64,000 nucleotides of DNA, from the NCBI GenBank assembly GCA_963713955.1, contig OY970216.1, positions 506,252-570,251 of the forward strand, read 5' to 3'. This stretch comes from an uncultured bacterium. GTDB taxonomy: Bacteria; Patescibacteriota; Minisyncoccia; UBA6257; GWB1-50-10. Below are positions 1-64,000 of this stretch, one piece after another. Below the pieces are notes generated by a model that was not told where the DNA came from, ran no database searches, and saw only the letters and a list, made by a program, of their open reading frames with translations. Within the stretch, counting starts at the first letter, position 1; each line of letters starts with the position of its first letter. The position numbers and the translations under genes are program-made.

Positions 1-1
1 G

Positions 2-181
2 AAACTTCCTCCTGAAGTGACGCTCGGCGGCGGCAAGGGAAACATCGATCATTACGTTGCGGTGGTGAAACCGGGGAGAATATTGTTTGAGGTGGACGGC
101 ATTCCGAAAGAAGCCGCTCACGAAGCTTTGAGAATTGCAGGCCATAAACTGCCGGTAAAAACCAAAATAGTGGAAAAATAA
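2..181 (+). CDS. rplP: 50S ribosomal protein L16, C-terminal part (5' end outside window)
   Basis: Frame-2 translation ...[58 protein letters not shown] matches the conserved L16 C-terminus. It precedes L29 as in the S10/spc operon. Stop is TAA at 179-181. Confidence 0.85.
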
Positions 182-311
182 TCCCTCACCCCTAAAGAAT
201 TTGGGAACCAAGGTAAAAACAATCATGAATCAAAATAATCAACCAGTCAGAAAAGGTCATAAAGATGGAGAATCTCGTTTCGCAGAGAACGTGATTCTTC
301 AAGGGTGAGGG

Positions 312-518
312 ATGGCCAAAAAGAATCCAAAAGATTTCACCAATAAACCCTTGATTGAACTCCAGAAGGAATTGAATGAGGGAAGGCAAAAACTCATCGA
401 TTTGAAATTTAACCTGGCCGCTGGTAAAGTGAAAAACATCAAAGAAGTCAAGAAAGTCAAGAAAACCATAGCGCAGCTTCTGACGGCCGCGAACGCGCAA
501 AAAAAAGAAATCAAATAA
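312..518 (+). CDS. rpmC: 50S ribosomal protein L29
   Basis: 68-aa Lys-rich protein ([30 protein letters not shown]) at the conserved operon position after L16. Confidence 0.9.
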
Positions 519-745
519 TGAGAAAATTAGAAGGAACAATCGTTTCCGATAAAATGCTGAAGACGAGGGTGGTCGAAGTGGAACGGACGAAACGGCATCC
601 TCGCTACCACAAATACTACCGGGTTACCGAGCGTTTCAAGGCACACGACGAGAACAACGAATATAAAGTCGGGGAAAAAGTGATTATCCAAGAAACCAGA
701 CCGTTAAGCAAAGACAAGAGATGGATCATAGTGGGTAAGATTTGA
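518..745 (+). CDS. rpsQ: 30S ribosomal protein S17
   Basis: [31 protein letters not shown]... is the typical S17 OB-fold sequence. Its start overlaps the L29 stop. Confidence 0.9.
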
Positions 746-746
746 C

Positions 747-1118
747 ATGATACAGGAACGTTCCATATTGAAAGTAGCCGATAACTCCGGCGCCAAAATA
801 GTGCGCTGTTTTAGAATTTTGGGCGGCAGTAAAAAAAGATATGCCCGCATTGGAGACGTCGTCATAGCTTCCGTGCAGATCGCGGAACCGAGGAAACAAA
901 TAAAGAAAAAAGACATAGTAAACGTACTAGTAGTGAGGCAAAAAGATCCTCTGAGGAGAAAAGACGGATCGTACATAAGATTCAACGATAATGCGGTCGT
1001 CATCATAGAAAAAGAAAAGAAGGAACCCAAGGCGACGAGGATCTTCGGGCCGATACCGAGGGAAATAAAGGAAAAAGGCTACGATACCATAGCTTCGCTC
1101 GCCGAAGAACTAGTATGA
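747..1118 (+). CDS. rplN: 50S ribosomal protein L14
   Basis: MIQERSILKVADNSGAKIVRCFRILGGSKKRYARIGDVV is a highly conserved L14 N-terminus. Confidence 0.95.
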   Translation: MIQERSILKVADNSGAKIVRCFRILGGSKKRYARIGDVVIASVQIAEPRKQIKKKDIVNVLVVRQKDPLRRKDGSYIRFNDNAVVIIEKEKKEPKATRIFGPIPREIKEKGYDTIASLAEELV

Positions 1119-1420
1119 GGATAAAAAAAGGAGACACGGTAAAAATAATAAGCGGGAAGGATGCCGGTAAGATCGGCAAGGTTGTTACCGTTTATCCCAT
1201 GACAGAAAAGCTGATGGTGGAAGGATTGAATCTTTACAAAAAGCACGCCCGACCCAAGAGACAAAACGAAAAGGGAGAGATCGTCCAAGTGCCGAGACCA
1301 ATCAATGCCTCGAATACCATGGTCCTGTGCCCTTCTTGCCGCAAAGCGGCAAGGGTTGGATACCGGCAGAATGGGAACGAAAAAGAGAGGTATTGCAAGA
1401 AATGCAGGGCCGCTCTATAG
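1115..1420 (+). CDS. rplX: 50S ribosomal protein L24 (KOW domain) with C-terminal CxxC...CxxC motif
   Basis: KKGDTVKIISGKDAGKIGKV KOW motif. C-terminus carries CPSC...CKKC. Confidence 0.85.
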   Translation: MRIKKGDTVKIISGKDAGKIGKVVTVYPMTEKLMVEGLNLYKKHARPKRQNEKGEIVQVPRPINASNTMVLCPSCRKAARVGYRQNGNEKERYCKKCRAAL

Positions 1421-1429
1421 AAAATATCC

Positions 1430-1912
1430 ATGGATAAATCAATGAAACAAATAGAAAAGGTGGTAGTGGCGAGCGGCGTCGGCAGGCGCAGCCAAGAAGA
1501 GCATTTTGAAGACAAAACTCTCCCTGAAATAGAGAATGATCTTTCTCGGATAACTTCGCAGAAACCGTCACGGAGACCGGCGAGACAGTCGATTGCAGGT
1601 TTTAAGATAAGGGCCGGACAGATCGTGGGACTCAAGGTGACGTTGCGGGGCGCTCGCATGGAAGATTTCCTGAAAAAACTCGTGAACGCAGCCCTCCCGC
1701 GCGTAAAAGACTTCAGGGGATTGGAAATAAAAAACGTCGACGAGAGCGGCAATTTGAACATCGGTTTCAAGGATCAAACCGTTTTCCCCGAGATAGAGCT
1801 GGAGAAAACGAGAATAAATTTCGGCATGCAAGTTACCATCGTGCCCAAAACTAAAAATCGGGAGGCGGCGATTGATTTGTACCGGCACCTTGGGATACCA
1901 TTGAAAAAATAA
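1430..1912 (+). CDS. rplE: 50S ribosomal protein L5
   Basis: Conserved L5 motifs ([23 protein letters not shown]). Operon position after L24. Confidence 0.9.
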
Positions 1913-1914
1913 AC

Positions 1915-2100
1915 ATGGCAAAGACGTCGACATTCGAAAGATCCAGAAAGAAACCGAAATTTTCCACGAGGAAGGTCAATCGTTGTTTTCGGTGCGGACG
2001 GAAGAGGGGATATTTGCGGGATTTCAATCTTTGCAGAATTTGCTTCCGCGAACTGGCTAGCCGTGGAGAAATACCGGGAGTAAAAAAAGCCAGCTGGTAA
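1915..2100 (+). CDS. rpsZ: 30S ribosomal protein S14, type Z (zinc-binding, 61 aa)
   Basis: 61-aa protein with [20 protein letters not shown] (C4 zinc motif) typical of short S14. Confidence 0.9.
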
Positions 2101-2101
2101 C

Positions 2102-2473
2102 ATGTACATCGATTTAATCATAAAAATAAAAAACGCGCAGAACGCCCGGAAAGAGACGCTGAAAACATCCTACTCAAAAATGGACAAGGCTGTTCTTGAC
2201 GTCTTGGAAAAGAGGGGGTTCATCAAGAACGTGGAAGTAAAAGGAAAGGGTTATAAAAAATACATAGAAATGAATCTTGAGGGGAAAAGAAAGATAAAAG
2301 GCGTAAAAATTTTAAGCAAGCCATCAGTTAAGACGTACAGCGGTTACAAGAAACTGAAGCCGGTAAAGAGTGGTTTCGGCATGACCATCATCTCGACGCC
2401 GAAAGGCATCATGACCGAGAGCGAGGCCAAAAAATTGGGAATCGGGGGAGAACTGCTGCTCGAGTTATGGTAA
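2102..2473 (+). CDS. rpsH: 30S ribosomal protein S8
   Basis: S8-like sequence ending GMTIISTPKGIMTESEAKKLGIGGELLLELW. Confidence 0.9.
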   Translation: MYIDLIIKIKNAQNARKETLKTSYSKMDKAVLDVLEKRGFIKNVEVKGKGYKKYIEMNLEGKRKIKGVKILSKPSVKTYSGYKKLKPVKSGFGMTIISTPKGIMTESEAKKLGIGGELLLELW

Positions 2474-2487
2474 CAAACTAAATAAAA

Positions 2488-3042
2488 ATGAGTAAAATAG
2501 GCAAACAACCGATCAAGATTCCCGACAACGTGAATGTTTCTTTGGGAGATTCTCGCGTGAGTGTCAAGGGACCAAAGGGAGAATTGAAAATTCCCCTCTT
2601 GAAGGACATCAGCGTGAACCTGGCTGACAAGACGCTGACTTTCTCAATCAACGCGAGAACCAAACAAAATAAGAGTAATTGGGGCACCCAAAGAGCGCTT
2701 ATTCAAAACGCCGTCAAAGGCGTGACCGTCGGATTCGAAAAAACGCTTCTCCTGGAGGGCGTGGGTTATCGGGTGACCAAGGAGGGAGAAAACCTCAATC
2801 TCAATCTCGGTCTTTCTCACCCGGTAAAATACGAAGCACCGGAAGGTATATCCTTCGAAGTCGAAAAAAGCTCAATCTTGAAGATAAAGGGAATAGACAA
2901 ATCCATAGTCGGAAAAGTCGCAGCAGAAATAAGGCAACTGAAAAAACCAGAACCCTATAAAGGGAAAGGGTTCCGGTATAGCGATGAAACCATAAGAAGG
3001 AAAACCGGAAAGAAAGCCGCGACAACTACAACTGCAAGCTAA
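2488..3042 (+). CDS. rplF: 50S ribosomal protein L6
   Basis: [33 protein letters not shown]... two-domain L6 pattern. Confidence 0.9.
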
Positions 3043-3044
3043 GC

Positions 3045-3404
3045 ATGAAAAAAGAAAAACTGACGAACAAAAGGAGATCGAGGCAAGCAACGAGAACAAG
3101 AACCAAGATCAAGACCATCGGAGGCCGATTAAGACTTTCGGTTTTTAGGAGCAACAACGGCATCTACGCCCAAATAATAGACGACGCGACGGGGAAAACG
3201 GTCGTTTCTTCCTCTTCGCTGGAACTCAAGAAAGAAACCGGGCATAATAAGACTGACCTCGCGAAGATGGTAGGCAAGAAACTCGGAGAAAAAGCGATAG
3301 AAGCCGGAATCAAAGAAGTCGTTTTTGACAAGGGCAGATACAAGTACCACGGCCGCGTTAAAGCTTTGGCTCTCGGCGCGCGGGAAGGAGGTTTAATATT
3401 TTAA
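3045..3404 (+). CDS. rplR: 50S ribosomal protein L18
   Basis: [29 protein letters not shown]...[23 protein letters not shown] is a conserved L18 signature. Confidence 0.9.
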
Positions 3405-3406
3405 AT

Positions 3407-3919
3407 ATGAATCCACGCAATCAACGCGGTAACTCCCGCTTCAAGCCCAAAAAAAGCGAGTATCAGGAAAAGGTCCTGGAAATAAAAAGAGTGACCAGGG
3501 TTATGGCCGGCGGCAAAAGAATGAGCTTCAGGGCAATCGTCGTCATCGGCGACAAGAAAGGGAAAGTCGGCCTCGGGATCGGCAAAGGCCTGGATGTAGC
3601 CGCTTCCGTGGAAAAAGCAAAAAAACAAGCGCAGAAAAATCTCATTACGGTCAATATAAAAGACGGCCGCACGATACCCTATGAAATAGACAAGAAATAC
3701 GGAGCGGCGAAAGTCAGGATAAAGCCGGCGAAGGCCAATCACGGCCTTATCGCCGGCGGTTCCATGAGGTCCGTCTTGGAACTGGCAGGAGTGAAAGACG
3801 TATCGGCAAAAATCCTCGGGAGAACGACCAATAAACTCATGAATGCGCTCGCCACGTTGAAGGCCTTGCGCGACTTGGAGAAAATTGAAGAAAAGACGGA
3901 AGACGTCAAAGCAAACTAA
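3407..3919 (+). CDS. rpsE: 30S ribosomal protein S5
   Basis: VTRVMAGGKRMSFRAIVVIGDKKGKVGLGIGKG...GLIAGGSMRSVLELAGVKDV. L15 follows directly with no L30 gene between. Confidence 0.9.
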   Translation: MNPRNQRGNSRFKPKKSEYQEKVLEIKRVTRVMAGGKRMSFRAIVVIGDKKGKVGLGIGKGLDVAASVEKAKKQAQKNLITVNIKDGRTIPYEIDKKYGAAKVRIKPAKANHGLIAGGSMRSVLELAGVKDVSAKILGRTTNKLMNALATLKALRDLEKIEEKTEDVKAN

Positions 3920-3920
3920 A

Positions 3921-4346
3921 ATGCAGATTCATCAATTAAAACCCGAACACACGCCGAAAGAGAAAAAAAGAGTAGGGAGAGGCGGAAAAAGAGGGACCAC
4001 ATCGGGAAAAGGGCAAAAAGGACAAAAATCAAGAGCCGGACACCGGATAAGGCCGGCGGAGAGGGATTTGATACAACGATTACCGAAATTGAAGGGTGCC
4101 AAAAACAATCCGTCGTTCATCAATCCGGATAATTTTCTCATAAAAACCAGCGAGCTCGGCCGGTTTTCCGAAAACCAAAGGATAACGAAGGACATCCTCC
4201 TTAAAAAAGGATTCATAAAAAACAAAAGGCAACCGGTGAAAGTGCTCATGGACAAAGAACCGAATTCACCCTTCATGATCGAAGGTCTCAAACTTTCCCG
4301 CCAGGCGAGAGCCGCTATAGAGAAGGCGGGAGGAAAAATTGAATGA
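3921..4346 (+). CDS. rplO: 50S ribosomal protein L15
   Basis: MQIHQLKPEHTPKEKKRVGRGGKRGTTSGKGQKGQKSRAG is the typical L15 N-terminus. I chose the ATG at 3921, just after the S5 stop, rather than the overlapping upstream ATG at 3885. Confidence 0.85.
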   Translation: MQIHQLKPEHTPKEKKRVGRGGKRGTTSGKGQKGQKSRAGHRIRPAERDLIQRLPKLKGAKNNPSFINPDNFLIKTSELGRFSENQRITKDILLKKGFIKNKRQPVKVLMDKEPNSPFMIEGLKLSRQARAAIEKAGGKIE

Positions 4347-5614
4347 AAAAGTTCCTGCAACTTTTCAAGCTACCTGATTTGAGGAAGAAGGTTTTGAGCG
4401 TTATTTTCCTGCTTTTTGTTTTTAGACTCTTCGCCGCCATACCCATCCCCGGCATCAATCCCGCCGAGCTCCAGCAATTTCTTTCATCCAATCAGCTCTT
4501 CGGATTCTTAAACATCTTCTCCGGCGGAGGGCTCTCTAACCTGTCAATCATGATGCTCGGCGTGAGCCCCTACATAACGGCCACGATCATCATGCAGCTC
4601 CTCACGATAGTTTTTCCTCAACTCAAGAAAATCTACTACGAGGAGGGAGCGCAAGGCCAGGCGAAATTCAACAGGATATCGAGATATATAACGGTACCGC
4701 TCGCAATGCTTCAGGCGTACGGTTTTCTCAATCTCTTGATAGCTCAGAAAGTATTGAGTCATTTGCTTTTCCCCGAACTTATGGCAAACATCCTCGTCGT
4801 AACGGCGGGGAGCGTTTTCCTCATGTGGATAGGCGAATTGATATCCGAATACAAGATAGGCAATGGCGTATCGCTCATCATATTTGCAGGTATCATAAGT
4901 CGCCTTCCCCAAGAGGTGGGAACGATGTTTTTCAATTTCAACCCCGCGATGCTCCCGACATACATCGCGTTCGTGGTTCTCGCCATCATCGTCATCGCCG
5001 GCGTTACATTCATCAATGAAAGCGAAAGGAAAATACCCATTTCCTATGCCAAGCAGGTGAGGGGAATGAAAATGTACGGTGGAGCATCGACATATCTTCC
5101 CCTCAAAGTGAATCAAGCCGGTGTGATACCGATCATATTCGCCATTTCTCTCCTCTTGTTCCCGCAGTTTTTCGCCCAAGCGGCCGCCGTCATCTCGTCA
5201 AATCTATCCCTTACCCTAAACCGCTGGTCGAGTAATTTTTTCAACAACATACCGCTCTACAGCCTGGCTTATTTCGTCCTCGTGGTGCTTTTCACGTATT
5301 TCTACACCGCCATAACGTTCGATCCCGAAGAAATATCGAAAAATCTGCAGCGGAGCGGCGGGTTCATACCCGGTATACGACCGGGCGAAGCGACGACTTC
5401 CACGATCACGAGGATAATTCACCGCATAACCTTGTGGGGAGCTGTTTTTCTGGGGGTTGTGGCCATATTACCGAATATCACCCAGATGGCGACGGGCATA
5501 ACGTCTCTCACGATCGGCGGCACTGCGCTCTTGATCGTCGTCGCCGTCGCGCTTGAGGTGATGAAGGCCGTCGAATCCCAGCTCACCATCAGGGAGTATG
5601 AAGGGATCATGTAA
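4343..5614 (+). CDS. secY: Preprotein translocase subunit SecY
   Basis: 423-aa polytopic membrane protein with conserved SecY segments (LGVSPYITATIIMQLL, GGTALLIVVAVALEVMKAVESQL). Follows L15 as in the spc operon. Confidence 0.95.
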   Translation: MKKFLQLFKLPDLRKKVLSVIFLLFVFRLFAAIPIPGINPAELQQFLSSNQLFGFLNIFSGGGLSNLSIMMLGVSPYITATIIMQLLTIVFPQLKKIYYEEGAQGQAKFNRISRYITVPLAMLQAYGFLNLLIAQKVLSHLLFPELMANILVVTAGSVFLMWIGELISEYKIGNGVSLIIFAGIISRLPQEVGTMFFNFNPAMLPTYIAFVVLAIIVIAGVTFINESERKIPISYAKQVRGMKMYGGASTYLPLKVNQAGVIPIIFAISLLLFPQFFAQAAAVISSNLSLTLNRWSSNFFNNIPLYSLAYFVLVVLFTYFYTAITFDPEEISKNLQRSGGFIPGIRPGEATTSTITRIIHRITLWGAVFLGVVAILPNITQMATGITSLTIGGTALLIVVAVALEVMKAVESQLTIREYEGIM

Positions 5615-5632
5615 CTGCGAAGGAATATAACA

Positions 5633-6319
5633 ATGAATAAAAGTGCTGTCGTCATTTACGGTCCGCCGGGTTCGGGTAAGGGAACTCAAGCCGAACTTTT
5701 GGTGCGACAATACGGTTTTTTCCATTTCGACACCGGCCAATATCTCCGCCGCCTTTTGAACGATCCGCGAAACAAGCACAACAAGGAAATCCAAAAAGAA
5801 AAAAAACTGAATGACGAAGGAACTCTCAATACCCCGGCATTCGTCTTAAAGCGAGTCAAAAAGGAAACGTGCCGGATCGCTCGGATGGATTTGAGCATCG
5901 TCTACAGTGGATCGCCGCGGACGCTTTTCGAGGCTTTCGGCGACACGAAAAATGAAGGCTTGCTCGCCTTGCTGAAAAAAGAATACGGAGCGAAGAACGT
6001 TTTTATCGTCCGGCTTCTTGTGAGCCCCGCCGCTGCCGCCAAACGGAACGCCGGCCGGCTCATGTGCTCGGTTTGCGGCTTACCAATTCTTGCTGCTTCG
6101 CGGGCAAAGAATTGCTCCTTCTGCGGCGCGAGGGCTATGCGGAGGATCGATGACGATCCAAAAGTTTTTGCTCATCGCATCGATCAATATGAGAACCGCA
6201 CGTTTCCTATTTTGGCAAAAGCAGCGAAAGGAGGATACAAAATCAAAAAGGTGAACGGAGAGCCAGCGCCTTATCGCGTTCATAAAACCATAGCCGCGTA
6301 CCTCGAGAAAGCAAGATAA
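5633..6319 (+). CDS. adk: Adenylate kinase with zinc-binding lid
   Basis: P-loop IYGPPGSGKGTQAELL. Lid has CSVCG...CSFCG (C4). Confidence 0.9.
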   Translation: MNKSAVVIYGPPGSGKGTQAELLVRQYGFFHFDTGQYLRRLLNDPRNKHNKEIQKEKKLNDEGTLNTPAFVLKRVKKETCRIARMDLSIVYSGSPRTLFEAFGDTKNEGLLALLKKEYGAKNVFIVRLLVSPAAAAKRNAGRLMCSVCGLPILAASRAKNCSFCGARAMRRIDDDPKVFAHRIDQYENRTFPILAKAAKGGYKIKKVNGEPAPYRVHKTIAAYLEKAR

Positions 6320-7083
6320 TGATTTCTCTCAAAAGCGAGAAAGACATGGACGGCTTGCGCAAGTCGGGAAAAGTTCTCGTCGATATCCTTCTCAATTTGA
6401 AAAAAACCGCCGCAGAAGGAGTGAATCTCTTGAGCTTAGAAAGCAAAGCCCGCGAGATGCTGAAAGAAAGGGGCGCCTCTTCGGCATTCATGAACTACCG
6501 ACCGGAGGGCGCTGGGAAGCTGTATCCGGCTGCTCTCTGCACATCGCTCAATGACCAAATAGTCCACGGGATACCGTCGGATTACGATCTGAAGGAAGGG
6601 GATATTCTGAAGATAGACTTCGGCGTCGTTCTCGGCGGTTACGTGACCGATGCCGCTTTGACCATTGGGATAGGAAACATAAGCGAGAGGGCAAAACTCC
6701 TCATAAAAACGACGGAAGAGGCCTTAAATGAGGGCTTAGCGGCCGCCAGGACCCCGAAAGCAAGGCTGGGGGACGTGGGGTGGGCAATTGAGAACACAGC
6801 CGAGAAAGAAGGCTTCAGCGTCGTTGAGGGACTTACCGGACACGGCGTCGGCTTTAAGCTGCATGAGGACCCGATTGTTTACAACTACGGAAAAAAAGGG
6901 GAGGGGATACTTTTGAAAAAGGGACTGGTTTTGGCTATTGAACCGATGCTCTCCGCCGGCTCACCGCAATCGGTCCAGGCGAAGGACGACAGTTTTTATA
7001 CCAAGGACGGATCGCTCTCGGCTCACTTCGAAAAAACCGTCGCTGTCACGGAAAACGGCATCGAAATCCTGACCACGTTCTAG
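6319..7083 (+). CDS. map: Methionine aminopeptidase type I
   Basis: Pita-bread fold motifs (DILKIDFGVVLGGYVTD, HGVGFKLHEDP, LAIEPMLS). Operon position after adk. Confidence 0.9.
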   Translation: MISLKSEKDMDGLRKSGKVLVDILLNLKKTAAEGVNLLSLESKAREMLKERGASSAFMNYRPEGAGKLYPAALCTSLNDQIVHGIPSDYDLKEGDILKIDFGVVLGGYVTDAALTIGIGNISERAKLLIKTTEEALNEGLAAARTPKARLGDVGWAIENTAEKEGFSVVEGLTGHGVGFKLHEDPIVYNYGKKGEGILLKKGLVLAIEPMLSAGSPQSVQAKDDSFYTKDGSLSAHFEKTVAVTENGIEILTTF

Positions 7084-7290
7084 GAGCAGGTTGGAAGCAA
7101 TTTTCTCACTAAACCACTCAGCTCATAAAATCCTCCTCGCTCTTCGTCGGAATCAAGCCACGAAATATCGAACTCAACCTCGCTCCGCTCGGGATTCAAA
7201 CATCCGATATTTTGTTCATTCCTTCCTCAGGGCTCGGGAATTTTTGGACGAGCTTCATGAATCGTTCGGAAACTGTTTCCAACCTGCACA

Positions 7291-7308
7291 AAAGGGTATA
7301 ATACCTAT
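7291..7308 (+). promoter_or_regulatory. Putative -10 (TATAAT at 7297-7302) giving a leaderless transcript for the Cys-rich gene
   Basis: TATAAT lies 6 nt upstream of the ATG at 7309. There is no SD sequence. Confidence 0.35.
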
Positions 7309-9090
7309 ATGGCCTCAAAAGAGGTGGTTTGCCAGAACTGCAAAAATCAGTTCGCGATCGAGCCGGAGGATTTTACATTTTACGAGAAAATCAAAGTCCC
7401 ACCGCCGACATTTTGTCCAACATGTAGGCTCCAGCGACGAATCGTTTGGAGGAATGAACGGAATCTTTACAGGCGGCCGGATGATATTACCGGCAAGATT
7501 GTTTTTTCTATGTTCTCCGAGGAAAAGAAAGTGAGAGTATGGGACAGGAACGAATGGTGGCAAGATACCTGGAATCCTCTTGATTATGGTCGAGAGTATG
7601 ATTTCAATAAAACCTTCTTCGCTCAATTTTTGTCTCTGTTCCTCAGCGTACCGCTCCCCAGTAGATGGGCGACAGATGTTATAAACAGTGATTATTGCAT
7701 GAATTGTGCCCATCTTAAGAATTGCTATCTGGTGTTTTATTCTAATTACGATGAAAATTGCTGCCATGGCATTGGCTTAAATGATTGCAAGGACTGCCTC
7801 GATAACGCTTATCTCACAAAGGGTGAGTTATGCTATGAAAGCTTTAAACTGGAAAGATGTTCTCGCCTTTTCTTCTCGTCCAATTGCGAAGATTGCGTTG
7901 ATGTTTATCTATCGAAGGATTGTATTGGATGCTCCGATTGTTTTGGTTGTGTGAATCTTAGAAACAAGCAATTTTATATATTCAATCAACCTTATTCCAA
8001 GGAGGACTACCACAGGAAGCTCAAGGAAGTAAATCTAGGATCATACTCTGATCTGAGCGTAACGGCAATAAAGGCGCACGAGTTTTGGCTCAGTTTCCCT
8101 GTTCCGGCGGGATACATACGTCATTCCTCTAATGTAAATGGTAACTATCTCTATAACTCAAGAGACACGTTGAATTCTTTCTTCATCAATGGCGGAGAGA
8201 ATCTAAAGAATTGTGCCTTCTTCCTCAATCCACCAATCAGAGATAGTTATGACTATACGATTTTCGGAAATAATTCGGAGTTGATATATGAGAGTACTGT
8301 CGTGGGAGAAGGATCAAGTAAGTTGAAATTTTGTATGGGATGCTGGCCGAATGCGATTGATTTCGAATACTGTATACAATGCAATTCTTCCTCCCACCTC
8401 TTCGGTTGTGTTGGGTTGCGTAGTAAGGAATACTGTATCCTGAACAAACAATACTCCAAGGAAGAATATGAAAAGCTCATTCCTCGGATCATCCAGCACA
8501 TGAATGATATGCCCTATAGCGATTCCCAAGGAAGGATATACAAGTATGGCGAGTTCTTCCCTCCTGACCTCTCTCCCTTCGCATACAATGAAACCATTGC
8601 CCAAGAATACTTTCCTCTCACGAGGGAAGAAGCAGAAAGGCAGGGATACAAGTGGAGGGAGGCCGAAGAAAAGAACTACCAAATCACCAAGGAATTCAAG
8701 GATTTACCCAATCACATCGGGGATGTTGACGATTCCATCCTCAAGGAAACCATAGCTTGCGCTCATAACCAGGAATGCAATGAACAGTGCACAAAGGCTT
8801 TCAAGATAATCCCTGAAGAATTAGCATTCTACCGACGTATGAATCTTCCCTTACCCAGATTATGTCCTAACTGTCGGCATTATGAGAGGTTGAAACAAAG
8901 GAATCCCCTTAAACTGTGGCATAGGAAATGCATGTGTGGAGGGAAGACGAGCGAGAATGGCGTATATGAAAACACTGTATCTCACAGCCACGGAGAAGGA
9001 AAGTGTCCCAATGAGTTTGAAACAAGCTATTCACCGGAGAGACATGAAATAGTATATTGTGAAAGTTGTTACCAGTCAGAGGTAGTTTGA
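7309..9090 (+). CDS. Cysteine-rich protein of unknown function (593 aa). It has zinc-ribbon-like motifs at both ends and an internally duplicated Cys-repeat core
   Basis: N-term CQNC...CPTCRLQRR and C-term CPNCRHYERLKQRN ribbons. Tandem Cys units (CMNCAHLKNC, CKDC, CEDC...CIGCSDCFGC). The duplicated signature FGCVxLRxKxYxIxNxxYSKE(D/E)Y occurs twice. Terminal cluster CMCGG...CPNE...CESC. Confidence 0.75.
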   Translation: MASKEVVCQNCKNQFAIEPEDFTFYEKIKVPPPTFCPTCRLQRRIVWRNERNLYRRPDDITGKIVFSMFSEEKKVRVWDRNEWWQDTWNPLDYGREYDFNKTFFAQFLSLFLSVPLPSRWATDVINSDYCMNCAHLKNCYLVFYSNYDENCCHGIGLNDCKDCLDNAYLTKGELCYESFKLERCSRLFFSSNCEDCVDVYLSKDCIGCSDCFGCVNLRNKQFYIFNQPYSKEDYHRKLKEVNLGSYSDLSVTAIKAHEFWLSFPVPAGYIRHSSNVNGNYLYNSRDTLNSFFINGGENLKNCAFFLNPPIRDSYDYTIFGNNSELIYESTVVGEGSSKLKFCMGCWPNAIDFEYCIQCNSSSHLFGCVGLRSKEYCILNKQYSKEEYEKLIPRIIQHMNDMPYSDSQGRIYKYGEFFPPDLSPFAYNETIAQEYFPLTREEAERQGYKWREAEEKNYQITKEFKDLPNHIGDVDDSILKETIACAHNQECNEQCTKAFKIIPEELAFYRRMNLPLPRLCPNCRHYERLKQRNPLKLWHRKCMCGGKTSENGVYENTVSHSHGEGKCPNEFETSYSPERHEIVYCESCYQSEVV

Positions 9091-9092
9091 CA

Positions 9093-9118
9093 GGGTGGTC
9101 TAACCGATTAGACCACCC
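9093..9118. terminator. Perfect palindromic hairpin GGGTGGTCTAAccgaTTAGACCACCC between convergent genes. It is one member of a 3-copy palindrome family
   Basis: 11-bp arms with a 4-nt loop, placed 2 nt after the stop of the 7309..9090 gene and downstream of topA on the other strand. Confidence 0.6.
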
Positions 9119-9219
9119 CCAATTTTTCGAGAAGAAGGTTGAAGCACCTCTGAACGATTTACGAAATTCATATAAATAAAGATGGGGGGGCCTGGCGACT
9201 CCGAAATAAAGAAAGTGAG

Positions 9220-9288
9220 GCAGGCACTCCTTCCGAAGGCTAAGACTTGGGCGTCGCCCCGGAGACTGCCTGAGGAAGGAGTGCCTGC
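9220..9288. repeat. REP/MITE-like element copy A. A 40-nt core GAAGGCTAAGACTTGGGCGTCGCCCCGGAGACTGCCTGAG is flanked by 15-bp inverted arms GCAGGCACTCCTTCC / GGAAGGAGTGCCTGC
   Basis: Core is identical (40/40) to 34461-34500. It shares the motif TAAGACTTGGGC..GCCCCGGAG with copies at 12941-13021 and 26082-26153. Confidence 0.7.
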
Positions 9289-9300
9289 GAACAAAAAAGG

Positions 9301-11268
9301 TTAACCTTCTTCCTCTTCGGTCGCGGTGCCGGGTTTTTTCCAGCTTGACCAATCGCAATCCGGATATCGCGAGCAGCCGTAGAAAATCCTACCTTTCTTG
9401 GTTTTCTTCAATCGTATTTCGCCCTCGCCGCATTTCGGGCAAGGACCGAAAACCTCGCTCGGCTTCACGATCGATTTCGTGTTCTTGCATTCCGGAAAGC
9501 CGGAACAAGCGAGGAATTTGCCGAATCGCCCCATCTTGATCACCATCGACTTGCCGCATTTGTCGCACTTCTCGTCCGTCATTTGGGGAGCGAGCGATTC
9601 CTCTTTTTTCACGCTCTCGTATTTTTCTTTCAGCTCCTTGGAAAACGGCTCATAAAAATCGCCCAAAAGCTTCCGCCAGTTTTCTTTTCCCTCCGCTACC
9701 TCGTCCAACTCTTCTTCCATTTTTGCCGTGAACTGGATGTCCACGATTTTCGGGAAATTCTCCACGAGAACCCTATTAACCAATTCGCCGGTCTCAGTCG
9801 GTTCAAATCTCCGATCTTTGTTCTTCACCACGTAATTTCTGGTTTGAATCACAGAGATAATGGGAGCATAGGTCGAGGGTCGTCCGATGCCATAAGCTTC
9901 GAGGGTCTTAATGAGACTCGCTTCATTGTATCTCGCCGGCGGTTCGGTGAAGTGTTCCGTGGGCTCGAGTTTCACTAAGTCAACTTTATCTCCTTCCTTC
10001 AAAAACGGCAGCGTCTTTTCCTCGAACTCCTGCGGCCAAACCTTGAGGAAGCCGTCAAACTTCAGAGAAATGCCATTGGCCTTAAAGAGATATTCTTTGG
10101 CCGCAATTTCGACGCTCTCAGTGTCGAAAACGGCCTGCGGCATCTGGGAAGCGATGAATCTCCTCCAGATCAAATCGTAAAGCTTCCGTTCTTTTTCATC
10201 CTCGACAGATATCTCTTTGGATTGAAGCAGGGGATTGGTTGGCCTTATAGCCTCATGAGCTTCCTGCGCCAGCTTGGATTTGTTCTGAAATCTCCGCGGA
10301 GTTTCAATAAGATACTTTTCGCCAAATTCTTCTTTTATGAACTTCCTGCCTAAAACCAGAGATTCGGACGAAAGATTGACTGAGTCGGTTCTCATATAGG
10401 TTATGAAACCGTTTTCATAGAGACGCTGAGCGAACATCATTGTTTGCCGGGCACTGAATCTCAAACGGCGATTGGCTTCCTGCTGCATAGTACTCGTCGT
10501 AAAAGGCGGCAGGGGATTTCTTTTGTACTCTTTATTTTCGATTGACGCGGTCTTAAATTCCGCGCTTTTTAAGTCAGAGGTGATTTTGTCAACTTCTTCC
10601 TTACTTCTGATCCCCGGTTTTTCTATGGTTTTTCCGTCCACCTTGTAAAGAAATGCCTTGAATTCTTGCTGAGATTTTCTCTCTCGAAGCAGCGCGTCGA
10701 GCGTCCAGTAGGCTTCCGGCTTGAACTTCCTTATTTCTTCTTCACGCTCCGCCACAAGTCGCAGAGCGACGGATTGCACACGGCCTGCCGACAACCCCCG
10801 GAATATCTTTTTCCACAAAAACGGCGACAACTCATAGCCAACCAGTCGATCCAAAATTCTTCTGGCTTGCTGAGCGTCCACGAGGTTCATGTCGATCGTA
10901 CGCGGTTTCTCAAGCGCTTCCGCGAGAGCCCGTTCCGTTATTTCATGGAAAACGATGCGTTCCGCCTTGTCATCCAGTCCCAAAACCTGGGACAAATGCC
11001 AGGCGATGGCTTCTCCTTCGCGATCTTCATCGGATGCGAGGATCACGCTTTCCGATTTGGCGGCCAGTTTCTTCAGGGCCGTTACCAGCTTCTTCGACTT
11101 CATTGGAACTATATAGTGCGGTTCGAACTGATGCTCGAGGTCGATGCCAAGCTTGCTTTTGGGCAAATCTCGCACGTGGCCGAAAGAGGATTCCACGCGG
11201 AAATCCTTTCCCAAGAATTTAGTTATGGTTTTGGCCTTAGTGGGTGATTCCACGATTACCAACTTCAT
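9301..11268 (-). CDS. topA: DNA topoisomerase I with C-terminal zinc ribbons
   Basis: TOPRIM N-terminus MKLVIVESPTKAKTITKFLG...VESSFGHVRDLP. Active-site region MRTDSVNLS. C-terminal CDKCGKSM...CSGFPECKN and CPKCGEG...CSRYPDC. Confidence 0.95.
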   Translation of the reverse strand: MKLVIVESPTKAKTITKFLGKDFRVESSFGHVRDLPKSKLGIDLEHQFEPHYIVPMKSKKLVTALKKLAAKSESVILASDEDREGEAIAWHLSQVLGLDDKAERIVFHEITERALAEALEKPRTIDMNLVDAQQARRILDRLVGYELSPFLWKKIFRGLSAGRVQSVALRLVAEREEEIRKFKPEAYWTLDALLRERKSQQEFKAFLYKVDGKTIEKPGIRSKEEVDKITSDLKSAEFKTASIENKEYKRNPLPPFTTSTMQQEANRRLRFSARQTMMFAQRLYENGFITYMRTDSVNLSSESLVLGRKFIKEEFGEKYLIETPRRFQNKSKLAQEAHEAIRPTNPLLQSKEISVEDEKERKLYDLIWRRFIASQMPQAVFDTESVEIAAKEYLFKANGISLKFDGFLKVWPQEFEEKTLPFLKEGDKVDLVKLEPTEHFTEPPARYNEASLIKTLEAYGIGRPSTYAPIISVIQTRNYVVKNKDRRFEPTETGELVNRVLVENFPKIVDIQFTAKMEEELDEVAEGKENWRKLLGDFYEPFSKELKEKYESVKKEESLAPQMTDEKCDKCGKSMVIKMGRFGKFLACSGFPECKNTKSIVKPSEVFGPCPKCGEGEIRLKKTKKGRIFYGCSRYPDCDWSSWKKPGTATEEEEG

Positions 11269-12158
11269 AGAGTGTTCACTAACTTAAATCTTCCTTCCCT
11301 TTCATCGACTACCCCCGAAAGAATCAGGAATGTCAACTTCCGGCTTATGATATGAGTCTCAAGATGGGTTATTTCCGATAATTTGTCAATGGTGAGAGCG
11401 TCCGCCGAATCTCTGAGGGATGAAACGAGAAGCAATTCGTCCCCGTCGAAAAGCATTTGTCTCTGCCGGTTTTCCAGCAAGAGATAACCGAAGTTGCGGG
11501 CGGTTTCTTTCAGATCTTCCAGTATTTGTTCGATGTCGGAAACCAGTCGGGCTCCATTTCTCAAAAGAAGGTGTGACCCTATATAGTTAAGACTTCTCGC
11601 CGGACCCGGCATTACGAAAACTTCTCTTCCTTCTTCGGCGGCAAGTCTCGCGGTAACCAGTGCTCCCGAACGCTTGGGCGCTTCTATAACGATGGTCGCA
11701 AGGCTGAGACCGCTCACAATTCTATTCCTCTCTAAAAATCTCACCGGATAAGGGGGATCATCGGGAGGGTATTCAGAAATCACACACCCGCCATTTTCCA
11801 GTATTCCGGCTAGAAGTCTCTCATGCGCCCGAGGATAAACCGAGTTGAGTCCGTTCGCGAGAACCGCCACCGTCCTGCCTTTCCGCCGGACGACGCTCGC
11901 CTGAGCTGCTCCGTCTATGCCGAGAGCAAGTCCGCTCACGACTGTTATTCCTTCGCGCGCCAATCCCTCGGCAATTTCCCCGGCTAACATCCTCCCTTCC
12001 TCGGTGGCTTTCCGGGTACCGACAATGGCTACCATTACCTCTCCATCGGATGGCAAAATCCCCCGGTAAAAAAGGTTCGAGGGGGCATTTTTTGTCTCTC
12101 TGAGAAGCCGGGGATAGGACTTGTCTCCCAAAGAGACCGTTTTAATCTTCGCAGGCAT
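11265..12158 (-). CDS. dprA: DNA processing protein DprA (Smf)
   Basis: Rossmann-like motifs VAIVGTRKATEEG, VVSGLALGIDGAAQ, ISEYPPDDPP and RNRIVSGLS, typical of DprA. Confidence 0.9.
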   Translation of the reverse strand: MPAKIKTVSLGDKSYPRLLRETKNAPSNLFYRGILPSDGEVMVAIVGTRKATEEGRMLAGEIAEGLAREGITVVSGLALGIDGAAQASVVRRKGRTVAVLANGLNSVYPRAHERLLAGILENGGCVISEYPPDDPPYPVRFLERNRIVSGLSLATIVIEAPKRSGALVTARLAAEEGREVFVMPGPARSLNYIGSHLLLRNGARLVSDIEQILEDLKETARNFGYLLLENRQRQMLFDGDELLLVSSLRDSADALTIDKLSEITHLETHIISRKLTFLILSGVVDEREGRFKLVNTL

Positions 12159-12193
12159 TAGTGTTATAATAAAACCGACCGATTTACGAGATA

Positions 12194-12718
12194 ATGAACA
12201 ATTTTAAGAAACGTTTGATCAACGAACTGGTTATAACTCTTATCATAATGATAGCACTTATCGGCGGCATTTTGTTTTTTAAGGGGAGTATCGAGACGTA
12301 TGCCGAGAGCATAACGGTCGCGAGAGCCCGGCTGGCGCACCTTTCGAGCGGAGTACTCGAGCTTTCCAATCTTCAATCCCAGTATAGCCAGGTGGCGAAC
12401 TATTTTAACGTCCTGAACGGCATCGTGCCTTCTTACTACGACCTCATAAATCTCAACAAAGACCTCCAATCGCTGGCTGCCGGTCAGAACCTGAGCTATT
12501 CTTTTTCGTTCGCCGGCGAAAATCCAAAGAGCACGAACGGGTTCGGTTCAGTAAACTTCAATCTTTCCGTGAGTTCCGCGAACTTGGATAGCTTGCTTTC
12601 GTTCTTGAACTCGCTCCAACACTTCAAATATCTGAGCGCCGTTGACGGCATTTCATTCAGCCCCCAAGCCGATAACACGGTCACCATGTCAGTGAGAGGC
12701 CGCGTATTCTACAAATAA
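12194..12718 (+). CDS. Membrane-anchored protein, possibly PilO-like pilus assembly component
   Basis: N-terminal TM helix (LVITLIIMIALIGGILFF) followed by a coiled-coil-like region. A pilin-like gene lies nearby at 15917. This is a weak call. Confidence 0.3.
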   Translation: MNNFKKRLINELVITLIIMIALIGGILFFKGSIETYAESITVARARLAHLSSGVLELSNLQSQYSQVANYFNVLNGIVPSYYDLINLNKDLQSLAAGQNLSYSFSFAGENPKSTNGFGSVNFNLSVSSANLDSLLSFLNSLQHFKYLSAVDGISFSPQADNTVTMSVRGRVFYK

Positions 12719-12728
12719 TATCTGGACG

Positions 12729-12938
12729 ATGGAAAAAATAAAAAAGAAAAAATCGCGGAAACAGGAAATATTTTTGCTCATGGCTTTTGTGATGTTCGTC
12801 ATAACGCTCCTTTCCGCAATCTATCTTGTAACGTCTCTCGGGGAAAACATAGGAGAAACGCTGAAGCTTCCGCCGATCAATAATCAGAGTGCGCAATTTG
12901 ACATCCAGGGCTACCAAAAATTAGACTTAACCCAGTAA
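12729..12938 (+). CDS. Small membrane protein, unknown function
   Basis: 69 aa with a single TM segment (IFLLMAFVMFVITLLSAIYLV). Confidence 0.3.
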   Translation: MEKIKKKKSRKQEIFLLMAFVMFVITLLSAIYLVTSLGENIGETLKLPPINNQSAQFDIQGYQKLDLTQ

Positions 12939-12940
12939 CG

Positions 12941-13021
12941 GGGAGCTCGGTAAGCCGAAAAAGTGTGCGCTCCGGGGCGCTAGCCCAAGTCTTACCCACT
13001 TTTTCGCCTTACCGAGCTCCC
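12941..13021. repeat. REP/MITE-like element copy B (81-bp imperfect palindrome GGGAGCTCGGTAAG...CTTACCGAGCTCCC). It is the reverse-orientation homolog of 26082-26153
   Basis: Outer 14-bp and inner CGAAAAAGTG/CACTTTTTCG inverted repeats. The core GCGCTCCGGGGCGCTAGCCCAAGTCTTACCC is the reverse complement of the core in copy C. Confidence 0.7.
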
Positions 13022-13046
13022 TCAGAATAAGTAAAAAGGGAGGTCT

Positions 13047-13064
13047 GCGCATGTAGTTCAGTGG
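13047..13064 (+). other. 5' fragment of a second tRNA-Ile-like sequence (GCGCATGTAGTTCAGTGG, acceptor + D stem/loop start)
   Basis: Its perfect complement CATGCGC lies at 13334-13340 after a T arm. See 13294..13341. Confidence 0.5.
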
Positions 13065-13196
13065 GTTGAAAGCAAATTGCTTTGCTTTCAACGGGCGAAT
13101 ACCTGTGTTAATTTATATATAGTAATTTCGCCCCGGAAGAACGCGTTCCTGATATCTTCGATATAACTGGTTCGCTCGTTCGAAATGAAAAATAAT

Positions 13197-13268
13197 GGGC
13201 ATATAGTTCAGTGGTAGAACGCTGTCCTGATAAGACAGAGGTCCCAGGTTCAATCCCTGGTATGCCCA
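13197..13268 (+). tRNA. tRNA-Ile (anticodon GAU)
   Basis: Manual cloverleaf: GGGCATA/TATGCCC acceptor, GTTC/GAAC D stem, CTGTC-CTGATAA-GACAG anticodon arm, CCAGG-TTCAATC-CCTGG T arm. 72 nt. It is flanked by inverted repeats (..CGAAATGAAAAATAA / TTCTTTTTCATTTCTCG..). Confidence 0.9.
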
Positions 13269-13293
13269 CCCATTCTTTTTCATTTCTCGCTCG

Positions 13294-13341
13294 CTGCCAG
13301 TTATAAGACAGAGGTCGTAGGTTCGATTCCTACCATGCGCA
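13294..13341 (+). other. 3' fragment of the second tRNA-Ile-like sequence (anticodon-loop-like AGTTATAAGACAG, variable AGGTC, T arm GTAGG-TTCGATT-CCTAC, acceptor CATGCGC, A)
   Basis: Pairs perfectly with the 5' fragment at 13047-13053. The middle part (D stem 3' strand and anticodon stem 5' strand) is absent. Confidence 0.5.
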
Positions 13342-13423
13342 CAAGCGAGTGAAATGGAAAAGTATTTTTACATTTCCGAGCGCAGTCGCATGGGAACCGA
13401 AAGGTCACCATACGCACCAATCA

Positions 13424-13495
13424 GGGCCCGTAGTTCAGTGGCAGAACGCCGCTTTTGCAAAGCGGAGGTCAGGAGTCCAATTCTCCTCGGGTCCA
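13424..13495 (+). tRNA. tRNA-Ala (anticodon UGC)
   Basis: GGGCCCG acceptor (with a G3-U70 pair), GTTC/GAAC D stem, CCGCT-TTTGCAA-AGCGG anticodon arm, AGGAG-TCCAATT-CTCCT T arm. 72 nt. Confidence 0.9.
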
Positions 13496-13610
13496 CCTTG
13501 AGTATGTGCTCAACTTGTGTTCGAAAAAGCCTCATGAATACTAGAATTTCTCGGCCAGACCTAGCTTTTCCAAGTTCAAGTCCTCGGGGTATTGATTAAG
13601 AGTAGAAAGT

Positions 13611-14279
13611 ATGGTAACCTTCCACAATATGGGGGGGTTCGAGGAAATCGGGGAAAATCTTGAGGGGCCGACAGCAAAGGAAGAAACAGCGGGTCTCAAC
13701 GAGAATAAAGTGGAGAGCGAAGGCGCAAAGACCCTAGAGGATTATTTGGAACGCTATAAGGAAGTCGTACTTTCGGCTGATTCCGATCCGGAAATGGACC
13801 CCATAAAAAAGATCATGGAGAAAGCGCCGAAAGAATTCCGAGGCAACCTTGCTGGCTGCACGCTCGATCTTAACATCTGGGGCAATCGTGGTCAGGAAAG
13901 GGAGAAGGAAGCAACAATAAGATACATTGATGGAGAGAAGAACATTAAGGAGTGCAGAATTAGGCTCGATGAAATTGAAGAGTACTCTAGAGATAAGGAT
14001 GCCAAGCCGGAGGCATTATGGGAGAGTGTTAGGAAAGAGCTAGAGAGATTGAGATTCTGGGGAGTAACCCACTCTTTTACGAGCAATTACCCTCTCGAGG
14101 GGTTTGGTGGAGTAAACTTCAGTGTGCTCAGGGGGACAGAGAACGAACGAAGGGATAAAAAATTCATGGATTTTCGCAACAAGCTCGACGCAGAGGTCGA
14201 CACCGCTTTAATCAACAAAGGGAAGAGGGTAAGAGAAGAAGCCCAAGAAAAAAGAAGGAAGAAGGAGTTTAGCTTCTGA
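13611..14279 (+). CDS. Hypothetical charged protein (222 aa)
   Basis: Long ORF with acidic/basic low-complexity regions. No motif recognised. Confidence 0.35.
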   Translation: MVTFHNMGGFEEIGENLEGPTAKEETAGLNENKVESEGAKTLEDYLERYKEVVLSADSDPEMDPIKKIMEKAPKEFRGNLAGCTLDLNIWGNRGQEREKEATIRYIDGEKNIKECRIRLDEIEEYSRDKDAKPEALWESVRKELERLRFWGVTHSFTSNYPLEGFGGVNFSVLRGTENERRDKKFMDFRNKLDAEVDTALINKGKRVREEAQEKRRKKEFSF

Positions 14280-14424
14280 AATTGATCCCATCATTTCATT
14301 CTTGGAGAGGTTTTAGCCTGATTCCTCAAACCTAATCAGTCCGTTACTAGGAAGAAGGATGTTTTGCCTTCTTGATAAAATAGGTCCGAACAAATTCTAT
14401 TAGCTTCCACAAATCCGGTTCTCC

Positions 14425-14913
14425 CTACCTCTCCGCTATGTGTCCCGAGAGGGTATCGCCCAAAACGAGGAGCTCCGCTCGGTGTATTCCGAAATTTTTC
14501 GCTCCCGCGACCGTCGGCATCCACACGTCGACAAAATCGGTTTTCCGTTCGCTCATCCGATCCTCGACGGTGAATACTTTATCGCCGAAAAGCCGGGGGA
14601 TCTTGACCTTCGTACCAAAAGGAAGGGAATTAGAAGCCACAAAACCATCCTCGACGTACTTATTGGAGGCGGTTATGAAAGGGGTGTCGTCAGTCTCCCC
14701 CGGAACGCTGGCATACGCAGTAACCCAAACGTCCATGGAGCTAACCACCGGGAAGACAGCTTGCTGAGGTCCCTTATTTTGTGTCTCCACGGCAGCATTT
14801 GCCTTTTCGGCAATGTTGGAAGGCGAAAAGAGAATTTCGTTCATATTCAACATCTTGAGCGGGAGAAGCGTGAATGCCACTACTGCCAAGACTATTATTC
14901 TGCGGTTTTCCAT
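14425..14913 (-). CDS. Secreted 3D-domain / RlpA-like double-psi beta-barrel protein
   Basis: N-terminal signal/TM (IIVLAVVAFTLLPL). C-terminal VTAYASVPGETDDTPFITASN...VASN..PFGTKVKIP resembles the 3D (Asp-Asp-Asp) domain of MltA/YabE/RlpA-like proteins. Confidence 0.5.
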   Translation of the reverse strand: MENRRIIVLAVVAFTLLPLKMLNMNEILFSPSNIAEKANAAVETQNKGPQQAVFPVVSSMDVWVTAYASVPGETDDTPFITASNKYVEDGFVASNSLPFGTKVKIPRLFGDKVFTVEDRMSERKTDFVDVWMPTVAGAKNFGIHRAELLVLGDTLSGHIAER

Positions 14914-14978
14914 AAAAAATGCCCCACTTAAGGGGTATAATGAACTATAAATTCTATCCTATCATAAATCGGAGAAAA

Positions 14979-15052
14979 GTCAACCCTGCTAGTACAAACT
15001 CGATTCCACTCCGTGCGTCAGCAAATCGAGTTTGTACTACGGGGTCAACCCT
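14979..15052. repeat. Mini palindromic element. Perfect 15-bp inverted repeats (AGTACAAACTCGATT / AATCGAGTTTGTACT) with an 18-nt loop, bracketed by a 9-bp direct repeat GTCAACCCT
   Basis: Lies in the divergent region between the 3D-domain gene and the rluA-family gene. Confidence 0.6.
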
Positions 15053-15097
15053 TTGACGCTCCCCAGGATTAGGTAAATAGAGGTATAATTAAATGCA

Positions 15098-15850
15098 ATG
15101 ACGCTTCAAAACATAGATATAATCTACGAAAATAACGATTTCCTGGCTATAAATAAGCCAGCCGGGTGGACAGTCCACAGGCCCCGATCGACTGCCTCGG
15201 TCCGCCCTGACGACCTTTTCATAACCGACTGGCTCCTAGAACGCTACCCGGAGATAGAAGGCGTCGGAGACGATCCAGTCTTGAGGCCAGGAATCGTCCA
15301 CCGGCTCGATAAGAACACCTCCGGGGTACTCCTTATAGCCAAAAACCAGCCGACTTTCGAATATCTGAAGAGCTTATTCCAAGCCAGCCAGATTCAAAAG
15401 ACCTACCTAGCCCTTATTTACGGCAAACTGGTAGGGAAGGGGATCATAAATAAACCGATAGGGATAAAATCAGGAACTGTCAAAAGGAGCACCAATGCCC
15501 AGGATATGAAGATGCTGAAAGACGCCGTGACTGAATACCGGGTTCTTAAAGTACTTCAGGGAGGAAAATACACTCTTCTCGAAATCCACCCTAAAACAGG
15601 TAAGACTCATCAAATACGGGTTCACCTCGCAAGCATAGGCCATCCGGTAGTCGGGGATTCCCTCTACGGCAGAAAGAAGGAGGACATGAACCTATCGAGA
15701 CAGTTCCTCCATGCCCAAAGTCTTGAATTCACCTTCAAAGATGGCAGTCGGATAAAAATAGAAGCTGATCTTCCTTACGATCTTCAAGAGATACTCCAGA
15801 GTTTAGCCATGAGCGAAGAACCCCGGATTGATTCGATCGAATATGACTGA
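15098..15850 (+). CDS. RluA-family 23S rRNA/tRNA pseudouridine synthase (no S4 domain)
   Basis: FLAINKPAGWTVH, HRLDKNTSGVLLIAKN (catalytic Asp), HQIRVHLASIGHPVVGD. Confidence 0.85.
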   Translation: MTLQNIDIIYENNDFLAINKPAGWTVHRPRSTASVRPDDLFITDWLLERYPEIEGVGDDPVLRPGIVHRLDKNTSGVLLIAKNQPTFEYLKSLFQASQIQKTYLALIYGKLVGKGIINKPIGIKSGTVKRSTNAQDMKMLKDAVTEYRVLKVLQGGKYTLLEIHPKTGKTHQIRVHLASIGHPVVGDSLYGRKKEDMNLSRQFLHAQSLEFTFKDGSRIKIEADLPYDLQEILQSLAMSEEPRIDSIEYD

Positions 15851-15861
15851 CCCGAAGCCTC

Positions 15862-15885
15862 CTGAGCACCCGCTTGGCGCTCAGG
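15862..15885 (+). terminator. Hairpin GCCTCCTGAGC..GCTCAGGAGGC after the rluA-family gene
   Basis: 11-bp inverted repeat with no clear U tract. It is followed by TGTGATATAAT (15897-15907), an extended -10 for the pilin-like gene, which has a 9-nt leader. Confidence 0.4.
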
Positions 15886-15916
15886 AGGCTCAGTCTGTGT
15901 GATATAATAAATCAAC

Positions 15917-17119
15917 ATGAGATCCAGCTTCACCTTGATCGAGCTCCTTGTCGTGATAGCCATCTTGGCCGTCCTCGCGACCGCCGTCGTCCTGGTTTTG
16001 AACCCCTCCCAGTTATTGGCTCAAGGAAGAGATTCGACAAGGCTCTCTGATCTTTCCGCTCTGAATAGTGCCCTCTCCTTGTTCCAAGTTGATGCCTATA
16101 CCCAGTCCCTGGGGACTCCGAATACAGTCTATATATCTGTTCCTGACAATGCCTCCTCCTCCTGTGGTTCCTTAGGCCTCCCAACTCCTCCCCCAGGATG
16201 GGCCTATCACTGTGTTCCCGCCTCTTCTTCCACGAAGGTAGACGGAACAGGCTGGATTCCCGTGAATCTTACCCTCCTATCATCAGGATCCCCTTTATCC
16301 AAGCTCCCGATAGACCCTACGAATACCACTAGTTCTGGACTCTACTATACCTACGTATCAGGAGGCTCCTATGCCTTATCCAGTGCCTTGGAATCACAGA
16401 AATACCTTGTATCCACCGCATCCCAAGACCAAGGCTATGATCCTGGGAGGTATGAGATTGGTTCTGACCTTTCCCTTATTGCAAAGTCTGAAGGATTAGT
16501 AGGATGGTGGCCCCTCGATGGGGATGCGAGTGACCGATCAGGGAACAACAACAGTGGGACGTGGTACGGGACGAGTACAACTCGCTATGCTTCAGGCAAA
16601 GTTGGCCAGGCAGGACAATTCAATGGGGTGAGTGATTACATCGATGTGGGGAATGCCGCAAGTGTGAACATTAACGGCCCCTTCACAGTCGGGGCATGGG
16701 TTAACTTTCCAGATTATACTCATGCTGGTGGATTTGTAAGTAAATGCAGTGGGTATGGGACGGCTATGTCCTACACGTTAAGATTAAGCAACGATGCTCA
16801 TGTGTTTTTACAATCGTCGAACGGCACTGTTTTTAGCCCTTATAATACTTATAATGCAAGTGCCAATAACAACAACGCCTGGTTATACTTTGTGGGTGTT
16901 TTCGACGGTACCAAGAGTTATCTTTACCTAAATGGCAGTTTGGTGAATACCCAAACCGGTTTTCCGGTTCCTCAAATTATTTCTGGCGATCTTCTCATTG
17001 GGAGAGTGTACACTGGTGATACCACTTCCTGGTTCAGTGGTATGATCGATGATGCCCGCATCTATAATAGAGCCCTCTCAGCAGCTGAGATCCAAGCGAT
17101 ATATAACGCACAGAAATAA
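15917..17119 (+). CDS. Type IV pilin-like protein (prepilin N-methylation motif) fused to a concanavalin-A-like lectin/LamG domain
   Basis: N-terminus SSFTLIELLVVIAILAVLATAVV is the class III signal / pilin N-methylation motif. C-terminal half (LVGWWPLDGDASDRSGNNNSGTWYG...GPFTVGAWVNF...DDARIYNRALSAAEIQ) is a LamG/ConA-like jelly-roll signature. Confidence 0.75.
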   Translation: MRSSFTLIELLVVIAILAVLATAVVLVLNPSQLLAQGRDSTRLSDLSALNSALSLFQVDAYTQSLGTPNTVYISVPDNASSSCGSLGLPTPPPGWAYHCVPASSSTKVDGTGWIPVNLTLLSSGSPLSKLPIDPTNTTSSGLYYTYVSGGSYALSSALESQKYLVSTASQDQGYDPGRYEIGSDLSLIAKSEGLVGWWPLDGDASDRSGNNNSGTWYGTSTTRYASGKVGQAGQFNGVSDYIDVGNAASVNINGPFTVGAWVNFPDYTHAGGFVSKCSGYGTAMSYTLRLSNDAHVFLQSSNGTVFSPYNTYNASANNNNAWLYFVGVFDGTKSYLYLNGSLVNTQTGFPVPQIISGDLLIGRVYTGDTTSWFSGMIDDARIYNRALSAAEIQAIYNAQK

Positions 17120-17285
17120 AGCTTAATTTCGAATTTTGAGTAAATTACTTAATTCATTAATTCTTGAATTCTCCGCCGATTGGCGGACGAAATTCATAAT
17201 TCTGTAATTCAAAATTCTAGCTACTTGTTACTAGTTACTCATCTTCATTTGACTAGGACAATAGAAAACGATAGTATATATTCCA

Positions 17286-17606
17286 ATGATTAACGAGGAA
17301 GTTCTAAAAAAAATCAAACCCGGCGCCCGCGTGCGGGTCTGGGAGCGGATCAAAGAAGGTGACAAGGAACGACAGTCGTCCTTCGAGGGATTGGTTATCG
17401 CGAGGAAGCATGGCAAGGAAGTCGGCGGTACTTTTACCGTGAGAGCTGTCCTGCACGAGGTGGGAGTAGAAAAGATATATCCCATAAATTCGCCGGCCAT
17501 CGCCAAGATCGAAGTTCTGTCATCGCCGAAGAAAGTACACCGCTCCAAGCTCTACTACGTACGTAATCTCTCGAGCAAACAATTGAAGGAAAAGCTGAAG
17601 ATATAA
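17286..17606 (+). CDS. rplS: 50S ribosomal protein L19
   Basis: KPGARVRVWERIKEGDKERQSSFEGLVIARKHGKEVGGTFTVRAV...IYPINSPAIAKIEVL, a conserved L19 sequence. Confidence 0.9.
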   Translation: MINEEVLKKIKPGARVRVWERIKEGDKERQSSFEGLVIARKHGKEVGGTFTVRAVLHEVGVEKIYPINSPAIAKIEVLSSPKKVHRSKLYYVRNLSSKQLKEKLKI

Positions 17607-17623
17607 AAGAAGTTACCGGAAAA

Positions 17624-17659
17624 CCCCGTCCGTTCGTGGACAGGCGGGGTCTTTGTTTT
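17624..17659 (+). terminator. Rho-independent terminator after rplS
   Basis: CCCCGTCCG..CAGGCGGGG hairpin followed by TCTTTGTTTT. Confidence 0.7.
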
Positions 17660-17703
17660 ACCCTCATCGGTATACGCTCCCACCTTGAGGTATAATAATA
17701 ACA

Positions 17704-18375
17704 ATGGGGAGGGGGATAAAACCGCAGGGGAAAGTTAAAATTAAATGGTCTCCTGCATTTGCCTACGTGATCGGGGTTATTACAACCGATGGCAACCTTT
17801 CTATTGATAAAAGACATATCAATATAACATCAAAGGATGAGGAGATGGTTAAAACGGTTGCGAAGTGCATTGATATCAAAAACAAGATTGGTCGTAAAGC
17901 AAGAGGCGGCGAGAAAGAAAAGAAATATTTCGTACTCCAATTCGGCGATGTTTTATTTTATAACTTTCTCCTCTCGATCGGCCTCACGCCGCATAAATCA
18001 AAGACGCTCCGTTCTATCGCCGTGCCTGATAAATACTTCTTCGATTTCTTGCGCGGGCATTTTGACGGTGACGGAACTTTTTATTCCTACTGGGATCTGC
18101 GCTGGAAATCAAGTTTTATGTTCTATACGGAATTTATTTCGGCCAGCAAGGCTCATATTGAATGGTTGCGGGAGAGAATATGCAACATCCTGAAAATACA
18201 CGGCCACATTACAAGAAGTGGGAATAACTCCGTGTATCAATTGAAATATGCCAAGGGGGAGTCATTGAAATTACTGGCTAAAATGTACTACAATAAGGAC
18301 GTAATTTGTTTAAGGAGGAAGAAAGATAAGGTAGAGAAAGCCCTAAAAACAGATTCAAACGCGCGGGTGTCGTAA
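17704..18375 (+). CDS. LAGLIDADG-family homing endonuclease (two-motif, single-chain type)
   Basis: Motif 1 AYVIGVITTDGNLSI and motif 2 FLRGHFDGDGTFYSY. The 3' end (stop 18373-18375) overlaps the first 15 nt of tRNA-Leu. Confidence 0.8.
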   Translation: MGRGIKPQGKVKIKWSPAFAYVIGVITTDGNLSIDKRHINITSKDEEMVKTVAKCIDIKNKIGRKARGGEKEKKYFVLQFGDVLFYNFLLSIGLTPHKSKTLRSIAVPDKYFFDFLRGHFDGDGTFYSYWDLRWKSSFMFYTEFISASKAHIEWLRERICNILKIHGHITRSGNNSVYQLKYAKGESLKLLAKMYYNKDVICLRRKKDKVEKALKTDSNARVS

Positions 18376-18447
18376 CTGGTAGCCGAGCATCCTTGAGGTG
18401 GATGTGCCCGTAAGGGCGTGGAGGTTCGAGTCCTCTCCCGCGCACCA
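18361..18447 (+). tRNA. tRNA-Leu (anticodon GAG), class II with long variable arm, CCA encoded
   Basis: GCGCGGG/CCCGCGC acceptor, 3-bp D stem TCG/CGA, CATCC-TTGAGGT-GGATG anticodon arm, 15-nt variable stem-loop, GGAGG-TTCGAGT-CCTCT T arm, ACCA. Confidence 0.85.
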
Positions 18448-18470
18448 GAATGCCGTGTTAATATATAAAC

Positions 18471-19013
18471 ATGGCCTATGAAATAGAAACGAAGGTTCTG
18501 GACATTGACGCCGAGAAGGTAAAGGAAAGATTAGTCTCATTAGGCGCTCAGAAAACACAGGAAACGATTTTACGGGTAGACTGGTATCGACCGAGGGGAG
18601 TGAAAGAAGGGGAAGATTCATGGTTTTTGCGTATCCGATCCAACAGCGAGGGGAAACACGAGGTCACATGGAAAGCGAAATCAGATATACTGGGCACTAC
18701 CAGAAAAAACAAAGAGATCAATTTTATGATTTCGGAACCGGAAAAGTTGGTCGATCTTTTTGAGGAACTTGGTCTTGAAAGGTACGCGCATCAAGATAAA
18801 GAGCGAACATCGTTTATCCTGAAGAATTGGCTATCTGAGATAGACCGCTACCCTAAAATGCCGACGTACCTCGAAATTGAAGGAGGGAGTGAAGAGCATG
18901 TGAAGGAAGCAATAACATTACTCGGCTTAGAAAAGGACCGGACGTGGGCTGAGGGTGAGCGGATTCTCATTCAAGACGTCTATGGACTGAACTGGTACGA
19001 TATGAGGTTCTAA
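18471..19013 (+). CDS. CYTH-domain protein (triphosphate tunnel metalloenzyme / CyaB-like)
   Basis: Starts MAYEIETKVLDIDAEKVKERL..., the EXEXK beta-strand motif of CYTH. A paralog lies at 47562..48137. Confidence 0.6.
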   Translation: MAYEIETKVLDIDAEKVKERLVSLGAQKTQETILRVDWYRPRGVKEGEDSWFLRIRSNSEGKHEVTWKAKSDILGTTRKNKEINFMISEPEKLVDLFEELGLERYAHQDKERTSFILKNWLSEIDRYPKMPTYLEIEGGSEEHVKEAITLLGLEKDRTWAEGERILIQDVYGLNWYDMRF

Positions 19014-19071
19014 TTTCCACTACTACAAATCGTTTGAACGTCATCCAGTTCTGTACACCAAAGTTATATAA

Positions 19072-19530
19072 TTGACTTATATGTCCGAAGAAAAAAAGAG
19101 GGTGGGTGCAGGATTTGGCGTGATTCTGGAACGTGACGGGAAAATTCTCCTCGGGATGCGCCATCCTGATCCCGATAAAGCCGACTCGGCATTCCGGAGC
19201 GCCGGGGAGTGGTCATTGCCGGGAGGGAAACTTGAGTGGGGAGAAACTCTGGAGGAGGGCGCGATCCGCGAGGTCAAAGAAGAAACCGGAATCACCATCA
19301 TCAATCCTCAGGTGATATCGGTGCACAATTGCAAAAATGAATATGCTCATTTCATGACGGTAGGACTTCTCACCCACAAGTGGGAAGGTGAAGCGAATGT
19401 TATGGAACCGGATGAGATAATAAAGTGGCAGTGGTTCGATCTTAATGATCTGCCATATCCTCGCTATTTTCCCAGCTTTGAAGTCATTGAAAATTACTTG
19501 AAAGGCAAGTTTTACATAAAACGGCTTTAG
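19072..19530 (+). CDS. NUDIX hydrolase
   Basis: Nudix box GGKLEWGETLEEGAIREVKEETGI. Confidence 0.8.
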   Translation: MTYMSEEKKRVGAGFGVILERDGKILLGMRHPDPDKADSAFRSAGEWSLPGGKLEWGETLEEGAIREVKEETGITIINPQVISVHNCKNEYAHFMTVGLLTHKWEGEANVMEPDEIIKWQWFDLNDLPYPRYFPSFEVIENYLKGKFYIKRL

Positions 19531-19539
19531 GGAAAACAG

Positions 19540-20520
19540 ATGAAAACCGTCACTCTCCACAACAAAAAAGAATTTCTCCTCCGTCCAACCAAGCCCTTCC
19601 ATTTCGATTCTACCTTTTACAAACCAGGCCATTTTACAAGCAGCGACACGAAATGGGAGCCGGGGAGAAGATGGCAGACCATGTTGTGGCAAGGAGAAAG
19701 GCTTGGCTTGATTTACGAGGACGCTGGAACCAAATCAAAGCCCAAGGTCAGAGTCAAAGTGTTTTCCAAAAAGAAATTATCTCGGGAATTTATCGAGGGG
19801 CTTAAAAAAGAAATAATCTGGAGATTCAATCTGGATTTAGATTTAACCGGTTTCTACAAGGATGTTGGCAAAGATCCTATCCTGAAACCTGCCATCAAGA
19901 GATTCTACGGTCTTCGTCCGATGTCCTATTCCTCGCTTTACGAATATCTGATCATTGATATTGTGCTCCAAAATACCGTTGTCCGGCGAAGTATCAGCAT
20001 GCTCCAATCTCTTTTTGAAAACTATGGTGTCCTCCTTGAATATGATCATCAGAAATTCTGGGGCTACTGGGAACCGAAAGCCCTCGCGATGACGAAAGAG
20101 CAAGAACTGCGGGATCTGAAAGTGGGGTACCGGGCCAAGTCCTTTATCAGAGTTTCAAAGTCGTTCGCGAAGGGCGATATCGACGAGCTCGACTTGAGAA
20201 AAAAGAGCCCGGAAGGGCAGGAGAAAATCTTGCTCTCGCTCTACGGCATCGGGCCGGCGTCGGTGGGCTATCTCATGTTCGACTGCCTTCACCACTGGGA
20301 CTACCTGAAAAACATCTCGCCGTGGGAGCAGAAAATCTATACCCACATCTTTTTCAATAAAGACCACGAAAAGCACCTCGTACCGATCGAAAAGATGCTC
20401 AAAAGATTCGAGAGATGGGGCAAGTGGAAGGGGCTCGCCGTGAACTATGTTTGGGAGGAGATATGGTGGAAGCGGAGGAACGAGCACATCCCGTGGCTCG
20501 AGAAAGAAATAAGGCTATAA
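19540..20520 (+). CDS. HhH-GPD superfamily DNA glycosylase (AlkA-like 3-methyladenine glycosylase II)
   Basis: Helix-hairpin-helix LLSLYGIGPASVGYLMF followed by an Asp-containing loop. Size and N-terminal domain fit AlkA. Confidence 0.5.
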   Translation: MKTVTLHNKKEFLLRPTKPFHFDSTFYKPGHFTSSDTKWEPGRRWQTMLWQGERLGLIYEDAGTKSKPKVRVKVFSKKKLSREFIEGLKKEIIWRFNLDLDLTGFYKDVGKDPILKPAIKRFYGLRPMSYSSLYEYLIIDIVLQNTVVRRSISMLQSLFENYGVLLEYDHQKFWGYWEPKALAMTKEQELRDLKVGYRAKSFIRVSKSFAKGDIDELDLRKKSPEGQEKILLSLYGIGPASVGYLMFDCLHHWDYLKNISPWEQKIYTHIFFNKDHEKHLVPIEKMLKRFERWGKWKGLAVNYVWEEIWWKRRNEHIPWLEKEIRL

Positions 20521-20522
20521 CC

Positions 20523-21005
20523 ATGATGATCCCACAGGACGAGTACTATAAAAACATACCGAAGAAAAGAATGGGCGCCGGAGTTCTCATCGCCGACGGG
20601 AACGACAGATTTTTATTCGTAAAACTGGCCTACAAAAATAACTGGTCAATACCGGGTGGAGTAATCGAAACCAACGAATCACCGAGGACAGCCGCGATAA
20701 GAGAAACAAAAGAAGAAGTACATATTGATCTCCAAGAGTGCATTTTCCTATGCCTCGATTACAAATCGGGTACGAGCGAAAACGGGGAGAGTCTGCAATT
20801 TATATTCTCCGGTGGTATTTTGAATGATAAGACGAAGGCCGATATAAAAGTTGACGGGGAGGAGATAGTGGAATGCAAATTTATGAAACTGGAAAAGGCC
20901 CTACCACTCCTTAGCGAAGGATTGAGGAAACGGTTGCCGAAATGCTTCGAGTCACTGAAAAGCCATAAAGTGATTTATCTAGAGGACGGCGAAGCTGTTC
21001 AATAA
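20523..21005 (+). CDS. NUDIX hydrolase
   Basis: Nudix box GGVIETNESPRTAAIRETKEEVHI. The start is taken at the ATG immediately after the upstream stop. Confidence 0.75.
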   Translation: MMIPQDEYYKNIPKKRMGAGVLIADGNDRFLFVKLAYKNNWSIPGGVIETNESPRTAAIRETKEEVHIDLQECIFLCLDYKSGTSENGESLQFIFSGGILNDKTKADIKVDGEEIVECKFMKLEKALPLLSEGLRKRLPKCFESLKSHKVIYLEDGEAVQ

Positions 21006-21007
21006 AA

Positions 21008-21859
21008 TCACCTCAATTTGAACTTCGTCGCACTCTGGAGAACCCTCGTCAAAAGATAGAGAAGAAAAACGGCGGTCGCGATGAAAAAGCTCACCGGGTA
21101 TGGTTCGTAGAAGGAAACGAAGAGACCAAACCAGGTGACCATGAGTGCGATCACAACCGAGGTCATCATGCCCCGGAACGGCCGCTTCGTGAGCCGAGTC
21201 GCAATCGCCGCCGGCGTCACCATGAGCGCGAAGATCAAAAGAACGCCGACCACCTGGACGGCAATGGATGTCGCGACCGCGACGAGGAGCATGAAAACGA
21301 CGCTGATGCCAGTTATGGAGAGTCCTTTTGCTTCCGCCACGTCCTCGTCGAGCGAAGAAAAGAGGAGTGGATGATATACTAGGGAAACGGCAAGGAGAAT
21401 CACGAAGCCGGCGACGAGCGTGATCGCGACGTTCGCGGCGCTGATTCCCAGGATCTCACCAAACAAAAGGGAATATGCTTCCGTCGCGTAGCCGCTGTAG
21501 AGACTAATGAAGAGAACGCCGAGGCCGAGCATGAACACGAGCACCGTGCCGATCTCGACATCCCGGCTTGCGGCTTTTCGGCCGAGGAGAGCCATAATGA
21601 CACCACCACCGCTCGTGAAAAGGAGAAGTCCAAAAACGGGATTGAGTCCCACGAGGACCGCGCCGGCCGCGCCGGCGAAGCCGATATGCGAGAGCGCGTG
21701 CGCCGCGAAGGATGATCTACGGAGAACCACGAAATAGCCGACGATGCCGGCTATGATCGCGACCACTGTGCCGGCCTCGAATGCATGGAGCATGAAATCA
21801 TACCCCAGCATCACTTTGAGGTCCTGAATGATATTGAAACTGAAAGCGACGGGGTTCAT
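21008..21859 (-). CDS. znuB: ABC transporter permease, ZnuB/MntB (metal ion) family
   Basis: Polytopic membrane protein of the ABC-3 family (FGEILGIS, VLLIFALMVTPAAIA). Confidence 0.8.
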   Translation of the reverse strand: MNPVAFSFNIIQDLKVMLGYDFMLHAFEAGTVVAIIAGIVGYFVVLRRSSFAAHALSHIGFAGAAGAVLVGLNPVFGLLLFTSGGGVIMALLGRKAASRDVEIGTVLVFMLGLGVLFISLYSGYATEAYSLLFGEILGISAANVAITLVAGFVILLAVSLVYHPLLFSSLDEDVAEAKGLSITGISVVFMLLVAVATSIAVQVVGVLLIFALMVTPAAIATRLTKRPFRGMMTSVVIALMVTWFGLFVSFYEPYPVSFFIATAVFLLYLLTRVLQSATKFKLR

Positions 21860-22662
21860 AGTTCGTGAGTGTGATTGTGCCCGATTTCCTCGACCCCCAG
21901 AACCGCGACCCGGCCCTCGGGATTTTTCAAAACTTCGACAGGTGCTCCGTAAAGAGAAGTAAGAAAACTGGACGTCAAAATCTCATCGGGTTTCCCGATC
22001 GCCATCTTTTCATTGGCAACGTATATGATCTTGTCCAAGACGGTCAAAAGGGGATTGATATCATGAGCGATGAGGAGCGCGGTAATATTCCGGGACCTCG
22101 TGACATTACCGATAAGCTGTGTAAGTTCACCTTGTCGGCGTATGTCCAAACTCGCCATCGGTTCGTCGAGGAGAAGCAGATCGGGGTTGCCGACCAAAGC
22201 TTCGGCGAGGAAAACACGCTGCAACTCTCCACCCGAGAGGGATCCCAGCGGTTTATGCGATAACTCTTCTCCCCCCACGGCCTTCATGGCTTCGCGGGCT
22301 TTCTGGTATTCCCCCGGGGACGATGCGTGCGGACCCCACTTGTCGCCGCTCAAACCCAATCGGACCAGCTCTATCGCTTCGATATTCATTTCATTGTCGA
22401 TAGGGTGTTTTTGGGGGATATAACCAATGCGGGGATTGCCACACTTCGGTTTCTCACCCAAAATGGTGAGACTTCCGGATACCGGGCGCTTCAAACCCAA
22501 AAGCAACCGGAAAAGGGTTGTTTTCCCGGAGCCGTTGGGACCCACAACCGCCACGAATTCTCCCTGGCCGATCGAAAAATTGGCATTCTTCCAGACCGTT
22601 TTTCCATCGTATGCAGCCACAAGATCCATGGCTGTTATGACATTTCCCAATACCTTAATCAT
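21856..22662 (-). CDS. znuC: ABC transporter ATP-binding protein, ZnuC family
   Basis: Walker A GPNGSGKTTL, signature LSGGELQRV, Walker B LLLLDEP. Confidence 0.85.
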   Translation of the reverse strand: MIKVLGNVITAMDLVAAYDGKTVWKNANFSIGQGEFVAVVGPNGSGKTTLFRLLLGLKRPVSGSLTILGEKPKCGNPRIGYIPQKHPIDNEMNIEAIELVRLGLSGDKWGPHASSPGEYQKAREAMKAVGGEELSHKPLGSLSGGELQRVFLAEALVGNPDLLLLDEPMASLDIRRQGELTQLIGNVTRSRNITALLIAHDINPLLTVLDKIIYVANEKMAIGKPDEILTSSFLTSLYGAPVEVLKNPEGRVAVLGVEEIGHNHTHEL

Positions 22663-23603
22663 TTTGAAGATAGGGCACCTTCAATCGATGTAACTTCGGC
22701 ATTCATCCAATCCTCAAAGGAGAGGGTCGGCGGCTGTATCGTCTCAGTGATGCCAACGACAGGGATGCCTTTCGTGGCCGCAAGCTTCCTCACGTTATCT
22801 GTAAGCGGGGTAACCGTCTGTTCATTATAAACCAAAACACGCACGTTGCCGCTCGTGAGCTGGTTTTCAAATTTAACGATGCTCATGGGCGATGGATTAT
22901 TGCCTTCGGCAATCGCCTGGATGAAATCAAGAGGGGAAACTAAGTTGAGTCCAGATGCAGCGGCAAGATACGAAAATATGTCTTCAGTTGCGGCGACTTC
23001 CGTCCCGCCGAACCGGTTTTTGATCTCGGCAATCTTATTCTGGTAGGTCGCGAGCGACGATGTCAATTTCGCATATTGCGCGGCGTAATAGGCAGCATTT
23101 GCGGGATCAAGCTTCAAAAGATCGGCTTCCATTCGTTTCACTGTTTCGTTCACATAATCCGGATCGTACCAGAAGTGCGGATTGTCGCCCGGCTTTTTAC
23201 CCAAAAGATCAGCGACGTTCAAAATGAGACGTCGAGGGCTCGATTCGGCGCCGAGGAGTTTGTCCATCCAGCTGTCATAGCCGGCGCCGTTTTCTATGAC
23301 ATAGTCGGCCGTCGCGATGGCCCGGGCATTCGAAGCGTTGCTCTCATATTCGTGGGGGTCCGCATTTGGATTCGCCACAATACTCAAAACCTCGACATGC
23401 GAACCGCCGATCTCAGAAACCAAGCTGCCCCAGAAGTTTTCAGCCGCGACAACTTGGAGAACGCCGCTTTGACGAGCGGGTTCGGAAGAAACGGGATGCC
23501 TCACGGCAAGAACATAAGCGATAACGGCGATTATCACTACTCCAATCACCGGATAAAGTACTTTGAAAAGATTTTTCATGTCTGCTTCCATGCTACCCAT
23601 CAC
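22659..23603 (-). CDS. znuA: Metal (Zn/Mn) ABC transporter substrate-binding protein, ZnuA/TroA family
   Basis: TroA-like periplasmic binding protein with metal-liganding His residues (NPNADPHEYE, DNPHFWYDP). The true start is probably the downstream Met (MKNLFK, 23579), which gives a signal peptide. Confidence 0.8.
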   Translation of the reverse strand: MMGSMEADMKNLFKVLYPVIGVVIIAVIAYVLAVRHPVSSEPARQSGVLQVVAAENFWGSLVSEIGGSHVEVLSIVANPNADPHEYESNASNARAIATADYVIENGAGYDSWMDKLLGAESSPRRLILNVADLLGKKPGDNPHFWYDPDYVNETVKRMEADLLKLDPANAAYYAAQYAKLTSSLATYQNKIAEIKNRFGGTEVAATEDIFSYLAAASGLNLVSPLDFIQAIAEGNNPSPMSIVKFENQLTSGNVRVLVYNEQTVTPLTDNVRKLAATKGIPVVGITETIQPPTLSFEDWMNAEVTSIEGALSSK

Positions 23604-23617
23604 TCAACCGAACGTCA

Positions 23618-23653
23618 AGTTATTTGCAAATAACTCAATCACATTATAATGTG
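23618..23653. promoter_or_regulatory. Two adjacent perfect palindromes, AGTTATTTGCAAATAACT (18 bp, 23618-23635) and CACATTATAATGTG (14 bp, 23640-23653, containing TATAAT). Candidate metalloregulator operator / promoter
   Basis: Located in the 55-bp divergent region between znuA and the 23659 membrane-protein gene. The second palindrome places a -10 hexamer 8 nt before the ATG at 23659. Confidence 0.5.
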
Positions 23654-23658
23654 ATGCC

Positions 23659-24561
23659 ATGTGGATACTTTTTGCGCTGGGCTCGCTCGTGTTTCAAGGA
23701 TTCGAGACGGTCATCGACAAAATCGCCATCGTCAAAGATAAGAACATCGACTCCCTCGCGGCATCGTTTTGGAGAGTGCTTATGTTTCTTCTCTGGTTCG
23801 TAGTCTTGGGATTGACCGGCTTCTTGGGTGTACTGAGAATAATTCTGCCCTGGCCCGTTGTCGTCTTCGCTCTGCTTTGGATAGGCGGTGCTCTTTTCTA
23901 CACATATCTTCTCAAAAACATCGAAGTGACCGGATCTTCGGCCTTGTCATACGCGTCGCCTTTCGTGTATCTCGTTATCGACACCTTCCTTTTCAAGGTG
24001 AACATGACCCCGTTCCAGATCCTCGGCATCATACTCTTGGCCGCTGGCGGGATGGCTTTCGTTCTCGAGCCTGGCAAATTGAAAATCCGTAGGGAATTTA
24101 CCTCAAAAATCTGGGGTATATTCCTGTATAATTTGGTTCTGGGAGTCGCGGAGTATTACGGTTTCAAGTACTTTCTCAATCACGCGTCTATGAACGAGGT
24201 CAGCTTCTTCGCGAGCACCTGGCTCTTAGTAACCGCCGGTTTCATGATTATCATTTCGGTGCGAAAGAAATGGGGGATCACGATGGAAACAGCACAAAAG
24301 AATCGATTCCTTGGTAAAGTAACCATTAGCAAAGGTTTGGATGCCGCCTGCTCTTGGCTGTGGCTCCACGCCATTTCAATGACGGCTGTTTCGAGAGTGG
24401 ATGCCGTGGGATCGCTCTATCCTCTCATACTCATCGGCGCGGTCTATCTCATACAGAACGTATTCGGTCTTAAAGCCGAAGAGGAATTTTCGAAGGGTTA
24501 TCTGGCATTGAAACTGATCGGCATCGCCCTCCTCTCGGTGGGAGGATTCTTAGCAGGATAG
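23659..24561 (+). CDS. Polytopic membrane protein, DMT/EamA-like transporter (tentative)
   Basis: About 10 predicted TM helices in a duplicated 5+5 arrangement. Confidence 0.4.
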   Translation: MWILFALGSLVFQGFETVIDKIAIVKDKNIDSLAASFWRVLMFLLWFVVLGLTGFLGVLRIILPWPVVVFALLWIGGALFYTYLLKNIEVTGSSALSYASPFVYLVIDTFLFKVNMTPFQILGIILLAAGGMAFVLEPGKLKIRREFTSKIWGIFLYNLVLGVAEYYGFKYFLNHASMNEVSFFASTWLLVTAGFMIIISVRKKWGITMETAQKNRFLGKVTISKGLDAACSWLWLHAISMTAVSRVDAVGSLYPLILIGAVYLIQNVFGLKAEEEFSKGYLALKLIGIALLSVGGFLAG

Positions 24562-24634
24562 ATGCTATACTGAAACTATGCTTCATAACCACAAAATAAA
24601 AACCTGGTCCGGATTCGTGAGGAAGGTTGTATCT

Positions 24635-24701
24635 CCCGGAGGATAGAGCGGAGGTTTTTAGTAGTCGCAACGTTCCGCTCTTCCGGGCGTTTTTTGTTTT
24701 T
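24635..24701 (+). terminator. Long hairpin (CCCGGAGGATAGAGCGG...CCGCTCTTCCGGG) + CGTTTTTTGTTTTT. This is either an intrinsic terminator or a riboswitch-type attenuator directly upstream of yhhQ
   Basis: The U tract ends 11 nt before the yhhQ ATG. The hairpin is about 75 nt downstream of the preceding gene's stop. Confidence 0.55.
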
Positions 24702-24712
24702 CCCACAAACCG

Positions 24713-25372
24713 ATGCAACAAACATTTCATCTGACCGAACGGTCACTCAAAAAACTCATCGTAGCACTTTCCCTATATCTTACGTCACTCTTCGCCGCCG
24801 ATACCCTGGGACTCAAAGTGATGCCATTTCTCTTTGGATCACATTTGTCGGTAGGCGTATTTTCCTTCCCCGTAGTATTCCTCATGACCGACGTCGTGGG
24901 AGAAGTTTACGGAAAAAGAGTTGCGAGGCTTTTCGTCTTCGCCGGCATTGTCGCGACGGCCCTTTTCATCGCATATTCCCTTCTTTCTCTCGCCCTGCCG
25001 TGGTCGGCCGACGGCGTGTGGGTGAAAAGCGGATACAACGACGTTTTCGGAATCTCGACGCGCATCGCCGTCGCGTCTCTCGCAGCATTCGCGATCGGTG
25101 AATATCAAGATGTCTTTTCTTTTTTCTTCCTGCGCAAGAGATGGAACGCGAAATTTTTCTGGCTCCGGTCGTTTCTCTCCGGTCTCTGGTCGCAGTTCCT
25201 TGACACAGTCATCTTCATGACCATCGCCTTCCTGGGTGTCTACTCGACGCCGCTTCTCATAAGCCTCATAATCTCCTGGTGGCTCTACAAAGTCGCGATG
25301 GGAACTCTCTATACACCGCTCCTCTACGCGGGCGTAAGACTCCTCAGAGAAAATGATAATAACACCCGTTAA
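24713..25372 (+). CDS. yhhQ: Queuosine-precursor transporter, YhhQ/DUF165 family
   Basis: Conserved FSFPVVFLMTDVVGEVYGKR and multi-TM topology typical of YhhQ (QPT) proteins. Confidence 0.7.
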   Translation: MQQTFHLTERSLKKLIVALSLYLTSLFAADTLGLKVMPFLFGSHLSVGVFSFPVVFLMTDVVGEVYGKRVARLFVFAGIVATALFIAYSLLSLALPWSADGVWVKSGYNDVFGISTRIAVASLAAFAIGEYQDVFSFFFLRKRWNAKFFWLRSFLSGLWSQFLDTVIFMTIAFLGVYSTPLLISLIISWWLYKVAMGTLYTPLLYAGVRLLRENDNNTR

Positions 25373-26105
25373 AACGCGCATATTCAGAGAAGGCGAGGAT
25401 CTCATGTCTTTTATCGTGGATCACGTCAAAAAAGTTCCGGAACGATCAATAATAGTCGTGACGTCAAAAATCGTGGCGCTCTCGGAAAAAAGAACCGCGG
25501 TAAAAGAAAATCCGAAAACCAAAGAGAAGCTCATCCGTGAAGAAAGCGACTTGGCCATCCCGACGAAATACGTCTGGCTTACTCTCAAGAACGGCATGCT
25601 TATGGCTTCGGCCGGCATCGACGAATCGAACGCCGATGGGAAATTGATACTCCTCCCGCGGGACAGCTTTAAGTCCGCCCGGATTCTCCGGAAAGCTTTG
25701 CAACAAAAATACAGAGTGAAACGCCTCGGCATTTTAATCACCGACAGCAGAACAACGCCGCTCCGGGCCGGCGTTGGCGGCACGGCACTCGGCTACGCCG
25801 GTTTCGGTGGTATACGAGACTACCAGGGTAAACCAGATCTCTTCGGCCGGAAATTCAGGTTTTCGCGCACGAATCTGGCAGACGGCCTCGCCACGGCTGC
25901 AGTCCTTGAAATGGGAGAGGGAAAGGAACGGCAACCGCTCGCCGTCATAGAAAGGGCGCCGGTCGAATTCCACGAACGGACAAACCGCAAGGAACTTTCC
26001 ATAGATGTCCGGGACGACATGTATGCCCCGTTTTTCAAAAACGGAGAAAGTCCAATTACGAAACTCGCTCTCAAACGAGGGTCGGTAAGACGAAAAAGTG
26101 GGTAA
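25353..26105 (+). CDS. CofE-like (F420-0:gamma-glutamyl ligase family) protein
   Basis: VVTSKIVALSE, SAGIDESNADG, LLPRDSFKSAR, ILITDSRTTPLRAGVGGTALG, all characteristic CofE/FbiB N-domain motifs. Confidence 0.5.
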   Translation: MIITPVKTRIFREGEDLMSFIVDHVKKVPERSIIVVTSKIVALSEKRTAVKENPKTKEKLIREESDLAIPTKYVWLTLKNGMLMASAGIDESNADGKLILLPRDSFKSARILRKALQQKYRVKRLGILITDSRTTPLRAGVGGTALGYAGFGGIRDYQGKPDLFGRKFRFSRTNLADGLATAAVLEMGEGKERQPLAVIERAPVEFHERTNRKELSIDVRDDMYAPFFKNGESPITKLALKRGSVRRKSG

Positions 26106-26153
26106 GACTTGGGCTAGCGCCCCGGAGCGCACACTTTTTCGGCTTGCCGAGCC
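26082..26153. repeat. REP/MITE-like element copy C (homologous to the reverse complement of 12941-13021). Overlaps the 3' end of the CofE-like gene
   Basis: TCGGTAAGACGAAAAAGTGGGTAAGACTTGGGCTAGCGCCCCGGAGCGCACACTTTTTCGGCTTGCCGAGCC aligns nearly full-length to the reverse complement of copy B. Confidence 0.7.
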
Positions 26154-26174
26154 TCGTCGTGGTATAATGACTGC

Positions 26175-26648
26175 ATGAAACACTTAATACCCTTGATCAC
26201 CGCCGAGGCCCACTGCGACGTGCCTTGCGGAATTTATGATCCAACGCCGGCGAAAATTGCCGCAAAAACCGTCGCGCGCATGGTCGATCAAATCGAGGAT
26301 ACGCACCCGCCGAAAGACTGGAATGATGCCGTTGCGGTTTCGCTCTACATCCAGAGCATTTCCCGCCGGGTCGCCGTGAAGGAAGAGCACGCGGGAATTT
26401 GCAAGAAAGAGCTCTATACCCTCTGGTCCGACTTCTTCAAACCGGAACACCTTGCGAAATATCCAAACCTTCACGACATGTTCTGGAAAGCGACCAAGCT
26501 CTGCTCGAAAGACAAACAGAACATCAGTAAAGAAGATGCCACAGCGCTTGTCTCGGCCGTCGACGAAATTGCCAAGGTCTTCTACGAAATAAAAGGCAAT
26601 CCCGAACGGTACGATTCATATAAGGACGTGACGGACAAGTTGTACTAA
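26175..26648 (+). CDS. sodN: Nickel superoxide dismutase precursor (NiSOD)
   Basis: 12-aa leader then the Ni-hook HCDVPCGIYDPTPA (consensus HCDLPCGVYDPA). Size and 4-helix composition fit SodN. Confidence 0.85.
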   Translation: MKHLIPLITAEAHCDVPCGIYDPTPAKIAAKTVARMVDQIEDTHPPKDWNDAVAVSLYIQSISRRVAVKEEHAGICKKELYTLWSDFFKPEHLAKYPNLHDMFWKATKLCSKDKQNISKEDATALVSAVDEIAKVFYEIKGNPERYDSYKDVTDKLY

Positions 26649-26914
26649 TGTTTTTGTTTCGCGTTAAAGTGGAAGGTGAAAGTCTCTGGCCGGAATTAAT
26701 ACCCGGCAGGATCTACTGGGCTTCCGCTCTCCTGAAACCCCGAGTGGGGGACTATGTCGTCTTCAGAAATCCCCGAAACCAGGATCGGAACGTAGTCAAA
26801 AGAGTTGAAAAAATAGACGGCGACGCCTTGAAAGTCGGGGGGACCATAGAAAGATCGGCAAACTACGAAATAACCTCTAAAAACGTAATAGGGAAGCTGA
26901 TTTTTGGACCCTAA
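26648..26914 (+). CDS. sodX: NiSOD maturation peptidase SodX (S26 signal-peptidase-like)
   Basis: 88 aa with the GESLWPEL catalytic-Ser motif (compare GDSMxP of S26) and a Lys-containing C-terminal region. Adjacent to sodN with overlapping stop/start. Confidence 0.7.
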   Translation: MFLFRVKVEGESLWPELIPGRIYWASALLKPRVGDYVVFRNPRNQDRNVVKRVEKIDGDALKVGGTIERSANYEITSKNVIGKLIFGP

Positions 26915-26993
26915 AAAGGTTTGTATAAACGAGGTTCTTGTGGTAAAATGAAGGTATTATAAAGAGGCCACGAGCTTATTTTTTGTTGACCAA

Positions 26994-29900
26994 ATGGTAA
27001 AGATACAAATAAACAAAGGATCAAAAGAGCCCAAAAAAGAACCCAAGAAGAAACCGAAGGAGGAGCCAAGGAAAGAAGAAAAGCCGAAGGAAAAGGAGGT
27101 ATCGTACAGTGCCAAGAACATCTACGTTCTGGAGGGCCTCGAACCGGTCAGAAAACGTCCGGGCATGTACATCGGCTCCACCGGAGTCGACGGTCTCCAT
27201 CATTTGGTCTGGGAAGTGGTGGACAATTCCATCGACGAGGCGATGGGGGGATACGCCAAAAACATCACTATCGAACTCCTAAAAAACAACCGGGTTGCCG
27301 TAACCGATGATGGGCGTGGCATCCCCGTCGACATCCATTCTCAAACCAAGAAATCGGCCCTCGAAACTGTTATGACGACACTCCACGCCGGCGGAAAATT
27401 CGGCGGAGAATCATACAAAGTTTCCGGCGGTCTCCACGGCGTCGGCGTCTCAGTCGTAAACGCTCTCTCGACGTGGCTCCGCGTTGAGGTCTACCGCGAC
27501 AATGCTGTTTATTTCCAGGAATACAAACGGGGGAAACCGGAATTCTCCATGAAGAAAAACGGCAAATCAGCCCACACGGGCACAAAAGTCATCTTCGATG
27601 CCGATCCGGAAATTTTCCAAAAGATAGAGTACGACCGGAAAAGAATCATCGACCACTTGCGGCAACAGGCATACCTCACGAAAGGCGTGAGGATAAACAT
27701 AATCGACACGAGAGAAGATGAGCCGTTCAATTACAGTTTTTACTTCGACGGAGGATTGAAATCCTTTCTCGGTTATTTGGTCGACGGAGAAACGCCGATA
27801 CAGGACGAATTCTTTTACGTGCATAAAACTTACCAGGATATAGAGATTGAAGTTGCCATCACTTACATAAACGACCAGGAAGCCAAGGAGTTGAGCTTCG
27901 CCAACAATATTTATACCTCGGACGGCGGAATGCACCTGACCGGCCTCCGCAGCGCCATGACAAGGAGCTTGAATGACTACGCGAGGAAAGAAGAATACGT
28001 GAAGGAGGCGGACGAGAATCTGACGGGCGACGATATCAGGGAAGGTATAGTCTCGATAATATCCATAAAAATACACGAACCCCAGTTCGAAGGACAAACC
28101 AAAGCCCGGCTTGGAAACCCGGAAGCCAGGACCGCCGTTGAGTACGTAGTGAACGAAGCGCTCAAGGAATTCCTGGAGAAGCATCCGCAGGATGCCAAGA
28201 AAATAATCGAGAAAAACCTGATAGCCGCCAAGGCCCGGAAAGCCGCCAAAGCCGCGAAGGACACGGTCCTCCGGAAAGGCGCACTGGAGGGATTGACTTT
28301 ACCCGGCAAACTCGCCGATTGTTCTTCCCGCAAAGCCGAGGAGTCGGAGCTTTTCATAGTCGAAGGCGATTCGGCCGGTGGATGTTTCGACGGAAACACT
28401 AAGGTTGCTTTAACCGACGGACGAAATCTTAGTTTTAAAGAATTGATAAAGGAAGATAAACAAGGAAAGAAGAACTTCTGTTATACGATACAGAACGATG
28501 GCCATGTCGGCATCGCTCCGATATTGAATCCGAGAATCACCAAGAAAAATGCGAAAGTCATTAAAATCGTTCTGGATAGTAACGAGGAATTGACATGCAC
28601 GCCAGATCATAAATTCATGCTGGCCGACGGCACTTTTAAAGCAGCTCAAGAATTAAAGAAGACTGATTCGCTCATGCCGCTTTACCGGCAATATTCAAAA
28701 TTAGGGAAGAGAATCACGATCGAAGGATATGAGATGATTTTTGATCCATCGGAAAAACGATGGGTTTTCACTCATCTTCTTTCAGATCAATACAATCTGA
28801 AAAAAGATGTTTATAATCCGAGCGAAAGACCATATCGACACCACAAAGATTTTAATAAGCTGAATAATAATCCAGAAAACATTATCCGTATGTCAAAAGA
28901 AGAACATCTTGCCGTCCACAGGGAAATGGCGCATCTTACGCTTCAGCGACCCGATGTGCGGGAAAAACTAAAAGCATTGCACCGGAAACCTGAATTCAGG
29001 GAAAAGATTAGCCGAGCGATGATGAAAAAACACGAGGAGCTATCCGAGAGAGCCAGTAAGCAATGGGAATCGCCGGAATATCGTTCCTTCATGGCGAAAA
29101 AATTCATGGATTTCTATGAAAACAACGAAAATTACAGAATCAAAAACCGCGAATCACTTACGCAAGCCCAACGAAAATACTGGAGCAGCGAAGAAAACAG
29201 GAAATCGCAGGCTGAACGGGTAAAAATCTTCTTTGCGGAACATCCAGAAAGAATTCGGGAACTTTCATTGAGTGCCAGAAAACAGTGGAACAATGAAACG
29301 CTTCGGGAATGGAGAAAGGAAAAAACCAAAACACAGTGGACGAATGAATTCAGGGAAAAACGAAAAAGATCGTATGACGAAACGTATCTTGCAAAAGCAA
29401 TGCGAGCATTGCGCAATTTCTACGAACGTACCGGCACAGTTTCCGTTGAGGAATACGATTCGTTGCGCCAAAAGACCAACGATAAATCTCTATTGCGATT
29501 CGACACTCTTGTTGATAGGTTTTTCAACGGCAAAAAGGAACGTCTCATTGATGCCGTAATCCACTACAACCATAAGATAATTCGCATAGAACCGTTATCA
29601 AGGAAAATCGATGTTTATGACCTGGAGGTTCCTGAAACTCATAACTTCGCGCTCGCGGGCGGCATATTCGTGCATAACAGCGCCAAGCAGGGACGCGACC
29701 GGAGATTCCAGGCGATCCTTCCGCTCCGCGGCAAGATCATGAACGTGGAGAAATCGAGAATCGACAAGATGCTCGTGAATAAAGAGATCCGGTCGCTCGT
29801 GATCGCCCTCGGAACCGCCATATCGGAAAACTTCGACATCTCGAAACTCCGCTACCACAAGATCGTCATCATGACCGATGCCGACGTCGATGGCGCACAC

Positions 29901-30290
29901 ATCCGAACGCTCCTCCTCACTCTCTTCTACCGATATTTCCCGAAGATCATGGAAGGCGGTTACATCTACATCGCCCAGCCGCCACTCTATCGCGTCCAAA
30001 AGGGAAAAGAATTCCAATACGCCTACAGTGACGACGAGCGCGACAAACTGATAAAGAAGATGGGCGGCGAAGGAGTGAATATCCAGCGATACAAGGGCTT
30101 GGGAGAAATGAACCCCGAGCAACTGTGGGAAACCACCATGAACCCGGCGAGCCGTCTCATGAAACGGATAAACATCGAGGATGCGATCGAAGCGAACCGG
30201 ATGTTCGATATCCTGATGGGCGAGCTTGTGGAACCACGGAAGAATTTCATCCAGGCGAACGCCGTCTACGCGAAGAACATCGACATTTAA
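26994..30290 (+). CDS. gyrB: DNA gyrase subunit B carrying an in-frame intein. N-terminal Lys/Glu-rich extension
   Basis: ATPase (GLHHLVWEVVDNSIDEAMGG), transducer and TOPRIM motifs. EGDSAGG is interrupted by CFDGNTKVAL... and resumes ...VHN|SAKQGRDRRFQAILPLRGKIMNVE. Flanking exteins total about 666 aa. Confidence 0.9.
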   Translation: MVKIQINKGSKEPKKEPKKKPKEEPRKEEKPKEKEVSYSAKNIYVLEGLEPVRKRPGMYIGSTGVDGLHHLVWEVVDNSIDEAMGGYAKNITIELLKNNRVAVTDDGRGIPVDIHSQTKKSALETVMTTLHAGGKFGGESYKVSGGLHGVGVSVVNALSTWLRVEVYRDNAVYFQEYKRGKPEFSMKKNGKSAHTGTKVIFDADPEIFQKIEYDRKRIIDHLRQQAYLTKGVRINIIDTREDEPFNYSFYFDGGLKSFLGYLVDGETPIQDEFFYVHKTYQDIEIEVAITYINDQEAKELSFANNIYTSDGGMHLTGLRSAMTRSLNDYARKEEYVKEADENLTGDDIREGIVSIISIKIHEPQFEGQTKARLGNPEARTAVEYVVNEALKEFLEKHPQDAKKIIEKNLIAAKARKAAKAAKDTVLRKGALEGLTLPGKLADCSSRKAEESELFIVEGDSAGGCFDGNTKVALTDGRNLSFKELIKEDKQGKKNFCYTIQNDGHVGIAPILNPRITKKNAKVIKIVLDSNEELTCTPDHKFMLADGTFKAAQELKKTDSLMPLYRQYSKLGKRITIEGYEMIFDPSEKRWVFTHLLSDQYNLKKDVYNPSERPYRHHKDFNKLNNNPENIIRMSKEEHLAVHREMAHLTLQRPDVREKLKALHRKPEFREKISRAMMKKHEELSERASKQWESPEYRSFMAKKFMDFYENNENYRIKNRESLTQAQRKYWSSEENRKSQAERVKIFFAEHPERIRELSLSARKQWNNETLREWRKEKTKTQWTNEFREKRKRSYDETYLAKAMRALRNFYERTGTVSVEEYDSLRQKTNDKSLLRFDTLVDRFFNGKKERLIDAVIHYNHKIIRIEPLSRKIDVYDLEVPETHNFALAGGIFVHNSAKQGRDRRFQAILPLRGKIMNVEKSRIDKMLVNKEIRSLVIALGTAISENFDISKLRYHKIVIMTDADVDGAHIRTLLLTLFYRYFPKIMEGGYIYIAQPPLYRVQKGKEFQYAYSDDERDKLIKKMGGEGVNIQRYKGLGEMNPEQLWETTMNPASRLMKRINIEDAIEANRMFDILMGELVEPRKNFIQANAVYAKNIDI
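28383..29678 (+). mobile_element. GyrB intein (432 aa, Cys1...His-Asn) with an HNH endonuclease motif and a repeated helical segment
   Basis: Block A CFDGNTKVALTDG, C-terminal ...IFVHN followed by Ser+1. Internal HHKDFNKLNNNPENIIRMSKEEHLAVH matches the HNH (HH..N..N...H) pattern. About 5 repeats end in KQW/KYW/TQW. Confidence 0.8.
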
Positions 30291-30304
30291 ACACCTCTCA
30301 AAGT

Positions 30305-30340
30305 GACCCCCGGCTCTCGGAGAGAACCGGGGGTCTTTTG
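30305..30340 (+). terminator. Rho-independent terminator after gyrB
   Basis: GACCCCCGGCTCTC..GAGAACCGGGGGTC hairpin + TTTTG. Confidence 0.7.
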
Positions 30341-30341
30341 A

Positions 30342-30494
30342 TTGACAGGAAAGGAAATGCTTGATACTATGGGAACGTTCCGTAGATAGCAGGCATCCGC
30401 CGAAGAGGCGGAAGTAAGACCTGCCGAGGAAGAAGCTTCGCTGAAGTCGGGTCGATTCTTCTTAACGTCTGCGGCAACGCAGATTTTTTGCTGT
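30342..30494 (+). promoter_or_regulatory. rplJ promoter (TTGACA-17-TACTAT) and a structured L10 leader ending in an attenuator hairpin TCTGCGGCAACGCAGA + TTTTTTG
   Basis: -35 at 30342-30347, -10 at 30365-30370. A leader of about 125 nt has a hairpin with U tract immediately before the rplJ ATG, consistent with L10(L12)4 autoregulatory leaders. Confidence 0.55.
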
Positions 30495-30992
30495 ATGAAA
30501 ACGAAAGCGCAAAAAAAGGAACAGATAGAAACGGGAACGAAAGAGCTTGAAAAAAGCGAAACCGTCGTCTTCACGGACTTTACCGGACTCACGGCCAATG
30601 ACTTGAACGGTTTCAGGCGATTGGTGAGAGAGATCGGCGGCGTCATGATCGTCATGAAGAAGCGACTTCTCACGTTGGCTCTGAAAGAAAAGGGGATAGA
30701 CTTCGATGCCAAAAAATTGAATGGGCAGGTCGGCGTCGTATTTTCGCCCAAGGATTCCGTCGAAACGGCCAACACCGTCTATAAGTTCGGCAAACCCTTC
30801 AAGACCAAAAAAATCTTCAATATTCTGGGAGGGTTCGATTTGAAAGACAAGAGATTCATGGAAAGCGCGGAAGTCGAGACGCTGGGGCAACTGCCTTCGC
30901 GGGAAGCGCTCCTCGGGCAACTGGCGTTCATGCTCACCGTCCCAATCAAGAAAGTCCTGTTCGTTTTGAACGAAAAAGCGAAACGAGGATGA
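30495..30992 (+). CDS. rplJ: 50S ribosomal protein L10
   Basis: [40 protein letters not shown], an L10 signature. Confidence 0.9.
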
Positions 30993-31015
30993 GGTCGTAC
31001 CATAAACCAAAAAAC

Positions 31016-31387
31016 ATGGAAAAATTCAACGATATCATAGAAAAAATAGAGGAGCTCTCGGTCGCGGAACTTTCCGAGCTCGTCAAAGCGCTCGAAGAGA
31101 AATTCGGCGTATCGGCGGCGGCAATGGCCGTTGCGGGACCGGGAAACGGCGGAAACGGAGCGGCAGCCGAGGAAAAGACATCCTGGGGCGTGATGCTCAA
31201 GACCACCGGTGATCAGAAAATCAATGTCATCAAGATCCTGCGAGAGGCGACCGGATTGGGGCTCAAAGAAGCCAAGGATATGGCCGACGCAGCTCCGAAA
31301 CTGGTCAAGGAAGGATTAAAGAAAGAGGAAGCCGAGGAACTCAAGAAAAAACTCGAGGAAGTCGGCGCCGTTGCGGAATTGCAATAG
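31016..31387 (+). CDS. rplL: 50S ribosomal protein L7/L12
   Basis: N-terminal dimerisation helix ([26 protein letters not shown]), Ala/Gly hinge, C-terminal domain [24 protein letters not shown]. The ATG at 31016 was chosen. Confidence 0.9.
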
Positions 31388-31400
31388 AACAGACACAGAA

Positions 31401-31432
31401 ACAGCGCCTTGAAAAAAGCGCTGTTTTGTTTT
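31401..31432 (+). terminator. Rho-independent terminator after rplL
   Basis: ACAGCGC..GCGCTGT hairpin + TTTGTTTT. Confidence 0.7.
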
Positions 31433-31446
31433 AATTTAAGGATACC

Positions 31447-31518
31447 GGACAGTTAGCTCAGCGGTAGAGCACTGCATTCACATTGCAGGGGTCACAGGTT
31501 CGAACCCTGTACTGTCCA
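31447..31518 (+). tRNA. tRNA-Val (anticodon CAC)
   Basis: GGACAGT/ACTGTCC acceptor, GCTC/GAGC D stem, CTGCA-TTCACAT-TGCAG anticodon arm, ACAGG-TTCGAAC-CCTGT T arm. 72 nt. Confidence 0.85.
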
Positions 31519-31522
31519 CTAT

Positions 31523-32578
31523 ATGTGGTTCAATAAACCAAAATTTGAAAGACCAGAACCGACGGTAATCGGGCCGGCTTCTGATGAGACAAAAGAGAGT
31601 GTAAAAAGACTTATTCTCGAAAGATTCGGGGAAAAGCATCTCGAACAACTATCGGAGGAAGACCGCGAAAAACTGGAATCCTCAGAGTTAAAAAAGGAGC
31701 CATACGAGAAATTGGTCATAGAGAGAGCCAATAAGATCACCAACGAACTTTTGCGGGATGCTGGCCAAAGTCCGTTTGAGATACCGGAAAGAAACATACA
31801 CGATATACCAAATCGATTATTCGAAAAACTAGAAGATGACGGTGATACGAGGGCGGTAACTTACTCTGACCAGCAATCTATTTTCATAAATTCTGATAAG
31901 ATCAGGAATCCAATCGATAGATCGGCAACAATACTACACGAAATGACCCATCTGAAAAGTTTTCTATCATTGGAAGTCCATGAAGACGACCTTTTCATCC
32001 ATCGAGCCGGACTCAAGGTTGCTCCGACAAGAAAAAAGAGGGAGGATTTGGGATACTATAATTCCTTTACCGGTTTAAACGAGGCTGTAGTAACAGAAAT
32101 GGAAAAAACATACCTAACCCAGTTGTTGGAATTCAATAAATTTATACGCAATGAGAAAGAATGGGAATCGTCAGAAGAAGCACTAAAGACAAAAGGAGAT
32201 ATAGCGAAGGAAAAAAACATGGATCCAGAAGAGATAATATGCCTGACTAAAATCGAGGGTGGTTATGAATATAAAATATTCCCTTATCCCGCCCAACGGA
32301 AAGTGCTACACCACACCGTGAATAAGATCTTCGAGGACAACCGCAAAAAATTTAAGTCTGAAAATGAAGTGATGAAACTCTTCTTTAACGCTCATTTCAA
32401 CGGACAATTGATAGAAATAGGAAGATTGATAGAAAAATCTTTCGGCGAAGGATCATTCAGAATAGTAGGGATGATGGATGACGACAGCAAATCGGCTAAC
32501 AGAGTAATGGACTATCTCAAGAAATATAAAAAGAAAAACCAAACTAACGCCGAGGAGTTAAAGGAGATAGGAAAGTAA
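31523..32578 (+). CDS. Hypothetical protein with HEXXH zinc-metallopeptidase-like motif
   Basis: 351 aa. TILHEMTHLKSF contains HEMTH. No other family assignment is possible by eye. Confidence 0.4.
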   Translation: MWFNKPKFERPEPTVIGPASDETKESVKRLILERFGEKHLEQLSEEDREKLESSELKKEPYEKLVIERANKITNELLRDAGQSPFEIPERNIHDIPNRLFEKLEDDGDTRAVTYSDQQSIFINSDKIRNPIDRSATILHEMTHLKSFLSLEVHEDDLFIHRAGLKVAPTRKKREDLGYYNSFTGLNEAVVTEMEKTYLTQLLEFNKFIRNEKEWESSEEALKTKGDIAKEKNMDPEEIICLTKIEGGYEYKIFPYPAQRKVLHHTVNKIFEDNRKKFKSENEVMKLFFNAHFNGQLIEIGRLIEKSFGEGSFRIVGMMDDDSKSANRVMDYLKKYKKKNQTNAEELKEIGK

Positions 32579-32597
32579 ACAATTTTCGGGCAACTCA

Positions 32598-33041
32598 ATG
32601 AGAGAGAAAACAAGACTTATAGCGTGGGCGGGCATTATAGCCGGCATCATAATAATATTGCTCTTGGCCGGGGTGCTAATATTCGTCCCTCAAAACAATA
32701 AAACCAAGACTACGGCGCAAACGGGCACGGCTACAACATCGACCATACCGGATGTTAACATGATATATCCCACAGGCAGCGAGATGTGGACAATCGGGCA
32801 AACGTATACCATGAAGTGGAGCGGGGGAGCGCCGACCGTAAGTATCTTCCTTATTAACAAATGGGCGGAACAATTCGGAGCGTCCGTCAGCAGTTTTGAT
32901 AGGATCTACAACATTCCAAACAGGGGAATATATGATTACACCGTCCCTGCACACATCAATACCACTCACAACGAATATCAAATCTGCATAGAAGATGGAC
33001 CGAGATCCGCTTGCAGCGGCTATTTCTCAATCTCGAAATAG
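32598..33041 (+). CDS. Membrane-anchored secreted hypothetical protein
   Basis: N-terminal TM/signal (LIAWAGIIAGIIIILLLAGVLIF), a Thr-rich linker, two Cys near the C-terminus. Confidence 0.35.
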   Translation: MREKTRLIAWAGIIAGIIIILLLAGVLIFVPQNNKTKTTAQTGTATTSTIPDVNMIYPTGSEMWTIGQTYTMKWSGGAPTVSIFLINKWAEQFGASVSSFDRIYNIPNRGIYDYTVPAHINTTHNEYQICIEDGPRSACSGYFSISK

Positions 33042-33067
33042 AACAATTCCAGAGTTATAATCAACTT

Positions 33068-33646
33068 ATGCAAAAAAGAGTGATTATCGTCCACGGCTGG
33101 GACGGAACCCCCGAAAAAGCCTGGTTCCCGTGGCTCAAGAAAGAACTGGAAGCGAAGGGATTTGAGGTCATCGTTCCCCAACTTCCCGATACCGGAAGGC
33201 CAAGGATATACAATTGGGTCCCGAAACTCGCAGAAGTCGCCGGCACGCCGAACGAAAATACGTATTTCGTCGGCCACAGTATGGGTAACCAGACGATAGC
33301 GCGGTACCTCGAATCGCTGCCGGAAGGAATCAAAGTCGGTGGAGCGGTATTTGTCGCCGGATTTTTCAAGCATATCACGAACGCCGACAACAACCAGGAT
33401 GAAACAGAAACAAGAAAACATTGGCTCGAAGCACCATTGGATTTGAACAAAGTGAGATCGCGTCTTTCAAAGAGCGTCGCCATATTCTCGGACGACGATC
33501 CGTACGTGCCGCTCGACAACCAAGACGATTTCAGGGATAGGCTGAATTCGAAGATCGTCATCGAACATGCGAAGGGACACTTCAGGAACAGCGACAAATG
33601 TCTCGAACTCCCGTCAGCTCTCGAAGCAGTAATGAGCTTGCAATGA
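33068..33646 (+). CDS. Alpha/beta-hydrolase fold serine hydrolase (RBBP9/YdeN-like)
   Basis: VIIVHGWDG, nucleophile elbow GHSMG, C-terminal His region. The ATG at 33068 was chosen to avoid overlap with the upstream gene. Confidence 0.6.
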   Translation: MQKRVIIVHGWDGTPEKAWFPWLKKELEAKGFEVIVPQLPDTGRPRIYNWVPKLAEVAGTPNENTYFVGHSMGNQTIARYLESLPEGIKVGGAVFVAGFFKHITNADNNQDETETRKHWLEAPLDLNKVRSRLSKSVAIFSDDDPYVPLDNQDDFRDRLNSKIVIEHAKGHFRNSDKCLELPSALEAVMSLQ

Positions 33647-34407
33647 TCAAAGCGATTATCTTCGATCTCGACGGCACGGCAATCCCGATGCAGGAAAATG
33701 CCTTGCCGTCCAAACGACTCACATCGGATATCGCAAAAATAAACGATAGATTCATCGTCTCCGCGGCAACAGGGCGGTCAATACCAAAAGCAAGACCCAT
33801 CTTGAAAAATCTGAATCTCAAAGACCCTTGCATCATATACGGCGGCGCTCAAATCATAAATCCTCAAAGCGAGGAGGTTCTCTGGGAAAAAAGAATGTCG
33901 GAGAAGCAAGTCCAAGGCATCATCAATGCCTGCAAACCGTATTCTTACGAAATACTATTCAGTGATGAATCCCTTGGGGAAGGGGCGCCGGCAAGTCATA
34001 AAACCGCCGCCGGTCCCGAGTTGATCGTTTACATTATGACTATGCAAAAGGAGGATAGCGAAGTTGTTGCATCGGAATTGAAAAAAATAGATGACCTGGC
34101 GGTCCATGGAGCCGGATCCTGGACCGAAGGCCGCATAGATCTTCACATAACACATCGCGAAGCGAACAAAAAACACGCCATCAAGGAATGGCTGGAAATC
34201 ATAGGAGCAAAAAAAGAAGAGGTTGTCGGCGTGGGGGATAATGATAATGACTTACCGCTCCTCGAGATGGTAGGCTACAAGGTTGCCATGGGAAATGCCA
34301 CCGACGAACTGAAATCGATCGCCGACTATGTCGCTCCTTCCATTGAAGAAGACGGTCTCGCTCAAGCGATCGAAAAATTATTTCCAATCCCCAATAAAAT
34401 AACATAA
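33643..34407 (+). CDS. HAD-superfamily hydrolase, Cof-like (subfamily IIB) phosphatase
   Basis: Motif I IIFDLDGT, motif III/IV VGVGDNDNDLPLLEMVGYKVAMGNATDELK. ATGA overlap with the upstream gene. Confidence 0.75.
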   Translation: MIKAIIFDLDGTAIPMQENALPSKRLTSDIAKINDRFIVSAATGRSIPKARPILKNLNLKDPCIIYGGAQIINPQSEEVLWEKRMSEKQVQGIINACKPYSYEILFSDESLGEGAPASHKTAAGPELIVYIMTMQKEDSEVVASELKKIDDLAVHGAGSWTEGRIDLHITHREANKKHAIKEWLEIIGAKKEEVVGVGDNDNDLPLLEMVGYKVAMGNATDELKSIADYVAPSIEEDGLAQAIEKLFPIPNKIT

Positions 34408-34438
34408 ATCCACTTGAGAGAGGATTTGGTTTTTTCCT

Positions 34439-34522
34439 GAGCGAGCCAAGCATTTCTCGCGAAGGCTAAGACTTGGGCGTCGCCCCGGAGACTGCCTGAG
34501 CGGGGAATGCTTGGCGAGCGCG
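34439..34522. repeat. REP/MITE-like element copy D. The same 40-nt core as copy A (34461-34500, 40/40 identical), flanked by different inverted arms (GCGAGCCAAGCATT... / ...AATGCTTGGCGAGCGC)
   Basis: Core identical to 9235-9274. The arms are copy-specific but again form an inverted repeat. Confidence 0.7.
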
Positions 34523-34620
34523 AATCCAAACCGAAAGTGGGAAAAGGCTAAAAGTCAACCTGTTGATAACTTCCACTGCAAACCTCAGATAAAACCTATC
34601 AAATCCGCCCCAGGGGCGGT

Positions 34621-34690
34621 TTTTTAATGTTGGGAGTGGTGGTATAATGGTACATAAGAGTGGTGAGAAGTGGACAAGTCTGTGGATAAG
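34621..34690 (+). promoter_or_regulatory. mraZ promoter (extended -10 TGGTATAAT at 34640-34648) followed by three direct GTGG(T/A) repeats (34660, 34670, 34682). Candidate MraZ operator
   Basis: MraZ autoregulates through GTGGG-type direct repeats with about 10-bp spacing in other bacteria. Here the repeats sit between -10 and the mraZ ATG (34724). Confidence 0.45.
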
Positions 34691-34723
34691 GCATCAATCT
34701 GGGGATAACTAAGGTTTTTTACT

Positions 34724-35155
34724 ATGATACTGGGAGAATTCAAACATAGCTTGGATATCAAAGGTCGCGTGGCTGTACCGGCCAAATTCAGGGAAAAAAT
34801 AGAGACCGGAGCCATCATTACGAGAGGCCTGGACAAATGCTTGTTCATGTTTGGGGCAAAGGAATGGGAAACGCTCGTACAAAAATTGACGTCGCTGCCA
34901 TTGGCTCAATCGAACTCTCGGGCGTTCGTGCGGTTGATGCTCGCCGGAGCATCGGACGTGACCTTCGACAATCAGGGAAGAATCTTGATCCCCGAATATC
35001 TGAGAAAATACGCCGGACTCAAAAAACAAGTCATTTTGACCGGCCTCTTTAATAGGATAGAAATCTGGGATTCGGAAAATTGGGAAACGTACAAGGCCAA
35101 GACCGAATCCTCGTCGGATGAGATAGCCGAAAAGTTAGGCGAGCTGGGGATATAA
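34724..35155 (+). CDS. mraZ: Transcriptional regulator MraZ
   Basis: Duplicated SpoVT/AbrB-like halves (LDIKGRVAVPAKFR...; TFDNQGRILIPEYLR). Heads the dcw cluster. Confidence 0.9.
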   Translation: MILGEFKHSLDIKGRVAVPAKFREKIETGAIITRGLDKCLFMFGAKEWETLVQKLTSLPLAQSNSRAFVRLMLAGASDVTFDNQGRILIPEYLRKYAGLKKQVILTGLFNRIEIWDSENWETYKAKTESSSDEIAEKLGELGI

Positions 35156-35157
35156 CC

Positions 35158-36054
35158 ATGTCCCACGTTCCGGTTCTTTTAAAAGAAGCAATAGAAATTC
35201 TAAATCCGCAAAAAGGAGAGTTCTTTATCGACGGAACCTTGGGAGTCGGCGGACATGCGGAAGAAATATTGAAACGGATATCTCCCGGCGGAACGCTTCT
35301 CGCACTCGACTGGGATCCGGAGATGGTCGATGAAACCAAGAAGAGATTCGAGGGATTGGACTTGGGATCCCGGAAAATATTCGCGGAAGGGAATTATGCC
35401 GATCTGCCGAAGATACTCCTGCGAAACCATTTGCCAAAAGCCGACGGGCTGATTCTGGACTTGGGTTTCTCCTCGTGGCACTTGGAACGGTCAGGGAGAG
35501 GATTCAGCTTCGGTGCCGACGAGCCGCTTATCATGAAATACAACCCCCAGAGCGAATGGCTCACCGCTTCTGAAGCGGTAAACGGGCTCGACGAAAAAAG
35601 TCTGGCCAACGTAATTTACGAATACGGAGAAGAAAGAAACTCAAGGCGGATCGCCAAAGCGATCGTCGCGGCGAGGAAGAAAAAGAAAATCAGAACAGCC
35701 AGGGAACTTGCCGGGATCGTGAATTCCGCCTTCGGCGGAAAGAGAGGAAGGATAAACAACGCGACGAGAACTTTCCAGGCCCTCCGCATATACGTGAACG
35801 AGGAGCTGACCAATCTCGCAAAAGTCCTCGGCGAGACGGGAGAAATCCTGAGGCCGGGCGGACGAATGGGCGTCATAACCTTCCATTCGCTGGAGGATAA
35901 AACAGTAAAGGACGCTTTTAAATTGCTTCATCGAGAGGGAAAAACAGAGTTTTTAAACAAAAAAGTCATTAAACCGGGACGAGAAGAAGTGACAAGAAAT
36001 CCCAAGAGTCGCTCGGCGAAACTCCGGGCCGTAAAAATAAATAAAAATCCATGA
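35158..36054 (+). CDS. rsmH: 16S rRNA (cytosine1402-N4)-methyltransferase RsmH (MraW)
   Basis: HVPVLLKEAIE, DGTLGVGGHAEEIL, DLGFSSWHLE, typical RsmH motifs. Confidence 0.9.
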   Translation: MSHVPVLLKEAIEILNPQKGEFFIDGTLGVGGHAEEILKRISPGGTLLALDWDPEMVDETKKRFEGLDLGSRKIFAEGNYADLPKILLRNHLPKADGLILDLGFSSWHLERSGRGFSFGADEPLIMKYNPQSEWLTASEAVNGLDEKSLANVIYEYGEERNSRRIAKAIVAARKKKKIRTARELAGIVNSAFGGKRGRINNATRTFQALRIYVNEELTNLAKVLGETGEILRPGGRMGVITFHSLEDKTVKDAFKLLHREGKTEFLNKKVIKPGREEVTRNPKSRSAKLRAVKINKNP

Positions 36055-36362
36055 GTATCATTAAGCCATCAATTTATGCACAGAACGCACGCTTCATAAT
36101 GTTCCTGCTTTCCTTTATACTTATGGCAGGTATTTCGTACATCCTGATGTACAATTCGCTGGTTAACGCGAGATACCAAGTAACGAACTTGAAAAGCCAG
36201 ATCACGGAAGCGGTGAATGTCAACAACAATCTCAAAAGCGAGGTGTTCAACATAACGTCCCCCCAATCGCTTAACTCGCTGGCCGTCAAATACAATCTGG
36301 TTCTCGATACCAAACCGGAATACTTGAGCGAAAAGCAATGGGTGTCAGATTCATCGTTTTAA
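36051..36362 (+). CDS. ftsL: Cell division protein FtsL-like (single TM + coiled coil)
   Basis: 103 aa, one TM helix then a heptad-like region. Positioned between rsmH and the PBP gene as in dcw clusters. Confidence 0.5.
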   Translation: MSIIKPSIYAQNARFIMFLLSFILMAGISYILMYNSLVNARYQVTNLKSQITEAVNVNNNLKSEVFNITSPQSLNSLAVKYNLVLDTKPEYLSEKQWVSDSSF

Positions 36363-37942
36363 CATGCATATTCGGAATACTCTTCGGCCTTTTGGGGTTC
36401 AACTTATATAAACTGCAGATAGACAAAGGGGCTTATTATCTCGAAAAAGTTCAGGCGAGAAGTGAAAACCTGGCTGAGCTTCAGCTTCGGAGAGGAGAAA
36501 TCCTCTTCACCGACAAATACGGCAATTCAATACCGGTGGCCATCAACAAGGATTACCCGGTCATCTATGCCGTTCCCAAAGAAATAAAGGATCCGAGCGA
36601 GGAGGCAAATACTTTGGCGCCCCTCATCGGTGCGAGTTCGACGGTTCTCGCCAAAATCCTCGACAATCCCGCGAGCCTTTTCCGAATGCTCGTTGAAAAA
36701 GCAAGCAGTACCGAGGTCAGCGCCGTCGAGGCCGCTAATCTGGAGGGCATCTATACCGACACGAAGCAGTACCGGTATTATCCCTTCGGAAGCTTGGCTG
36801 CTGAGGCCATAGGCTTCGTGGGGGTTAATCAGAGTACCACCGATCCCGTCGGTCTCTATGGCATCGAGCGGTATTACAATGCGACGCTCGATGCCGGCGA
36901 GAACGTGGAACTCACCATAGATCGGAATCTTCAGGCGCAGTCGGAGGATCTCATTCAAAACCTGGTTGCTGCGCAGAGCGCGGAGAGCGGAGCAGTGATC
37001 ATCGAAGACCCGAGAACCGGCGCGATACTCACCATGGCTCAATACCCGGCATTCGATCCCAACGATTACTCGAGTTCTAGCATCGCGAACTTTCTGAATT
37101 CCAACGTCCAGGCGACGTATGAACCCGGCTCCGTTTTCAAGCCAGTCACTATGTCTGTCGGCATCGAAAATCACGACTTCACCCCTGATTCCACGTATGA
37201 CGACAAGGGGTACGTGATTTTGAACGGCCACAAGATATTGAACTGGAATCTCAAGGCCTATGGACCGGGGACCACGATGACCATGGTCATCGAAAACTCG
37301 ATAAACACCGGGTCGGTCTGGGCGGAACAGCATATCGGAAGAAAGACCTTTTACGAGGGGGTTAAGAAATTCGGCTTCGGCGATCTCACGGGGATTGACC
37401 TGCCGAACGAAGTAAGCGGAAGTTTGGCCAACCTGGAAAACAAAAATGCCGAAGATGTCGATTACGCAACGGCTGCTTTCGGGCAGGGCGTGTCGGTAAC
37501 GCCGCTCCAGATGATAAATGCTTTTTCGGCAATCGCGAACGGCGGACTTTTCATGCGACCTTACGTCAATGCAAGCCTCAAACCGGAGGTTATGGGAAGA
37601 GTCATCAGCGAAGGTACGTCAAAGCAAGTGATCGGGATGATGCTCTCGGCCGTCAACGGCGCTAAGGTCGCAACCATACCACAATTCAACGTCGCCGGAA
37701 AAACCGGGACCGCGCAGATACCAGATCTCGTGCACGGCGGGTATCTATCGAATGAATACATTCATACTTTCATCGGTATGGTACCGGCTTCAAATCCCCA
37801 ATACGTCATCCTGATCAAGCTCGTGAAACCGAAATCGGAACTGGCTGCCGTCTCCGTCGTGCCAGCCTTCAAGCAACTGGCAACGTTCGTCCTGAACTAC
37901 GAAAATGTCCCGCCGGACAATTCTTTCTCTCCGAACAAATGA
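36338..37942 (+). CDS. ftsI: Penicillin-binding protein 2 / FtsI-type peptidoglycan transpeptidase
   Basis: N-terminal TM, dimerisation domain, transpeptidase motifs (SxxK region YEPGSVFKPVTMS, SIN, KTGTAQ). Confidence 0.85.
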   Translation: MGVRFIVLTCIFGILFGLLGFNLYKLQIDKGAYYLEKVQARSENLAELQLRRGEILFTDKYGNSIPVAINKDYPVIYAVPKEIKDPSEEANTLAPLIGASSTVLAKILDNPASLFRMLVEKASSTEVSAVEAANLEGIYTDTKQYRYYPFGSLAAEAIGFVGVNQSTTDPVGLYGIERYYNATLDAGENVELTIDRNLQAQSEDLIQNLVAAQSAESGAVIIEDPRTGAILTMAQYPAFDPNDYSSSSIANFLNSNVQATYEPGSVFKPVTMSVGIENHDFTPDSTYDDKGYVILNGHKILNWNLKAYGPGTTMTMVIENSINTGSVWAEQHIGRKTFYEGVKKFGFGDLTGIDLPNEVSGSLANLENKNAEDVDYATAAFGQGVSVTPLQMINAFSAIANGGLFMRPYVNASLKPEVMGRVISEGTSKQVIGMMLSAVNGAKVATIPQFNVAGKTGTAQIPDLVHGGYLSNEYIHTFIGMVPASNPQYVILIKLVKPKSELAAVSVVPAFKQLATFVLNYENVPPDNSFSPNK

Positions 37943-39246
37943 AGGACGCCATGCTTAAAATTCTGGCTTTTATCCTTAAAAAAGAAGCCAAACTCATAAT
38001 CCTAAAATATAAGCCAACGATAGTCGGTGTAACCGGCAGCGTCGGAAAAACTTCAACTAAAACCGCGGTTGCCTCTGTTCTCAAGGGGGAGCGGAACGTA
38101 AGAACGGCTTCCAAAAATTTCAACAATGAATTCGGCCTTCCGGTCACCATTATCGGCGACTTTGACGACGTCGAAGGAGGTTCTTTTTGGATCAAAGTTC
38201 TCCTAAGGGGAGTTTCCCAGCTTATCATGAAAAAAACCGACTATCCGGAGATACTTGTTCTTGAATACGGCATAGACAGGCCCGGTGACATGGACTATCT
38301 TCTCGACGTCGCGAGGCCGGATGTCGGCATCATAACGGCCATCGGGGAAGTTCCCGTCCACGTCGAATTCTTCGAGGGGCCGCACGGCGTCGTCAAGGAA
38401 AAGAGCAAACTCATAGCCCGGTTGCCGTCGACTGGCTTCGCGATACTGAACTCCGACGACTCAAATTTTCCATTTCTCCGAGAGCAAACAAGAGGGCACG
38501 TCATAACCTACGGCTTCGGCGAAAATGCCGACGTGAGGATCACCAACTTTTCGACGCCGGTTGATGCGGAAAACGGTGAAAGCTCCGTCTCTTTCAAAAT
38601 AAACTACGGAGGAAGTGTCGTGCCGGTCAAAATGCAAAACATTGTCGGCAAGTCCGCTGCCTATGCCGGCGCCGCGGCAGCCGCTTCCGGACTCATATTC
38701 GGGATGAATCTCTCGAAAATCGCCGAAACTCTGGACAAATATCAAAACCCCAGTGGCCGTGAAAGAGTCATAAAAGGAATGGAAAACACGACCATCATAG
38801 ACGACTCGTACAATGCCTCGCCCAAGGCCATGGAAGAAGCGCTCGGGACGCTCAGAGTAATCAAGGCAAAAAGAAAGATAGCGGTCTTGGGGGACATGCT
38901 GGAACTCGGCAAGTATACCAAGGAAGCTCACGAGAAAATAGGAGACCTCGTGCCGAAATCAGCCGACGTGCTCGTAACCGTCGGATCGAGAGCGGAATTC
39001 ATATCCGAGGAAGCGGTCAGAAAGGGAATGCCTCCGAAATCGGTTTTTCACTTCGACAACATCGGCGACGCGGTAAGAGAGCTGAAAAATTTCGTCAAGA
39101 AAGGCGATCTTATACTCGTGAAAGGATCCCAATCCGTCAGGATGGAAAAGATAACTAAAGAATTAATGGCTGAACCCCTGAAAGCTAAAGACCTTTTGGT
39201 TAGGCAATCGGATGTCTGGCTTGCGAAACCAGGGATGTACGAATAA
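37939..39246 (+). CDS. murF: UDP-N-acetylmuramoyl-tripeptide--D-alanyl-D-alanine ligase MurF
   Basis: P-loop GVTGSVGKTSTK, NFNNEFGLPVTI (MurF NxNNxIG.P signature), C-terminal Mur ligase domain. Confidence 0.8.
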   Translation: MKDAMLKILAFILKKEAKLIILKYKPTIVGVTGSVGKTSTKTAVASVLKGERNVRTASKNFNNEFGLPVTIIGDFDDVEGGSFWIKVLLRGVSQLIMKKTDYPEILVLEYGIDRPGDMDYLLDVARPDVGIITAIGEVPVHVEFFEGPHGVVKEKSKLIARLPSTGFAILNSDDSNFPFLREQTRGHVITYGFGENADVRITNFSTPVDAENGESSVSFKINYGGSVVPVKMQNIVGKSAAYAGAAAAASGLIFGMNLSKIAETLDKYQNPSGRERVIKGMENTTIIDDSYNASPKAMEEALGTLRVIKAKRKIAVLGDMLELGKYTKEAHEKIGDLVPKSADVLVTVGSRAEFISEEAVRKGMPPKSVFHFDNIGDAVRELKNFVKKGDLILVKGSQSVRMEKITKELMAEPLKAKDLLVRQSDVWLAKPGMYE

Positions 39247-39296
39247 ACTAGGGACTAGGGTGCAGGGGATAGGGTATAGGGGAAAAGCGAGAGAAT
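39247..39296 (+). repeat. G-rich TAGGG-type repeats (CTAGGGACTAGGGTGCAGGGGATAGGGTATAGGGG) upstream of tRNA-Glu
   Basis: Five GGG(G) runs in 40 nt. Potential G-quadruplex-forming tract. Confidence 0.4.
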
Positions 39297-39371
39297 GGCC
39301 TCGTCGTCTAGTCCGGTCTAGGACACATGGTTCTCATCCATGTAACATGGGTTCGAATCCCGTCGAGGCTA
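39297..39371 (+). tRNA. tRNA-Glu (anticodon CUC)
   Basis: GGCCTCG acceptor (G1-U72 wobble), 11-nt D loop, CATGG-TTCTCAT-CCATG anticodon arm, ATGGG-TTCGAAT-CCCGT T arm. 75 nt. Confidence 0.8.
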
Positions 39372-39387
39372 CTGATATAATGAAGTT

Positions 39388-39717
39388 ATGTTCAGAAAGA
39401 AATCGGCACTCATACTCATAGGCATAAACATCCTCTTTCTCGCCGTAAGCTTGGCCCTCGCGATTTCGGGAGCGGGGAAATTGACATATCCTTCGATCAT
39501 ACATTTCGACAAATGGAATGGCGTGAACTTCCTGGGAGACGAGAGCGATTTCTGGGGAATTTTCCTCACCGGCGTTGCTTTCACGCTCATGAATGCATTC
39601 CTGGCTCTCAAACTGTTTTATAAGGAAAGGGTGACGGCTTATCTCTTTCTCGCGGCCAACATTCTCATATCCATACTCCTCTTGATATTCTCGGCAACCG
39701 TGATCGGAAACAATTAA
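39388..39717 (+). CDS. Small polytopic membrane protein, unknown function
   Basis: 109 aa, 3 predicted TM helices. Confidence 0.35.
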   Translation: MFRKKSALILIGINILFLAVSLALAISGAGKLTYPSIIHFDKWNGVNFLGDESDFWGIFLTGVAFTLMNAFLALKLFYKERVTAYLFLAANILISILLLIFSATVIGNN

Positions 39718-39718
39718 C

Positions 39719-40756
39719 ATGACAACCATCTTGCTTATAGTTCTTATTATCTTGACGCTCGGCCTTCTGATAGCCATCTTTTCCCTGATGCGCAACTTGA
39801 AGAAGCCGAAAGAGAACGGCGAAGGACTGACGCTCCTCCAAAACCAAATGAACGAGATAACGAGGACTTTGGACAATAAACTTTCAGAATCAAACAGAGT
39901 TTTGCAAAGCCAGTTCGGCGAAAGCGCGAAAATCATCAGAGACGTGACTGAGCGTCTCACGAAGCTTGACGAGACCAATAAGCAGGTTATAAATTTCGCC
40001 GACCAGCTCCAATCTCTCCAGGATATCCTGAAAAATCCGAAACAACGGGGGATTTTAGGAGAATACTATTTGGAAACCCTTCTCAAGAACGTCCTGCCTC
40101 CGGGAAGCTACCAAATGCAATATCCGTTCAAGGACGGCACCATCGTCGACGCGGTCGTTTTTGTCAAAGACAAGATCATCTGCATCGACTCCAAATTTTC
40201 GCTCGAAAACTACAACCGCCTCATCGACGAAAAAGATCCTGCCGAACGGGAACGGCTGGAAAAATCGTTCAAAACCGACCTCAAAAACCGCATCGACGAG
40301 ACAAGCAAGTACGTCAAGCCGGACGAAGGGACCATGGACTTTGCGTTCATGTTTATACCCCACGAAGCGATTTACTATGATCTCCTTATCGCGCAAGTCG
40401 GCGCCGTCAAGGTGAATACACGCGACCTCATCGAATACGCCTTCAAGGACAAGCACGTCATCATCGTTTCGCCGACGTCGTTCCTCGCATATCTCCAAAC
40501 CGTTCTCCAAGGCTTGAAAGCGCTTCAGATAGAAGAGTCGGCGAAAGAAATACGCAAAAATGTGGAAACGTTGAGCCGGCACCTTCTTTCCTACGACGAA
40601 TTCGTCAAAAGATTGGGAGGAAGTCTCGAAACAACCGTCAAAACATACAACAACGCCTATAAGGAACTCGGAAAAATAAACAAAGACATGCTGCGCATCA
40701 CGGGAGAAGACGCAGGGATAGAACCTTTGGCCGTGGAACCCCCCGCGGAAGAATGA
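39719..40756 (+). CDS. rmuC: DNA recombination protein RmuC
   Basis: N-terminal TM, long coiled coil, C-terminal RmuC nuclease-like domain (GILGEYYLETLLKNVLP...FMFIPHEAIYYDLL). Confidence 0.8.
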   Translation: MTTILLIVLIILTLGLLIAIFSLMRNLKKPKENGEGLTLLQNQMNEITRTLDNKLSESNRVLQSQFGESAKIIRDVTERLTKLDETNKQVINFADQLQSLQDILKNPKQRGILGEYYLETLLKNVLPPGSYQMQYPFKDGTIVDAVVFVKDKIICIDSKFSLENYNRLIDEKDPAERERLEKSFKTDLKNRIDETSKYVKPDEGTMDFAFMFIPHEAIYYDLLIAQVGAVKVNTRDLIEYAFKDKHVIIVSPTSFLAYLQTVLQGLKALQIEESAKEIRKNVETLSRHLLSYDEFVKRLGGSLETTVKTYNNAYKELGKINKDMLRITGEDAGIEPLAVEPPAEE

Positions 40757-41400
40757 CGATGGATCAAAAACTCCTCCTCGATCAGAAATGGAAGAAGCTC
40801 ATGAAACTCGCGGGCTATTTCAGATTCGTGCCGTTCCTCGACTTTGCCGTCGCGACCGGCTCGATGGCCGTGGGGAACGTGAAAGAGAGCTCCGATTTCG
40901 ACGCTTTAATCTCCGTGGAGAAGGGGAGAATATTCACCGTACGGTACATTATCAATTTCGTCTTCTCGCTCTTGGGGAAAAGGCGATTGGACGATCTGGA
41001 GGATTCAAGTCCGGACAAGCTCTGCTTCAATCATTTCGTGACCGAGGAAACCTGGAGGATAAAACCCATAAATTCCTTGAGTGTGACTATTTCCAGGAAT
41101 TGGGTGCCGCTCTGGGGAAACAAGGAAAAAATTAAAAAATTCTTAAAAATCAATTCCACCACTGAAGAAAACTTGGAGGGAAATCTCCTTGATCTCCGCT
41201 TCAGCGAAAAGCCGAAAAGCGTGGCGGCGAAGATAGCCGAAAAGGCGCTCGGGGGGAGGGGAGGCGACTTCCTGGAAAATAAAGTCATCGGTGTCATATC
41301 CAGAAAACGTCTCGGAAAATACCTGGCGGGCAAACCGAGAGGCGAGCGCGTAATCGTGAGCGAGAAAGAAATGGAATTCCATTTCAATCCAAAATTCTGA
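40753..41400 (+). CDS. Hypothetical protein with Pol-beta-superfamily nucleotidyltransferase-like motif
   Basis: GSMAVGNVKESSDFDALI resembles the GS...DxD minimal NTase motif. The rest is uncharacterised. Confidence 0.35.
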   Translation: MTMDQKLLLDQKWKKLMKLAGYFRFVPFLDFAVATGSMAVGNVKESSDFDALISVEKGRIFTVRYIINFVFSLLGKRRLDDLEDSSPDKLCFNHFVTEETWRIKPINSLSVTISRNWVPLWGNKEKIKKFLKINSTTEENLEGNLLDLRFSEKPKSVAAKIAEKALGGRGGDFLENKVIGVISRKRLGKYLAGKPRGERVIVSEKEMEFHFNPKF

Positions 41401-41410
41401 ACAAGACAAC

Positions 41411-42016
41411 ATGTTTGCGCTCATATCAAATCTGGTCATTGAGATAATCAAGTACTTAGGCTATCCCGGCATCTTCCTTTTGATGACCTTGGAGAGCGTG
41501 AATATTCCCATCCCCTCTGAAATCATCATGCCTTTTTCCGGATTCCTGGCCCTCCAAGGCAACTTGAATTTTTGGCTTGTCGCACTCATGGGAACCTTGG
41601 GAAATATGGCTGGTGCGTTCCTATCGTATTTCCTCGCCGAATGGATATTGGAGATCAGGGGGAAATACAAGATACTTCAGGTCATCCTTTCCCACCGGCA
41701 CCTTGAAAAAACCGACGCGTGGTTCAAAAAATACGGCTCATACTCCATATTCTTCGGAAGGATCATTCCGATGGTCCGAACGTTCATATCCCTCCCGGCC
41801 GGCATCGCGAAGATGAATGCAATTAAGTTTACGTACCTCACGTTTCTCGGCTCTTTCCTCTGGTCGGCGTTTTTGACCTACATTGGATTTTTCCTCGGAA
41901 ACAACTGGACGATAATCCAAGAATATTTCAAAGAACTGGATTACGTGATACTCGTCGTCATCGCCGCCGCCCTGCTCTACTGGCTTATCGCAAGGAGAAA
42001 GAGAAAACGAACTTAA
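41411..42016 (+). CDS. dedA: DedA/VTT-domain (SNARE-associated) membrane protein
   Basis: YLGYPGIFLLMTLESVNIPIPSEII..., FFGRIIPMVRTFISLPAGIAKMN, typical DedA motifs. Confidence 0.75.
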   Translation: MFALISNLVIEIIKYLGYPGIFLLMTLESVNIPIPSEIIMPFSGFLALQGNLNFWLVALMGTLGNMAGAFLSYFLAEWILEIRGKYKILQVILSHRHLEKTDAWFKKYGSYSIFFGRIIPMVRTFISLPAGIAKMNAIKFTYLTFLGSFLWSAFLTYIGFFLGNNWTIIQEYFKELDYVILVVIAAALLYWLIARRKRKRT

Positions 42017-42149
42017 TTTGTACGAACGCCACCATATTCCGAAGAAGGCTTTTTTAGTGAGGAGGATTTATTCGAAAGAAAAACTCGCCGATGAGGGATA
42101 TGGCGGCGGGAGAACCCCTTGCGTTTTTTCCCGAAGTATGCTATCATAA

Positions 42150-42258
42150 GTCGTGTGTGAGTGTTAGGCTTTCCCTGTTCTCAAGAGGCGACTCGCGAGG
42201 AAATCCAAGGAAAGCCCTCAATAGTTTCCAAGAGCCCCGCAAGGGGCTCTGGTTTTTT
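42150..42258 (+). ncRNA. Candidate small RNA. A 5' single-stranded GUGUGUGAGUG, a 53-nt hairpin (GGCUUUCC...GGAAAGCC) and an intrinsic terminator GAGCCCCGCAAGGGGCUC + UUUUUU
   Basis: Stand-alone hairpin + terminator architecture 134 nt after the dedA stop. No credible ORF. Its 5' segment is complementary to the loop of the secA-leader hairpin (42330-42338). Confidence 0.4.
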
Positions 42259-42310
42259 ATGGAAATGGCGTTATTCTTAATATGCAGCGGAAAAACCGGA
42301 GTCGGACTTT

Positions 42311-42376
42311 CTCTGCGGCCACGGTTGAGCACTCACACAACAAAAAACTAAGGAGGTCACCACCGCGGCCGCAGAG
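42311..42376 (+). promoter_or_regulatory. Strong 14-15-bp hairpin in the secA 5' region (CTCTGCGGCCACGGT ... ACCGCGGCCGCAGAG). Its 36-nt loop contains CACUCACACAAC and AAGGAGG
   Basis: Located 62 nt upstream of the secA ATG. The loop sequence is complementary to 42153-42163. Confidence 0.5.
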
Positions 42377-42438
42377 GCGGCCCGACCGGATATTGGAACA
42401 CCTCACGGCGTCCCGACATCCTAAGCGTTGACTAAAAA

Positions 42439-44946
42439 ATGGAAATCCTCACCAAGCTTTTCAAAGACAACAATCTCAAAAGATACGAGCGCACCGCCGA
42501 GAAAATCAATTCGCTTGAACCGGAAATTGAACGCCTGAACGCGGAAGAACTCAAGGAAGAAATGCTGAAGCTGAAAGAAGAGTTGAGAAACGGGAAAAAA
42601 CCGGATGACATCCTGCCGCGCTCTTTCGCCCTTACGAGGGAAGCGGCAAAAAGAACCCTGAAGCAGAGGCATTTCGACGTTCAGATGGTGGGCGGCATGG
42701 CTCTCCACGAGGGAAAAATCGCCGAAATGAGGACCGGCGAAGGCAAAACGCTTGCGGCGACGCTCCCCACGGCCCTCAACGCCGCGACGGGGAGGGGTGC
42801 CCACGTGATAACCGTGAACGATTACCTTGCCAAGAGAGACACGGTCTGGATGGGGCAGATATACTACGCGTTGGGCTTCACGATCGCGTGCTTAGTCCAC
42901 GACGCGGCCTACGTCTACGACCCGTCGTTCGTGGGAGAAGAAAACCTGGACAAGGAACGGGACGCCATCGGCGGCTTCAAGGTCGTCGAAAAGTTTCTCC
43001 GGCCCGTCTCCCGAAAAGAAGCTTACGCTTCGGACATCACCTACGGCACCAACCACGAATTCGGCTTTGACTACCTGCGGGACAATCTGGCCGTCCGACT
43101 CGAAGACAAGGTACAAAGGGATTTTCATTACGCGATCATAGACGAAGTGGACAGCATCTTGATAGACGAGGCGAGAACGCCTCTGATCATCGCCGGCCCC
43201 GACCAAGAGTCGAGCGAATACTACCGGGTTTTCGCCCGCATTGTCTCAAACCTCGAGGAAGAAACCGATTACACCGTCGACGAGAAATTGAGGGCCGTGT
43301 CGATAACCGAACCCGGCATAGAAAAGACGGAAAAACTGGCCAACGTCCAAAACATCTACGCGCCGGAGAATCTGCGTCTTGTCCATTTTCTCCAGGAAAG
43401 CCTCAAAGCCAAAGCGCTCTTCAAGCGGGACAAGGATTACATCGTCAAAAACGGGGAAGTCGTGATCGTCGACGAATTCACCGGCCGGATGCTCATGGGG
43501 AGGAGGTATTCCGGGGGGCTCCACCAAGCCATAGAGGCCAAAGAAGGAGTGAATGTGCGGCAAGAAGACCGAACATACGCCCAGATCACCATCCAGAACT
43601 ATTTCCGCCTTTATGAAAAAATAGCGGGCATGACCGGGACGGCCGAGACTTCCGCCGAAGAATTCAACAAAGTTTACAACCTGGACGTCGTGACGATCCC
43701 CACCAACAAAAAGATGATACGGGAAGATCTGCCTGATGCAATCTATAAAACAAAAAAAGCGAAATATGAAGCGATCGTCAGAGAGATAAAGGAACAAAAA
43801 GAAAAAGGCAGGCCGATTCTCGTCGGAACGACGTCAATAGCCAACAATGAGATCATTTCTTCTTATCTCGCGAAAGCCGGGATACCACACGAGGTCCTGA
43901 ACGCCAAAAACCACGAACGCGAGGGAATGATCATTGCGCAGGCGGGGCGCGCGGGCGCCGTGACCGTCGCGACCAACATGGCCGGCCGCGGCGTCGACAT
44001 CGTCCTCGGAGGCAATCCGCCCGACCCCGATGAAGCGGAAAGAATAAAAGCAGCCGGCGGGCTCCTCGTCGTCGGAACCGAACGGCACGAGGCGAGGAGG
44101 ATTGACAACCAACTTCGCGGGCGCGCCGGGAGGCAGGGAGATCCCGGCTCGACGGAATTTTTCCTCTCCCTCGAAGACGATCTCATGCGCATCTTCGGAG
44201 GCGACCGGATCAAGCACCTCATGGAAACTCTGAACTTCCCGGAAGACGTTCCCATCCAATCCAAAACGGTCATGAGGGCGATCAACCAAGCTCAGGTCAA
44301 AGTCGAGGGAGCAAACTTCGACATCCGGAAGCATCTCCTAGATTTCGACGATGTATTGAACAAACAGAGAGCGGCAATTTACAACAAAAGGACCAAAATA
44401 CTGGAAGCGGGGGACAAGAATGAAATATTGTCAATTGTGAGGGAAATGATCGGTAATTTTGTTTCCGAAAACGTGGCCGCTCTGAAAAACAAATTGGAAT
44501 TGAATCCGGAGGAAAAAGAACAAACCGAAAAACAGATAAGCGAGTTGGAGAACAAAGCGTCAAAAATCCCGGAAAGCATCGACCAACTCAAATCCACGGT
44601 GATAGCCCAGCAAATCGTGAGGATGATGGATGCGCTCTGGATCGATCACTTGGAAAACCTCGAAGGATTGAGGGAGTCGGTGAACATCCGCGCTTACGGA
44701 CAGCACGATCCGCTCATCGAGTACCGTCGGGAAGCCTACCTCCAGTTCCAAGAGTTCAACAAGGCTCTCGAATCATTGGTGTATGGCACGGTATTCCAGA
44801 TTTTCGACATGGACCTCGGCAAAATGTTCGTGCCCCAAAACGCCGCGCCGCGCGAGACTCCGCCGCCGGAATTCAAGAACATCGGCAGGAATGACCCCTG
44901 CTGGTGCGGGAGCGGTTTGAAATACAAAAAATGCCACGGAAAATAA
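42439..44946 (+). CDS. secA: Preprotein translocase ATPase SecA
   Basis: DEAD-like motor motifs (MRTGEGKTLAATLP, DEVDSILIDEARTPLIIAG), C-terminal zinc motif CWCGSGLKYKKCHG. Confidence 0.95.
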   Translation: MEILTKLFKDNNLKRYERTAEKINSLEPEIERLNAEELKEEMLKLKEELRNGKKPDDILPRSFALTREAAKRTLKQRHFDVQMVGGMALHEGKIAEMRTGEGKTLAATLPTALNAATGRGAHVITVNDYLAKRDTVWMGQIYYALGFTIACLVHDAAYVYDPSFVGEENLDKERDAIGGFKVVEKFLRPVSRKEAYASDITYGTNHEFGFDYLRDNLAVRLEDKVQRDFHYAIIDEVDSILIDEARTPLIIAGPDQESSEYYRVFARIVSNLEEETDYTVDEKLRAVSITEPGIEKTEKLANVQNIYAPENLRLVHFLQESLKAKALFKRDKDYIVKNGEVVIVDEFTGRMLMGRRYSGGLHQAIEAKEGVNVRQEDRTYAQITIQNYFRLYEKIAGMTGTAETSAEEFNKVYNLDVVTIPTNKKMIREDLPDAIYKTKKAKYEAIVREIKEQKEKGRPILVGTTSIANNEIISSYLAKAGIPHEVLNAKNHEREGMIIAQAGRAGAVTVATNMAGRGVDIVLGGNPPDPDEAERIKAAGGLLVVGTERHEARRIDNQLRGRAGRQGDPGSTEFFLSLEDDLMRIFGGDRIKHLMETLNFPEDVPIQSKTVMRAINQAQVKVEGANFDIRKHLLDFDDVLNKQRAAIYNKRTKILEAGDKNEILSIVREMIGNFVSENVAALKNKLELNPEEKEQTEKQISELENKASKIPESIDQLKSTVIAQQIVRMMDALWIDHLENLEGLRESVNIRAYGQHDPLIEYRREAYLQFQEFNKALESLVYGTVFQIFDMDLGKMFVPQNAAPRETPPPEFKNIGRNDPCWCGSGLKYKKCHGK

Positions 44947-45584
44947 GCGAACTATACGATAAATACAAAATACCGACGTCACTCCGGACGCACATGATAA
45001 GAGTCGCCGGCGTCGCTTCGATCATCTGCCGGAACTTCAAAGGACCCATCGAAACGGACGAGATCATATCAGCGTGCCTTTTGCACGACATGGGAAACAT
45101 CATCAAATTCAACTTGGACGCCCTTCCAGAACTTCTGGAACCAGAAGGGAAGGGTTACTGGTCCCTCATCCAGAAGGACTTTATAGCCCGGTACGGTAAC
45201 GACGAACACAAGGCGACTCTCGCGATCGCGAAGGAAGCGGAGATCTCCGACCGGGTGTACAATTTGATAAAATCTTTCGGGTTCGGAAAAGCGTGCGAAC
45301 GGGCCGAGGACGACGACTTCCCGAAGAAAATATGCAATTATTCCGACCAACGAGTCGGGCCGTTCGGCGTTTTATCACTCAAAGAAAGGATACGGGAAGG
45401 AAGCAACCGATTCATTGCGTCAGGCAGAAAGCCGCCCGAAGACGAAAGGTCGTTCGAAGAATCGGTATCCTGCTTGGGAAATCTCGAGAAACAGGTTTTT
45501 GACCGATGTTCCCTGAAACCCGAGGATATCACCGACTCATTGGTGGAAACCGAGACAAAAAACATCCAAGCATTCTGGATGTAA
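44931..45584 (+). CDS. HD-domain phosphohydrolase
   Basis: H...HD motif (THMIRVAGVAS...ACLLHDMGNI). Start taken at the in-frame ATG at 44931 (alternative 44904). Confidence 0.6.
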   Translation: MPRKISELYDKYKIPTSLRTHMIRVAGVASIICRNFKGPIETDEIISACLLHDMGNIIKFNLDALPELLEPEGKGYWSLIQKDFIARYGNDEHKATLAIAKEAEISDRVYNLIKSFGFGKACERAEDDDFPKKICNYSDQRVGPFGVLSLKERIREGSNRFIASGRKPPEDERSFEESVSCLGNLEKQVFDRCSLKPEDITDSLVETETKNIQAFWM

Positions 45585-45648
45585 AAACAATGACAAGAAT
45601 TCTGCCCCTGGTGGGGCAACTTGAATAAGCACAAAAAGCGGAGGTAAG

Positions 45649-46110
45649 ATGAAAAACGTGGACACAGACAAAAAATATCCAAGGGTCGGCGCGGGAGCGA
45701 TGATTTTGAAAGACGGGAAGGTGCTCCTCGGAAAAAGACACGACGACCCCGAAAAGGCATCGAGCGCTCTCCACGGGGAAGGTACGTGGACGATGCCCGG
45801 CGGGAAAATCGATTTTCAGGAAAAAATCGACGATGGCATCCTCCGCGAGGTGTTCGAAGAAACCGGTGTCAGGATAAAAAAAGAAGATTTGAAACTCTTA
45901 AGCGTCACGAACGACATCGTCAAAGACGCTCATTTCGTGACGATCGGGTTTCTCTGCGAGAAATTCGAAGGAGAACCCCGCGCGATGGAACCCGATGAAA
46001 TCGTCGAATGGCGATGGTTTCCGATAAACGGCCTTCCCGCGCCGATGTACCCCACGAGCAAAAAAATGATCGAACATTACCTTGCAAAGAAGATTTACAT
46101 AACATCATGA
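45649..46110 (+). CDS. NUDIX hydrolase
   Basis: Nudix box GGKIDFQEKIDDGILREVFEETGV. Confidence 0.8.
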   Translation: MKNVDTDKKYPRVGAGAMILKDGKVLLGKRHDDPEKASSALHGEGTWTMPGGKIDFQEKIDDGILREVFEETGVRIKKEDLKLLSVTNDIVKDAHFVTIGFLCEKFEGEPRAMEPDEIVEWRWFPINGLPAPMYPTSKKMIEHYLAKKIYITS

Positions 46111-46586
46111 GCCCTCCGCGCATGAAAAAACTGCTCACCCTTTGCATAATATACGAACACCCCCGGATACTCCTTGGCATGAAAAAACGGGGGTTCGGCA
46201 AGGGGAGGTGGAATGGCTTCGGCGGGAAGGTGGAAAAGGGAGAAACAATAGAAGAAGCGGCAAAACGAGAACTAACCGAGGAAGTTGGCGTTATGCCCCA
46301 TTCTCTCGAGAAGCGCGGCATCATCGAATTCGAATTCAAGGACAATCCCGAGATTCTAGAGATGCATATTTTCTGCGTAAACGGTTTCGCCGGGACGCCG
46401 AAAGAAAGCGACGAGATGAAACCCCAGTGGTTTGACGTAAGCGAGATTCCCTTCGATTCAATGTGGTCGGATGACAAATATTGGCTGCCATCGTTTCTGA
46501 ACGACAAAAAATTCAAAGGTAAATTTTTCTTCGACGTCTCCGAAAATGTCATCGACAAAGAATTTGACGAAGTCGAGAATTTATGA
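46107..46586 (+). CDS. NUDIX hydrolase, MTH1/NUDT1-like (8-oxo-dGTP diphosphatase-type signature)
   Basis: GFGKGRWNGFGGKVEKGETIEEAAKRELTEEVGV closely matches the NUDT1 signature. ATGA overlap with the upstream gene. Confidence 0.75.
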   Translation: MSPPRMKKLLTLCIIYEHPRILLGMKKRGFGKGRWNGFGGKVEKGETIEEAAKRELTEEVGVMPHSLEKRGIIEFEFKDNPEILEMHIFCVNGFAGTPKESDEMKPQWFDVSEIPFDSMWSDDKYWLPSFLNDKKFKGKFFFDVSENVIDKEFDEVENL

Positions 46587-47044
46587 AACCCAAGAGATTC
46601 AAACCCAAACGAGGACAAGTTGACTATCGCCACATCCACTGGGCGCCAGTCATAAACTGTGTATTGAAATGCGGCGACAAGATTCTCTTGGTCCACCGGA
46701 ACAAGAACATGAACTTGTACCCCGGATACTGGAGCGGCATCTCGGGATTTCTCGACGACGACAAAAGCCTCGAAGAGAAAGTCGCCGAGGAAGTAAAGGA
46801 GGAATTGGGCATCGACAAGAAAAAGATAGTGAAAATAAAACTGGGAGAAATATTCGACCAGGAAGACCCCGCAAACAAAAAGACCTGGATTGTCCATCCC
46901 GTATTTGTGGAAATCAAGCCGGGTGAGATAAAATTGAATTGGGAAGCCGAAGGTTATCGATGGATCAAGCCAAGAGAAGCACAAAAACTGAAACTGATAC
47001 CGAATTTCGACAAAGTTCTCGAAAAACTATCACAATGGCTGTGA
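46583..47044 (+). CDS. NUDIX hydrolase
   Basis: Nudix box SGFLDDDKSLEEKVAEEVKEELGI. Confidence 0.7.
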   Translation: MKPKRFKPKRGQVDYRHIHWAPVINCVLKCGDKILLVHRNKNMNLYPGYWSGISGFLDDDKSLEEKVAEEVKEELGIDKKKIVKIKLGEIFDQEDPANKKTWIVHPVFVEIKPGEIKLNWEAEGYRWIKPREAQKLKLIPNFDKVLEKLSQWL

Positions 47045-47580
47045 AAAAAAGAAAATCAAAGAAAAAGAAGCTGGTCGTCGTCGCCGTGAGCGGTGGCTTC
47101 GACCCGCTCCACATCGGTCATACCCGACTTTTCCGCCACGCGCGAACGTTAGGCGACAAGCTAGTCGTTATTCTCAACAATGACCACTGGCTCCGTAAGA
47201 AGAGAGGATTTGTGTTCATGTCGGAGCATGAAAGAAAGGAAGTCATTGAGGCGCTCCGCGATGTTGATCGTGTTATCCTCACGAAACACCCAAGGAACCC
47301 GAAAGGTCCCGAAGATATGAGCGTTAGTCGCGAACTTCGGAAACTCATGCCGGACATCTTCGTAAACGGCGGAGACCGGAACGAAAAAGACGCAGCAAAC
47401 CCCGCCTCATCGCTTTACCACGACGTCAATACCTGCAGGGCGCTCGGAATCAAAATGATATTCAATGTCGGCCACGGGGGCAAGATACAATCAAGCTCGT
47501 GGCTCCTCGCCGAATACGCGGATAACCTGCACCGCCAATCAAAGGCTGAACGGAGAAAAAAATGGAAGAAAAAGAAGTAA
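47035..47580 (+). CDS. Cytidylyltransferase-like nucleotidyltransferase (HxGH class. CTP:glycerol-3-P cytidylyltransferase / HldE domain II-like)
   Basis: VVAVSGGFDPLHIGHTRLFRHAR (HIGH motif), ...ILTKHP. Lys-rich N- and C-termini. Confidence 0.65.
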   Translation: MAVKKRKSKKKKLVVVAVSGGFDPLHIGHTRLFRHARTLGDKLVVILNNDHWLRKKRGFVFMSEHERKEVIEALRDVDRVILTKHPRNPKGPEDMSVSRELRKLMPDIFVNGGDRNEKDAANPASSLYHDVNTCRALGIKMIFNVGHGGKIQSSSWLLAEYADNLHRQSKAERRKKWKKKK

Positions 47581-48137
47581 AGTTCCTCAACATTGACAAG
47601 GAGGAGTTGGAGAAAAAGCTTGAGGAAATCGGCGCTCGAAAAGCAGGGGATTATTTTTACAAGAGGATAGTTTTCGATTACCCCGATTTCCGCTTGAACA
47701 AAAGCGGTGCATGGATCCGTCTCCGCGACGAGGGGGACAGAATAACGTTGTCGTTCAAGCAGAGACTCGGCATAAAATCGGATAAGGGCGACGACGAGGG
47801 GATGAAAGAGATCGAGGTCGTCGTCGACGACTTCGACAAAACCGCTACGCTTCTTTCCGAGCTTGGATTCATCGAAAAGCACTATGCCGAGAACAAGAGA
47901 ACCCGCTGGGAGAAGGACGGCGTGGAATTCGACATTGACACCTGGCCGGCTCTGGAACCCTACCTTGAAATAGAATCATCGACATGGGAAAAAGTGGAGG
48001 AAGCGATCAGTTGGTTGGGGTTGAATCCCGCGGACAAAAGAATATTCTCCGCGAACCAAATTTACAAAATGAAGGGTATTAACGTGATCGACTATGTCCA
48101 CTTCGGCTTCGATAAACTTGTAAAAAGAGAGAAATGA
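47562..48137 (+). CDS. CYTH-domain protein (paralog of 18471..19013)
   Basis: MEEKEVKFLNIDKEELEKKLEEIGAR... has the same architecture and motifs as the first CYTH protein. Confidence 0.6.
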   Translation: MEEKEVKFLNIDKEELEKKLEEIGARKAGDYFYKRIVFDYPDFRLNKSGAWIRLRDEGDRITLSFKQRLGIKSDKGDDEGMKEIEVVVDDFDKTATLLSELGFIEKHYAENKRTRWEKDGVEFDIDTWPALEPYLEIESSTWEKVEEAISWLGLNPADKRIFSANQIYKMKGINVIDYVHFGFDKLVKREK

Positions 48138-48385
48138 TTGGAGAAGCAAAAAATTTGAAAACCGGGAGATACAAACACTACAAAGGCGACATCGTTGAGG
48201 TCACCGGAATCTCACTTCACAGTGAAACATTGGAAGAATTCGTGACTTACAAACACATCACCGGCAAACGAGCAGGCGAACCGCACTTCTGGGTCCGCCC
48301 GCTCAAAATGTTCCTGGAAAGCGTAAAAATCAACGGAGAAACAATTCCGCGCTTCAAATACCTCGGCAAACTCATCAGCAAATAG
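48134..48385 (+). CDS. DUF1653-family small protein
   Basis: GRYKHYKGDIVEVTGISLHSETLEEFVTYKHITGKRAGEPHFWVRPLKMF matches the DUF1653 (YKHYKG..Y...HSET.E..V.Y) pattern. Confidence 0.55.
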   Translation: MIGEAKNLKTGRYKHYKGDIVEVTGISLHSETLEEFVTYKHITGKRAGEPHFWVRPLKMFLESVKINGETIPRFKYLGKLISK

Positions 48386-48391
48386 CGCTGA

Positions 48392-48423
48392 GGAGGGTGG
48401 TCTAACGCATTAGACCACCCTCC
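48392..48423. terminator. Perfect palindrome GGAGGGTGGTCTAAcgcaTTAGACCACCCTCC between convergent genes (family member 2)
   Basis: 14-bp arms with a 4-nt loop. Same GGGTGGTCTAA arm as 9093-9118. Confidence 0.6.
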
Positions 48424-48535
48424 CATAAATCCCGTTAGAAGCTCACAGGGGGTATTCAACTCCGTGTTCACTATGGAGACTAAGCATTCATCCCCGCGGC
48501 TTGCCGCGGGGTTTTCTGCTTCTAACGGGATAAAA

Positions 48536-48910
48536 CTACCCATTTAAGAAATCCCACCGATGACTTCCATAACCGGGAAGTCTTCTTTTTTGGGGCGCTC
48601 TATCGGGATAATGTTGAGGATAATGCTGGACAGGAACGTTGCTTTTCTTCAGGCCGCGCTTGACGAAAACAACAGTCATTTTAGAGACGTCGGCTTTTTT
48701 GCTTGTTTCTCTCAAACTTTCCCCTTTCCTCAGGAAGTAAATGGTGGCCAATCTTTTTTCAAGAAGATTAATCTCGTTTTCCGTTAAAAATCTCCGAAGC
48801 AAATCAGCCGGTTCATCATACTCATTGATTTTCTTAACTTCACGCCGAAAAACATCCCAAATGTCTTCTTTCAGTTTTTGATCCAGATGTTTTTTACTGC
48901 TTCTCGGCAT
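48536..48910 (-). CDS. TrpR/YerC-family helix-turn-helix DNA-binding protein
   Basis: LLRRFLTENEINLLEKRLATIYFLRKGESLRETSKKADVSKMTVVFVKRGLK resembles YerC/YecD (Trp-repressor-like). Start chosen at Met-36 of the longest ORF so that the upstream palindrome is non-coding. Confidence 0.45.
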   Translation of the reverse strand: MPRSSKKHLDQKLKEDIWDVFRREVKKINEYDEPADLLRRFLTENEINLLEKRLATIYFLRKGESLRETSKKADVSKMTVVFVKRGLKKSNVPVQHYPQHYPDRAPQKRRLPGYGSHRWDFLNG

Positions 48911-48914
48911 ATAC

Positions 48915-48943
48915 AAGGGTGGTCTAACACATTGTACCACCTT
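48915..48943. repeat. Imperfect member of the GGGTGGTCTAAC palindrome family (AAGGGTGGTCTAACACATTGTACCACCTT). It lies 5 nt upstream of the 48910 start codon, in a divergent promoter region
   Basis: Same left arm as the other two copies. The right arm is degenerate. Confidence 0.5.
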
Positions 48944-48984
48944 TGATAACCTCCCGAAAGCGACATATAATTTATGATACTTGA

Positions 48985-49953
48985 ATGAAAAAATCACTGG
49001 TAATCGCTCTGCCATTAATCTTTATTTTGGGGATAAGTTATTACTTCTTTCTTGCCGCACCGCAAGCGAACGAGGCGCCTGAAAGATTCGTCGTTTCGCT
49101 GGGAGAGAGTAAATCCCAAGCGGTACGGGATTTGTCCAATCAAGGATTCGTGAAAAGTGAGATGGGGATCGGCCTGGCATTGCTTCTCGAGGGAAACTCG
49201 GCCATAAATCCCGGCGGATACAAGATTTCGAAGAGTACGAACGCTTTCCAAGTAGCCTCGGTCTTGAGCCAGCCGCCGTACATGGAATGGGTGGCAGTCC
49301 CGGAAGGATTAAGAAAGGAAGAGATCGCTGATCTTTTGGAGAATTCGCTCGGCTGGAATGATGACACCAAAAACCAGTTCCTGAATGCCTACCAAACGCT
49401 CGGCGGAAAGGACTACCAAGAGGGAGTCTACTTCCCGAGCACTTATCTTTTACCGATTGATGAAAACGGAGAGCAAATCGCCGAGCGTTTCATAACTCAG
49501 TTCAACGAAAGCTTCGCGCCGTTCGCCTCGGAAGCGGCTGCTCAAAACGTAAAATGGACCACGGCCCTCAAGATTGCTTCCATAATACAAAGGGAAGCGG
49601 CTGGAACAAGCGATATGGCGCTCATATCCGGAATAATCTGGAACCGCTTACTCAAGAATATGCCGCTCGACATAGACGCGACAGTCGAATACGCGAGAGG
49701 GAACGCCGGGAACGGCTACTGGGCGCCGCTTTCTGTTTCAGATCTCAAAATCGACTCGCCGTATAACACGTACCTCCACGCCGGACTTCCGCCGACGCCG
49801 ATCGCAAATCCGGGGATCGCCGCCATAAGCGCGGCACTCCATCCCGCGACGACCCCCTGCCTCTACTACCTCCACGATCCAAGCAAGATCATTCACTGCG
49901 CCAACACGTACGCGGAGCAGGAATTGAACGTCCAAAAATACCTGAAGCAATGA
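48985..49953 (+). CDS. mltG: Endolytic murein transglycosylase MltG (YceG family)
   Basis: N-terminal TM, catalytic region ...IASIIQREAAGTSDMALISGIIWNRL...SPYNTYLHAGLPPTPIANPG. Confidence 0.85.
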   Translation: MKKSLVIALPLIFILGISYYFFLAAPQANEAPERFVVSLGESKSQAVRDLSNQGFVKSEMGIGLALLLEGNSAINPGGYKISKSTNAFQVASVLSQPPYMEWVAVPEGLRKEEIADLLENSLGWNDDTKNQFLNAYQTLGGKDYQEGVYFPSTYLLPIDENGEQIAERFITQFNESFAPFASEAAAQNVKWTTALKIASIIQREAAGTSDMALISGIIWNRLLKNMPLDIDATVEYARGNAGNGYWAPLSVSDLKIDSPYNTYLHAGLPPTPIANPGIAAISAALHPATTPCLYYLHDPSKIIHCANTYAEQELNVQKYLKQ

Positions 49954-50903
49954 ACCGCGATCGAGAAATAATAAAACACATCTTTGGAAAAGGTACCCAC
50001 GTCACAAGCATAAAGACGATCCGACATCACGGTTCGAGCAGGATAGCTGTCGCGCGAATAACCCACCCGACCGCGACGCTCGTTCTCAAATCCTACGCAG
50101 AAAGCAAGATCACTCATCGTGAATTCGGGAATCTCCTGAACGCGAATTCGATCCCCGGCGTAAAAACGCCAAAGTGTTTCGGATATCACCAAGATACCAT
50201 CGTAGAAGAGTACCTAAGAGGAAAGATTTTCCAGAACATCATCAACGCGAATCCTCGTAAACACTTGGATGATTTGTTTGTTCGATCCATTGAGAATCTT
50301 GCGGAAATACACTCTTCGTTCTCGAAGATCAAAGACAAGAAAGCCGTGAGGAACATATTCGACAGAAAACGCGCCGAAGAGCGCATCGAGGAATCCTTGC
50401 GAATGATCCGGGAGGAAGGATTCGAATCCTACGAAAAACTGGTCGGTATTATCAACCCCTCGTGGCAAAAAGCGCTCGCCGCCGTGGATGTGGAAAAGTT
50501 AGTCAAGAATCTCGGTGTGACGTCGAGGAATTTTGTCTTGGGTCACGGCGACTATAAGCCGAACAACCTGATTTTCACAAAAGATGGGTTGATCTACACG
50601 CTGGATTGGCTCAATATGTCAAAATCGCAACCCTGGTACGATCTGGCATATCTCCTTGTAAGCGTCCCGTGGAAGCGGAAGGAAATCTTCGTCGATGCCT
50701 ACCTGAAAAACATGAAGAAAAGGGGATTCCTGAAAAACGTAAGAGGCAAGGAGGCATACATTCTCTTCAAGAGCGGAGCCATTTTTCAAGAAATCATACG
50801 AGCAAGATCCAATTCCCACCGAATGGAATCAGTGAAAAACCGGCACAACATAAGCCAATTCAAAGCCGCCATGGACGGTCTTTGTGAAATTTTACTGGAT
50901 TAA
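49950..50903 (+). CDS. Phosphotransferase-family kinase (APH/choline-kinase-like fold)
   Basis: Brenner motif VLGHGDYKPNNLIF and DW (TLDWLN) of the APH/ChoK family. Confidence 0.55.
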   Translation: MNRDREIIKHIFGKGTHVTSIKTIRHHGSSRIAVARITHPTATLVLKSYAESKITHREFGNLLNANSIPGVKTPKCFGYHQDTIVEEYLRGKIFQNIINANPRKHLDDLFVRSIENLAEIHSSFSKIKDKKAVRNIFDRKRAEERIEESLRMIREEGFESYEKLVGIINPSWQKALAAVDVEKLVKNLGVTSRNFVLGHGDYKPNNLIFTKDGLIYTLDWLNMSKSQPWYDLAYLLVSVPWKRKEIFVDAYLKNMKKRGFLKNVRGKEAYILFKSGAIFQEIIRARSNSHRMESVKNRHNISQFKAAMDGLCEILLD

Positions 50904-51017
50904 GCATGAAAAATCGTGCTAAAATAGGCGGAAGACCGGGTAATCCGGCATATCGAACTCAAGCAACATTCCGATACCGCCAGTATTTGAAAGTTAAAAA
51001 GATCAAAGCAAAAAATC

Positions 51018-51692
51018 ATGAACGGTAAATTGTATGTCGTGGGAACCCCCATCGGCAATCTCAAGGATATAACGGAGAGAGGAATCGAGACGCTCCAAGG
51101 CGCCGATTTGATATTGGCGGAAGATACGCGCGTCACCGGGAGACTTTTAAACCATCTCGGCCTCAAAAAACCGGTGTGGCGGTACGACGAGTACGCGGAC
51201 AACCGCCTCTACGAAAGAATCCTGGAATTTCTGGGATCGGGAAAGAATATAGCCGTCGTGACCGATGCCGGCACGCCGAGCATCGCCGATCCCGGCTCGA
51301 AACTCGTCGCATTCGTAAGAGAGAGGCTCCCGGACATAAAAATAGTGCCGATCCCGGGACCCTCGGCCATCATAGCGGCCCTCTCCGTTTCCGGCTTGAA
51401 TGCCGACCGATTCACGTTCGCAGGATATCCCCCGCACAAAAAAGGCAGACAAACATTTTTCAAGGAAATCAAAGAGATGAAGACAAGACCTGTCGTGATA
51501 TATGAGTCGCCGCACCGGTTGCAAAAAACGCTGGGCGATCTCAAAAAAATATGCGAGTGCGGCGATTCAATAACCATAGCCAAGGAGCTCACGAAAATCC
51601 ACGAAGAAATTTGGAACGGCACTGCTGAAGAGGCACAAAGACATTTTGAAAAAAAGAGAGGTAAGGGAGAGTTCGTGATCATCATACCGTAA
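51018..51692 (+). CDS. rsmI: 16S rRNA (cytidine1402-2'-O)-methyltransferase RsmI (tetrapyrrole methylase fold)
   Basis: GKLYVVGTPIGNLKDIT, ILAEDTR, IAVVTDAGTPSIADPG. Confidence 0.85.
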   Translation: MNGKLYVVGTPIGNLKDITERGIETLQGADLILAEDTRVTGRLLNHLGLKKPVWRYDEYADNRLYERILEFLGSGKNIAVVTDAGTPSIADPGSKLVAFVRERLPDIKIVPIPGPSAIIAALSVSGLNADRFTFAGYPPHKKGRQTFFKEIKEMKTRPVVIYESPHRLQKTLGDLKKICECGDSITIAKELTKIHEEIWNGTAEEAQRHFEKKRGKGEFVIIIP

Positions 51693-52291
51693 TGGCTTAC
51701 CGGGGGAAAAGAATATTGGATCTCGTCGTGGCAATTCCAACGTCAATCCTGACGGCTCTCTTGACTCCCTTCGTAGGGCTCGCAATAACGCTGGAAGACG
51801 GCTTCCCGATATTCATGAGACTAGACAGAATAAGCGAAGGGAAAGTGATAAAGGTCTGGAAATTCCGATCCATGGTCAAAGGCGCTCCCGATATGAAGAA
51901 GGAGCTGGAAAAACTCAACGAAAGAAAAGACGGACCTCTCTTCAAGATAAAAAACGATCCGAGATTGACGGAAACGGGCAAGATCTTGAGAAAATTCAGA
52001 ATCGATGAGTTTCCCCAGGCGTGGAACGTCCTCTCGGGCGAGATTTCTCTCGTGGGGCCGCGGCCGCACGAACCGAAAGAAATAACGGCATACCCGCCCG
52101 AATTCAAGAAGCTCTCGACGGCAAAGGCAGGCCTCACGGGACTGTCACAGGTAAGCGGCGCCTCAAAGCTGCCGTTCCGGGAGGAGGTGTCGCTTGATCT
52201 CTATTACGTAGAAAACGAATCCTTCCCAATGGACCTCAAAATACTCTGGAAAACGATCGTGATTTTTCTCTCCGATCCGACCGGAGTCTAG
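51692..52291 (+). CDS. Undecaprenyl-phosphate sugar phosphotransferase (bacterial sugar transferase, WbaP/PglC-like, short form)
   Basis: FPIFMRLDRIS..G..I.VWKFRSM, GPLFKIKNDPRLT, EFPQAWNVLSGEISLVGPRP. Confidence 0.8.
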   Translation: MAYRGKRILDLVVAIPTSILTALLTPFVGLAITLEDGFPIFMRLDRISEGKVIKVWKFRSMVKGAPDMKKELEKLNERKDGPLFKIKNDPRLTETGKILRKFRIDEFPQAWNVLSGEISLVGPRPHEPKEITAYPPEFKKLSTAKAGLTGLSQVSGASKLPFREEVSLDLYYVENESFPMDLKILWKTIVIFLSDPTGV

Positions 52292-52339
52292 TTACCAGTT
52301 ACTTGTTACTGATTGCTGTTCCGCTGTAGAATTGAACTA

Positions 52340-53437
52340 ATGAAAGTGGCGATTTTGCACGATTATTTGAACCAATTCGGGGGGGCGGAGAGGGTCGTAA
52401 AGGTATTCCTCGAAATGTTTCCCGACGCCGACCTTTATACGCTCCTCTACGACGAGAAGAAAACCAGCGGCCTTTTTTCCAAAAACATAAAGAAAACGAG
52501 TTTCCTGGACAACGCCTTCGTGAGAAAACATCACCGGATGTTTATCCCGCTTATGCCTTTGGCAAGCCGTCTTTTGACTTCCCGGGAAGAGTACGATCTC
52601 ATCATTTCCTCTTCCGCCGGCTACGGAAAGGGGATCAACGTCCGCGGGCAATATCACATCGACTACTGCCACACGCCCTTGCGGTACGCGTGGGAGATAG
52701 ATTACCTCAAAAACTTATCCATATCCCCCAAAAGACTCTCCAACGTAGTAGCGTATCCCATAGCGGAGTGGCTTCGGAATTGGGACAAGAAAGCCTCCTC
52801 CCGGGTGAATCTTTTCATAGCCAACTCGAACTTCATAGCCGAAAAGATAAGATCGTACTACGAGCGGGACGCCGTGGTCGTAAATCCGCCGGTAAATCTC
52901 AAAACCTTCTTTCCCGAAAACGTCCCGACTAAAAAGGACTACTATCTCATGGTCGGCAGGCTTCTTTACTACAAGGGATTCGACATAGGCATAACGGCCT
53001 TTAACCATCTCCGGAAATCGCTCAAAATCGTCGGCCGCGGTCCGGAACTCAAAAAGCTACAAAAAATGGTTCGATCTCCTTCCATCGAATTCGTAACCGG
53101 TGCGAGCGACAGCGATCTCCGAGCACTCTACTCGGGGGCAAGAGCTCTCATATTCCCGCAGATAGAAGACTTCGGCCTGGTCGCGGCGGAGGCCCAAGCC
53201 TGCGGCACGCCCGTCATCGCCTATGACAAAGGGGGAATCCGGGACATCGTCACAAACAAAAAAACCGGACTGTTTTTTGAAGAGCAAACTCCCGAGGCTA
53301 TCCGGGAAGCGATCAGAGATTTTGAAAACATGCATTTTTCAAGACAACTCATAGCAAAATCAGCCGAAAGATTCTCGAGGGAAAATTTCATAAAAAACTT
53401 CCTCAGCGTTCTCAACGAGTATGGAATAAAGTTTTAG
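52340..53437 (+). CDS. Glycosyltransferase family 4 (GT-B)
   Basis: MKVAILHDY... C-terminal EDFGLVAAEAQACGTPVIAYDKGG (E-x7-E region). Confidence 0.75.
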   Translation: MKVAILHDYLNQFGGAERVVKVFLEMFPDADLYTLLYDEKKTSGLFSKNIKKTSFLDNAFVRKHHRMFIPLMPLASRLLTSREEYDLIISSSAGYGKGINVRGQYHIDYCHTPLRYAWEIDYLKNLSISPKRLSNVVAYPIAEWLRNWDKKASSRVNLFIANSNFIAEKIRSYYERDAVVVNPPVNLKTFFPENVPTKKDYYLMVGRLLYYKGFDIGITAFNHLRKSLKIVGRGPELKKLQKMVRSPSIEFVTGASDSDLRALYSGARALIFPQIEDFGLVAAEAQACGTPVIAYDKGGIRDIVTNKKTGLFFEEQTPEAIREAIRDFENMHFSRQLIAKSAERFSRENFIKNFLSVLNEYGIKF

Positions 53438-53441
53438 CTTC

Positions 53442-54584
53442 ATGAGGATATTCGTGGACATCCGCCCCCTCTCCGCAAAAATCATTTCCGGCATCCCGGA
53501 ATACACCAGATTTTTGGTGAAGGGCCTCACGGAAAATTATCCGAACGAAGAATATTTGTTCTTTGCGAACAAATTCGGCAAGCAAACGGATCCCTTCCTT
53601 CCGGACAAAAGCCCGTCGGGGAGAATCGTAGATTACGGGATACCCAACAAGATATGGGACGCAACCAATCGTTTCTTGAATCTGCCGAAGATAGACAAGC
53701 TTGTCAAGGCCGATGTGTACCTCAGTTCCCACATAGACATCTTATCGTTCAAGAACCCCCAAAAGCACGTCATGACCATCCACGATCTCTCCTTCGTTTT
53801 CTACAAAGAACTCTTCACCTGGGAAAAAAACTTCTGGCACTGGCGGCAGAACTACGAAAAGCAAATCAGGGAAGCGGGCCGGATCGTGGCCGTGTCGGAA
53901 TTCACGCGACAAACTATCATGGACCACTTCCGCGTCGACGGAAGAAAGGTTATCCGCATCTACCCGGGCGTGAATCCATTCTACCAAAGGCTCGCACGGA
54001 ACGACGAAAATCTCGCGAAGTTTCGGAAAGACAAAAACCTCGATCGTCCTTTCATTCTCCACGTGGGAACGCTCGAACCGCGCAAGAACGCCATCGGGGT
54101 TATCAGAGCCTTCAACCTCATCAAGGAGAAAAAGCAATTCAGCGAATTGAAATTGGTGCTCGTAGGCGCCCGAGGGTGGCTCTTCGAGAAGGTGCTCTCC
54201 GAAGCCGAACGCTCGCCCGTAAGAGAAGACATTTTGTTTTGGGGGAGAGCCACGGAACAAGAACTCCTCTCTCTTTACAACCTCGCATCCGCGTTCGTTT
54301 ACCCGTCTTTCTTCGAGGGTTTCGCTTTTCCCTGCCTCGAAGCCCAAACTTGCGGCACGCCCGTCGTCGCTTCCGACCGGGGACCCCTGCCCGAAGTTCT
54401 CGGGAAAAGCGCCATCACCGTAAACCCGTGGAAAGTCCACGAGATTAAGATGGCAATGGAAACCGTTTTATCGCACAATAAGAAAAGGGAAGAGCTCTCG
54501 GAAGCCGGTCTCAAAAACGCGAAAAGATTCAGCTGGACCGAGACGGTCCGAAAAATCATGGAAACCCTTAAAGAAACGCTCTGA
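53442..54584 (+). CDS. Glycosyltransferase family 4 (GT-B)
   Basis: LHVGTLEPRKN, FEGFAFPCLEAQTCGTPVVASDRGPLPEV. Confidence 0.8.
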   Translation: MRIFVDIRPLSAKIISGIPEYTRFLVKGLTENYPNEEYLFFANKFGKQTDPFLPDKSPSGRIVDYGIPNKIWDATNRFLNLPKIDKLVKADVYLSSHIDILSFKNPQKHVMTIHDLSFVFYKELFTWEKNFWHWRQNYEKQIREAGRIVAVSEFTRQTIMDHFRVDGRKVIRIYPGVNPFYQRLARNDENLAKFRKDKNLDRPFILHVGTLEPRKNAIGVIRAFNLIKEKKQFSELKLVLVGARGWLFEKVLSEAERSPVREDILFWGRATEQELLSLYNLASAFVYPSFFEGFAFPCLEAQTCGTPVVASDRGPLPEVLGKSAITVNPWKVHEIKMAMETVLSHNKKREELSEAGLKNAKRFSWTETVRKIMETLKETL

Positions 54585-54587
54585 TTT

Positions 54588-56696
54588 ATGTCCAAAAAAA
54601 CGGTTCCCAAAAACAACATAGACCCGATCATCGTTGACATCAAAAAACCCAATTTCAACTACGAGCATCTCCGCAAATTCGAGACGGTAAACCTGACCAA
54701 GATTCCCCAAAAAAACGGGAGCCCGATCGCGATCGTAAGGAAGGTGCTCTTGTGGACGTTCCTCGTCGGCATGGCGGGAATCTTGTCTCTCGCGGCGGTA
54801 ACCTTTGCAAACATACGACAGATGAAATCGACTATCTCCCAGAGCGGATCTGAGATAGCCCAGAATTTCAATTCTTCCGTCGGCGCCCTCAAGAATTTAG
54901 AGCCGGCAGCGGCCGCGTCGTACCTGGAACAAAACTCGAAATCGCTCGCTAACATCAACGACCTGGTCCAAAAAAGTTTCGGGCAAACGCTCCTCGACAC
55001 CGTGAGCAACGTCGTGCCGATATTCAAACAATCATTCGGGTTGATAGGCCAGGTGTCGGATCTGAATCTCAAATTCCTGGAACTCACGAATACGCTGAGT
55101 GACCTGCAGAAAAACGGCTTCGCATACTTCACGAGCAACGGACCGGCGCTCATCACTTCACTTCAAAAAATCCATACTACCGTCCAAGACCTCAACGCCG
55201 ACGCCGAAAGCATAAAAAACGCGACGTCGTATCTCAAAAACATGTCTAGCTTTTTCAGCAATCTGGACCAGGGCGTGGGTAATCAGTATCTCAAATACAG
55301 TTCCGAACTCTACGGCTGGGATAACGTGCTCGTGAGTCTCACGGATTTCTTGAATTCGCCGACGCCGCGACACCTCATCGTAACGTTCCAGAATCCCTCC
55401 GAAATAAGGCCCGGCGGCGGGTTCATCGGGAGCTACGCGGACATTTCCATTCAAAACGGGCAGATGCAAAACATGGACGTCCGGGACATCTACGATCCGG
55501 ACGGGCAGCTCACTCTCAAAATAGTGCCGCCGGAAGAGCTGCAGGCCACGACGCCGAACTGGGGTGCCAGGGACTCAAACTGGTTCTTTGATTTTCCGAC
55601 GTCGGCCAAGACAACCCTTAACTTCTTGAACGCCTCGAAGATGTACTCGGAGAAGGGCATAACGTTCGACGCTCTCATAGCCATAAACGTGAACGTGGTG
55701 AACTCTCTTCTTGATGCGACGGGGCCGATAAATGTACCGGGATACGGGATCGTAAATTCCTCCAATCTCCTGGAAGAAGTCCAAAAAGAAACCGAAACCG
55801 GCGCAGATAAGGCAGCCGGCCAACCCAAAAAGATATTGCAGGTATTGGCCCCCCTTCTCGAGGAAAAGCTCAAGAACCTCACCCCGGAAGGAAGCAACAC
55901 TCTCATAAACGCAATGGAGAGCCGTCTGAACGACAAGGATATCATGATGTATGCAACCGATCCGGTCATAGAAAGTTTTCTTGACTCCAACGACCTCGAT
56001 GGATCGGTGTACCAGTTGCCCGAAGGTTTCTGGGGGAATTACCTCGCTGTCGTGAACGCCAACGTCGCCGGAGGGAAAAGCGACGCCTTCATCGACGAAT
56101 CGGTGAACGCCAAAATAGACATGGACACGAACGGCAATACGTTTTCGGACGTGACCGTTACGAGAACCCATAACGGTAACACGCAACAGGATCCCTGGTG
56201 GAAGGCTAAGAACAATGATTTCCTTCAAGTATTCACGGAACCGAATTCCAGCCTCGTCGACGTCGCGGGAAACGACGTAAGACCGAAGTACAATACGCTC
56301 GACTATGCAAATTCCAATTACGCCATCAACCCCGATCTCGCCGCAATCGAGGACGGGGAGGTATTCCTTTCCAACTTCAACGCTTGGCAGAGGGAAGAAT
56401 TCGGTAAAAACGTTTTCGGAACATGGCTCGTCACCAATGCCGGGGAAAGCAAGACGCTTACGATAAGATACCAATCCCATTACAACAGCGTGAAAGCGCT
56501 GCTTCCGGGACAAACTTACACCTTCGTTTTCGAAAGGCAGTCCGGCGTTCAAAACTCGCTTGATTTGACCATAAACGCACCCTTCAAATATTATTGGGTG
56601 GAATCCAACTCGCCGGTATTCACGTATCACACCGACGATCCGGACAAAAGAATAACCATAACCCTGACGCTGGGGTATGAGAATACAAACCAATAA
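54588..56696 (+). CDS. DUF4012-domain membrane-anchored protein (polysaccharide-cluster associated)
   Basis: N-terminal TM (LLWTFLVGMAGILSLAAV). Hallmark NPSEIRPGGGFIGSYA. 702 aa. Confidence 0.65.
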   Translation: MSKKTVPKNNIDPIIVDIKKPNFNYEHLRKFETVNLTKIPQKNGSPIAIVRKVLLWTFLVGMAGILSLAAVTFANIRQMKSTISQSGSEIAQNFNSSVGALKNLEPAAAASYLEQNSKSLANINDLVQKSFGQTLLDTVSNVVPIFKQSFGLIGQVSDLNLKFLELTNTLSDLQKNGFAYFTSNGPALITSLQKIHTTVQDLNADAESIKNATSYLKNMSSFFSNLDQGVGNQYLKYSSELYGWDNVLVSLTDFLNSPTPRHLIVTFQNPSEIRPGGGFIGSYADISIQNGQMQNMDVRDIYDPDGQLTLKIVPPEELQATTPNWGARDSNWFFDFPTSAKTTLNFLNASKMYSEKGITFDALIAINVNVVNSLLDATGPINVPGYGIVNSSNLLEEVQKETETGADKAAGQPKKILQVLAPLLEEKLKNLTPEGSNTLINAMESRLNDKDIMMYATDPVIESFLDSNDLDGSVYQLPEGFWGNYLAVVNANVAGGKSDAFIDESVNAKIDMDTNGNTFSDVTVTRTHNGNTQQDPWWKAKNNDFLQVFTEPNSSLVDVAGNDVRPKYNTLDYANSNYAINPDLAAIEDGEVFLSNFNAWQREEFGKNVFGTWLVTNAGESKTLTIRYQSHYNSVKALLPGQTYTFVFERQSGVQNSLDLTINAPFKYYWVESNSPVFTYHTDDPDKRITITLTLGYENTNQ

Positions 56697-56785
56697 TGAA
56701 CCAAAAAGACATAAGAAATTTTTGCATTATCGCCCAAATCGACGTCGCGACTCGCTATACAGCAAGTCGCTCCCACGAATTATAA
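56696..56785 (+). other. 29-codon ORF / partial duplicate of the lepA 5' end (MNQKDIRNFCIIAQIDV... compared with LepA MDIKNIRNFCIIAHIDH)
   Basis: About 33 nt are 80% identical to lepA positions 56804-56840. It overlaps the DUF4012 stop (TAATG). Confidence 0.4.
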
Positions 56786-56797
56786 CTTTAATCAAAT

Positions 56798-58726
56798 ATG
56801 GATATAAAAAATATCAGGAATTTTTGCATTATCGCGCACATTGACCACGGGAAAAGCACGCTCGCCGATCGTTTCTTGGAAATTACCGGAACGGTGGACG
56901 CACGACACATGCACGCCCAGTACCTCGACCAGCTTGAGCTTGAAAGGGAAAGAGGAATAACCATAAAAATGGCCCCCGTTCGCATGTCTTATACCCTAAA
57001 CGCTACTCCCTATACCCTCAACCTGATTGACACGCCGGGTCACTCCGACTTTTCATACGAGGTTTCCCGCGCTCTCCAAGCCGTCGAGGGGGGCATCCTT
57101 CTCGTTGACGCGACGCAAGGTATCCAAGCCCAGACGTTATCGAACTTCCGATCGGCCAAAAACGCCGGCCTCACCTTGATCGGCGCCATAAACAAAATCG
57201 ACGTTTTCAAGGATAAAAACGATCCTATCCTCGTCGAATTGAAAAAAGAAACAGCAAATCTCATCGGAACCGACGAAAAAGAAATATTCATGGTGTCGGC
57301 GAAAACCGGCGAAGGCGTCAAAGAGCTTCTCGACGCAGTTATCTCCCATATACCATCACCTAAAGGCACACGCCATTTGTTTGAGAGAAGTGTCTCGGAG
57401 GCCGAGCGGGCACGGTTGCCCGGAGGGCAGAGCGAGGCCGAGAGTCAAGCGGGTGAGCGAGACGCTGGCGAGCGAAACCCCGTCTTCTCGAAAACAAATG
57501 ACGTGGGACGCGCTCTCATTTTCGATTCCTTCTACGACGACCACAAGGGTATCGTGACTTCCGTTCGAGTATTCGATGGAAAATTCCAGAGAGAAGACGC
57601 AGTCGTCCTGGCAGTCAATAACACCGACTTCAAGATAAAAGAAGTTGGATATTTCACGCCCCAGATCAAACCGGGAGAAAGTATCGGAGCCGGCGAGATC
57701 GGGTATATCGCGACGGGCATCAAAGACACGAGCAAAGTGAAAATCGGCGATACTATCATTAATTCGAAATTTGAAATTCGAAATTTGAAATTACTGGCAT
57801 TGCCAGGATATAGGGAGCCGAATCCCGTGGTCTTCGTTTCCTTCTACCCCGAAGACGCGAACGACCACGACAGCCTCAAAAAGGGATTAGAGAGACTCCA
57901 CCTGAACGACTCGTCCCTGAAAATCGAGCTGGACCAAAACGAAATACTGGGGCGCGGTTTCAAAGTCGGATTTCTCGGGAAACTCCACTTCGAGATAACG
58001 GCAGAGCGTCTGGAACGGGAATTCAACGTGAGAGTCGTAAGCACGTTCCCTTCGGTCATCTACAAAATCAAATCAAAGGGACATATGAGTTTCATAACCA
58101 AACCCGAAGATCTGCCGGAAGGAGTGGAGGAAATATGGGAACCAACGGTTAACATCAATATTCTTACTCCTCCCGACTACTTGCGAAACATCTTGCCGTT
58201 CCAGAGAACCTTTCGCATGGAGGGTCTCACGACGAAAACGGTCGGCACGGCGATCGAAATCGACGCCGTAATGCCGCTTTCGGAATTGATAAGCGACTTC
58301 GACGATCAGCTGAAATCGGCGACGTCGGGCTACGCTTCATTCAGTTACGAGTTTAAAGATTACGAGAAGGCAGACATCGTGAAAGTCGACAGTTTCGTCG
58401 CGGGAGAGATCGTGCCCGGTCTCTCCCGGTTCTTCCCGCGGGAGACAGTCGAGCGGGAGGCGCGGAAGATGGTCGAGAAACTGAAAATCACCCTTCCCAA
58501 GCAGCAATTTGCCCAAGCGATACAAGCAAAAATAAGCGGTAAGGTTATAGCGAGGGAAGACGTCCCCGCTTTGCGGAAAGAGCTCGGCAACTTCGGGAAA
58601 AACGGCGGCGACCGGACGAGAAAAATGAAACTCTGGGCTAAGCAGAAAAGGGGAAAGGAAAAACTGAAGGAGATGGGGAGGGTCAGAATCGCACCGGAGA
58701 TTTTCAAGGAACTCATCAAGAAATAG
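56798..58726 (+). CDS. lepA: Translation elongation factor 4 (LepA) with a ~40-aa low-complexity insertion
   Basis: G-domain AHIDHGKSTLADR, DTPGH, NKID. LepA-specific C-terminal domain. The insertion ERSVSEAERARLPGGQSEAESQAGERDAGERNPVFSKTND comes after the G domain. Confidence 0.9.
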   Translation: MDIKNIRNFCIIAHIDHGKSTLADRFLEITGTVDARHMHAQYLDQLELERERGITIKMAPVRMSYTLNATPYTLNLIDTPGHSDFSYEVSRALQAVEGGILLVDATQGIQAQTLSNFRSAKNAGLTLIGAINKIDVFKDKNDPILVELKKETANLIGTDEKEIFMVSAKTGEGVKELLDAVISHIPSPKGTRHLFERSVSEAERARLPGGQSEAESQAGERDAGERNPVFSKTNDVGRALIFDSFYDDHKGIVTSVRVFDGKFQREDAVVLAVNNTDFKIKEVGYFTPQIKPGESIGAGEIGYIATGIKDTSKVKIGDTIINSKFEIRNLKLLALPGYREPNPVVFVSFYPEDANDHDSLKKGLERLHLNDSSLKIELDQNEILGRGFKVGFLGKLHFEITAERLEREFNVRVVSTFPSVIYKIKSKGHMSFITKPEDLPEGVEEIWEPTVNINILTPPDYLRNILPFQRTFRMEGLTTKTVGTAIEIDAVMPLSELISDFDDQLKSATSGYASFSYEFKDYEKADIVKVDSFVAGEIVPGLSRFFPRETVEREARKMVEKLKITLPKQQFAQAIQAKISGKVIAREDVPALRKELGNFGKNGGDRTRKMKLWAKQKRGKEKLKEMGRVRIAPEIFKELIKK

Positions 58727-58967
58727 GCCAAGGCGAGAGTTACCTTTTGAGAAGCAAAAATGCCCTTGAACGATTTGCCCGAGGTTGTTTCAAAATCCCT
58801 GAGCTCTGAGAAAGGAATGAGCAAAATATCGCTGTTTGAGTCCCTTCAGGTCGAGTTCGATATTTTGCGGCTTGATTCCAACGAAGAGTGAGGAGGATTT
58901 TGATAACCGAGGGTTTTAGTGAGAGGGCACTTTTACTTCTCAAATAAAAAAGATAGAATAGGGGGTA

Positions 58968-59270
58968 ATGAAGTACTGGAAGGGAATCGTCTTTTTGGTA
59001 GTCTTCGGCGTCGTCGGCTGGGGGCTCGTAAGTTTGTATAGTTCCAGAAACGAAGCGGTCCAGAAAGCGGCGACGCTGAAGGGTAATCTCGATAAGGTTC
59101 AATCGGAGAACCAAGCTTTGGCATCGCAGCTCGAATACTTCCAAAAACCGGAAAATCTTCTCAAGGAACTGAAGGAGCAGACAACCTATAAAAACCCCGG
59201 GGAAAAAGTTATAATAGTCGTGCCCGGCGTAACAAGCACAACGAGCACGACATCCGCCAAAAGCCCATAA
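58968..59270 (+). CDS. Septum-formation initiator (FtsB/DivIC-like): TM + coiled coil + Thr/Ser-rich tail
   Basis: MKYWKGIVFLVVFGVVGWGLVSLY followed by a leucine-zipper-like region (LKGNLDKVQSENQALASQLEYF). Confidence 0.45.
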   Translation: MKYWKGIVFLVVFGVVGWGLVSLYSSRNEAVQKAATLKGNLDKVQSENQALASQLEYFQKPENLLKELKEQTTYKNPGEKVIIVVPGVTSTTSTTSAKSP

Positions 59271-59327
59271 GGGCATTTAGGCGGACCCGCCACAATGCGA
59301 AGCTTTGGGCGGGACAAGCGCACCAAA

Positions 59328-59606
59328 ATGTTCTATACCTATATCCTTCTGTGTTCAAGTAGTAAGACACCGAGAAAAATATTCTACGTCGGATCATCCG
59401 ATGACCTGAAAAGAAGATTCGACGAGCATAGAAGAGGTAAGGTGAAAACTACGAAAATATTTGATAAGATATTTTTGGTGTATTACGAAGCTTGCAGGAA
59501 TAAGACCGATGCCAGAAAAAGAGAGTTGCAGCTAAAAACCGGGTTCGGCAGAGGATACATCAACAAAAGGATAGCGACAGATCTAAGTAGGGCGGGATTC
59601 GTATAG
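59328..59606 (+). CDS. GIY-YIG nuclease-family small protein (UPF0213/YhbQ-like)
   Basis: FYTYILLC...YVGSSDDLKRRFDEHRRG is the GIY-YIG motif pair. The stop lies within the 5' acceptor region of the outer tRNA-Gly. Confidence 0.65.
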   Translation: MFYTYILLCSSSKTPRKIFYVGSSDDLKRRFDEHRRGKVKTTKIFDKIFLVYYEACRNKTDARKRELQLKTGFGRGYINKRIATDLSRAGFV

Positions 59607-59630
59607 TGGCAGTACGCTTGCTTCCCAAGC
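59592..59630 (+). tRNA. tRNA-Gly (anticodon CCC) 5' portion of a split gene (positions 1-40)
   Basis: Acceptor GCGGGAT, D stem GTAT/GTAC with loop AGTGGCA, anticodon stem CTTGC, loop TTCCCAA, then GC. The remainder is found at 59774-59805 after a 138-bp insertion. Confidence 0.6.
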
Positions 59631-59768
59631 CCCGTACAATAACAACGATCAAAGTTACTTGCGAGCATGGTTTAGTGGCAGAATGCGACCTTCCCAAGGT
59701 TGAGACGGGGGTTCGATTCCCCCTACTCGCACAAATTATCACAAGCAATCGTTGTTATTGTAACAGGG
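59631..59768 (+). mobile_element. 138-bp MITE-like insertion carrying a complete tRNA-Gly(CCC). Terminal inverted repeats CCCGTACAATAACAACGAT / ATCGTTGTTATTGTAACAGGG. A 5-bp direct repeat CAAGC flanks it (59626-59630 and 59769-59773)
   Basis: The TIRs abut the direct repeats exactly. Removing the element and one CAAGC copy restores a canonical tRNA-Gly cloverleaf. Confidence 0.55.
59661..59731 (+). tRNA. tRNA-Gly (anticodon CCC), inner copy carried by the insertion
   Basis: GCGAGCA/TACTCGC acceptor (one C-A mismatch), GTTT/GAAT D stem (wobbles), CGACC-TTCCCAA-GGTTG anticodon arm, GGGGG-TTCGATT-CCCCC T arm. 71 nt. Its sequence is unrelated to the outer copy outside conserved positions. Confidence 0.65.
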
Positions 59769-59773
59769 CAAGC

Positions 59774-59805
59774 AAGACGCACCGGTTCGATCCCGGTATC
59801 CCGCA
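59774..59805 (+). tRNA. tRNA-Gly (CCC) 3' portion of the split gene (AAG completing the anticodon stem, variable ACGC, T arm ACCGG-TTCGATC-CCGGT, acceptor ATCCCGC, discriminator A)
   Basis: All four stems of the joined outer tRNA are perfectly Watson-Crick or G-U paired. Confidence 0.6.
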
Positions 59806-59830
59806 TCAAAGTTGACTAATTAGTACGATC

Positions 59831-60316
59831 ATGAACGATCTAGATTTACTGAAGCGAGATTTACTATTGGAAACACAAAGGTGTATAGATCTTTTTAATT
59901 CCCAAGTTTTCACTAACCATCAAATTTTCACCCAATCCGCTTTTATCGAAATTTTGATCCGTTTAAATGACATCCTCCAAGTGTTAAGCGAAAAGAGTAG
60001 CAGGATAATCTGGCGAGACGATGTCCAAATTAACGACCGCATCAAGGATATCACAGACTTGGTAAATAATTTACGTAACGCTGCTTGTCACATTGATAGT
60101 CCAGAAAACTACATAAGCAATTCTAAGGTGAAGTTTGTTTTCAATACTTTTACTGGAAAATGCCCAAACGCATTTGAGATTGGAGAGAATATTTCGTTAG
60201 GCAACGAATACGAAGATGATGCAGCTTTTTATTATGGAGATAAAAGGATTTATCTAAGCAGACATATTAAACGACTCTTAGAGGAATTACCCGACAAAAT
60301 TAAAAATCTAGGATAA
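59831..60316 (+). CDS. AT-rich hypothetical protein with HEPN-like Rx4H motif (possible Abi/toxin-type RNase)
   Basis: 161 aa. LRNAACHIDSPEN contains R-x4-H. Strongly AT-rich relative to its surroundings. Adjacent to an XRE regulator and an IS element. Confidence 0.35.
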   Translation: MNDLDLLKRDLLLETQRCIDLFNSQVFTNHQIFTQSAFIEILIRLNDILQVLSEKSSRIIWRDDVQINDRIKDITDLVNNLRNAACHIDSPENYISNSKVKFVFNTFTGKCPNAFEIGENISLGNEYEDDAAFYYGDKRIYLSRHIKRLLEELPDKIKNLG

Positions 60317-60498
60317 GTTTCCTTCTTCCACCGTTCCTTATTTTATCAACTTGCTCTTGAAAAAAGTTCTAACGTCATTCACTAGGGTTGTTGACTATAT
60401 AGTCCACCTCTGAAAAGAGGTGATATTTCTTATTCAAAACTAGTATTAGGCTAGTAATCCCTGTCTAAATTGCTTCTCCCGTCAACTTTACCCTCCTT

Positions 60499-60783
60499 AT
60501 GGACATGCCTCATGGTCCGTACCATGATCGTATGGACTATCAAAGATATAGGAGCATACCCAACAAGCTCAGAGATTACCGTAAAGCCAGGAATCTAACT
60601 CAGGAACAGGTAGCCTCAGCCCTCAACCTCAAGAACAAAACCCTCATAGCGAGATGGGAGAGACAAAGGTCTATACCAAATCTCATTACTGCCTTCCGGC
60701 TTTCTGCTCTGTATCAGGTTTCGGTGGATGAACTGTTCCATGAAACAGCAGACAAAGTCAGGGAGGAGATAAAAAGGGGATAA
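60499..60783 (+). CDS. XRE-family helix-turn-helix transcriptional regulator
   Basis: LRDYRKARNLTQEQVASALNLKNKTLIARWERQRSIPNLITAFRLSALYQVSVDELF, the HTH_3/Cro-C1 pattern. Confidence 0.6.
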   Translation: MDMPHGPYHDRMDYQRYRSIPNKLRDYRKARNLTQEQVASALNLKNKTLIARWERQRSIPNLITAFRLSALYQVSVDELFHETADKVREEIKRG

Positions 60784-60873
60784 GCGCCTCCAACCTTTCA
60801 GATCATGCCGTAGCCGATTGGCCTGACCCCCATATATTAGACACAAAGGTCGAAGTCAATATACCCTTGTGTC

Positions 60874-61131
60874 ATGAAGAAAACATATCGCACCGCTCCC
60901 GAGGTGAAGGAGCAGATATTGAAGAGAATCAAGGAGGAAGGGATCCCGGTCGTCCAGGCCGCCAAGGAACACGGTCTGAATCCCGCCACCATATACAACT
61001 GGCTGGGAAGGGGCGTGAAAGGCACCCCCACGATCGGTGAACTCGTCCGCCTCAAGCGCCAGAACGAAGAGCTCCTCGCCCTCGTGGGCGAGCTCACCCT
61101 GGCCTCCTCACGCACTCAAAAAAAGCGTTGA
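60874..61131 (+). CDS. IS3-family transposase OrfA (HTH)
   Basis: YRTAPEVKEQILKRIKEEGIPVVQAAKEHGLNPATIYNWL, leucine-zipper-like C-terminus. Confidence 0.75.
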   Translation: MKKTYRTAPEVKEQILKRIKEEGIPVVQAAKEHGLNPATIYNWLGRGVKGTPTIGELVRLKRQNEELLALVGELTLASSRTQKKR

Positions 61132-61937
61132 TCAAAAAGCAGAAGAAGACGAAGTGGGAACTTGCCCGTGAACTCGGCCTCTCCCGCGCCTCCCTCTACT
61201 ATGTCTCGAAACAATCGCCCAAGGATTGGTCGCTCAAGGAAAGGATCATATCAGTCTTGAGAGACCATCCTTCATACGGCTTCAGAAGAGTGGCTTTGGA
61301 GCTCAAGATCAACAAAAAAAGAGCCCAACGGGTGATGAGGCTCTTCGGGATGAAGGCATATCGGAGAAGGGGCAGAAGGCCAAGGAAAACGGGCTTCTCG
61401 AGTATCCTGTATCCCAATCTCCTTCAGAAGAACTTCCCCAAAGGATTGAACGATATCTGGGTGGCGGACTTCACGTACATCCCGTACCAAGGGAAGTTCC
61501 TGTATCTCGCCACCGTGATGGATTTGTTTGCGAGGGAGATCGTGGGCTGGGCCGTGATGAATACCCACTCGGTGCCTCTGGTCCTCCAGGCACTCTTCTC
61601 CGCGGCGGAACATCATCCGAGACCCAACATCTTCCACTCGGACAACGGAAGGGAGTATGGCTCAAGGATCTTCACCGGAGCTCTTTTGAACCTCGGCGTC
61701 AGGATATCGAGATCGAGGAAGTCATCGCCATGGGAGAACGGCTACCAGGAGTCCTTCTACTCCCAGTTCAAGGTGGATCTGGGCGATCCGGAGAGGTTCA
61801 AATCGCTGGGAGAGCTGGTCTACGAGATCCATCGCCTGGTCTGGGACTACAACCACCGGAGAATCCACTCCGCCCTCAGGATGCCGCCTGCACTGTTCTC
61901 GAATCGCTACCAGAAACTTGTCGAAAAAGTGTCTTAA
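61128..61937 (+). CDS. IS3-family transposase OrfB (DDE integrase core), expressed as an OrfAB fusion by -1 frameshift
   Basis: DIWVADFTYIP (D), HSDNGREY (D), SSPWENGYQESFYSQFK (E), the rve integrase core. It is in the -1 frame relative to orfA. Confidence 0.8.
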   Translation: MIKKQKKTKWELARELGLSRASLYYVSKQSPKDWSLKERIISVLRDHPSYGFRRVALELKINKKRAQRVMRLFGMKAYRRRGRRPRKTGFSSILYPNLLQKNFPKGLNDIWVADFTYIPYQGKFLYLATVMDLFAREIVGWAVMNTHSVPLVLQALFSAAEHHPRPNIFHSDNGREYGSRIFTGALLNLGVRISRSRKSSPWENGYQESFYSQFKVDLGDPERFKSLGELVYEIHRLVWDYNHRRIHSALRMPPALFSNRYQKLVEKVS

Positions 61938-62042
61938 CTTTGGGGGTCTTTACAATGGGGCGATGAAGCGATTTCGATCAATGTTGGTTTTGACGAAAAC
62001 GGAAAACCGATATTCCTCTCCGAAGAGATAGGAGGAGGCGCA

Positions 62043-62441
62043 TTGAGAGTGATAGACAAGAACCTCGATGGTGCACCCGAAAGAATAATAATTAATAGTG
62101 ACGAGGCGTCTCTAAACCGCTCTTTCGAAAACAGCAGTCTTACCCTCAACCCGATGGAGGAGATAGTCGAACAAAATGAACTCACGCCTAATGAAGCGAG
62201 GGAAAACATCAAGGTATTCGACATAATGAGGGGGCAAGACCTCGAAACTCTCCTAAAAGGCAAAGATATTACAGCTCTACTGAGGGGCTTCGATCTAAGA
62301 ACCGGGATCAAAAAAGAAATCGCCGAAGATCCTAATGATGGAAAATCGGTTGATTTGGTGGGGGGTTTTACTTCCTATTACCAAAGAATCTTGACTGCAG
62401 GCTTAAGCACTCTGGAAAAAGAGGCAGAAGCAGATAAATAA
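62043..62441 (+). CDS. Hypothetical protein (non-ATG start possible)
   Basis: ORF of 132 aa downstream of the IS. No motif recognised. Start codon uncertain. Confidence 0.25.
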   Translation: MRVIDKNLDGAPERIIINSDEASLNRSFENSSLTLNPMEEIVEQNELTPNEARENIKVFDIMRGQDLETLLKGKDITALLRGFDLRTGIKKEIAEDPNDGKSVDLVGGFTSYYQRILTAGLSTLEKEAEADK

Positions 62442-62486
62442 TCCCGATTTGCACCCGAATTAATAAAAGGGTACGCTAAACGCGTA

Positions 62487-64000
62487 ATGTTCCAGTTGAT
62501 TTCTAAAAATAAACCTGCCGGTGATCAGCCGCAGGCGATTGAAAAACTGGTTTCCGGTCTCAAGAAGGGATACGAGAACCAGACGCTTTTGGGGGTTACG
62601 GGATCCGGGAAAACCTTTTCGATTGCCTGCGTAATCCAGGAAATTCAAAAGCCAACGCTCGTCATAGCGCATAACAAAACCCTGGCCGCCCAGCTCACGA
62701 ACGAACTCCGGGAACTTTTCCCGCATAATTCCGTGAATTATTTCGTTTCCTATTACGATTACTACCAGCCGGAAGCGTATATCCCGACAACTGACACATA
62801 CATTGGTAAGGAAGCGATGATCAACGACGAAATCGATAAGCTGCGCCACGCCGCGACGGCGGCGCTTTTGACCCGGAAGGATGTGATCGTGGTAGCTTCA
62901 GTCTCCTGCATCTACGGTCTCGGGACACCCGAAGTCTATGCCGAAAACATCATGAAACTCGAGCCGGGAACGAGGATCAATCGTCACGAACTCATCAAAA
63001 AACTCGTGGAATTGCAGTTCTCGAGAACTACCGCAGATCTCAAACGAGGCACGTTCCGCGTGAGAGGCGACAACTGGGAGATCATGCCGCCGGGCATCGA
63101 GAATATCTACAACCTCGAACTCAAAAATGGGATCATTGAGAAAATCTACGAAGTGAATCCCGTAGAGGGTTTCAAGCCGGGATCGACGCCGACTGTCCCG
63201 AAGGTCTACATCGCGCCGGCAAAACATTTTATCACTCCGCCCGAGGACCGCGACCGGGCGCTCAAAGCCATCGAGATTGAACTCAAGGAGCAACTCAAAA
63301 GATTCGAGAAAGAAAATAAACCGCTCGAGGCCGAGCGGCTTGAAAGAAGAACCAAAGCCGACATGGCGATGATCCGGGAAGTCGGTTACTGCAACGGCAT
63401 AGAAAACTATTCGCGGCACCTCTCGGGAAGAAAAGCTGGGGAGCCGCCAGACACCCTCCTCGATTATTTCCCTTCCGATTTCCTCACCGTCATCGACGAA
63501 TCGCACGTGACGATCCCGCAACTCGAGGGGATGTACCACGGCGATGCCTCACGCAAGCGAACGCTTATCGAATACGGTTTCCGCTTGCCGTCGGCCGCTG
63601 ACAACCGACCCTTGCGATTTGAGGAATTCAAAAAAAAGATTCACCAATCCATTTTCATGTCCGCGACGCCGGGACTCTACGAAATCAAAATGTCCGCCGA
63701 AAGCGCCAGACATTTTGCGCGGACTAACGCGGACAAAACGCAGACCGGCGCGGAAAAAGGTGTCCGCGACCTTCAGCGTAAGATCGGCGACTATCTGCGA
63801 CTACCCGGGGTAGTAGAGCAGATCATTCGGCCGACCGGCCTTGTGGATCCTAAAATCACCATCCGGCCGGTCAGGGGACAGATCCAGGACCTGATACCGA
63901 GGATAGAAGACAGAGTCGCCAAAAAGGAACGGGTCTTGGTTACGACATTGACCAAGCGGATGGCCGAGGATTTGAGTGCATACCTCGAAGAAAGGAAGAC
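62487..64000 (+). CDS. uvrB: Excinuclease ABC subunit B, N-terminal ~500 aa (3' end outside window)
   Basis: QPQAIEKLVSGL, Walker A GVTGSGKTF, beta-hairpin region YYDYYQPEAYIP, DESHVTIPQ (DExH). Not in the ORF track because no stop occurs inside the window. Confidence 0.9.
   Translation, partial: MFQLISKNKPAGDQPQAIEKLVSGLKKGYENQTLLGVTGSGKTFSIACVIQEIQKPTLVIAHNKTLAAQLTNELRELFPHNSVNYFVSYYDYYQPEAYIPTTDTYIGKEAMINDEIDKLRHAATAALLTRKDVIVVASVSCIYGLGTPEVYAENIMKLEPGTRINRHELIKKLVELQFSRTTADLKRGTFRVRGDNWEIMPPGIENIYNLELKNGIIEKIYEVNPVEGFKPGSTPTVPKVYIAPAKHFITPPEDRDRALKAIEIELKEQLKRFEKENKPLEAERLERRTKADMAMIREVGYCNGIENYSRHLSGRKAGEPPDTLLDYFPSDFLTVIDESHVTIPQLEGMYHGDASRKRTLIEYGFRLPSAADNRPLRFEEFKKKIHQSIFMSATPGLYEIKMSAESARHFARTNADKTQTGAEKGVRDLQRKIGDYLRLPGVVEQIIRPTGLVDPKITIRPVRGQIQDLIPRIEDRVAKKERVLVTTLTKRMAEDLSAYLEERK

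Follow-up and report, generated by a model that had tools for sequence, protein, structure and literature searches.

A large family of hairpin elements, apparently undescribed so far and confined to Patescibacteria (CPR bacteria), is represented by four copies (A, B, C and D) in the window, the 64,000-nt stretch of DNA analysed here. The 21 specified core bases were matched in at least 113 loci containing 125 copies of two types, and all lineage-naming records among the matches listed were Patescibacteria. The elements are about 70-110 nt long and occur at a density of about one copy per 16-50 kb. The preferred reading, which is given an even chance of being correct, treats A-D as members of a family of palindromic insertion elements that are non-autonomous and, among the matches listed, occur in Patescibacteria only. 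The copies in the window are the following:

Copy A: 9220..9288, plus strand, type 1 (GUC triloop), core and submotif at 9241-9264; between a 593-aa orphan ORF (7309-9090, plus strand) and the topA stop (9301, minus strand)
Copy B: 12941..13021, minus strand, type 2 (UAGC tetraloop), core and submotif at 12970-12994; flanked by the ORF 12194-12718 region on one side and by a 5' fragment of tRNA-Ile with the tRNA-Ile gene on the other
Copy C: 26075..26157, plus strand, type 2, core and submotif at 26103-26127; followed on its 3' side by a TGgTATAAT box and then the sodN ATG at 26175
Copy D: 34439..34522, plus strand, type 1, core and submotif at 34467-34490; flanked by the HAD-hydrolase stop (34407) and by the promoter region of mraZ

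The window contains exactly these four copies, and all were already placed by a sequence-only reading. A covariance model scored at every window position gave A-D as its sole hits, with E values from 3e-16 to 2e-4 (A 1.6e-5, B 2.8e-16, C 2.8e-16 and D 1.7e-4) and the next at 1.5, and a scan tolerating up to 5 substitutions also recovered A-D and no others. The sequence TAAGACTTGGGC-N3/4-GCCCCGGAG is common to all four; the submotif TAAGACTTGGGC-N(1-8)-GCCCCGGAG, which had been described as shared by B/C and A/D, has four sites in the window and was matched in none of 100 shuffles. Copies A and D do carry an identical 40-mer, GAAGGCTAAGACTTGGGCGTCGCCCCGGAGACTGCCTGAG, which has two exact window sites (9235-9274 and 34461-34500, both on the plus strand) with none expected by chance; their cores are the same and their arms unlike. 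The oppositely oriented copies B and C match at 69 of 71 aligned positions, as their description as near-identical implied. Outside this 71-nt unit (TCGG...CCGA), each copy has a private outer inverted repeat, GGGAGC/GCTCCC in B and ACGAGG/CCTCGT in C. In the base module of copy D, GCGAGC (34441-34446) pairs with GCGAGC (34514-34519) to give tandem G.A pairs. All four copies fold into a long hairpin at -47 to -55 kcal/mol with z scores of -5.4 to -7.8 (copy A, -49.1 kcal/mol, z -7.8).

The restriction of the 40-mer to two window sites is the only observation in favour of chance similarity or of a local duplication confined to the window. Since more than 120 further members were found in other genomes, and none are expected by chance, this explanation is rejected outright, and the repeats form a true dispersed family. 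Across the family, stems differ around a conserved core, and this property is both general and statistically well supported. Viral contigs, phages and plasmids were searched and gave no family match. In a search of the window with Rfam 15, tRNAs alone reached the gathering score, and copies A and C gave just sub-threshold matches to miRNA hairpins at E<=10. Membership in Rfam 15 families, including twister, pistol, hatchet, hammerhead and riboswitches, was rejected, as no covariance model matched the elements at that score.

The strand that folds, named S, reads TAAGACUU... and forms a long hairpin. Its base in many lineages is a GCGAG/CGAGC module with tandem G.A pairs, above which lie a stem of fixed length and free sequence and a second tandem G.A module, CGAAGG/CCUGAG. 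The hairpin tip, 24-25 nt in length (UAAGACUU-GGGC-loop-GCCC-CGGAG), has UAAGACUU as a conserved joining strand of 8 nt and CGGA as a linker of 4 nt. The tip is near-invariant; because the first search demanded an exact core, this apparent conservation is inflated, and further copies within loci, together with the set of MnmA proteins, offset the inflation only in part. The core had been proposed to be single-stranded and presented on helices, but it is itself folded, with a 4-bp stem showing a compensatory change from GGGC/GCCC to GGCC/GGCC and a pair between the loop and the 3' strand. In this pair, a tip-loop base covaries with the base following GGAG (G:C, A:U and U:A); among 76 type-2 copies it is G:C in 61, A:U in 12, G:U in 1 and other in 2, and in type 1 the GUC loop faces GAC. 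This covariation suggests that the last loop bases form a small H-type pseudoknot with the G and the next base after GGA. In the same 76 type-2 copies, 87% of cells are paired vs 69% when shuffled, and the covariation score is 0.443 vs 0.132, a value reached by none of 500 shuffles. The arms, previously called variable, do differ between A and D, but they are not arbitrary, because subfamilies have full-length consensus sequences. Conservation is highest at the apex and variability greatest at the element ends; the 5' ends are (A)GCGAG or private to the copy. Few degenerate cores were seen.

The fold is strand-specific. In 100 of 121 copies the fold of S is better than that of its complement, and S arm mismatches are mainly of the kinds G.T (163 vs 89 A.C) and G.A (322 vs 46 C.T). 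Copies are antisense to local genes more often than sense (58:28 overall and 25:8 within genes), and S remains the folded strand even in gene-antisense copies, unaffected by the direction of transcription. A simple reading as a small RNA or 3'-UTR element borne on mRNA does not agree with these two findings. At third codon positions, S is the C-rich strand in 80 of 109 loci (73:27, p ~1e-6). Genes sense to S have a coding-strand GC3 skew of -0.171 and those antisense to it one of +0.104, with a strand-linked component of -0.137 when gene direction is set aside; the strand signal within the window is weak. If the leading strand is G-rich, as is usual, the leading-strand template would carry S in most cases, opposite to the pattern of IS200/IS605. 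The preference of S for the C-rich third-position strand could equally well stem from a host function at the DNA level, a point against the insertion-element reading.

Copies are present or absent among genomes whose TopA is 82-89% identical to that of the window. The topA-map junction, the site of copy A, is empty in the relative L121, whereas the window, L122 and L119 each carry a different element there. An ortholog of copy B with the same flanks occurs in L122 (3136-3190), and the B site is empty in L119 and L121; both L122 copies have the derived GGCC/GGCC stem. Copy D is missing from the mraZ upstream region of the closest relative (L124), in which homology restarts just past the D position. 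Copy C occupies a new site, and its outer inverted repeats are new as well. C is shown to be a near-identical copy of the older B, so that elements are copied within genomes, and elements are likewise shown to be gained and lost between close relatives. No copies were found in 246 kb around the CofE-like genes of other relatives, so the element is dispensable for many lineages. Three independent insertions of the B/C subfamily are each flanked by copy-specific inverted repeats of 6-7 bp, and no direct target-site duplications were found at element boundaries. Such copy-specific flanking inverted repeats are predicted by no standard transposition mechanism, which counts against the insertion-element reading.

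Within the window, the elements are intergenic or at gene 3' ends, as first described, and A, C and D each follow a gene on the same strand. Copy A sits downstream of a separate terminator-like hairpin (9093-9118), and copy D lies upstream of another (34605-34619). None of the four window copies is terminator-like, and with these canonical terminator-like hairpins lying apart from them an intrinsic terminator, which would be a GC-rich hairpin with a U-tract directly after it, was rejected. The earlier placement of C over the stop of the CofE-like ORF is borne out, as the stop codon is the core UAA of the element (26103-26105). CofE-like homologues stop about 10-14 residues before the window ORF does, and their matches are limited to query residues 1 to about 230; to judge from them, copy C lengthens the ORF, which ends at the core UAA.

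The intergenic description does not extend to the whole family, in which 33 of 125 copies (about 26%) lie in frame within conserved genes, in either orientation. The host genes encode MnmA, UvrB, UvrC, RecG, LigA, Tgt, TsaD, TrmD and aaRS, and S-sense copies occur in UvrB, Tgt, RecG and ValRS-like genes. The in-frame copies occupy variable surface loops of these housekeeping proteins and are presumably translated. In 120 MnmA homologues, the loop ranges from 15 aa (empty) up to 71 aa; a VSGATPKSY-type tip peptide is found in 28 (24 exact and 4 variant), and two further homologues have the element in another frame or orientation. Seven copies at a shared MnmA site retain 96.8% pairing, with 16 of 18 outer pairs altered on both sides. 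The retention of hairpin and tip in MnmA on the mRNA-antisense strand, together with the scarcity of decayed cores, suggests that resident copies are subject to selection or homogenisation. Decay would be expected of selfish copies, whereas few degenerate cores were seen, and this also counts against the insertion-element reading. Short intergenic spacers are occupied as well, and stop codons are often supplied or overlapped by the element. An intron or translational-bypass element was rejected, as every intragenic copy is in frame and stop-free in both orientations, and each of 24 cases taken as candidate 'split genes' turned out to be a genuine intergenic spacer separating different genes.

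As an insertion element, the family would be likened to RPE, REP or MITE elements and would be acted on in single-stranded form by a putative factor. The tip and G.A modules would provide the recognition surface for this putative trans-acting factor on single-stranded S, and the form acted upon may be ssDNA exposed in replication or an RNA copy. A requirement of the factor for the tip would explain why the tip is near-invariant across record-named phylum-level candidate groups while the stems drift with compensation. The association with a recombinase or transposase that had been raised was not found: the window genes include no transposase, recombinase, integrase, HUH or Nop-domain gene and no IS by Pfam. 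A tblastn search of 1 Mb of sampled DNA with an IS200 TnpA query, a test of low power, gave no match.

Rickettsia palindromic elements (RPEs) are short palindromic repeats of a reduced-genome, host-dependent bacterium that occur in intergenic regions and in frame in conserved genes. To our knowledge, no transposase is known for them, and they add a tolerated peptide loop to proteins. The present family is likewise in frame and tolerated in MnmA, UvrB, Tgt, TsaD, TrmD, aaRS, RecG, UvrC and LigA, but it differs in its conserved 24-25-nt folded tip with a tertiary covarying pair, its strand-specific fold, its replication-strand bias and its recent intragenomic copying (B to C), none of which, as far as we know, has been described for RPEs. 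Because the taxon is unrelated, this likeness is an analogy and not membership in RPE-1 to RPE-8 (Rickettsia). MITEs (e.g., Correia, ERIC and bcr1) have the terminal inverted repeats of a parent IS and direct target-site duplications. The elements here resemble them as non-autonomous, dispersed hairpins of about 100 nt that can fuse to ORFs or supply stop codons, whereas their ends are the least conserved part, the window has no parent IS, and their flanks are inverted, not direct, repeats.

REPs are extragenic sequences of 20-40 nt, one end of which is tagged with GTAG or CGTC (PMC3733652). REP, BIME and REPIN elements, which RAYT (Y1/HUH) transposases mobilise, share with the present family dispersed imperfect palindromes, single-strand hairpins, compensatory stem evolution and a presumed trans-acting enzyme; the elements described here are longer (70-110 nt), lack the GTAG/CGTC tag, conserve the apex instead of the arms and are not strictly extragenic, with 33 of 125 copies in frame inside ORFs. 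No RAYT (Y1) gene, a gene that REPs typically flank, was found in the window by Pfam, nor in the weak IS200 TnpA test of 1 Mb. The marks of the REP/MITE-like class first suggested (the tag and strictly extragenic position of REPs, and the direct target-site duplication and parent IS of MITEs) were not found. Likeness to attC sites and IS200/IS605 ends lies in structural recognition of one strand, variable stems, conserved non-Watson-Crick features and a replication-orientation bias. The elements have no R/L boxes (RYYYAAC/GTTRRRY), cassette array or intI in the window, and each is a single hairpin, not a left and a right end. An integron attC site was rejected on the missing boxes, the dispersed singletons and the absence of an integrase from the window. 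TIGR units, the stem-loop guide RNAs of TIGR-Tas, form tandem arrays beside a Nop-domain tas gene and have two unpaired spacers of 8-12 nt without mutual covariation, bordered by C (CCA) and D (UG) boxes (PMC12045711). They are similar in having hairpins, variable palindromic stems and short conserved internal motifs, and some occur in Parcubacteria; a TIGR unit was rejected because the copies are dispersed singletons, their variable segments are mutually paired and no Nop-domain gene is nearby.

A protein-binding platform and a recombination site, both suggested from the sequence, remain live options. It is unlikely, though worth weighing, that the element is a host chromosomal site read as folded ssDNA for replication, recombination or DNA uptake, for example a polar sequence, an attC/dif-like recombination site, a priming site or an uptake signal, kept for its usefulness to the host with spread secondary. 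The third-position bias of S and its gene-direction-independent skew component, the tracking of S by the fold asymmetry even where S is antisense to mRNA, the retention of tip and pairing in place within MnmA and the small number of decayed copies agree with such a site. The bias is not absolute, however, and is weak in the window, the density is merely about one per 16-50 kb, copies come and go between genomes with closely similar TopA, and 246 kb of relatives' CofE-like regions have none; in addition, integrase or recombinase genes are absent among the window genes, and known uptake signals do not need hairpins.

Readings at the RNA level fare less well. A cis-acting structured mRNA element (a 3'-end stabiliser, processing site or protein-binding platform) benefiting flanking genes is improbable. 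The antisense excess, the 26% of copies within ORFs, the constancy of the folded strand whichever way transcription runs, the position of A downstream of a terminator-like hairpin, the lack of a U-tract in all four window copies and the unrelated functions of neighbour genes argue against it, even though A, C and D follow same-strand genes, D is placed after a stop codon and ahead of a canonical terminator, and the strong stem covariation, G.U and tandem G.A pairs and pseudoknot are as in functional RNA. It is very improbable that the elements are small RNA genes of their own, or that a mobile hairpin bears at its tip a new self-cleaving ribozyme or aptamer transcribed from S. The compact tip conserved across record-named phylum-level candidate groups, its tertiary covarying pair and the failure to match known RNA families would suit either reading, and the 25:8 antisense excess fits selection against S-sense copies within mRNAs. 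Yet a conserved upstream promoter is absent, copies fill tiny spacers or coding loops, and S-sense copies lie in essential genes (UvrB, Tgt, RecG and ValRS-like), whose mRNAs efficient self-cleavage would destroy.

Beyond the insertion-element reading, it is put forward tentatively, as a possibility well short of an even chance, that the tip is a new functional nucleic-acid fold, either a replication-coupled ssDNA recognition structure or a small ribozyme/aptamer. Purifying selection would keep such a fold, conserved across record-named phylum-level candidate groups, at dozens of sites on the chromosome, even mRNA-antisense inside essential genes. If so, the family would represent a new class of genome element, strand-specific and carried on a hairpin, with machinery dedicated to it and with insertion by a process that either generates palindromes or targets them.

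Four copies of a hairpin element of about 70-110 nt occur in the window, and the positions proposed for them by the sequence-only reading were confirmed in the sequence:

9220-9288, plus strand: copy A, type 1 (GUC loop)
12941-13021, minus strand: copy B, type 2 (UAGC loop)
26075-26157, plus strand: copy C, type 2 (UAGC loop)
34439-34522, plus strand: copy D, type 1 (GUC loop)

The likenesses reported among these copies also held. Copies A and D share an identical 40-mer (9235-9274 and 34461-34500), B and C lie in opposite orientation with 69 of 71 positions identical, and the window has four instances of the submotif TAAGACTTGGGC-N-GCCCCGGAG, which never appeared in shuffled sequences. A long hairpin is predicted for each copy (-47 to -55 kcal/mol, z -5.4 to -7.8). 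A covariance model of 76 relatives, scored at every window position, retrieved A-D and nothing else, and a scan allowing five substitutions found the same four copies only. The closest named relatives are Patescibacteria; the window also has genes for ribosomal proteins, SecY, TopA, DprA, a CofE-like protein, Ni-SOD, MraZ and an intein-bearing GyrB.

Several features adjoin the copies. A 593-aa ORF (7309-9090) lies immediately upstream of copy A and is missing at that position in three relatives; its product matches nothing in Pfam or NCBIfam and gives no more than a marginal hit in PHROG. Beside copy B (13043-13093), a tRNA 5'-end-like fragment, GCGCATGTAGTTCAGTGG, is followed by a hairpin, GTTGAAAGCAAATTGCTTTGCTTTCAAC, which adjoins an intact tRNA-Ile in the relative L119; the fragment and the shared hairpin suggest a rearrangement at this junction. 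Copy C is followed (26157-26177) by an extended -10-like box, TGGTATAAT, with the sodN ATG about 10 nt further on, a hint that the Ni-SOD mRNA has a very short leader or none.

The claim of a dispersed repeat family, more than a local pair, was borne out by a scan of one genome per species, which found at least 125 copies of two types in at least 113 loci. Type 1, which has a GUC loop, comes after CGAAGGC and before ACA/ACU-GCCUGAG; in type 2, an NAGC or NAAC loop is followed by CG or UG. Both types coexist in the window and in other genomes. Among the matches listed, all records that name a lineage are Patescibacteria (Saccharibacteria, Paceibacterota, Minisyncoccia, Kaiser-, Jorgensen-, Peregrini- and Peribacteria), the rest being labelled only 'bacterium'. 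Carriage by phages or plasmids was rejected, as collections of viral contigs, plasmids and phages gave no matches. The element is not universal. No copy was present in 246 kb around the CofE-like genes of other relatives, and none lay inside rRNA or tRNA genes in 18 loci scanned. A known RNA family was also rejected: Rfam searches at gathering score and, for copies A and C, at E<=10 returned only tRNAs and sub-threshold miRNA-hairpin matches. No description of this hairpin element was found in the literature. The family is real, seen to date in Patescibacteria records only, and apparently undescribed.

The fold is conserved by compensatory change. Among the matches listed, the outer stem of 76 type-2 copies has 79% of its cells paired, and all 12 pairs are changed on both sides somewhere. 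The whole-structure covariation score of these copies is 0.443, compared with 0.132 for shuffled alignments, and none of 500 shuffles reached it. The tip, the 24-25-nt apex of the hairpin, has a GGGC/GCCC stem with a compensatory GGCC/GGCC variant. Its third loop base covaries with the one that follows GGAG (G:C in 61 copies, A:U in 12, G:U in 1 and other combinations in 2), and in type 1 the loop GUC stands opposite GAC. Judged from covariation alone, the tip would form a two- to three-pair H-type pseudoknot with the linker CGGA and the joining strand UAAGACUU. The first loop base is linked to the closing pair of the outer stem in one alignment (A2): U accompanies a G-C pair in 32 of 34 cases, and A, G or C mostly accompany C-G. 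This link could be a base triple or a lineage effect only.

Two tandem G.A modules flank the stem, CGAAGG/CCUGAG directly below the tip and, in many copies, GCGAGC/GCGAGC at the base. They are read as plain tandem sheared G.A; a K-turn was rejected by inspection, since the 3-nt bulge is missing and the GA/AG order beside the tip is wrong. Complementarity fades 32-40 nt away from the core. The existence of subfamilies with full-length consensus sequences indicates that the arms have diverged and are not arbitrary. The element is of the palindromic-repeat kind, with an unusually conserved, structured tip.

The two strands of the element are not equivalent. In 100 of 121 copies among the matches listed, the strand reading TAAGACUU, here termed S, has a better fold than its complement. 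The arm mismatches of S are more often G.T than A.C (163 vs 89) and G.A than C.T (322 vs 46). Copies with S antisense to the local genes keep this asymmetry, the sole exception being a small in-gene sense class (3 vs 8). Among the matches listed, antisense copies outnumber sense copies 58:28 overall and 25:8 within genes. S is also the C-rich strand at third codon positions in 80 of 109 loci among the matches listed, independently of gene direction; the coding-strand GC3 skew is -0.171 in genes sense to S and +0.104 in genes antisense to it. If the usual rule of a G-rich leading strand holds here, S mostly occupies the leading-strand template. The window itself gives a weak strand signal and has three of its four copies on the gene-rich plus strand.

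About 26% of the copies among the matches listed lie within conserved genes, in either orientation, in frame and with no stop codon. The host genes encode MnmA, IleRS-like and ValRS-like proteins, Tgt, UvrB, UvrC, RecG, LigA, TsaD and TrmD. UvrB and Tgt each have one site at which related genomes carry oppositely oriented copies whose arms are unrelated. The MnmA loop between TGHY and KDQSY varies from 15 to 71 residues in 120 homologues, of which 28 contain the element and its VSGATPKSY-type tip peptide, exact in 24 and variant in 4. The element is flipped in the homologue P0045 and degenerate in another frame in P0111. Seven copies at this site show 96.8% pairing, with 16 of 18 outer pairs changed on both sides. 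An intron or bypass element that splits genes was rejected, as 24 copies that have an ORF at most 30-60 nt away on each side separate different genes (for example, the RpoC end from the DnaG start, or upstream of DnaK); these copies are truly intergenic, often overlapping the upstream stop codon. The in-frame, stop-free state of the in-gene copies also contradicts it.

Unrelated hairpin insertions occupy the same MnmA site in other homologues. Hairpin insertion families unrelated to the element are present in Patescibacteria at L117:546-1895, L118:477-1748 and L119:7200-7440. One, of 63 aa in MnmA, has an AGCGAGC...GCGAGC base module as in the element and an inner hairpin, TTGCTCCTGCGGCAA, also present in L119; a second, likewise in MnmA, is an AT-rich perfect palindrome. 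In both, the gene-antisense strand folds better. A different imperfect palindrome, GGAATCAAGCCACGAAATATCG...CGATATTTTGTTCATTCCTTCC, lies in the window at 7149-7226, between map and the ORF at 7309, and recurs in the L119 topA-map spacer (L119:6990-7200) as part of a hairpin of about 190 nt. Long or nested intergenic inverted repeats at window positions 42301-42386, 15841-15905, 14990-15039 and 48392-48531 have no conserved core.

Copies are gained and lost among relatives. Downstream of topA, L121 lacks the element, L122 has an extra gene and a type-2 variant, L119 has another hairpin family, and the window has the orphan ORF and copy A. L122 carries an ortholog of copy B between the same flanks, and the site is empty in L119 and L121; both L122 copies have the derived GGCC/GGCC stem. 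Copy D is missing from the closest relative. Copying has been recent: copy C is near-identical to the 71-nt unit of B and occupies a new site, where it lengthens the CofE-like ORF to the core UAA. Each of three insertions of the B/C subfamily has its own flanking 6-7-bp inverted repeat:

GGGAGC/GCTCCC
ACGAGG/CCTCGT
GATGGAA/TTTCATC

Either palindromes are the insertion target or the hairpin grows outward after insertion. No direct target-site duplications were seen at element boundaries. Empty and filled sites were compared at MnmA (L114 vs L064 and L108), topA-map and mraZ, where the flanks are too different or the neighbouring genes differ, so that the boundaries could be located no more closely than to a few bases.

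As to the association with a recombinase or transposase that had been raised, the window contains no gene for either; a LAGLIDADG-like ORF, the GyrB intein and RmuC are its only features of a related sort. A low-powered tblastn search for IS200/RAYT with an IS200 TnpA query over 1 Mb gave no match. An intrinsic terminator was rejected because the copies lack a U-tract and separate canonical terminators lie nearby. TIGR-Tas stem-loop units were rejected on array organisation, spacer pairing and the lack of a Nop-domain gene, and attC sites were rejected as the identity of the element. The free-standing LAGLIDADG_3 ORF (17704-18375, plus strand), whose end overlaps the start of tRNA-Leu(GAG) (18361-18447), may be a homing-endonuclease remnant. 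The GyrB ORF (26994-30290, 1098 aa) has an Intein_splicing match at residues 473-895, between the GyrB and Toprim domains. The genes for tRNA-Ile(GAU) and tRNA-Ala(UGC), normally the pair in the 16S-23S spacer, are on their own at 13196-13497, and the whole window has no rRNA genes.

We give an even chance to the best-supported reading, in which the element is a non-autonomous palindromic insertion element acted on in single-stranded form, an analogue of RPEs that is akin to REP and MITE elements. A trans-acting factor would recognise the tip and the G.A modules in single strands; we infer this factor, the single-stranded intermediate and the mechanism. Decayed copies are scarce, the element is kept in place inside MnmA and its strands are biased relative to replication, which together weaken a purely selfish reading and keep alive a DNA-level host function, itself an unlikely explanation. 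A cis-acting mRNA element, which would suit the window and not the family, is improbable, and a small RNA or ribozyme is somewhat less probable still.

Patescibacteria, a poorly understood group with genomes of about 1 Mb, account for a large part of bacterial diversity. A repeat family that enters even essential genes in frame would be a widespread origin of the protein insertions and remodelled gene ends observed in this group and, by the same token, a useful strain or lineage marker. The near-invariant, putatively pseudoknotted and strand-specific tip implies a conserved molecular partner, which, once found, could reveal a new mechanism by which single-strand DNA or RNA moves or is maintained. 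Inverted repeats flank the insertions in place of the expected direct repeats and point to a process of insertion or palindrome growth beyond current transposition models.

Follow-up and report, generated by a model that had tools for sequence, protein, structure and literature searches.

The stretch of DNA analysed here, called the window, is 64 kb (64,000 nucleotides) long, belongs to a contig of about 0.8 Mb and comes from a bacterium, as its L7/L12, TopA and DprA indicate. Following DprA, a 174-aa ORF and a 70-aa ORF, a gene order common to the genomes compared, lies the Ile locus, where ARAGORN and Rfam RF00005 call only two tRNA genes on the DNA as it stands, both on the forward strand, as are all features below unless stated otherwise. 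One is the tRNA-Ile(GAU) expected from the original prediction (13197–13268; 75 bits for RF00005), and the other is an intact neighbour, tRNA-Ala(UGC) (13424–13495), which belongs to the same hot-spot locus in relatives. That the pair stands without an rRNA gene, at first thought anomalous, is ordinary in these relatives, since in the simple form of the locus found in L007, L009 and L010 (L-numbers label the related contigs or genomes compared with the window) tRNA-Ile is followed after 7 nt by tRNA-Ala.

The intact tRNA-Ile is enclosed by a second tRNA-Ile, the outer or shell gene, which escapes both programs and was resolved through direct repeats of the inner gene into three pieces (13047–13064, 13135–13154, and 13306–13341), with 80–85% identity to the inner gene across 20–40 nt. 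Piece 1 (GCGCATGTAGTTCAGTGG) has the predicted form of a tRNA start, with the acceptor 5′ strand GCGCATG, U8–A9, the D-stem 5′ strand GTTC and the D loop up to GG; it makes up direct-repeat family D1 (81% identity to the start of the inner tRNA) and is required for a joined tRNA-Ile. Piece 2 (GGAAGAACGCGTTCCTGATA) comprises GGAA, the D-stem 3′ strand GAAC, G26, the anticodon-stem 5′ strand CGTTC and the loop CUGAUA through A37, and is 85% identical to inner positions 13213–13232 (family D4). It is the middle that the outer gene was believed to have lost, and the supposed spacer palindrome GAACGCGTTC is this same piece. Its anticodon is GAU (13151–13153); the UAU read earlier came from the string GTTATAA, which consists of the end of a stem arm (CCAGTTATA, 13297–13305) and A38. 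Piece 3 (family D2, 80% identity to the inner 3′ half) starts with A38 and the anticodon-stem 3′ strand GACAG and continues with what had rightly been noticed as an orphan 3′ half (13312–13341), namely the variable loop AGGTC (13312–13316), the T arm GTAGG-TTCGATT-CCTAC (13317–13333), the acceptor 3′ strand CATGCGC (13334–13340) and the discriminator A (13341). Two inserts interrupt this gene, one in the D loop (13065–13134) and one in the anticodon loop (13155–13305), and what looked like a single hairpin-rich spacer is in fact a two-hairpin element, the outer middle piece and the 5′ arm of the second insert.

When the three pieces are joined in silico, ARAGORN calls tRNA-Ile(gat); a join that retains the first insert yields no tRNA. 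The stem drawn by ARAGORN is shifted because the joins had one extra A at the anticodon-loop junction; counted on the sequence, the acceptor (7/7), D (4/4) and T (5/5) stems of the outer gene are fully paired, and its anticodon stem (CGTTC/GACAG) has 3/5 pairs. The outer tRNA-Ile is probably a decaying pseudogene, and the inner tRNA-Ile(GAU) is presumed to be the working gene. The intact acceptor, D and T stems of the shell could mean youth, gene conversion or function. Compensatory changes set the acceptor and T stems of the inner gene apart from those of the outer one; the two are therefore distinct alleles, not the result of a fresh duplication.

The anticodon-loop insert is composed of a 5′ arm (13155–13196), with TATAACTGG at 13162–13170, TCGCTCG at 13172–13178 and GAAATGAAAAATAAT, the inner tRNA, and a 3′ arm (13269–13305), with CCCATTCTTTTTCATTTC, TCGCTCG at 13287–13293 and CCAGTTATA; inverted repeats I8 and I2 connect the arms. 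Together they make an interrupted stem whose two parts measure 9 bp and 18 nt, the latter (13182–13199/13269–13286) being 94% complementary, so the inverted repeats proposed around the inner tRNA hold for these 18 nt, whereas their GCTCG/CGCTCG parts belong to TCGCTCG, a direct repeat. The idea of an inner tRNA on a stem between outer parts of the same identity is thereby supported. As ATA occurs on either side, the boundary between outer gene and insert can be narrowed only to the range from 34/35 to 37/38. At 13346–13383, a solo palindrome with no tRNA inside (GCGAGTGAAATGGAAAA ... TTTTTACATTTCCGAGCGC) resembles the insert arms, by eye only; it is missing from the corresponding position in L075.

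The nested architecture is not due to chance, because the window holds only two orphan T arms that are well paired and beside tRNA genes, at the Ile and Gly loci, each with a matching 5′ half upstream, because the region folds at z = −7.4 relative to shuffles, and because a near-identical strain, assembled independently, matches the arrangement to the base and another species (L075) has it too. Metagenome assemblies do often break here: L002 and L003 are contigs that stop at window position 12978, 69 nt before the outer tRNA begins, and several element-bearing contigs end within about 150 nt of the D-loop element. Such breaks are what chance resemblance or a chimera of strain variants could call upon, yet the probability of either is negligible given that the structure is identical in independent assemblies (the near-identical strain, and likewise L004 and L036), that L075 has it in orthologous form and that the pieces match the inner gene so closely. 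A third T-arm match (25619–25635) lies on the minus strand, far from any tRNA.

The two-hairpin element of the D loop

The D-loop insert is a 70-nt element (13065–13134) that begins directly after the conserved GG and contains both hairpins of the original prediction, the perfect 12-bp hairpin HP1 (13065–13092; GTTGAAAGCAAA-TTGC-TTTGCTTTCAAC) and HP2 (13093–13133; GGGCGAA...TTCGCCC), followed by an extra C at 13134. The family was defined by a covariance model, R1, as GTTGAAAGCAAA-N4-TTTGCTTTCAAC right after GG, then a GGG...CCC hairpin and then NGG. R1 scores 84.6 bits at 13061–13139 and finds no second copy in the 64-kb window, nor any more diverged copies in the window or at simple loci. 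Across Patescibacteria, 34 distinct copies are known to us, 27 of which are positioned after the GG of a tRNA D loop, all in sense orientation. An intact tRNA is called 52–139 nt downstream in 22 copies (284 nt in one case), and wherever the types of both the tRNA fragment and the downstream tRNA can be judged by eye they agree, as observed for Ile, Ala, Val, Thr, Asn, Asp, and Phe. The HP2 stem is kept by compensatory changes, with 4/7 pairs covarying (0.222 compared with 0.068 in shuffles, none of 500 shuffles being as high), HP2 detection having demanded at least 5 basal pairs; the invariance of HP1 was imposed by the search pattern.

The D-loop element and an anticodon-loop insert occur together in most shells found, a rate that is biased because all but one of the examined shells were found via the D-loop element. 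Two independent elements fit this co-occurrence only if the D-loop element rapidly colonises any disabled tRNA copy. Covariance models matched no known intron or ncRNA class, an outcome that would have refuted the original prediction had it been otherwise: Rfam 15 gave no family match for the element or the arms and only chance-level hits, in searches of the window at the gathering threshold, of 12900–13600 at E up to 10 and of 14 related loci at E up to 0.1. Hits below threshold were to YrlA, CRISPR-DR47 and miRNA models, all far below it.

Several candidate identities were considered for the hairpins and set aside. A consensus scan within the element showed no convincing sigma-70 site that would make HP2 a promoter. 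For HP1, a phage origin found no match among 2.9 million viral contigs, an integron attC site does not fit because the polarity, with 5′ GTT and 3′ AAC, is wrong, and a DNA-uptake sequence would have to be present in far more copies; a dif-like site was rejected as well, HP1 bearing to our knowledge no likeness to dif sequences. A fixed target-site duplication was also discarded: GG stands on both sides of the D-loop element, yet a clean 2-bp duplication is not established because position 20 also differs (GGTA to GGAA). With respect to enzymes, the genes next to the Ile locus include no recombinase, transposase or nuclease, the one transposase noticed in the window is an IS3-like ORF at 61128–61937 (by translation alone), and an all-versus-all comparison of ORFs from 45 loci revealed no recurring enzyme linked to the element family, only synteny clusters.

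Nesting in related genomes and at the Gly locus

Comparison shows that some relatives have a simple locus, of which the structure described here is an insertion state. Relatives with an uninterrupted sequence, once envisaged as a sign that the matching ends arose by chance, do exist, but others carry the same or deeper nesting, so they amount to no refutation. Two levels of nesting are present in the window, L075, L063, and L039, and three in L004/L036, in which the same D-loop element and a further insert, located at 35/36 and holding a third, intact tRNA-Ile, in turn interrupt the ortholog of the window's inner gene. The oldest shell of L004 lacks the 3′ piece and much the greater part of the 5′ end; a remnant of the 5′ arm of the insert is also present in L004. 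Elsewhere (L021, L032, L082, and L028) the 3′ piece is missing or truncated.

L075 is a different species. Its cassette is 88% identical to that of the window overall (5′ arm 88%, 3′ arm 92%, inner gene 96%), whereas the flanking genes are 56–66% identical at the DNA level and topA 78%; within the inner gene, A7:U66 has changed to G7:C66 in a compensatory manner. The cassette is missing in close relatives of L075 (DprA 89–92% identical). By this comparison, inner gene and shell are shown to travel as a unit. The arms are far better conserved than the flanking genes, which selection on RNA or DNA structure explains as well as recent transfer does. The L075 shell has further damage (an acceptor mismatch, a broken D stem and the T loop TTTGATT), and its anticodon stem, CTGTC/GAACG, forms with that of the window a reciprocal mosaic of two stem alleles.

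These data bear on whether a mobile cassette is needed at all. Tandem duplication, unequal crossing-over and gene conversion at a hot spot, into which unrelated palindromes drifted, would be a purely local explanation, and several observations are of the kind it calls for: the reciprocal stem mosaic makes conversion between inner and outer genes evident, two element copies lie 165 nt apart as tandem units in L079, the tRNA-Ile gene is inverted in L032 (a relative; DprA 97% identical), and L078/L082 and L094 have an upstream fragment that does not differ from the beginning of the intact gene. We nevertheless regard it as distinctly unlikely, since the compensatory differences make inner and outer genes different alleles, the cassette is far more alike between the window and L075 than the genomes are, and homologous arms recur with anticodon-loop nesting in Ile, Ala, Val and Gly genes, with arm and hairpin families common to unrelated genomes and to tRNAs of different identity. 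The insert has terminal inverted repeats, the 9-bp and 18-nt parts described above, and related inserts have CCCCG...CGGGG arms of 14–20 bp; L039 and L090 contain members of the arm family that carry no cargo, and the Ile arm of L039 and the Gly arm of the window have CCCCGYAC..AACAACGAT in common.

The Gly locus of the window follows the same logic, as originally proposed, with an outer tRNA-Gly(CCC) that joins to a perfect cloverleaf. This outer gene overlaps the stop of a GIY-YIG ORF, just as intact tRNA-Gly genes do in other Patescibacteria, and it is therefore the resident gene and the inner one the newcomer; the GIY-YIG gene, tried as a marker of nested loci, is instead a conserved neighbour of tRNA-Gly. 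Relative to the Gly locus, the Ile insert is the older and more decayed instance, in agreement with the first reading, except that its outer gene is not partly deleted but complete and interrupted twice. Junction repeats are short and inconsistent, consisting of ATA (3 nt) at the Ile locus and CAAG(C) at the Gly locus, with none at the 35/36 insert of L004.

The outer genes could in principle be functional, the two inserts being RNA-level intervening sequences and one transcript giving rise to two tRNA-Ile molecules. The joined pieces do restore a tRNA-Ile(GAU) with acceptor, D and T stems intact, the joined Gly gene is perfect, the inserts sit in loops, including the 35/36 to 37/38 region where introns occur, and the arms form a long helix extending the anticodon stem. 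However, the organism is a bacterium, and manual pairing revealed no bulge–helix–bulge (3-4-3) at either junction, only an internal loop on one side; the related CCCCG...CGGGG inserts have both unpaired stretches on the same side of a 4-bp helix. No group I or group II model matched, at the gathering threshold or at E up to 10, and for a group I intron the 5′ exon would end in G34, A35 or A37 at three of the four possible junctions and in U36 only if the junction is 36/37; the related insert of L004 can sit only at 35/36, after A35. In addition, the anticodon stem of the outer gene is broken in the window and, in reciprocal fashion, in L075, the 3′ piece is wholly missing in many family members, and an outer tRNA with the anticodon of the inner one would bring no gain. 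Taken together, a functional multi-intron gene is very unlikely. Group I introns do occur nearby in other genomes, as the elements of L079 and L094 are located just upstream of tRNAs with RF00028 matches.

Another way to arrive at tRNA fragments beside an intact tRNA is integration by integrase-type elements, of which the hairpins and arms would be the last end remnants after loss of the body in a streamlined genome. There is an archaeal precedent, in which a recombinase element of 1.8 kb lies between a 5′ tRNA fragment and an intact tRNA (PMC3293823). In the tandem variants L094 and L079, 20–42 nt of upstream flank plus tRNA positions 1–19 are repeated on either side of the two-hairpin element and so resemble the identity block of an attachment site; at the Ile locus of the window the repeat is ATA alone. 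L098 and L104 have an intact tRNA-Gly, then small hairpin elements and then a tRNA-Gly 3′ fragment beginning with CAAG, and the Gly insert of the window has CAAG on both flanks. Against this stand about 35 loci with neither a large body nor a recombinase gene between fragment and intact gene, the nested order of 5′ fragment, gene and 3′ fragment, which requires either simple insertion or two separate integrations, and the maintenance of HP2 by compensatory change, unexpected for a dead scar. We consider such scars an unlikely source of the locus. Integration of a circle at the D loop, a related candidate, fits the tandem variants but fails to predict the sequence after the cassette in the window and was rejected, and cDNA insertion of mature tRNAs was ruled out by the lack of a consistent CCA after the inner genes.

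Proposed serial tRNA gene replacement and known systems

We favour, with a probability of about 0.6, the reading that the Ile locus arose by serial tRNA gene replacement through insertion cassettes that bring their own working copy. Under this reading, 13047–13341 would be a ‘Russian-doll’ locus, with the working tRNA-Ile(GAU) at 13197–13268 seated in the anticodon loop of an older tRNA-Ile(GAU). A palindrome-armed cassette would have inserted into a resident and probably single-copy tRNA gene, a disruption presumably survivable because the cassette supplies the replacement tRNA. RNase P and 3′ processing would presumably release the inner tRNA alone, with shell, hairpins and arms acting as leader and trailer. 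The disabled shell would then decay and swap patches with the inner copy by gene conversion, and the D-loop element may be an independent small element, specific for site and orientation, that survives only where a tRNA copy has been disabled. Transposition, site-specific recombination, and DNA uptake with recombination on tRNA homology are candidate routes of movement.

A bolder generalization is doubtful, and it is put forward tentatively. Patescibacteria might hold ‘self-rescuing’ tRNA cassettes that insert into a loop of a single-copy tRNA gene, either the D loop after G19 or the anticodon loop near 35/36, and deliver an intact tRNA of the same identity, thereby spreading horizontally into essential genes. 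Nested shells would result from successive invasion, and the two-hairpin module could be the recognition site of a recombination or uptake machinery.

If this reading is correct, some of the smallest bacterial genomes exchange essential tRNA genes, present in single copy, time and again through insertion and not through point mutation, and the fossil shells are a dated record of each replacement; we found no description of repeated replacement of this kind in the literature searched. It would also offer a bacterial parallel to the long-debated origin of archaeal tRNA genes that are split or contain introns. Widespread and conserved, the two-hairpin element is strictly specific to the tRNA D loop and is described neither in Rfam nor in the papers searched. 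Annotation is affected as well, as tRNA finders detect the inner gene only and assemblies often break at nested loci. The mechanism is directly testable with existing groundwater metagenomes and metatranscriptomes.

Among known systems, archaeal disrupted tRNA genes share with the locus the interruption of both D loop and anticodon loop and the long complementary stretches joining the halves. They differ in that here the host is a bacterium, bulge–helix–bulge motifs are lacking and the interrupted gene decays rather than being kept; archaeal introns are not known, from the literature searched, to hold a complete second tRNA of the same anticodon. The gain of introns and fragments in archaea has been tied to mobile elements (PMC3293823; see also PMC4390854 and PMC4033280). 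Integrative elements that target tRNA genes, such as phages and ICEs with their attachment sites and archaeal elements of the pNOB8 type, likewise bring DNA that restores an intact gene and leave old fragments as direct repeats. The inserts described here, in contrast, are 70–150 nt long, have no integrase, supply a whole tRNA instead of a 3′ part and are nested rather than flanking an island.

In the same phylum, tRNA genes of Patescibacteria carry group I introns at 35/36 (PMC13011429), in the same region of the anticodon loop and, in the case of the L004 insert, at exactly the same position; here, however, there is no RF00028 core, the upstream exon does not end in U at three of the four possible junctions, and the interior is a tRNA. 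MITEs, REP-like sequences and hairpin derivatives of IS200/IS605 are similarly short and non-coding, have terminal inverted repeats or hairpins and come in several families per genome, and the arm family, too, exists with and without cargo. They are unlike the present elements in copy number, which is very low here (one D-loop element per 64 kb), in the strict tRNA-loop site and orientation, in the tRNA cargo matched to the target and in that no cognate transposase has been identified here. The choice of tRNA genes as a specific target recalls the Dada DNA transposons, eukaryotic elements reported to insert into tRNA and snRNA genes (PMC8869645). Dada elements are protein-coding and avoid harm through multicopy targets; here harm would be avoided by the replacement copy that the cassette carries.

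Anatomy of the tRNA-Ile locus

The window is of bacterial origin, encoding L7/L12, TopA, DprA, LepA, and type IV pilin-like proteins, and the DprA sequences nearest to its own carry annotations of Paceibacterota, Minisyncoccia or Patescibacteria. In the region concerned, both ARAGORN and Rfam call two tRNAs, tRNA-Ile(GAU) at 13197-13268 (75 bits with Rfam) and tRNA-Ala(UGC) at 13424-13495. The intact tRNA-Ile is enclosed in an older, interrupted tRNA-Ile that survives in three pieces. Piece 1 (13047-13064) corresponds to tRNA positions 1-19 and, in a repeat search, shares 81% identity with the inner gene's start; after it comes an insert of 70 nt within the D loop (13065-13134). Piece 2, GGAAGAACGCGTTCCTGATA (13135-13154), supplies the remaining D arm and the anticodon arm up to A37, with the anticodon GAU; because it matches the inner gene at 13213-13232 (85% identity, repeat family D4), the outer gene is complete but twice cut. 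The second insert, of ~150 nt (13155-13305), lies in the anticodon loop and holds the intact tRNA, and piece 3 then runs from A38 to the discriminator, with 80% identity to the inner 3' half over 13303-13342. The tRNA-like flanks noticed in the original prediction are therefore genuine, as is the feature as a whole, but the earlier picture of the locus needs correction: the middle thought to have been lost from the outer gene is the stretch at 13135-13154, and the proposed outer anticodon UAU is an artefact of taking the last part of the insert's stem-forming arm for the loop.

When the three pieces are joined in silico, ARAGORN calls a tRNA-Ile(gat), the joins having one surplus A at the anticodon-loop junction that shifts the stem it draws; with the first insert retained, ARAGORN makes no call. 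The whole segment folds much better than shuffled sequences (-110.8 kcal/mol, z = -7.4). Well-paired orphan T arms adjoining tRNA genes occur just twice in the window, at this locus and at a second nested locus of tRNA-Gly, while a third match (25619-25635, minus strand) is distant from any tRNA. An assembly artefact is ruled out by independent assemblies of nested loci, as the assembly of a 99.5%-identical strain matches 721 bases around the Ile locus base for base, and a three-level form is seen in two independent assemblies (L004 and L036).

Several other structures are found nearby. A cargo-free palindrome resembling the insert arms (13346-13383) lies between the outer tRNA-Ile and tRNA-Ala, and tCGCATGgGAACcgaaAGGTCaCCATaCGCA (13388-13418) resembles a further, heavily deleted tRNA-Ile fossil; neither is present in the related locus L075. 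Directly 5' of the Ile locus is an inverted-repeat hairpin of ~80 nt (12941-13021; 25-nt arms, 96% complementary), which recurs in the opposite orientation 13 kb off at 26072-26150 and occupies the same place in L004; the short-read contigs L002 and L003 end within it.

Locus states in relatives and a second nested locus

DprA homologues with 50-66% identity share a neighbourhood consisting of TopA, DprA, a 174-aa ORF, a 70-aa ORF, and then the tRNA locus, with RluA further along. The state of the tRNA locus varies from one relative to another. Simple loci (L007, L009, and L010) contain tRNA-Ile, 7 nt, and tRNA-Ala; L075 carries the same two-level cassette as the window, and L063 and L039 are also two-level, with shells, arms, and inner alleles that differ from the window's. 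The three-level loci, L004 and L036, keep a remnant of the window-type shell with its 5' arm, after which comes a gene orthologous to the inner tRNA-Ile of the window. Two inserts split this ortholog in turn, the same D-loop element and a second insert placed precisely at 35/36, inside which is a third, intact tRNA-Ile; the adjoining outer tRNA-Ala has the same construction. In L032, where DprA shares 97% identity with its counterpart at the simple locus L009, tRNA-Ile is inverted relative to L009, and tRNA-Ala is a different allele preceded by a fossil with the two-hairpin element (4990-5080).

The outer shell is a pseudogene. Its anticodon stem in the window, CGTTC/GACAG, retains three of five pairs, that of the L075 shell is CTGTC/GAACG, and the inner copy has CTGTC/GACAG. 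Each outer stem is thus half one allele and half another, for which patchy gene conversion from the inner copy is the simplest account. The L075 shell is further damaged (acceptor mismatch, broken D stem, T loop TTTGATT), and in other loci of the family (L028, L021, L032, and L082) the 3' piece is missing or truncated.

Between the window and L075, the whole cassette (inner tRNA, arms, and shell) is 88% identical, its non-tRNA arms 88-92%, and the inner gene, in which a single pair has changed in a compensatory way, 96%, compared with 56-66% for the flanking coding DNA (78% for topA). The cassette behaves like a mobile unit. L075 is part of a tight clade (DprA 89-97% identical) in which the other members show the simple form or some other arrangement. 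This points either to horizontal arrival of the cassette in the lineage of L075 or to strong constraint on it, combined with its replacement in the relatives; under both accounts, alleles of the tRNA have been swapped at the locus. The locus anatomy, shell decay, the different insertion states among relatives, and the higher similarity of the cassette relative to its flanks can be regarded as established.

The second nested locus, of tRNA-Gly(CCC), spans 59592-59806, with the inner gene at 59661-59731. The outer tRNA-Gly(CCC) forms a perfect cloverleaf once joined and is split in the anticodon arm by a ~150-nt insert with arms CCCCGTACAATAACAACGAT and ATCGTTGTTATTGTAACAGGG, which place the inner tRNA on a ~16-bp stem; CAAG(C) is repeated at both junctions. 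Since the D-loop element is absent here, the Gly nesting looks younger than the Ile nesting. Upstream lies a small ORF of the GIY-YIG nuclease family (~90-125 aa among homologues; 59295-59606, Pfam PF01541 for the window copy) whose 3' end lies within the start of tRNA-Gly, the stop codon falling in the U8-A9-G10 region. The outer tRNA-Gly overlaps this stop codon in the way seen for intact tRNA-Gly genes of four other Patescibacteria lineages, which marks the outer copy as resident and the inner copy as newcomer. The overlap is kept in several lineages with otherwise different neighbours (L098, L104, L110, and L114), and many homologues of the ORF are on very short contigs. An HTH_3 ORF (Pfam) and two ORFs resembling IS3-family transposases, the latter pair (60874-61131 and 61128-61937) assigned from translations alone, lie 0.7-2 kb downstream of the Gly locus (60499-61937).

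The two-hairpin D-loop element and its associated palindromes

The D-loop insert consists of two hairpins. Species-representative genomes were searched for hairpin 1 as GTTGAAANCAA, a gap of 3-8 nt, and TTGNTTTCAAC, and JGI metagenomes with a stricter pattern in which N was fixed and GG was required after the hairpin; viral contigs gave no match to the stricter pattern. Together with the window and L004, both searches yield 34 distinct copies with GG 5' of the element, and all those bearing an organism label are from Patescibacteria (Saccharibacteria, Parcubacteria, Sungbacteria, Gribaldobacteria, and others). Of the 34, 27 directly follow the GG of a tRNA D loop, in the sense orientation in every case, and in these a GGG...CCC hairpin and the sequence NGGAAGA(R)C come after hairpin 1. 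An intact tRNA lies 52-139 nt downstream in 22 copies (one at 284 nt), and most others are truncated by a contig end or stand before an intron-containing tRNA. In every case in which both can be typed by eye, the fragment and the intact tRNA agree, which ties the element, family-wide, to disabled tRNA copies adjoining an intact tRNA. A covariance model built from 26 copies matches the window once (84.6 bits) and has no match in the simple loci.

The invariance of hairpin 1 is a product of the search pattern. Hairpin 2, located by demanding at least five basal pairs, preserves its stem through compensatory changes: covariation is seen at four of seven pairs, pairing holds in 98.6% of cells (shuffles, 90.8%), and none of 500 shuffles reaches its covariation score of 0.222 (shuffles, 0.068). 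By eye, hairpin 2 appears lineage-specific, copies from the clade sharing the DprA neighbourhood being alike across tRNA types and generations.

A tandem form, in which 20-42 nt of upstream flank and tRNA positions 1-19 are present on both sides, is found in L094 and L079. In these loci, tRNA-Asn(GUU) (L094 6949-7168) and tRNA-Asp(GUC) (L079 881-1166), both identified by eye, the latter labelled Thr(tgt) by ARAGORN in intron mode, lie just 3' of the two-hairpin fossils. Both contain a group I intron placed by eye at 35/36 (RF00028; 61.5 bits in L079, and 43.5 bits, under the gathering score of 50, in L094), and that of L094 includes an HNH-like ORF by eye.

The remaining seven insertion sites are not tRNAs. 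In L074 (minus strand, ~1386-1415), the element and a further 56 nt form a 129-nt in-frame insertion, lacking a stop, that follows an initial TGG codon in a gene that by eye resembles a GH1-type beta-glucosidase; the N-terminal FPxxFxW motif stands on either side, repeating the tRNA pattern of old 5' part, element, and new 5' part. Another copy is just 5' of an ORF with a dnaA-like N-terminus by eye.

The arms of the nested variants are 14-20 bp long and have CCCCG...CGGGG at their ends, with CAAG after them in most cases. The arms of the window's Ile insert recur in L075, and L004 keeps a remnant of them; the CCCCG-ending arm before the L039 Ile gene shares ~85% identity with the Gly-locus arm of the window over the first 20 nt, and palindromes of this family also occur without cargo. 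Where a cassette carries Ile, Ala, or Val, the CAAG after its 3' arm is identical to positions 36-39 of tRNA-Gly(CCC), and CAAG also stands on either side of the window's Gly insert, which suggests that the arm family arose in, or prefers, tRNA-Gly anticodon loops.

Further families are present in these genomes. Downstream of an intact tRNA-Gly, L098 (1836-2035) and L104 (1842-1955) carry a different two-hairpin element, consisting of TCCGCCAAAAGC..GCATTTTGGCGGA and then CCCGCC..GGCGGG, in one or two copies. A tRNA-Gly 3' fragment follows each copy, starting with CAAG in two of three cases and with CGAG after the first one in L098; tRNA fossils are thus left by a second family too, which has the same two-hairpin layout. 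In L075 (minus strand), the ~130 nt after an intact tRNA-Ala contain the hairpin-1-like GAACGCAAACTGCTTTGCGTTC (18 bits with the covariance model of the D-loop element), beyond which the tRNA-Ala 3' end is duplicated from the T loop on, a T-loop counterpart of the D-loop pattern. The palindrome CCTGCCTG(C/T)CGGTAGGCAGG, which breaks the D stem of a tRNA-Phe fossil (L046 2950-2987) and recurs in L067 (minus strand) ~60 nt past the D-loop element, is another mini-palindrome family.

Proposed replacement of tRNA genes and known systems

The best reading of the locus is that a working tRNA-Ile lies nested within a fossil shell, as one instance of an undescribed, widespread mode of tRNA gene replacement in Patescibacteria of which the two-hairpin element is the most conserved part, a reading to which we assign a probability of roughly 0.6. 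The tRNA would be produced by the inner gene alone, the cassette having presumably inserted into a resident tRNA gene, an event that may be tolerated because the cassette brings the replacement. The D-loop element would be separate, site- and orientation-specific, and able to survive only in dispensable copies. Movement might occur by transposition, by site-specific recombination, or through uptake of DNA that then recombines at homologous tRNA sequence; no nuclease or recombinase gene is found repeatedly around the family loci.

Rfam 15 has no matching family, and full-text literature searches returned no account of bacterial tRNA genes nested in one another, nor of hairpin inserts in the D loop of Patescibacteria tRNAs. 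A recent survey of tRNA introns in Patescibacteria covers group I and II introns only (PMC13011429). By the features that define them, BHB introns and group I introns both differ from the Ile locus. The closest analogues are integrative elements that restore their tRNA target, although the Ile locus is without their recombinase, as well as the disrupted tRNA genes of archaea, with the model deriving them from integrating elements (PMC3293823), MITEs and hairpin-ended mini-elements, and the eukaryotic Dada transposons, whose targets are tRNA genes (PMC8869645).

What the first reader, a model, noticed from the sequence alone, without database searches (positions are those of the whole stretch)
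18471..21005. First CYTH + NUDIX + DNA glycosylase + NUDIX cluster, adjacent to tRNA-Leu
A CYTH (triphosphate tunnel) protein is followed immediately by a NUDIX hydrolase, an AlkA-like HhH-GPD glycosylase and a second NUDIX hydrolase, all co-directional with short or overlapping junctions. A second CYTH protein flanked by three NUDIX genes occurs at 44931-48385, so the CYTH-NUDIX linkage is present twice in this window. This points to a functional coupling (for example, a nucleoside triphosphate being hydrolysed then cleaned up, or sanitisation of damaged nucleotides together with base excision) rather than chance.
Basis: partly seen in the sequence, partly recalled or inferred. Interest (0 to 1): 0.55.

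Follow-up and report, generated by a model that had tools for sequence, protein, structure and literature searches.

The report
Loose nucleotide-hydrolase gene clusters with CYTH
Two same-strand runs of small nucleotide-phosphate hydrolase genes, each holding a CYTH triphosphatase-type protein and NUDIX genes, are really present in this Patescibacteria genome. The CYTH–NUDIX pairing is a loose, recurrent tendency across relatives, not a conserved operon, so the finding is modest.

Summary
Cluster 1 is tRNA-Leu, CYTH1, NudA, an Ogg-type HhH-GPD protein and NudB (18361-21005). Cluster 2 is SecA, HD, NudC, NudD, NudE, a small nucleotidyltransferase, CYTH2 and DUF1653 (42439-48385).

- **Cluster 1 is not conserved.** The closest relative (82% identical CYTH1) has rpsT | CYTH1 | ruvA. 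The glycosylase-like gene never lies within 8 kb of either CYTH in 127 other loci.
- **NUDIX genes are still enriched near both CYTH families.** Within 1 kb versus beyond 2 kb, the rate ratio is 3.9 (p=3e-4) for CYTH1 and 9.8 (p=6e-7) for CYTH2. Only about 22% of genomes show it, and the NUDIX subfamilies differ.
- **CYTH1's stronger partners are other families.** HIT is adjacent in 12 of 60 species; NDK and HD also recur. Half of the species have some nucleotide-hydrolase gene within 300 bp.
- **Both CYTH proteins look like hydrolases, not adenylate cyclases.** They have no HF motif and keep ExE and both arginines.
- **NudD is an MTH1 (NUDT1) homologue.**
- **The Ogg-like protein lacks the canonical catalytic Lys and Asp.**

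My reading is a shuffling guild of nucleotide-pool enzymes in a lineage assumed to rely on nucleotide salvage. It is ordinary biology with a useful guilt-by-association hint.

The parts
18265..18294 (+). Best sigma-70-like promoter match (10 of 12), upstream of tRNA-Leu and cluster 1
   Evidence: This is a consensus match only; the region has no more such sites than shuffled sequence.
18361..18447 (+). tRNA-Leu (anticodon gag), 23 bp upstream of CYTH1
   Evidence: A tRNA-Leu(gag) next to CYTH1 is seen in only 1 of 60 other species (L030, opposite strand).
18471..19013 (+). CYTH1: 180-aa single-domain CYTH / triphosphate tunnel metalloenzyme. Motifs E4xE6xK8, F52-x-R54-x-R56, K68, E135xE137.
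   Evidence: Pfam CYTH 6e-9. The family is all about 180 aa and 69-82% identical among the 120 hits listed (610 hits in all). The AlphaFold model (pLDDT 86.7) matches SaTTM with TM 0.74-0.76.
19081..19530 (+). NudA: NUDIX hydrolase with a canonical Nudix box; paralogue of NudC (47% identity)
   Evidence: It is 87% identical to a Staskawiczbacteria protein in L045.
19540..20520 (+). Ogg1-type HhH-GPD protein, with the canonical catalytic Lys replaced by Ala and the Asp replaced by Ser
   Evidence: TIGR00588 9e-16. Closest solved structure 4ejy at 2.5e-16, or 3.7e-19 with the family profile. S260 is invariant in all 15 family members; the Lys position is Ala in 12 and Gln in 2.
20526..21005 (+). 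NudB: NUDIX hydrolase; its Nudix box ends EEVH instead of EExG
   Evidence: An orthologue sits next to CYTH2 in L091.
44931..45584 (+). HD-domain phosphohydrolase; overlaps the end of secA by 16 bp
   Evidence: Pfam HD 3.7e-5. Orthologues lie directly upstream of CYTH1 in L028 and L045, and one gene further upstream in L058.
45649..46110 (+). NudC: NUDIX hydrolase with a canonical box
   Evidence: The order NudC-NudD-CYTH2 is kept in the closest relative, L072.
46122..46586 (+). NudD: homologue of MTH1/NUDT1, the oxidised purine nucleoside triphosphatase
   Evidence: E=3e-54 and 54% identity over 151 aa to dog MTH1; the GRWNGFGG and MW.DD substrate motifs are kept. Orthologues lie within 2.3 kb of CYTH2 in 8 of 67 loci.
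46583..47044 (+). NudE: NUDIX-fold protein with a degenerate box (E to K and R to E)
   Evidence: Pfam NUDIX 2.5e-13; box read from the sequence. An orthologue lies 0.5 kb from CYTH2 in L103.
47035..47580 (+). Small cytidylyltransferase-like nucleotidyltransferase (HxGH-type motif GGFDPLHIGH)
   Evidence: Pfam CTP_transf_like 8e-13; TIGR00125 49 bits, above its cut-off.
47562..48137 (+). CYTH2: 191-aa single-domain CYTH protein, 31% identical to CYTH1. Motifs E3xE5xK7, W51-x-R53-x-R55, K66, E136xE138.
   Evidence: Pfam CYTH 1.8e-14. W51 aligns with A54 of SaTTM.
48134..48385 (+). DUF1653 protein, the last gene of cluster 2
   Evidence: Pfam DUF1653 2e-21. Homologues lie near CYTH2 in L075 and L136.
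48492..48511 (+). Terminator-like hairpin (8 G-C pairs followed by a T run) that closes cluster 2

Best explanation
The two clusters are fragments of a loosely organised, frequently reshuffled neighbourhood of small enzymes that act on the nucleotide pool. They are not a fixed CYTH-NUDIX system.

Shown here:
- CYTH1 and CYTH2 are two old, strongly conserved paralogous Patescibacteria families with the triphosphate-tunnel fold and the residues of the two-metal hydrolase mechanism.
- Genes around them in other genomes are enriched for NUDIX, HIT, NDK, HD, histidine phosphatase and deoxyribosyltransferase-like proteins.
- Orthologues of the window's own NUDIX and HD genes turn up next to either CYTH gene in other genomes.

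Inferred:
- In an organism assumed (not checked here) to depend on nucleotide salvage, the NUDIX enzymes turn damaged or surplus (d)NTPs into (d)NMP plus pyrophosphate. NudD would do this for 8-oxo-dGTP and 2-OH-dATP.
- The HD enzyme may remove the remaining phosphate.
- The CYTH enzymes hydrolyse the terminal phosphate of a triphosphate substrate. This would be tripolyphosphate, or an organic triphosphate that stacks on the conserved aromatic residue F52 (CYTH1) or W51 (CYTH2).
- Short or overlapping junctions and a single strong terminator suggest that each cluster is one transcript.

I read the co-location as co-regulation of enzymes that work on the same metabolite pool, not as an obligatory CYTH-then-NUDIX pathway.
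For: - Domain calls.
- Family conservation: the 120 CYTH1 hits listed (of 610) are 69-82% identical and the 120 CYTH2 hits listed (of 743) are 61-82% identical, almost all of constant length.
- Fold: the CYTH1 model (pLDDT 86.7) best matches SaTTM, which is a triphosphatase (PMC8233210).
- Hydrolase signature by the criteria of PMC8233210: no HF motif before ExExK, both arginines of xRxR kept, ExE rather than ExA.
- Neighbourhood census over 60 species loci for CYTH1 and 67 dereplicated loci for CYTH2. NUDIX density falls from 0.16-0.20 per kb next to the CYTH gene to about 0.03 per kb or less beyond 2 kb.
- Rate ratios are 3.9 (p=3e-4) and 9.8 (p=6e-7). HIT is 12 near versus 0 far, NDK 9 versus 0, HD 8 versus 1. 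In 30 of 60 species a guild gene lies within 300 bp of CYTH1.
- Pfam counts for the immediate neighbours agree.
- Shuffling: NudD orthologues lie near CYTH2 in 8 of 67 loci, on either side. NudA, NudB, NudC and NudE orthologues each sit next to CYTH2 in some other genome. HD orthologues sit next to CYTH1.
- L045 carries a 9-kb same-strand array with 2 CYTH, 4 NUDIX, 2 HD, a histidine phosphatase and one or two deoxyribosyltransferase-like genes.
- NudD is MTH1-like.
- Operon-like layout.
- Why salvage would raise the need for pool sanitation: PMC12887539.
Against: - No biochemical data exist for any of these proteins.
- Only about a quarter of genomes have a NUDIX within 1-2 kb of either CYTH gene, and half of the CYTH1 loci have no guild neighbour at all.
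- The loci are not phylogenetically independent, so the p-values are optimistic.
- The 'far' background comes from the same 8-kb flanks, not from whole genomes.
- HIT, HD and NDK were not found near CYTH2 with my local models.
- Salvage dependence was not checked in this genome.
- The substrate of the CYTH proteins is inferred from motifs alone.
Confidence: 0.55

Rival explanations
1. Chance juxtaposition. These small genomes carry many NUDIX genes and reshuffle gene order quickly, so the two clusters would have no functional meaning.
For: - Cluster 1 is found in no other genome.
- By gene rank, immediate adjacency alone is not significant (p=0.18 and 0.31).
- NUDIX genes make up 2-4% of the genes in these flanks.
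Against: - Density falls clearly with distance, and the rate ratios of 3.9 and 9.8 are significant.
- HIT, NDK and HD occur almost only next to CYTH1.
- The same orthologues recur near CYTH genes in different arrangements.
- L045 has a multi-gene island.
Confidence: 0.2
2. A dedicated two-step pathway. The CYTH enzyme removes the gamma-phosphate from a 5'-triphosphate (of an NTP or of RNA), and a NUDIX enzyme then processes the diphosphate product. The model is the unidentified RNA triphosphatase that acts before RppH in E. coli.
For: - The CYTH superfamily includes Cet1-type RNA triphosphatases (PMC8233210, PMC8615392).
- The E. coli RNA 5'-triphosphatase is still unidentified (PMC8565310).
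- NUDIX genes are enriched near both CYTH families.
- HIT and DcpS-like neighbours also act on 5'-cap-like dinucleotides.
Against: - No fixed CYTH-NUDIX pair exists; partners differ in subfamily and in side.
- No NUDIX here reaches an RppH model cut-off: the best is 46 bits against 116.
- The closest solved relatives are PPPi/NTP triphosphatases.
Confidence: 0.08
3. An oxidative-damage ('GO-type') module: NUDIX sanitation of 8-oxo-dGTP coupled to base excision by the Ogg-like glycosylase in cluster 1.
For: - The middle gene is an Ogg1-family relative.
- The genome does encode an MTH1-type enzyme.
Against: - The MTH1-like gene is in cluster 2, 25 kb from the Ogg-like gene.
- The Ogg-like family has Ala or Gln in place of the Schiff-base Lys and an invariant Ser in place of the catalytic Asp.
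- Three relatives of the Ogg-like gene (72-79% identity) have no NUDIX or CYTH neighbours.
- The Ogg-like gene is absent from all 127 CYTH loci.
Confidence: 0.08
4. cAMP signalling: the CYTH proteins are class IV adenylate cyclases, as many databases label them, and the NUDIX or HD enzymes degrade nucleotides downstream.
For: - Source annotations read 'adenylate cyclase class 2' or 'class IV adenylate cyclase'.
- TIGR00318 cyaB is the only NCBIfam hit.
Against: - TIGR00318 scores of 46.6 and 51.8 are below the cut-off of 57.95.
- There is no HFxxxxExExK: only 3 and 2 residues precede ExExK.
- Both proteins have ExE, not ExA, and the first Arg of xRxR is kept. All three features argue against a cyclase by the criteria of PMC8233210.
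Confidence: 0.03
5. An anti-phage defence island or a mobile island inserted at the tRNA-Leu gene.
For: - A tRNA gene and a LAGLIDADG-type ORF lie just upstream of cluster 1.
- The NUDIX proteins hit a candidate PADLOC NUDIX model.
Against: - The PADLOC hits are generic NUDIX similarity to one singleton candidate model, and the CYTH, HD, Ogg-like and nucleotidyltransferase proteins have none.
- GC content matches the surroundings.
- No direct repeat derived from the tRNA was found.
- No integrase turned up among the genes flanking cluster 1 that were annotated.
Confidence: 0.02

Closest known systems
SaTTM (Saci_0718) and related archaeal single-domain triphosphate tunnel metalloenzymes (PH1012, Pfu-838710)
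   Same: - Closest solved relatives by sequence and by fold (TM 0.74-0.76).
- Same size and a single domain.
- ExExK, xRxR and ExE are all present.
   Different: - Only 19-25% identity.
- The Patescibacteria families carry an aromatic residue (F52 or W51) where SaTTM has A54.
- CYTH1 has a conserved C-terminal tail, ...GERILIQ..YGLDWY.M.F.
- No activity has been measured.
Mammalian thiamine triphosphatase (THTPA)
   Same: CYTH2 has the W-x-R-x-R motif that PMC8233210 gives as the ThTPase signature, together with ExExK and ExE.
   Different: - Distant in sequence and fold rank (rank 12 or lower).
- CYTH1 has Phe rather than Trp or Tyr.
- The neighbours studied here point to nucleotide rather than thiamine metabolism; no thiamine genes were recognised among them.
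Class IV adenylate cyclase (CyaB of Aeromonas and Yersinia)
   Same: Same superfamily and fold, and this is the label used in databases.
   Different: It lacks the HF motif, has ExE rather than ExA, keeps the gate-keeper Arg, and scores below the TIGR00318 cut-off.
Human and dog MTH1 (NUDT1)
   Same: NudD aligns end to end at 54% identity (E=3e-54), with the equivalents of Asn33 and Trp117-Asp119-Asp120 kept.
   Different: It is bacterial and sits in an operon-like cluster. Its activity is untested.
Bacterial Ogg1-type glycosylases (MBOgg1, PDB 4ejy; CacOgg) and human OGG1
   Same: Best PDB matches: 3.7e-19 for 4ejy and about 3e-10 for hOGG1. The N-terminal domain plus HhH core and the GIG hairpin are present.
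   Different: The catalytic Lys aligns with Ala (Gln in two members) and the catalytic Asp with Ser; the Ser is invariant across the family.
The proposal that CYTH proteins work at the interface of nucleotide and phosphoryl-compound metabolism (Iyer and Aravind 2002, as cited in PMC8233210 and PMC8615392)
   Same: The neighbourhood data here fit that general idea.
   Different: Here the association is measured for two specific Patescibacteria families, and the partner families are named (HIT, NDK, HD, NUDIX). I could not read the 2002 paper.

Membership tests
CYTH / triphosphate tunnel metalloenzyme superfamily | Pfam PF01928 above its gathering score | tested here: met
   CYTH1 36.4 bits and CYTH2 54.4 bits against a cut-off of 23.2
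CYTH / triphosphate tunnel metalloenzyme superfamily | N-terminal ExExK motif | tested here: met
   E4-I-E6-T-K8 in CYTH1 and E3-K-E5-V-K7 in CYTH2. Both glutamates are invariant in both families; the lysine is invariant in CYTH2 and nearly invariant in CYTH1.
CYTH / triphosphate tunnel metalloenzyme superfamily | Eight-stranded beta-barrel tunnel fold | tested here: met
   The CYTH1 AlphaFold model (pLDDT 86.7) has all its top PDB matches among TTM structures. This is a prediction, not a solved structure. CYTH2 was not modelled.
Class IV adenylate cyclase (CyaB) | HF motif four residues before ExExK (HFxxxxExExK) | tested here: not met
   Only MAY (CYTH1) and ME (CYTH2) precede ExExK. Criterion from PMC8233210.
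Class IV adenylate cyclase (CyaB) | ExA instead of ExE on strand beta-8, and a small residue in place of the first Arg of xRxR | tested here: not met
   E135-I-E137 with R54/R56 in CYTH1, and E136-I-E138 with R53/R55 in CYTH2
Class IV adenylate cyclase (CyaB) | NCBIfam TIGR00318 equivalog cut-off (57.95 bits) | tested here: not met
   46.6 and 51.8 bits
Thiamine triphosphatase type | W/Y-x-R-x-R motif (aromatic residue that stacks the organic part of the substrate) | tested here: inconclusive
   CYTH2 has W51-I-R-L-R (met). CYTH1 has F52-L-R-I-R (aromatic, but not Trp or Tyr). The alignment to A54 of SaTTM was checked. Substrate specificity cannot be read from this alone.
NUDIX hydrolases | Pfam PF00293 above its cut-off, and the Nudix box GX5EX7REUXEEXGU | tested here: met
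   All five pass Pfam. The box is strict in NudA, NudC and NudD. NudB has H in place of the last G. NudE has K in place of the first E and E in place of R (read).
MTH1 / NUDT1 | Full-length similarity to MTH1, with Asn33 and Trp117/Asp119/Asp120 conserved | tested here: met
   NudD: E=3e-54, 54% identity; GRWNGFGG and MWSDD align with GRWNGFGG and MWPDD. The residue roles are from my own knowledge of MTH1 structures.
Ogg1-type 8-oxoguanine glycosylase/lyase | Catalytic Lys in the HhH motif (GxGxK) and catalytic Asp about 20 residues downstream | tested here: not met
   GIGPASVGY has Ala (Gln in two family members) at the Lys position, and NISPWEQK has Ser at the Asp position. This holds in the single-sequence and the profile alignments to 4ejy and CacOgg. 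The Ser is invariant in all 15 family members.
Ogg1-type 8-oxoguanine glycosylase/lyase | TIGR00588 cut-off (397.85 bits) and Pfam HhH-GPD cut-off (26.2 bits) | tested here: not met
   57.8 bits and 21.0 bits. Many close family members do carry a precomputed PF00730 hit.
Conserved operon (CYTH-NUDIX as a functional unit) | Adjacency kept across related genomes | tested here: not met
   7 of 60 CYTH1 loci and 6 of 67 CYTH2 loci have a NUDIX within 300 bp. The closest CYTH1 relative has none. Partial exception: NudC-NudD-CYTH2 is kept in L072.
Anti-phage defence system (PADLOC) | Hits to system-specific models for several components | tested here: not met
   Only generic NUDIX hits to the candidate model PDC-S07

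The most novel reading that the evidence does not exclude
CYTH1 or CYTH2 could be the missing bacterial-type 5'-triphosphate (gamma-phosphate) hydrolase for RNA or for an organic triphosphate. It would work ahead of a NUDIX or HIT enzyme that removes the next phosphate or nucleotidyl group. The recurrent but shuffled CYTH-NUDIX/HIT neighbourhoods would then mark a two-step 5'-end or nucleotide deprotection route. A related variant is that CYTH2, with its W-x-R-x-R motif, is a bacterial thiamine triphosphatase.
Probability: 0.06. Interest if true: 0.7.

Novelty: new member of a known kind. Interest (0 to 1): 0.3.

Why it matters
- Both CYTH families are strongly conserved in Patescibacteria, yet they have no known function and are widely mislabelled as adenylate cyclases.
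- The neighbourhood data place them with enzymes that clean or recycle the nucleotide pool. The motifs indicate a hydrolase with an aromatic stacking residue.
- Together these points narrow the set of substrates worth testing to PPPi, (d)NTPs, ThTP and pppRNA.
- The finding also warns against reading a striking local gene cluster as a conserved system, because this one is specific to its lineage.

Tried and rejected
- **Gene-rank census with a greedy 'longest ORF' caller.** It lost real NUDIX genes to long antisense ORFs. In the window, the spurious 354-aa ORF at 45920-46984 swallowed NudC, NudD and NudE. I replaced it with a distance-based census over all six-frame ORFs.
- **AlphaFold model of the Ogg-like protein from 15 close homologues.** Mean pLDDT was 60.6 and the HhH core was below 50. 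It is too poor for a fold search or for placing catalytic residues, so I did not use it.
- **First CYTH1 structure job.** I repeated it without them.
- **Island at the tRNA.** I found no compositional shift and no repeat derived from the tRNA.
- **Defence system.** PADLOC gave only generic NUDIX hits.
- **Iyer and Aravind 2002.** The paper is not held in the library, so its neighbourhood observations are cited second-hand.
- **Literature searches.** Searches for a described CYTH-NUDIX gene neighbourhood, or for Patescibacteria NUDIX clusters, found nothing specific.


Full report
**1. What is in the sequence**

The window has 48.5% G+C. Its proteins match metagenome-assembled Patescibacteria (Paceibacteria/Minisyncoccia type), and identical proteins lie on an 805-kb NCBI contig.

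Cluster 1 is on the + strand:
- tRNA-Leu(gag), 18361-18447.
- CYTH1, 18471-19013.
- NudA, 19081-19530.
- An Ogg-type HhH-GPD protein, 19540-20520.
- NudB, 20526-21005.

The gaps are 23, 67, 9 and 5 bp. The cluster ends head-on against a znuBCA-type ABC transporter on the other strand. The best promoter-like site (10 of 12) lies upstream of the tRNA, and no + strand terminator-like site lies within the cluster.

Cluster 2 is also on the + strand:
- secA, 42439-44946.
- HD, 44931-45584.
- NudC, 45649-46110.
- NudD, 46122-46586.
- NudE, 46583-47044.
- A small cytidylyltransferase-like nucleotidyltransferase, 47035-47580.
- CYTH2, 47562-48137.
- DUF1653, 48134-48385.

Five of the seven junctions overlap. 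A strong terminator-like hairpin follows at 48492-48511.
- The three NUDIX genes are all upstream of CYTH2.
- A nucleotidyltransferase gene separates them from CYTH2.
- An HD gene also belongs to the run.

**2. Is the CYTH-NUDIX linkage conserved?**

CYTH1 and CYTH2 are only 31% identical to each other. Each belongs to a large family of nearly constant length. The 120 best hits of each search are 69-82% identical (CYTH1) and 61-82% identical (CYTH2).

I fetched 67 CYTH1 loci from species-representative genomes. I also fetched 80 CYTH2 loci from metagenomes, which reduce to 67 after dereplication at 95%.

The four-gene cluster 1 occurs in none of them:
- The closest relative (CYTH1 82% identical) has rpsT | CYTH1 | ruvA.
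- The Ogg-like gene never appears within 8 kb of either CYTH gene.
- Three relatives of the Ogg-like gene (72-79% identical) have no NUDIX or CYTH neighbour.
- tRNA-Leu(gag) next to CYTH1 recurs in only 1 of 60 species.

A first census by gene rank was unreliable, because long antisense ORFs displaced real genes. I therefore scored all six-frame ORFs with local HMMs and measured distance in bases.

| Measure | CYTH1 (60 loci) | CYTH2 (67 loci) |
|---|---|---|
| NUDIX per kb, within 300 bp | 0.197 | 0.16 |
| NUDIX per kb, 0.3-1 kb | 0.087 | 0.167 |
| NUDIX per kb, 1-2 kb | 0.046 | 0.067 |
| NUDIX per kb, beyond 2 kb | about 0.03 | 0.03 falling to 0 |
| Rate ratio, within 1 kb vs beyond 2 kb | 3.9 (p=3e-4) | 9.8 (p=6e-7) |
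| Loci with a NUDIX within 300 bp | 7 | 6 |
| Loci with a NUDIX within 1 kb | 13 | 15 |

The adjacent NUDIX genes lie on either side and belong to different subfamilies. The linkage is therefore real as a tendency but is not a conserved operon.

**3. The wider pattern**

Pfam scans of the immediate neighbours of CYTH1 gave these counts:
- Upstream (55 neighbours): HIT 10, HD-type about 7, NDK 4, NUDIX 2.
- Downstream (53 neighbours): NUDIX 5.

With local models, comparing hits within 1 kb against hits beyond 2 kb:
- HIT: 12 near, 0 far (p=1e-9).
- NDK: 9 near, 0 far.
- HD: 8 near, 1 far.
- In 30 of 60 species, a NUDIX, HIT, NDK, HD, histidine phosphatase or deoxyribosyltransferase-like gene lies within 300 bp of CYTH1.

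Around CYTH2, NUDIX is the most frequent family. There are scattered NTPase_I-T, dCMP deaminase, cytidylyltransferase and SecDF genes, and secA often lies upstream.

Orthologues of the window's own genes move between the two neighbourhoods in other genomes:
- NudD lies near CYTH2 in 8 of 67 loci.
- NudA (L088), NudB (L091), NudC (L072) and NudE (L103) each lie next to or near CYTH2 somewhere.
- The HD gene of cluster 2 lies directly upstream of CYTH1 in L028 and L045, and one gene further upstream in L058.
- A second CYTH gene lies in the same 8-kb flank in 7 of 60 and 5 of 67 loci.

One Staskawiczbacteria contig (L045) has a 9-kb same-strand array. Its order is HD, CYTH1, deoxyribosyltransferase-like, an unassigned gene, NUDIX, a methyltransferase, a membrane protein, YfbR-like HD, an unassigned gene, NUDIX, NudA, NUDIX, histidine phosphatase, a B3_4-domain protein and CYTH2. 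The window's two clusters look like two pieces of such a shuffling island.

**4. What the parts are**

*CYTH proteins.* Vogt et al. (PMC8233210) give sequence rules for this superfamily:
- Class IV cyclases have HFxxxxExExK, ExA on strand beta-8, and a small residue in place of the first Arg of xRxR.
- Hydrolases have ExE and keep both arginines.
- Thiamine triphosphatases have W/YxRxR.

CYTH1 (MAYEIETK; WFLRIR; EIE) and CYTH2 (MEEKEVK; WIRLR; EIE) fit the hydrolase rules and fail all the cyclase rules. They are also below the TIGR00318 cut-off.

F52 of CYTH1 and W51 of CYTH2 align with A54 of SaTTM. That is the position of the stacking Trp in ThTPase. This hints at an organic triphosphate substrate, but it is not proof.

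The CYTH1 model (pLDDT 86.7) is closest to SaTTM and to Pyrococcus TTM structures.

*NUDIX proteins.*
- NudD is an MTH1/NUDT1 homologue: E=3e-54, 54% identity, substrate-pocket motifs kept.
- NudA and NudC are 47% identical paralogues without a close characterised relative.
- NudB is generic.
- NudE has an altered Nudix box.

*Ogg-like protein.* Its best matches are bacterial and human Ogg1 enzymes. However, the Schiff-base Lys aligns with Ala (Gln in two family members) and the catalytic Asp aligns with Ser. The Ser is invariant in a family that is 67-79% identical to the window protein across the 14 aligned relatives. Those relatives include contigs labelled Microgenomates, Levyibacteriota and Woesebacteria and one labelled Aenigmatarchaeota. 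Its activity is therefore uncertain.

**5. Mechanism**

I commit to the following reading, with confidence 0.55. Each cluster is probably one transcript encoding enzymes that act on the nucleotide pool of a cell assumed to rely on salvage.
- The NUDIX enzymes convert damaged or surplus (d)NTPs to (d)NMPs. NudD would do this for oxidised purine nucleotides.
- The HD enzyme may dephosphorylate further.
- The CYTH enzymes remove the terminal phosphate from tripolyphosphate or from an organic triphosphate, by the two-metal TTM mechanism.

What is shown:
- The domain and motif content.
- The fold prediction.
- The neighbourhood enrichment.
- The shuffling of orthologues.

What is inferred:
- The substrates.
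- Co-transcription.
- The physiological rationale: salvage lets modified nucleosides enter the dNTP pool (PMC12887539).
- Salvage dependence itself, which was not checked in this genome.

Rivals, with my confidence in each:
- Pure chance: 0.2.
- A fixed two-step CYTH-then-NUDIX route, for example on RNA 5' ends, where the E. coli triphosphatase is still unknown (PMC8565310): 0.08.
- A GO-type repair module: 0.08.
- cAMP signalling: 0.03.
- A defence or mobile island: 0.02.

**6. Novelty and verdict**

All parts belong to known families. A general link between CYTH proteins and nucleotide or phosphoryl-compound metabolism was proposed long ago (cited in PMC8233210 and PMC8615392).

What is new is modest:
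- The link is measured for two uncharacterised Patescibacteria CYTH families, and the partner families are named.
- There is motif evidence against the database label 'adenylate cyclase'.

The specific four-gene cluster is specific to its lineage. Interest is 0.3.

Caveats:
- The loci are not phylogenetically independent.
- The background comes from local flanks.
- The local HMMs for HD, HIT and NDK may miss divergent members.
- Nothing has been tested biochemically.

Noticed in passing
window 46122-46586 (+): NudD is far closer to animal MTH1/NUDT1 (E=3e-54, 54% identity over the full length) than to any solved bacterial MutT (next best 1.5e-10). Orthologues are common in Patescibacteria loci. 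This suggests an MTH1-type enzyme family shared with eukaryotes, or an old gene transfer.
   Followed up: partly
window 19540-20520 (+): The Ogg1-like HhH-GPD family has Ala (Gln in two members) at the Schiff-base Lys position and an invariant Ser at the catalytic Asp position (GIGPASVGY ... HHWDYLKNISPWEQKIY). It is nevertheless 67-79% identical to the window protein across the 14 aligned relatives, which span contigs labelled as several Patescibacteria groups and one labelled Aenigmatarchaeota. It may use another acid (D254 or E263) or may not be a glycosylase.
   Followed up: partly
window 19081-19530 vs L045:14103-14549: NudA is 87% identical to its counterpart in a Staskawiczbacteria genome, where CYTH1 is only 61% identical. 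The cause is either very strong constraint or recent horizontal transfer of this NUDIX gene.
   Followed up: no
L045:7357-16540 (Staskawiczbacteria contig JAHFKV010000001): A 9-kb same-strand array with 2 CYTH, 4 NUDIX, 2 HD, a histidine phosphatase and one or two deoxyribosyltransferase-like genes. It is the clearest example of the nucleotide-hydrolase island.
   Followed up: partly
L005, L014, L020, L026, L029, L032, L035, L044, L058 and others (gene directly upstream of CYTH1): A HIT-family gene is immediately adjacent to CYTH1 in 12 of 60 species, mostly directly upstream, and occurs nowhere else in the 8-kb flanks. This is the strongest single linkage of CYTH1, stronger than NUDIX. It is absent from the window.
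   Followed up: partly
window 17704-18375 (+): A free-standing ORF of the LAGLIDADG homing-endonuclease type lies between rplS (17286-17606) and tRNA-Leu. Another LAGLIDADG gene lies near an Ogg-like gene in L154.
   Followed up: no
window 45920-46984 (-): A 354-aa antisense ORF runs opposite NudC, NudD and NudE. It is almost certainly spurious, but it is longer than the real genes and misleads 'longest ORF' gene calling.
   Followed up: yes
window 46583-47044 (+): NudE's Nudix box reads G-FLDDD-K-SLEEKVA-EE-VK-EE-LGI. The first Glu is replaced by Lys and the Arg by Glu, which looks like a charge swap. The protein is conserved (202-bit orthologue in L103).
   Followed up: no
window 18471-19013 and 47562-48137: Many public records name both CYTH families 'adenylate cyclase class 2' or 'class IV'. 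By published motif criteria this annotation is probably wrong.
   Followed up: yes
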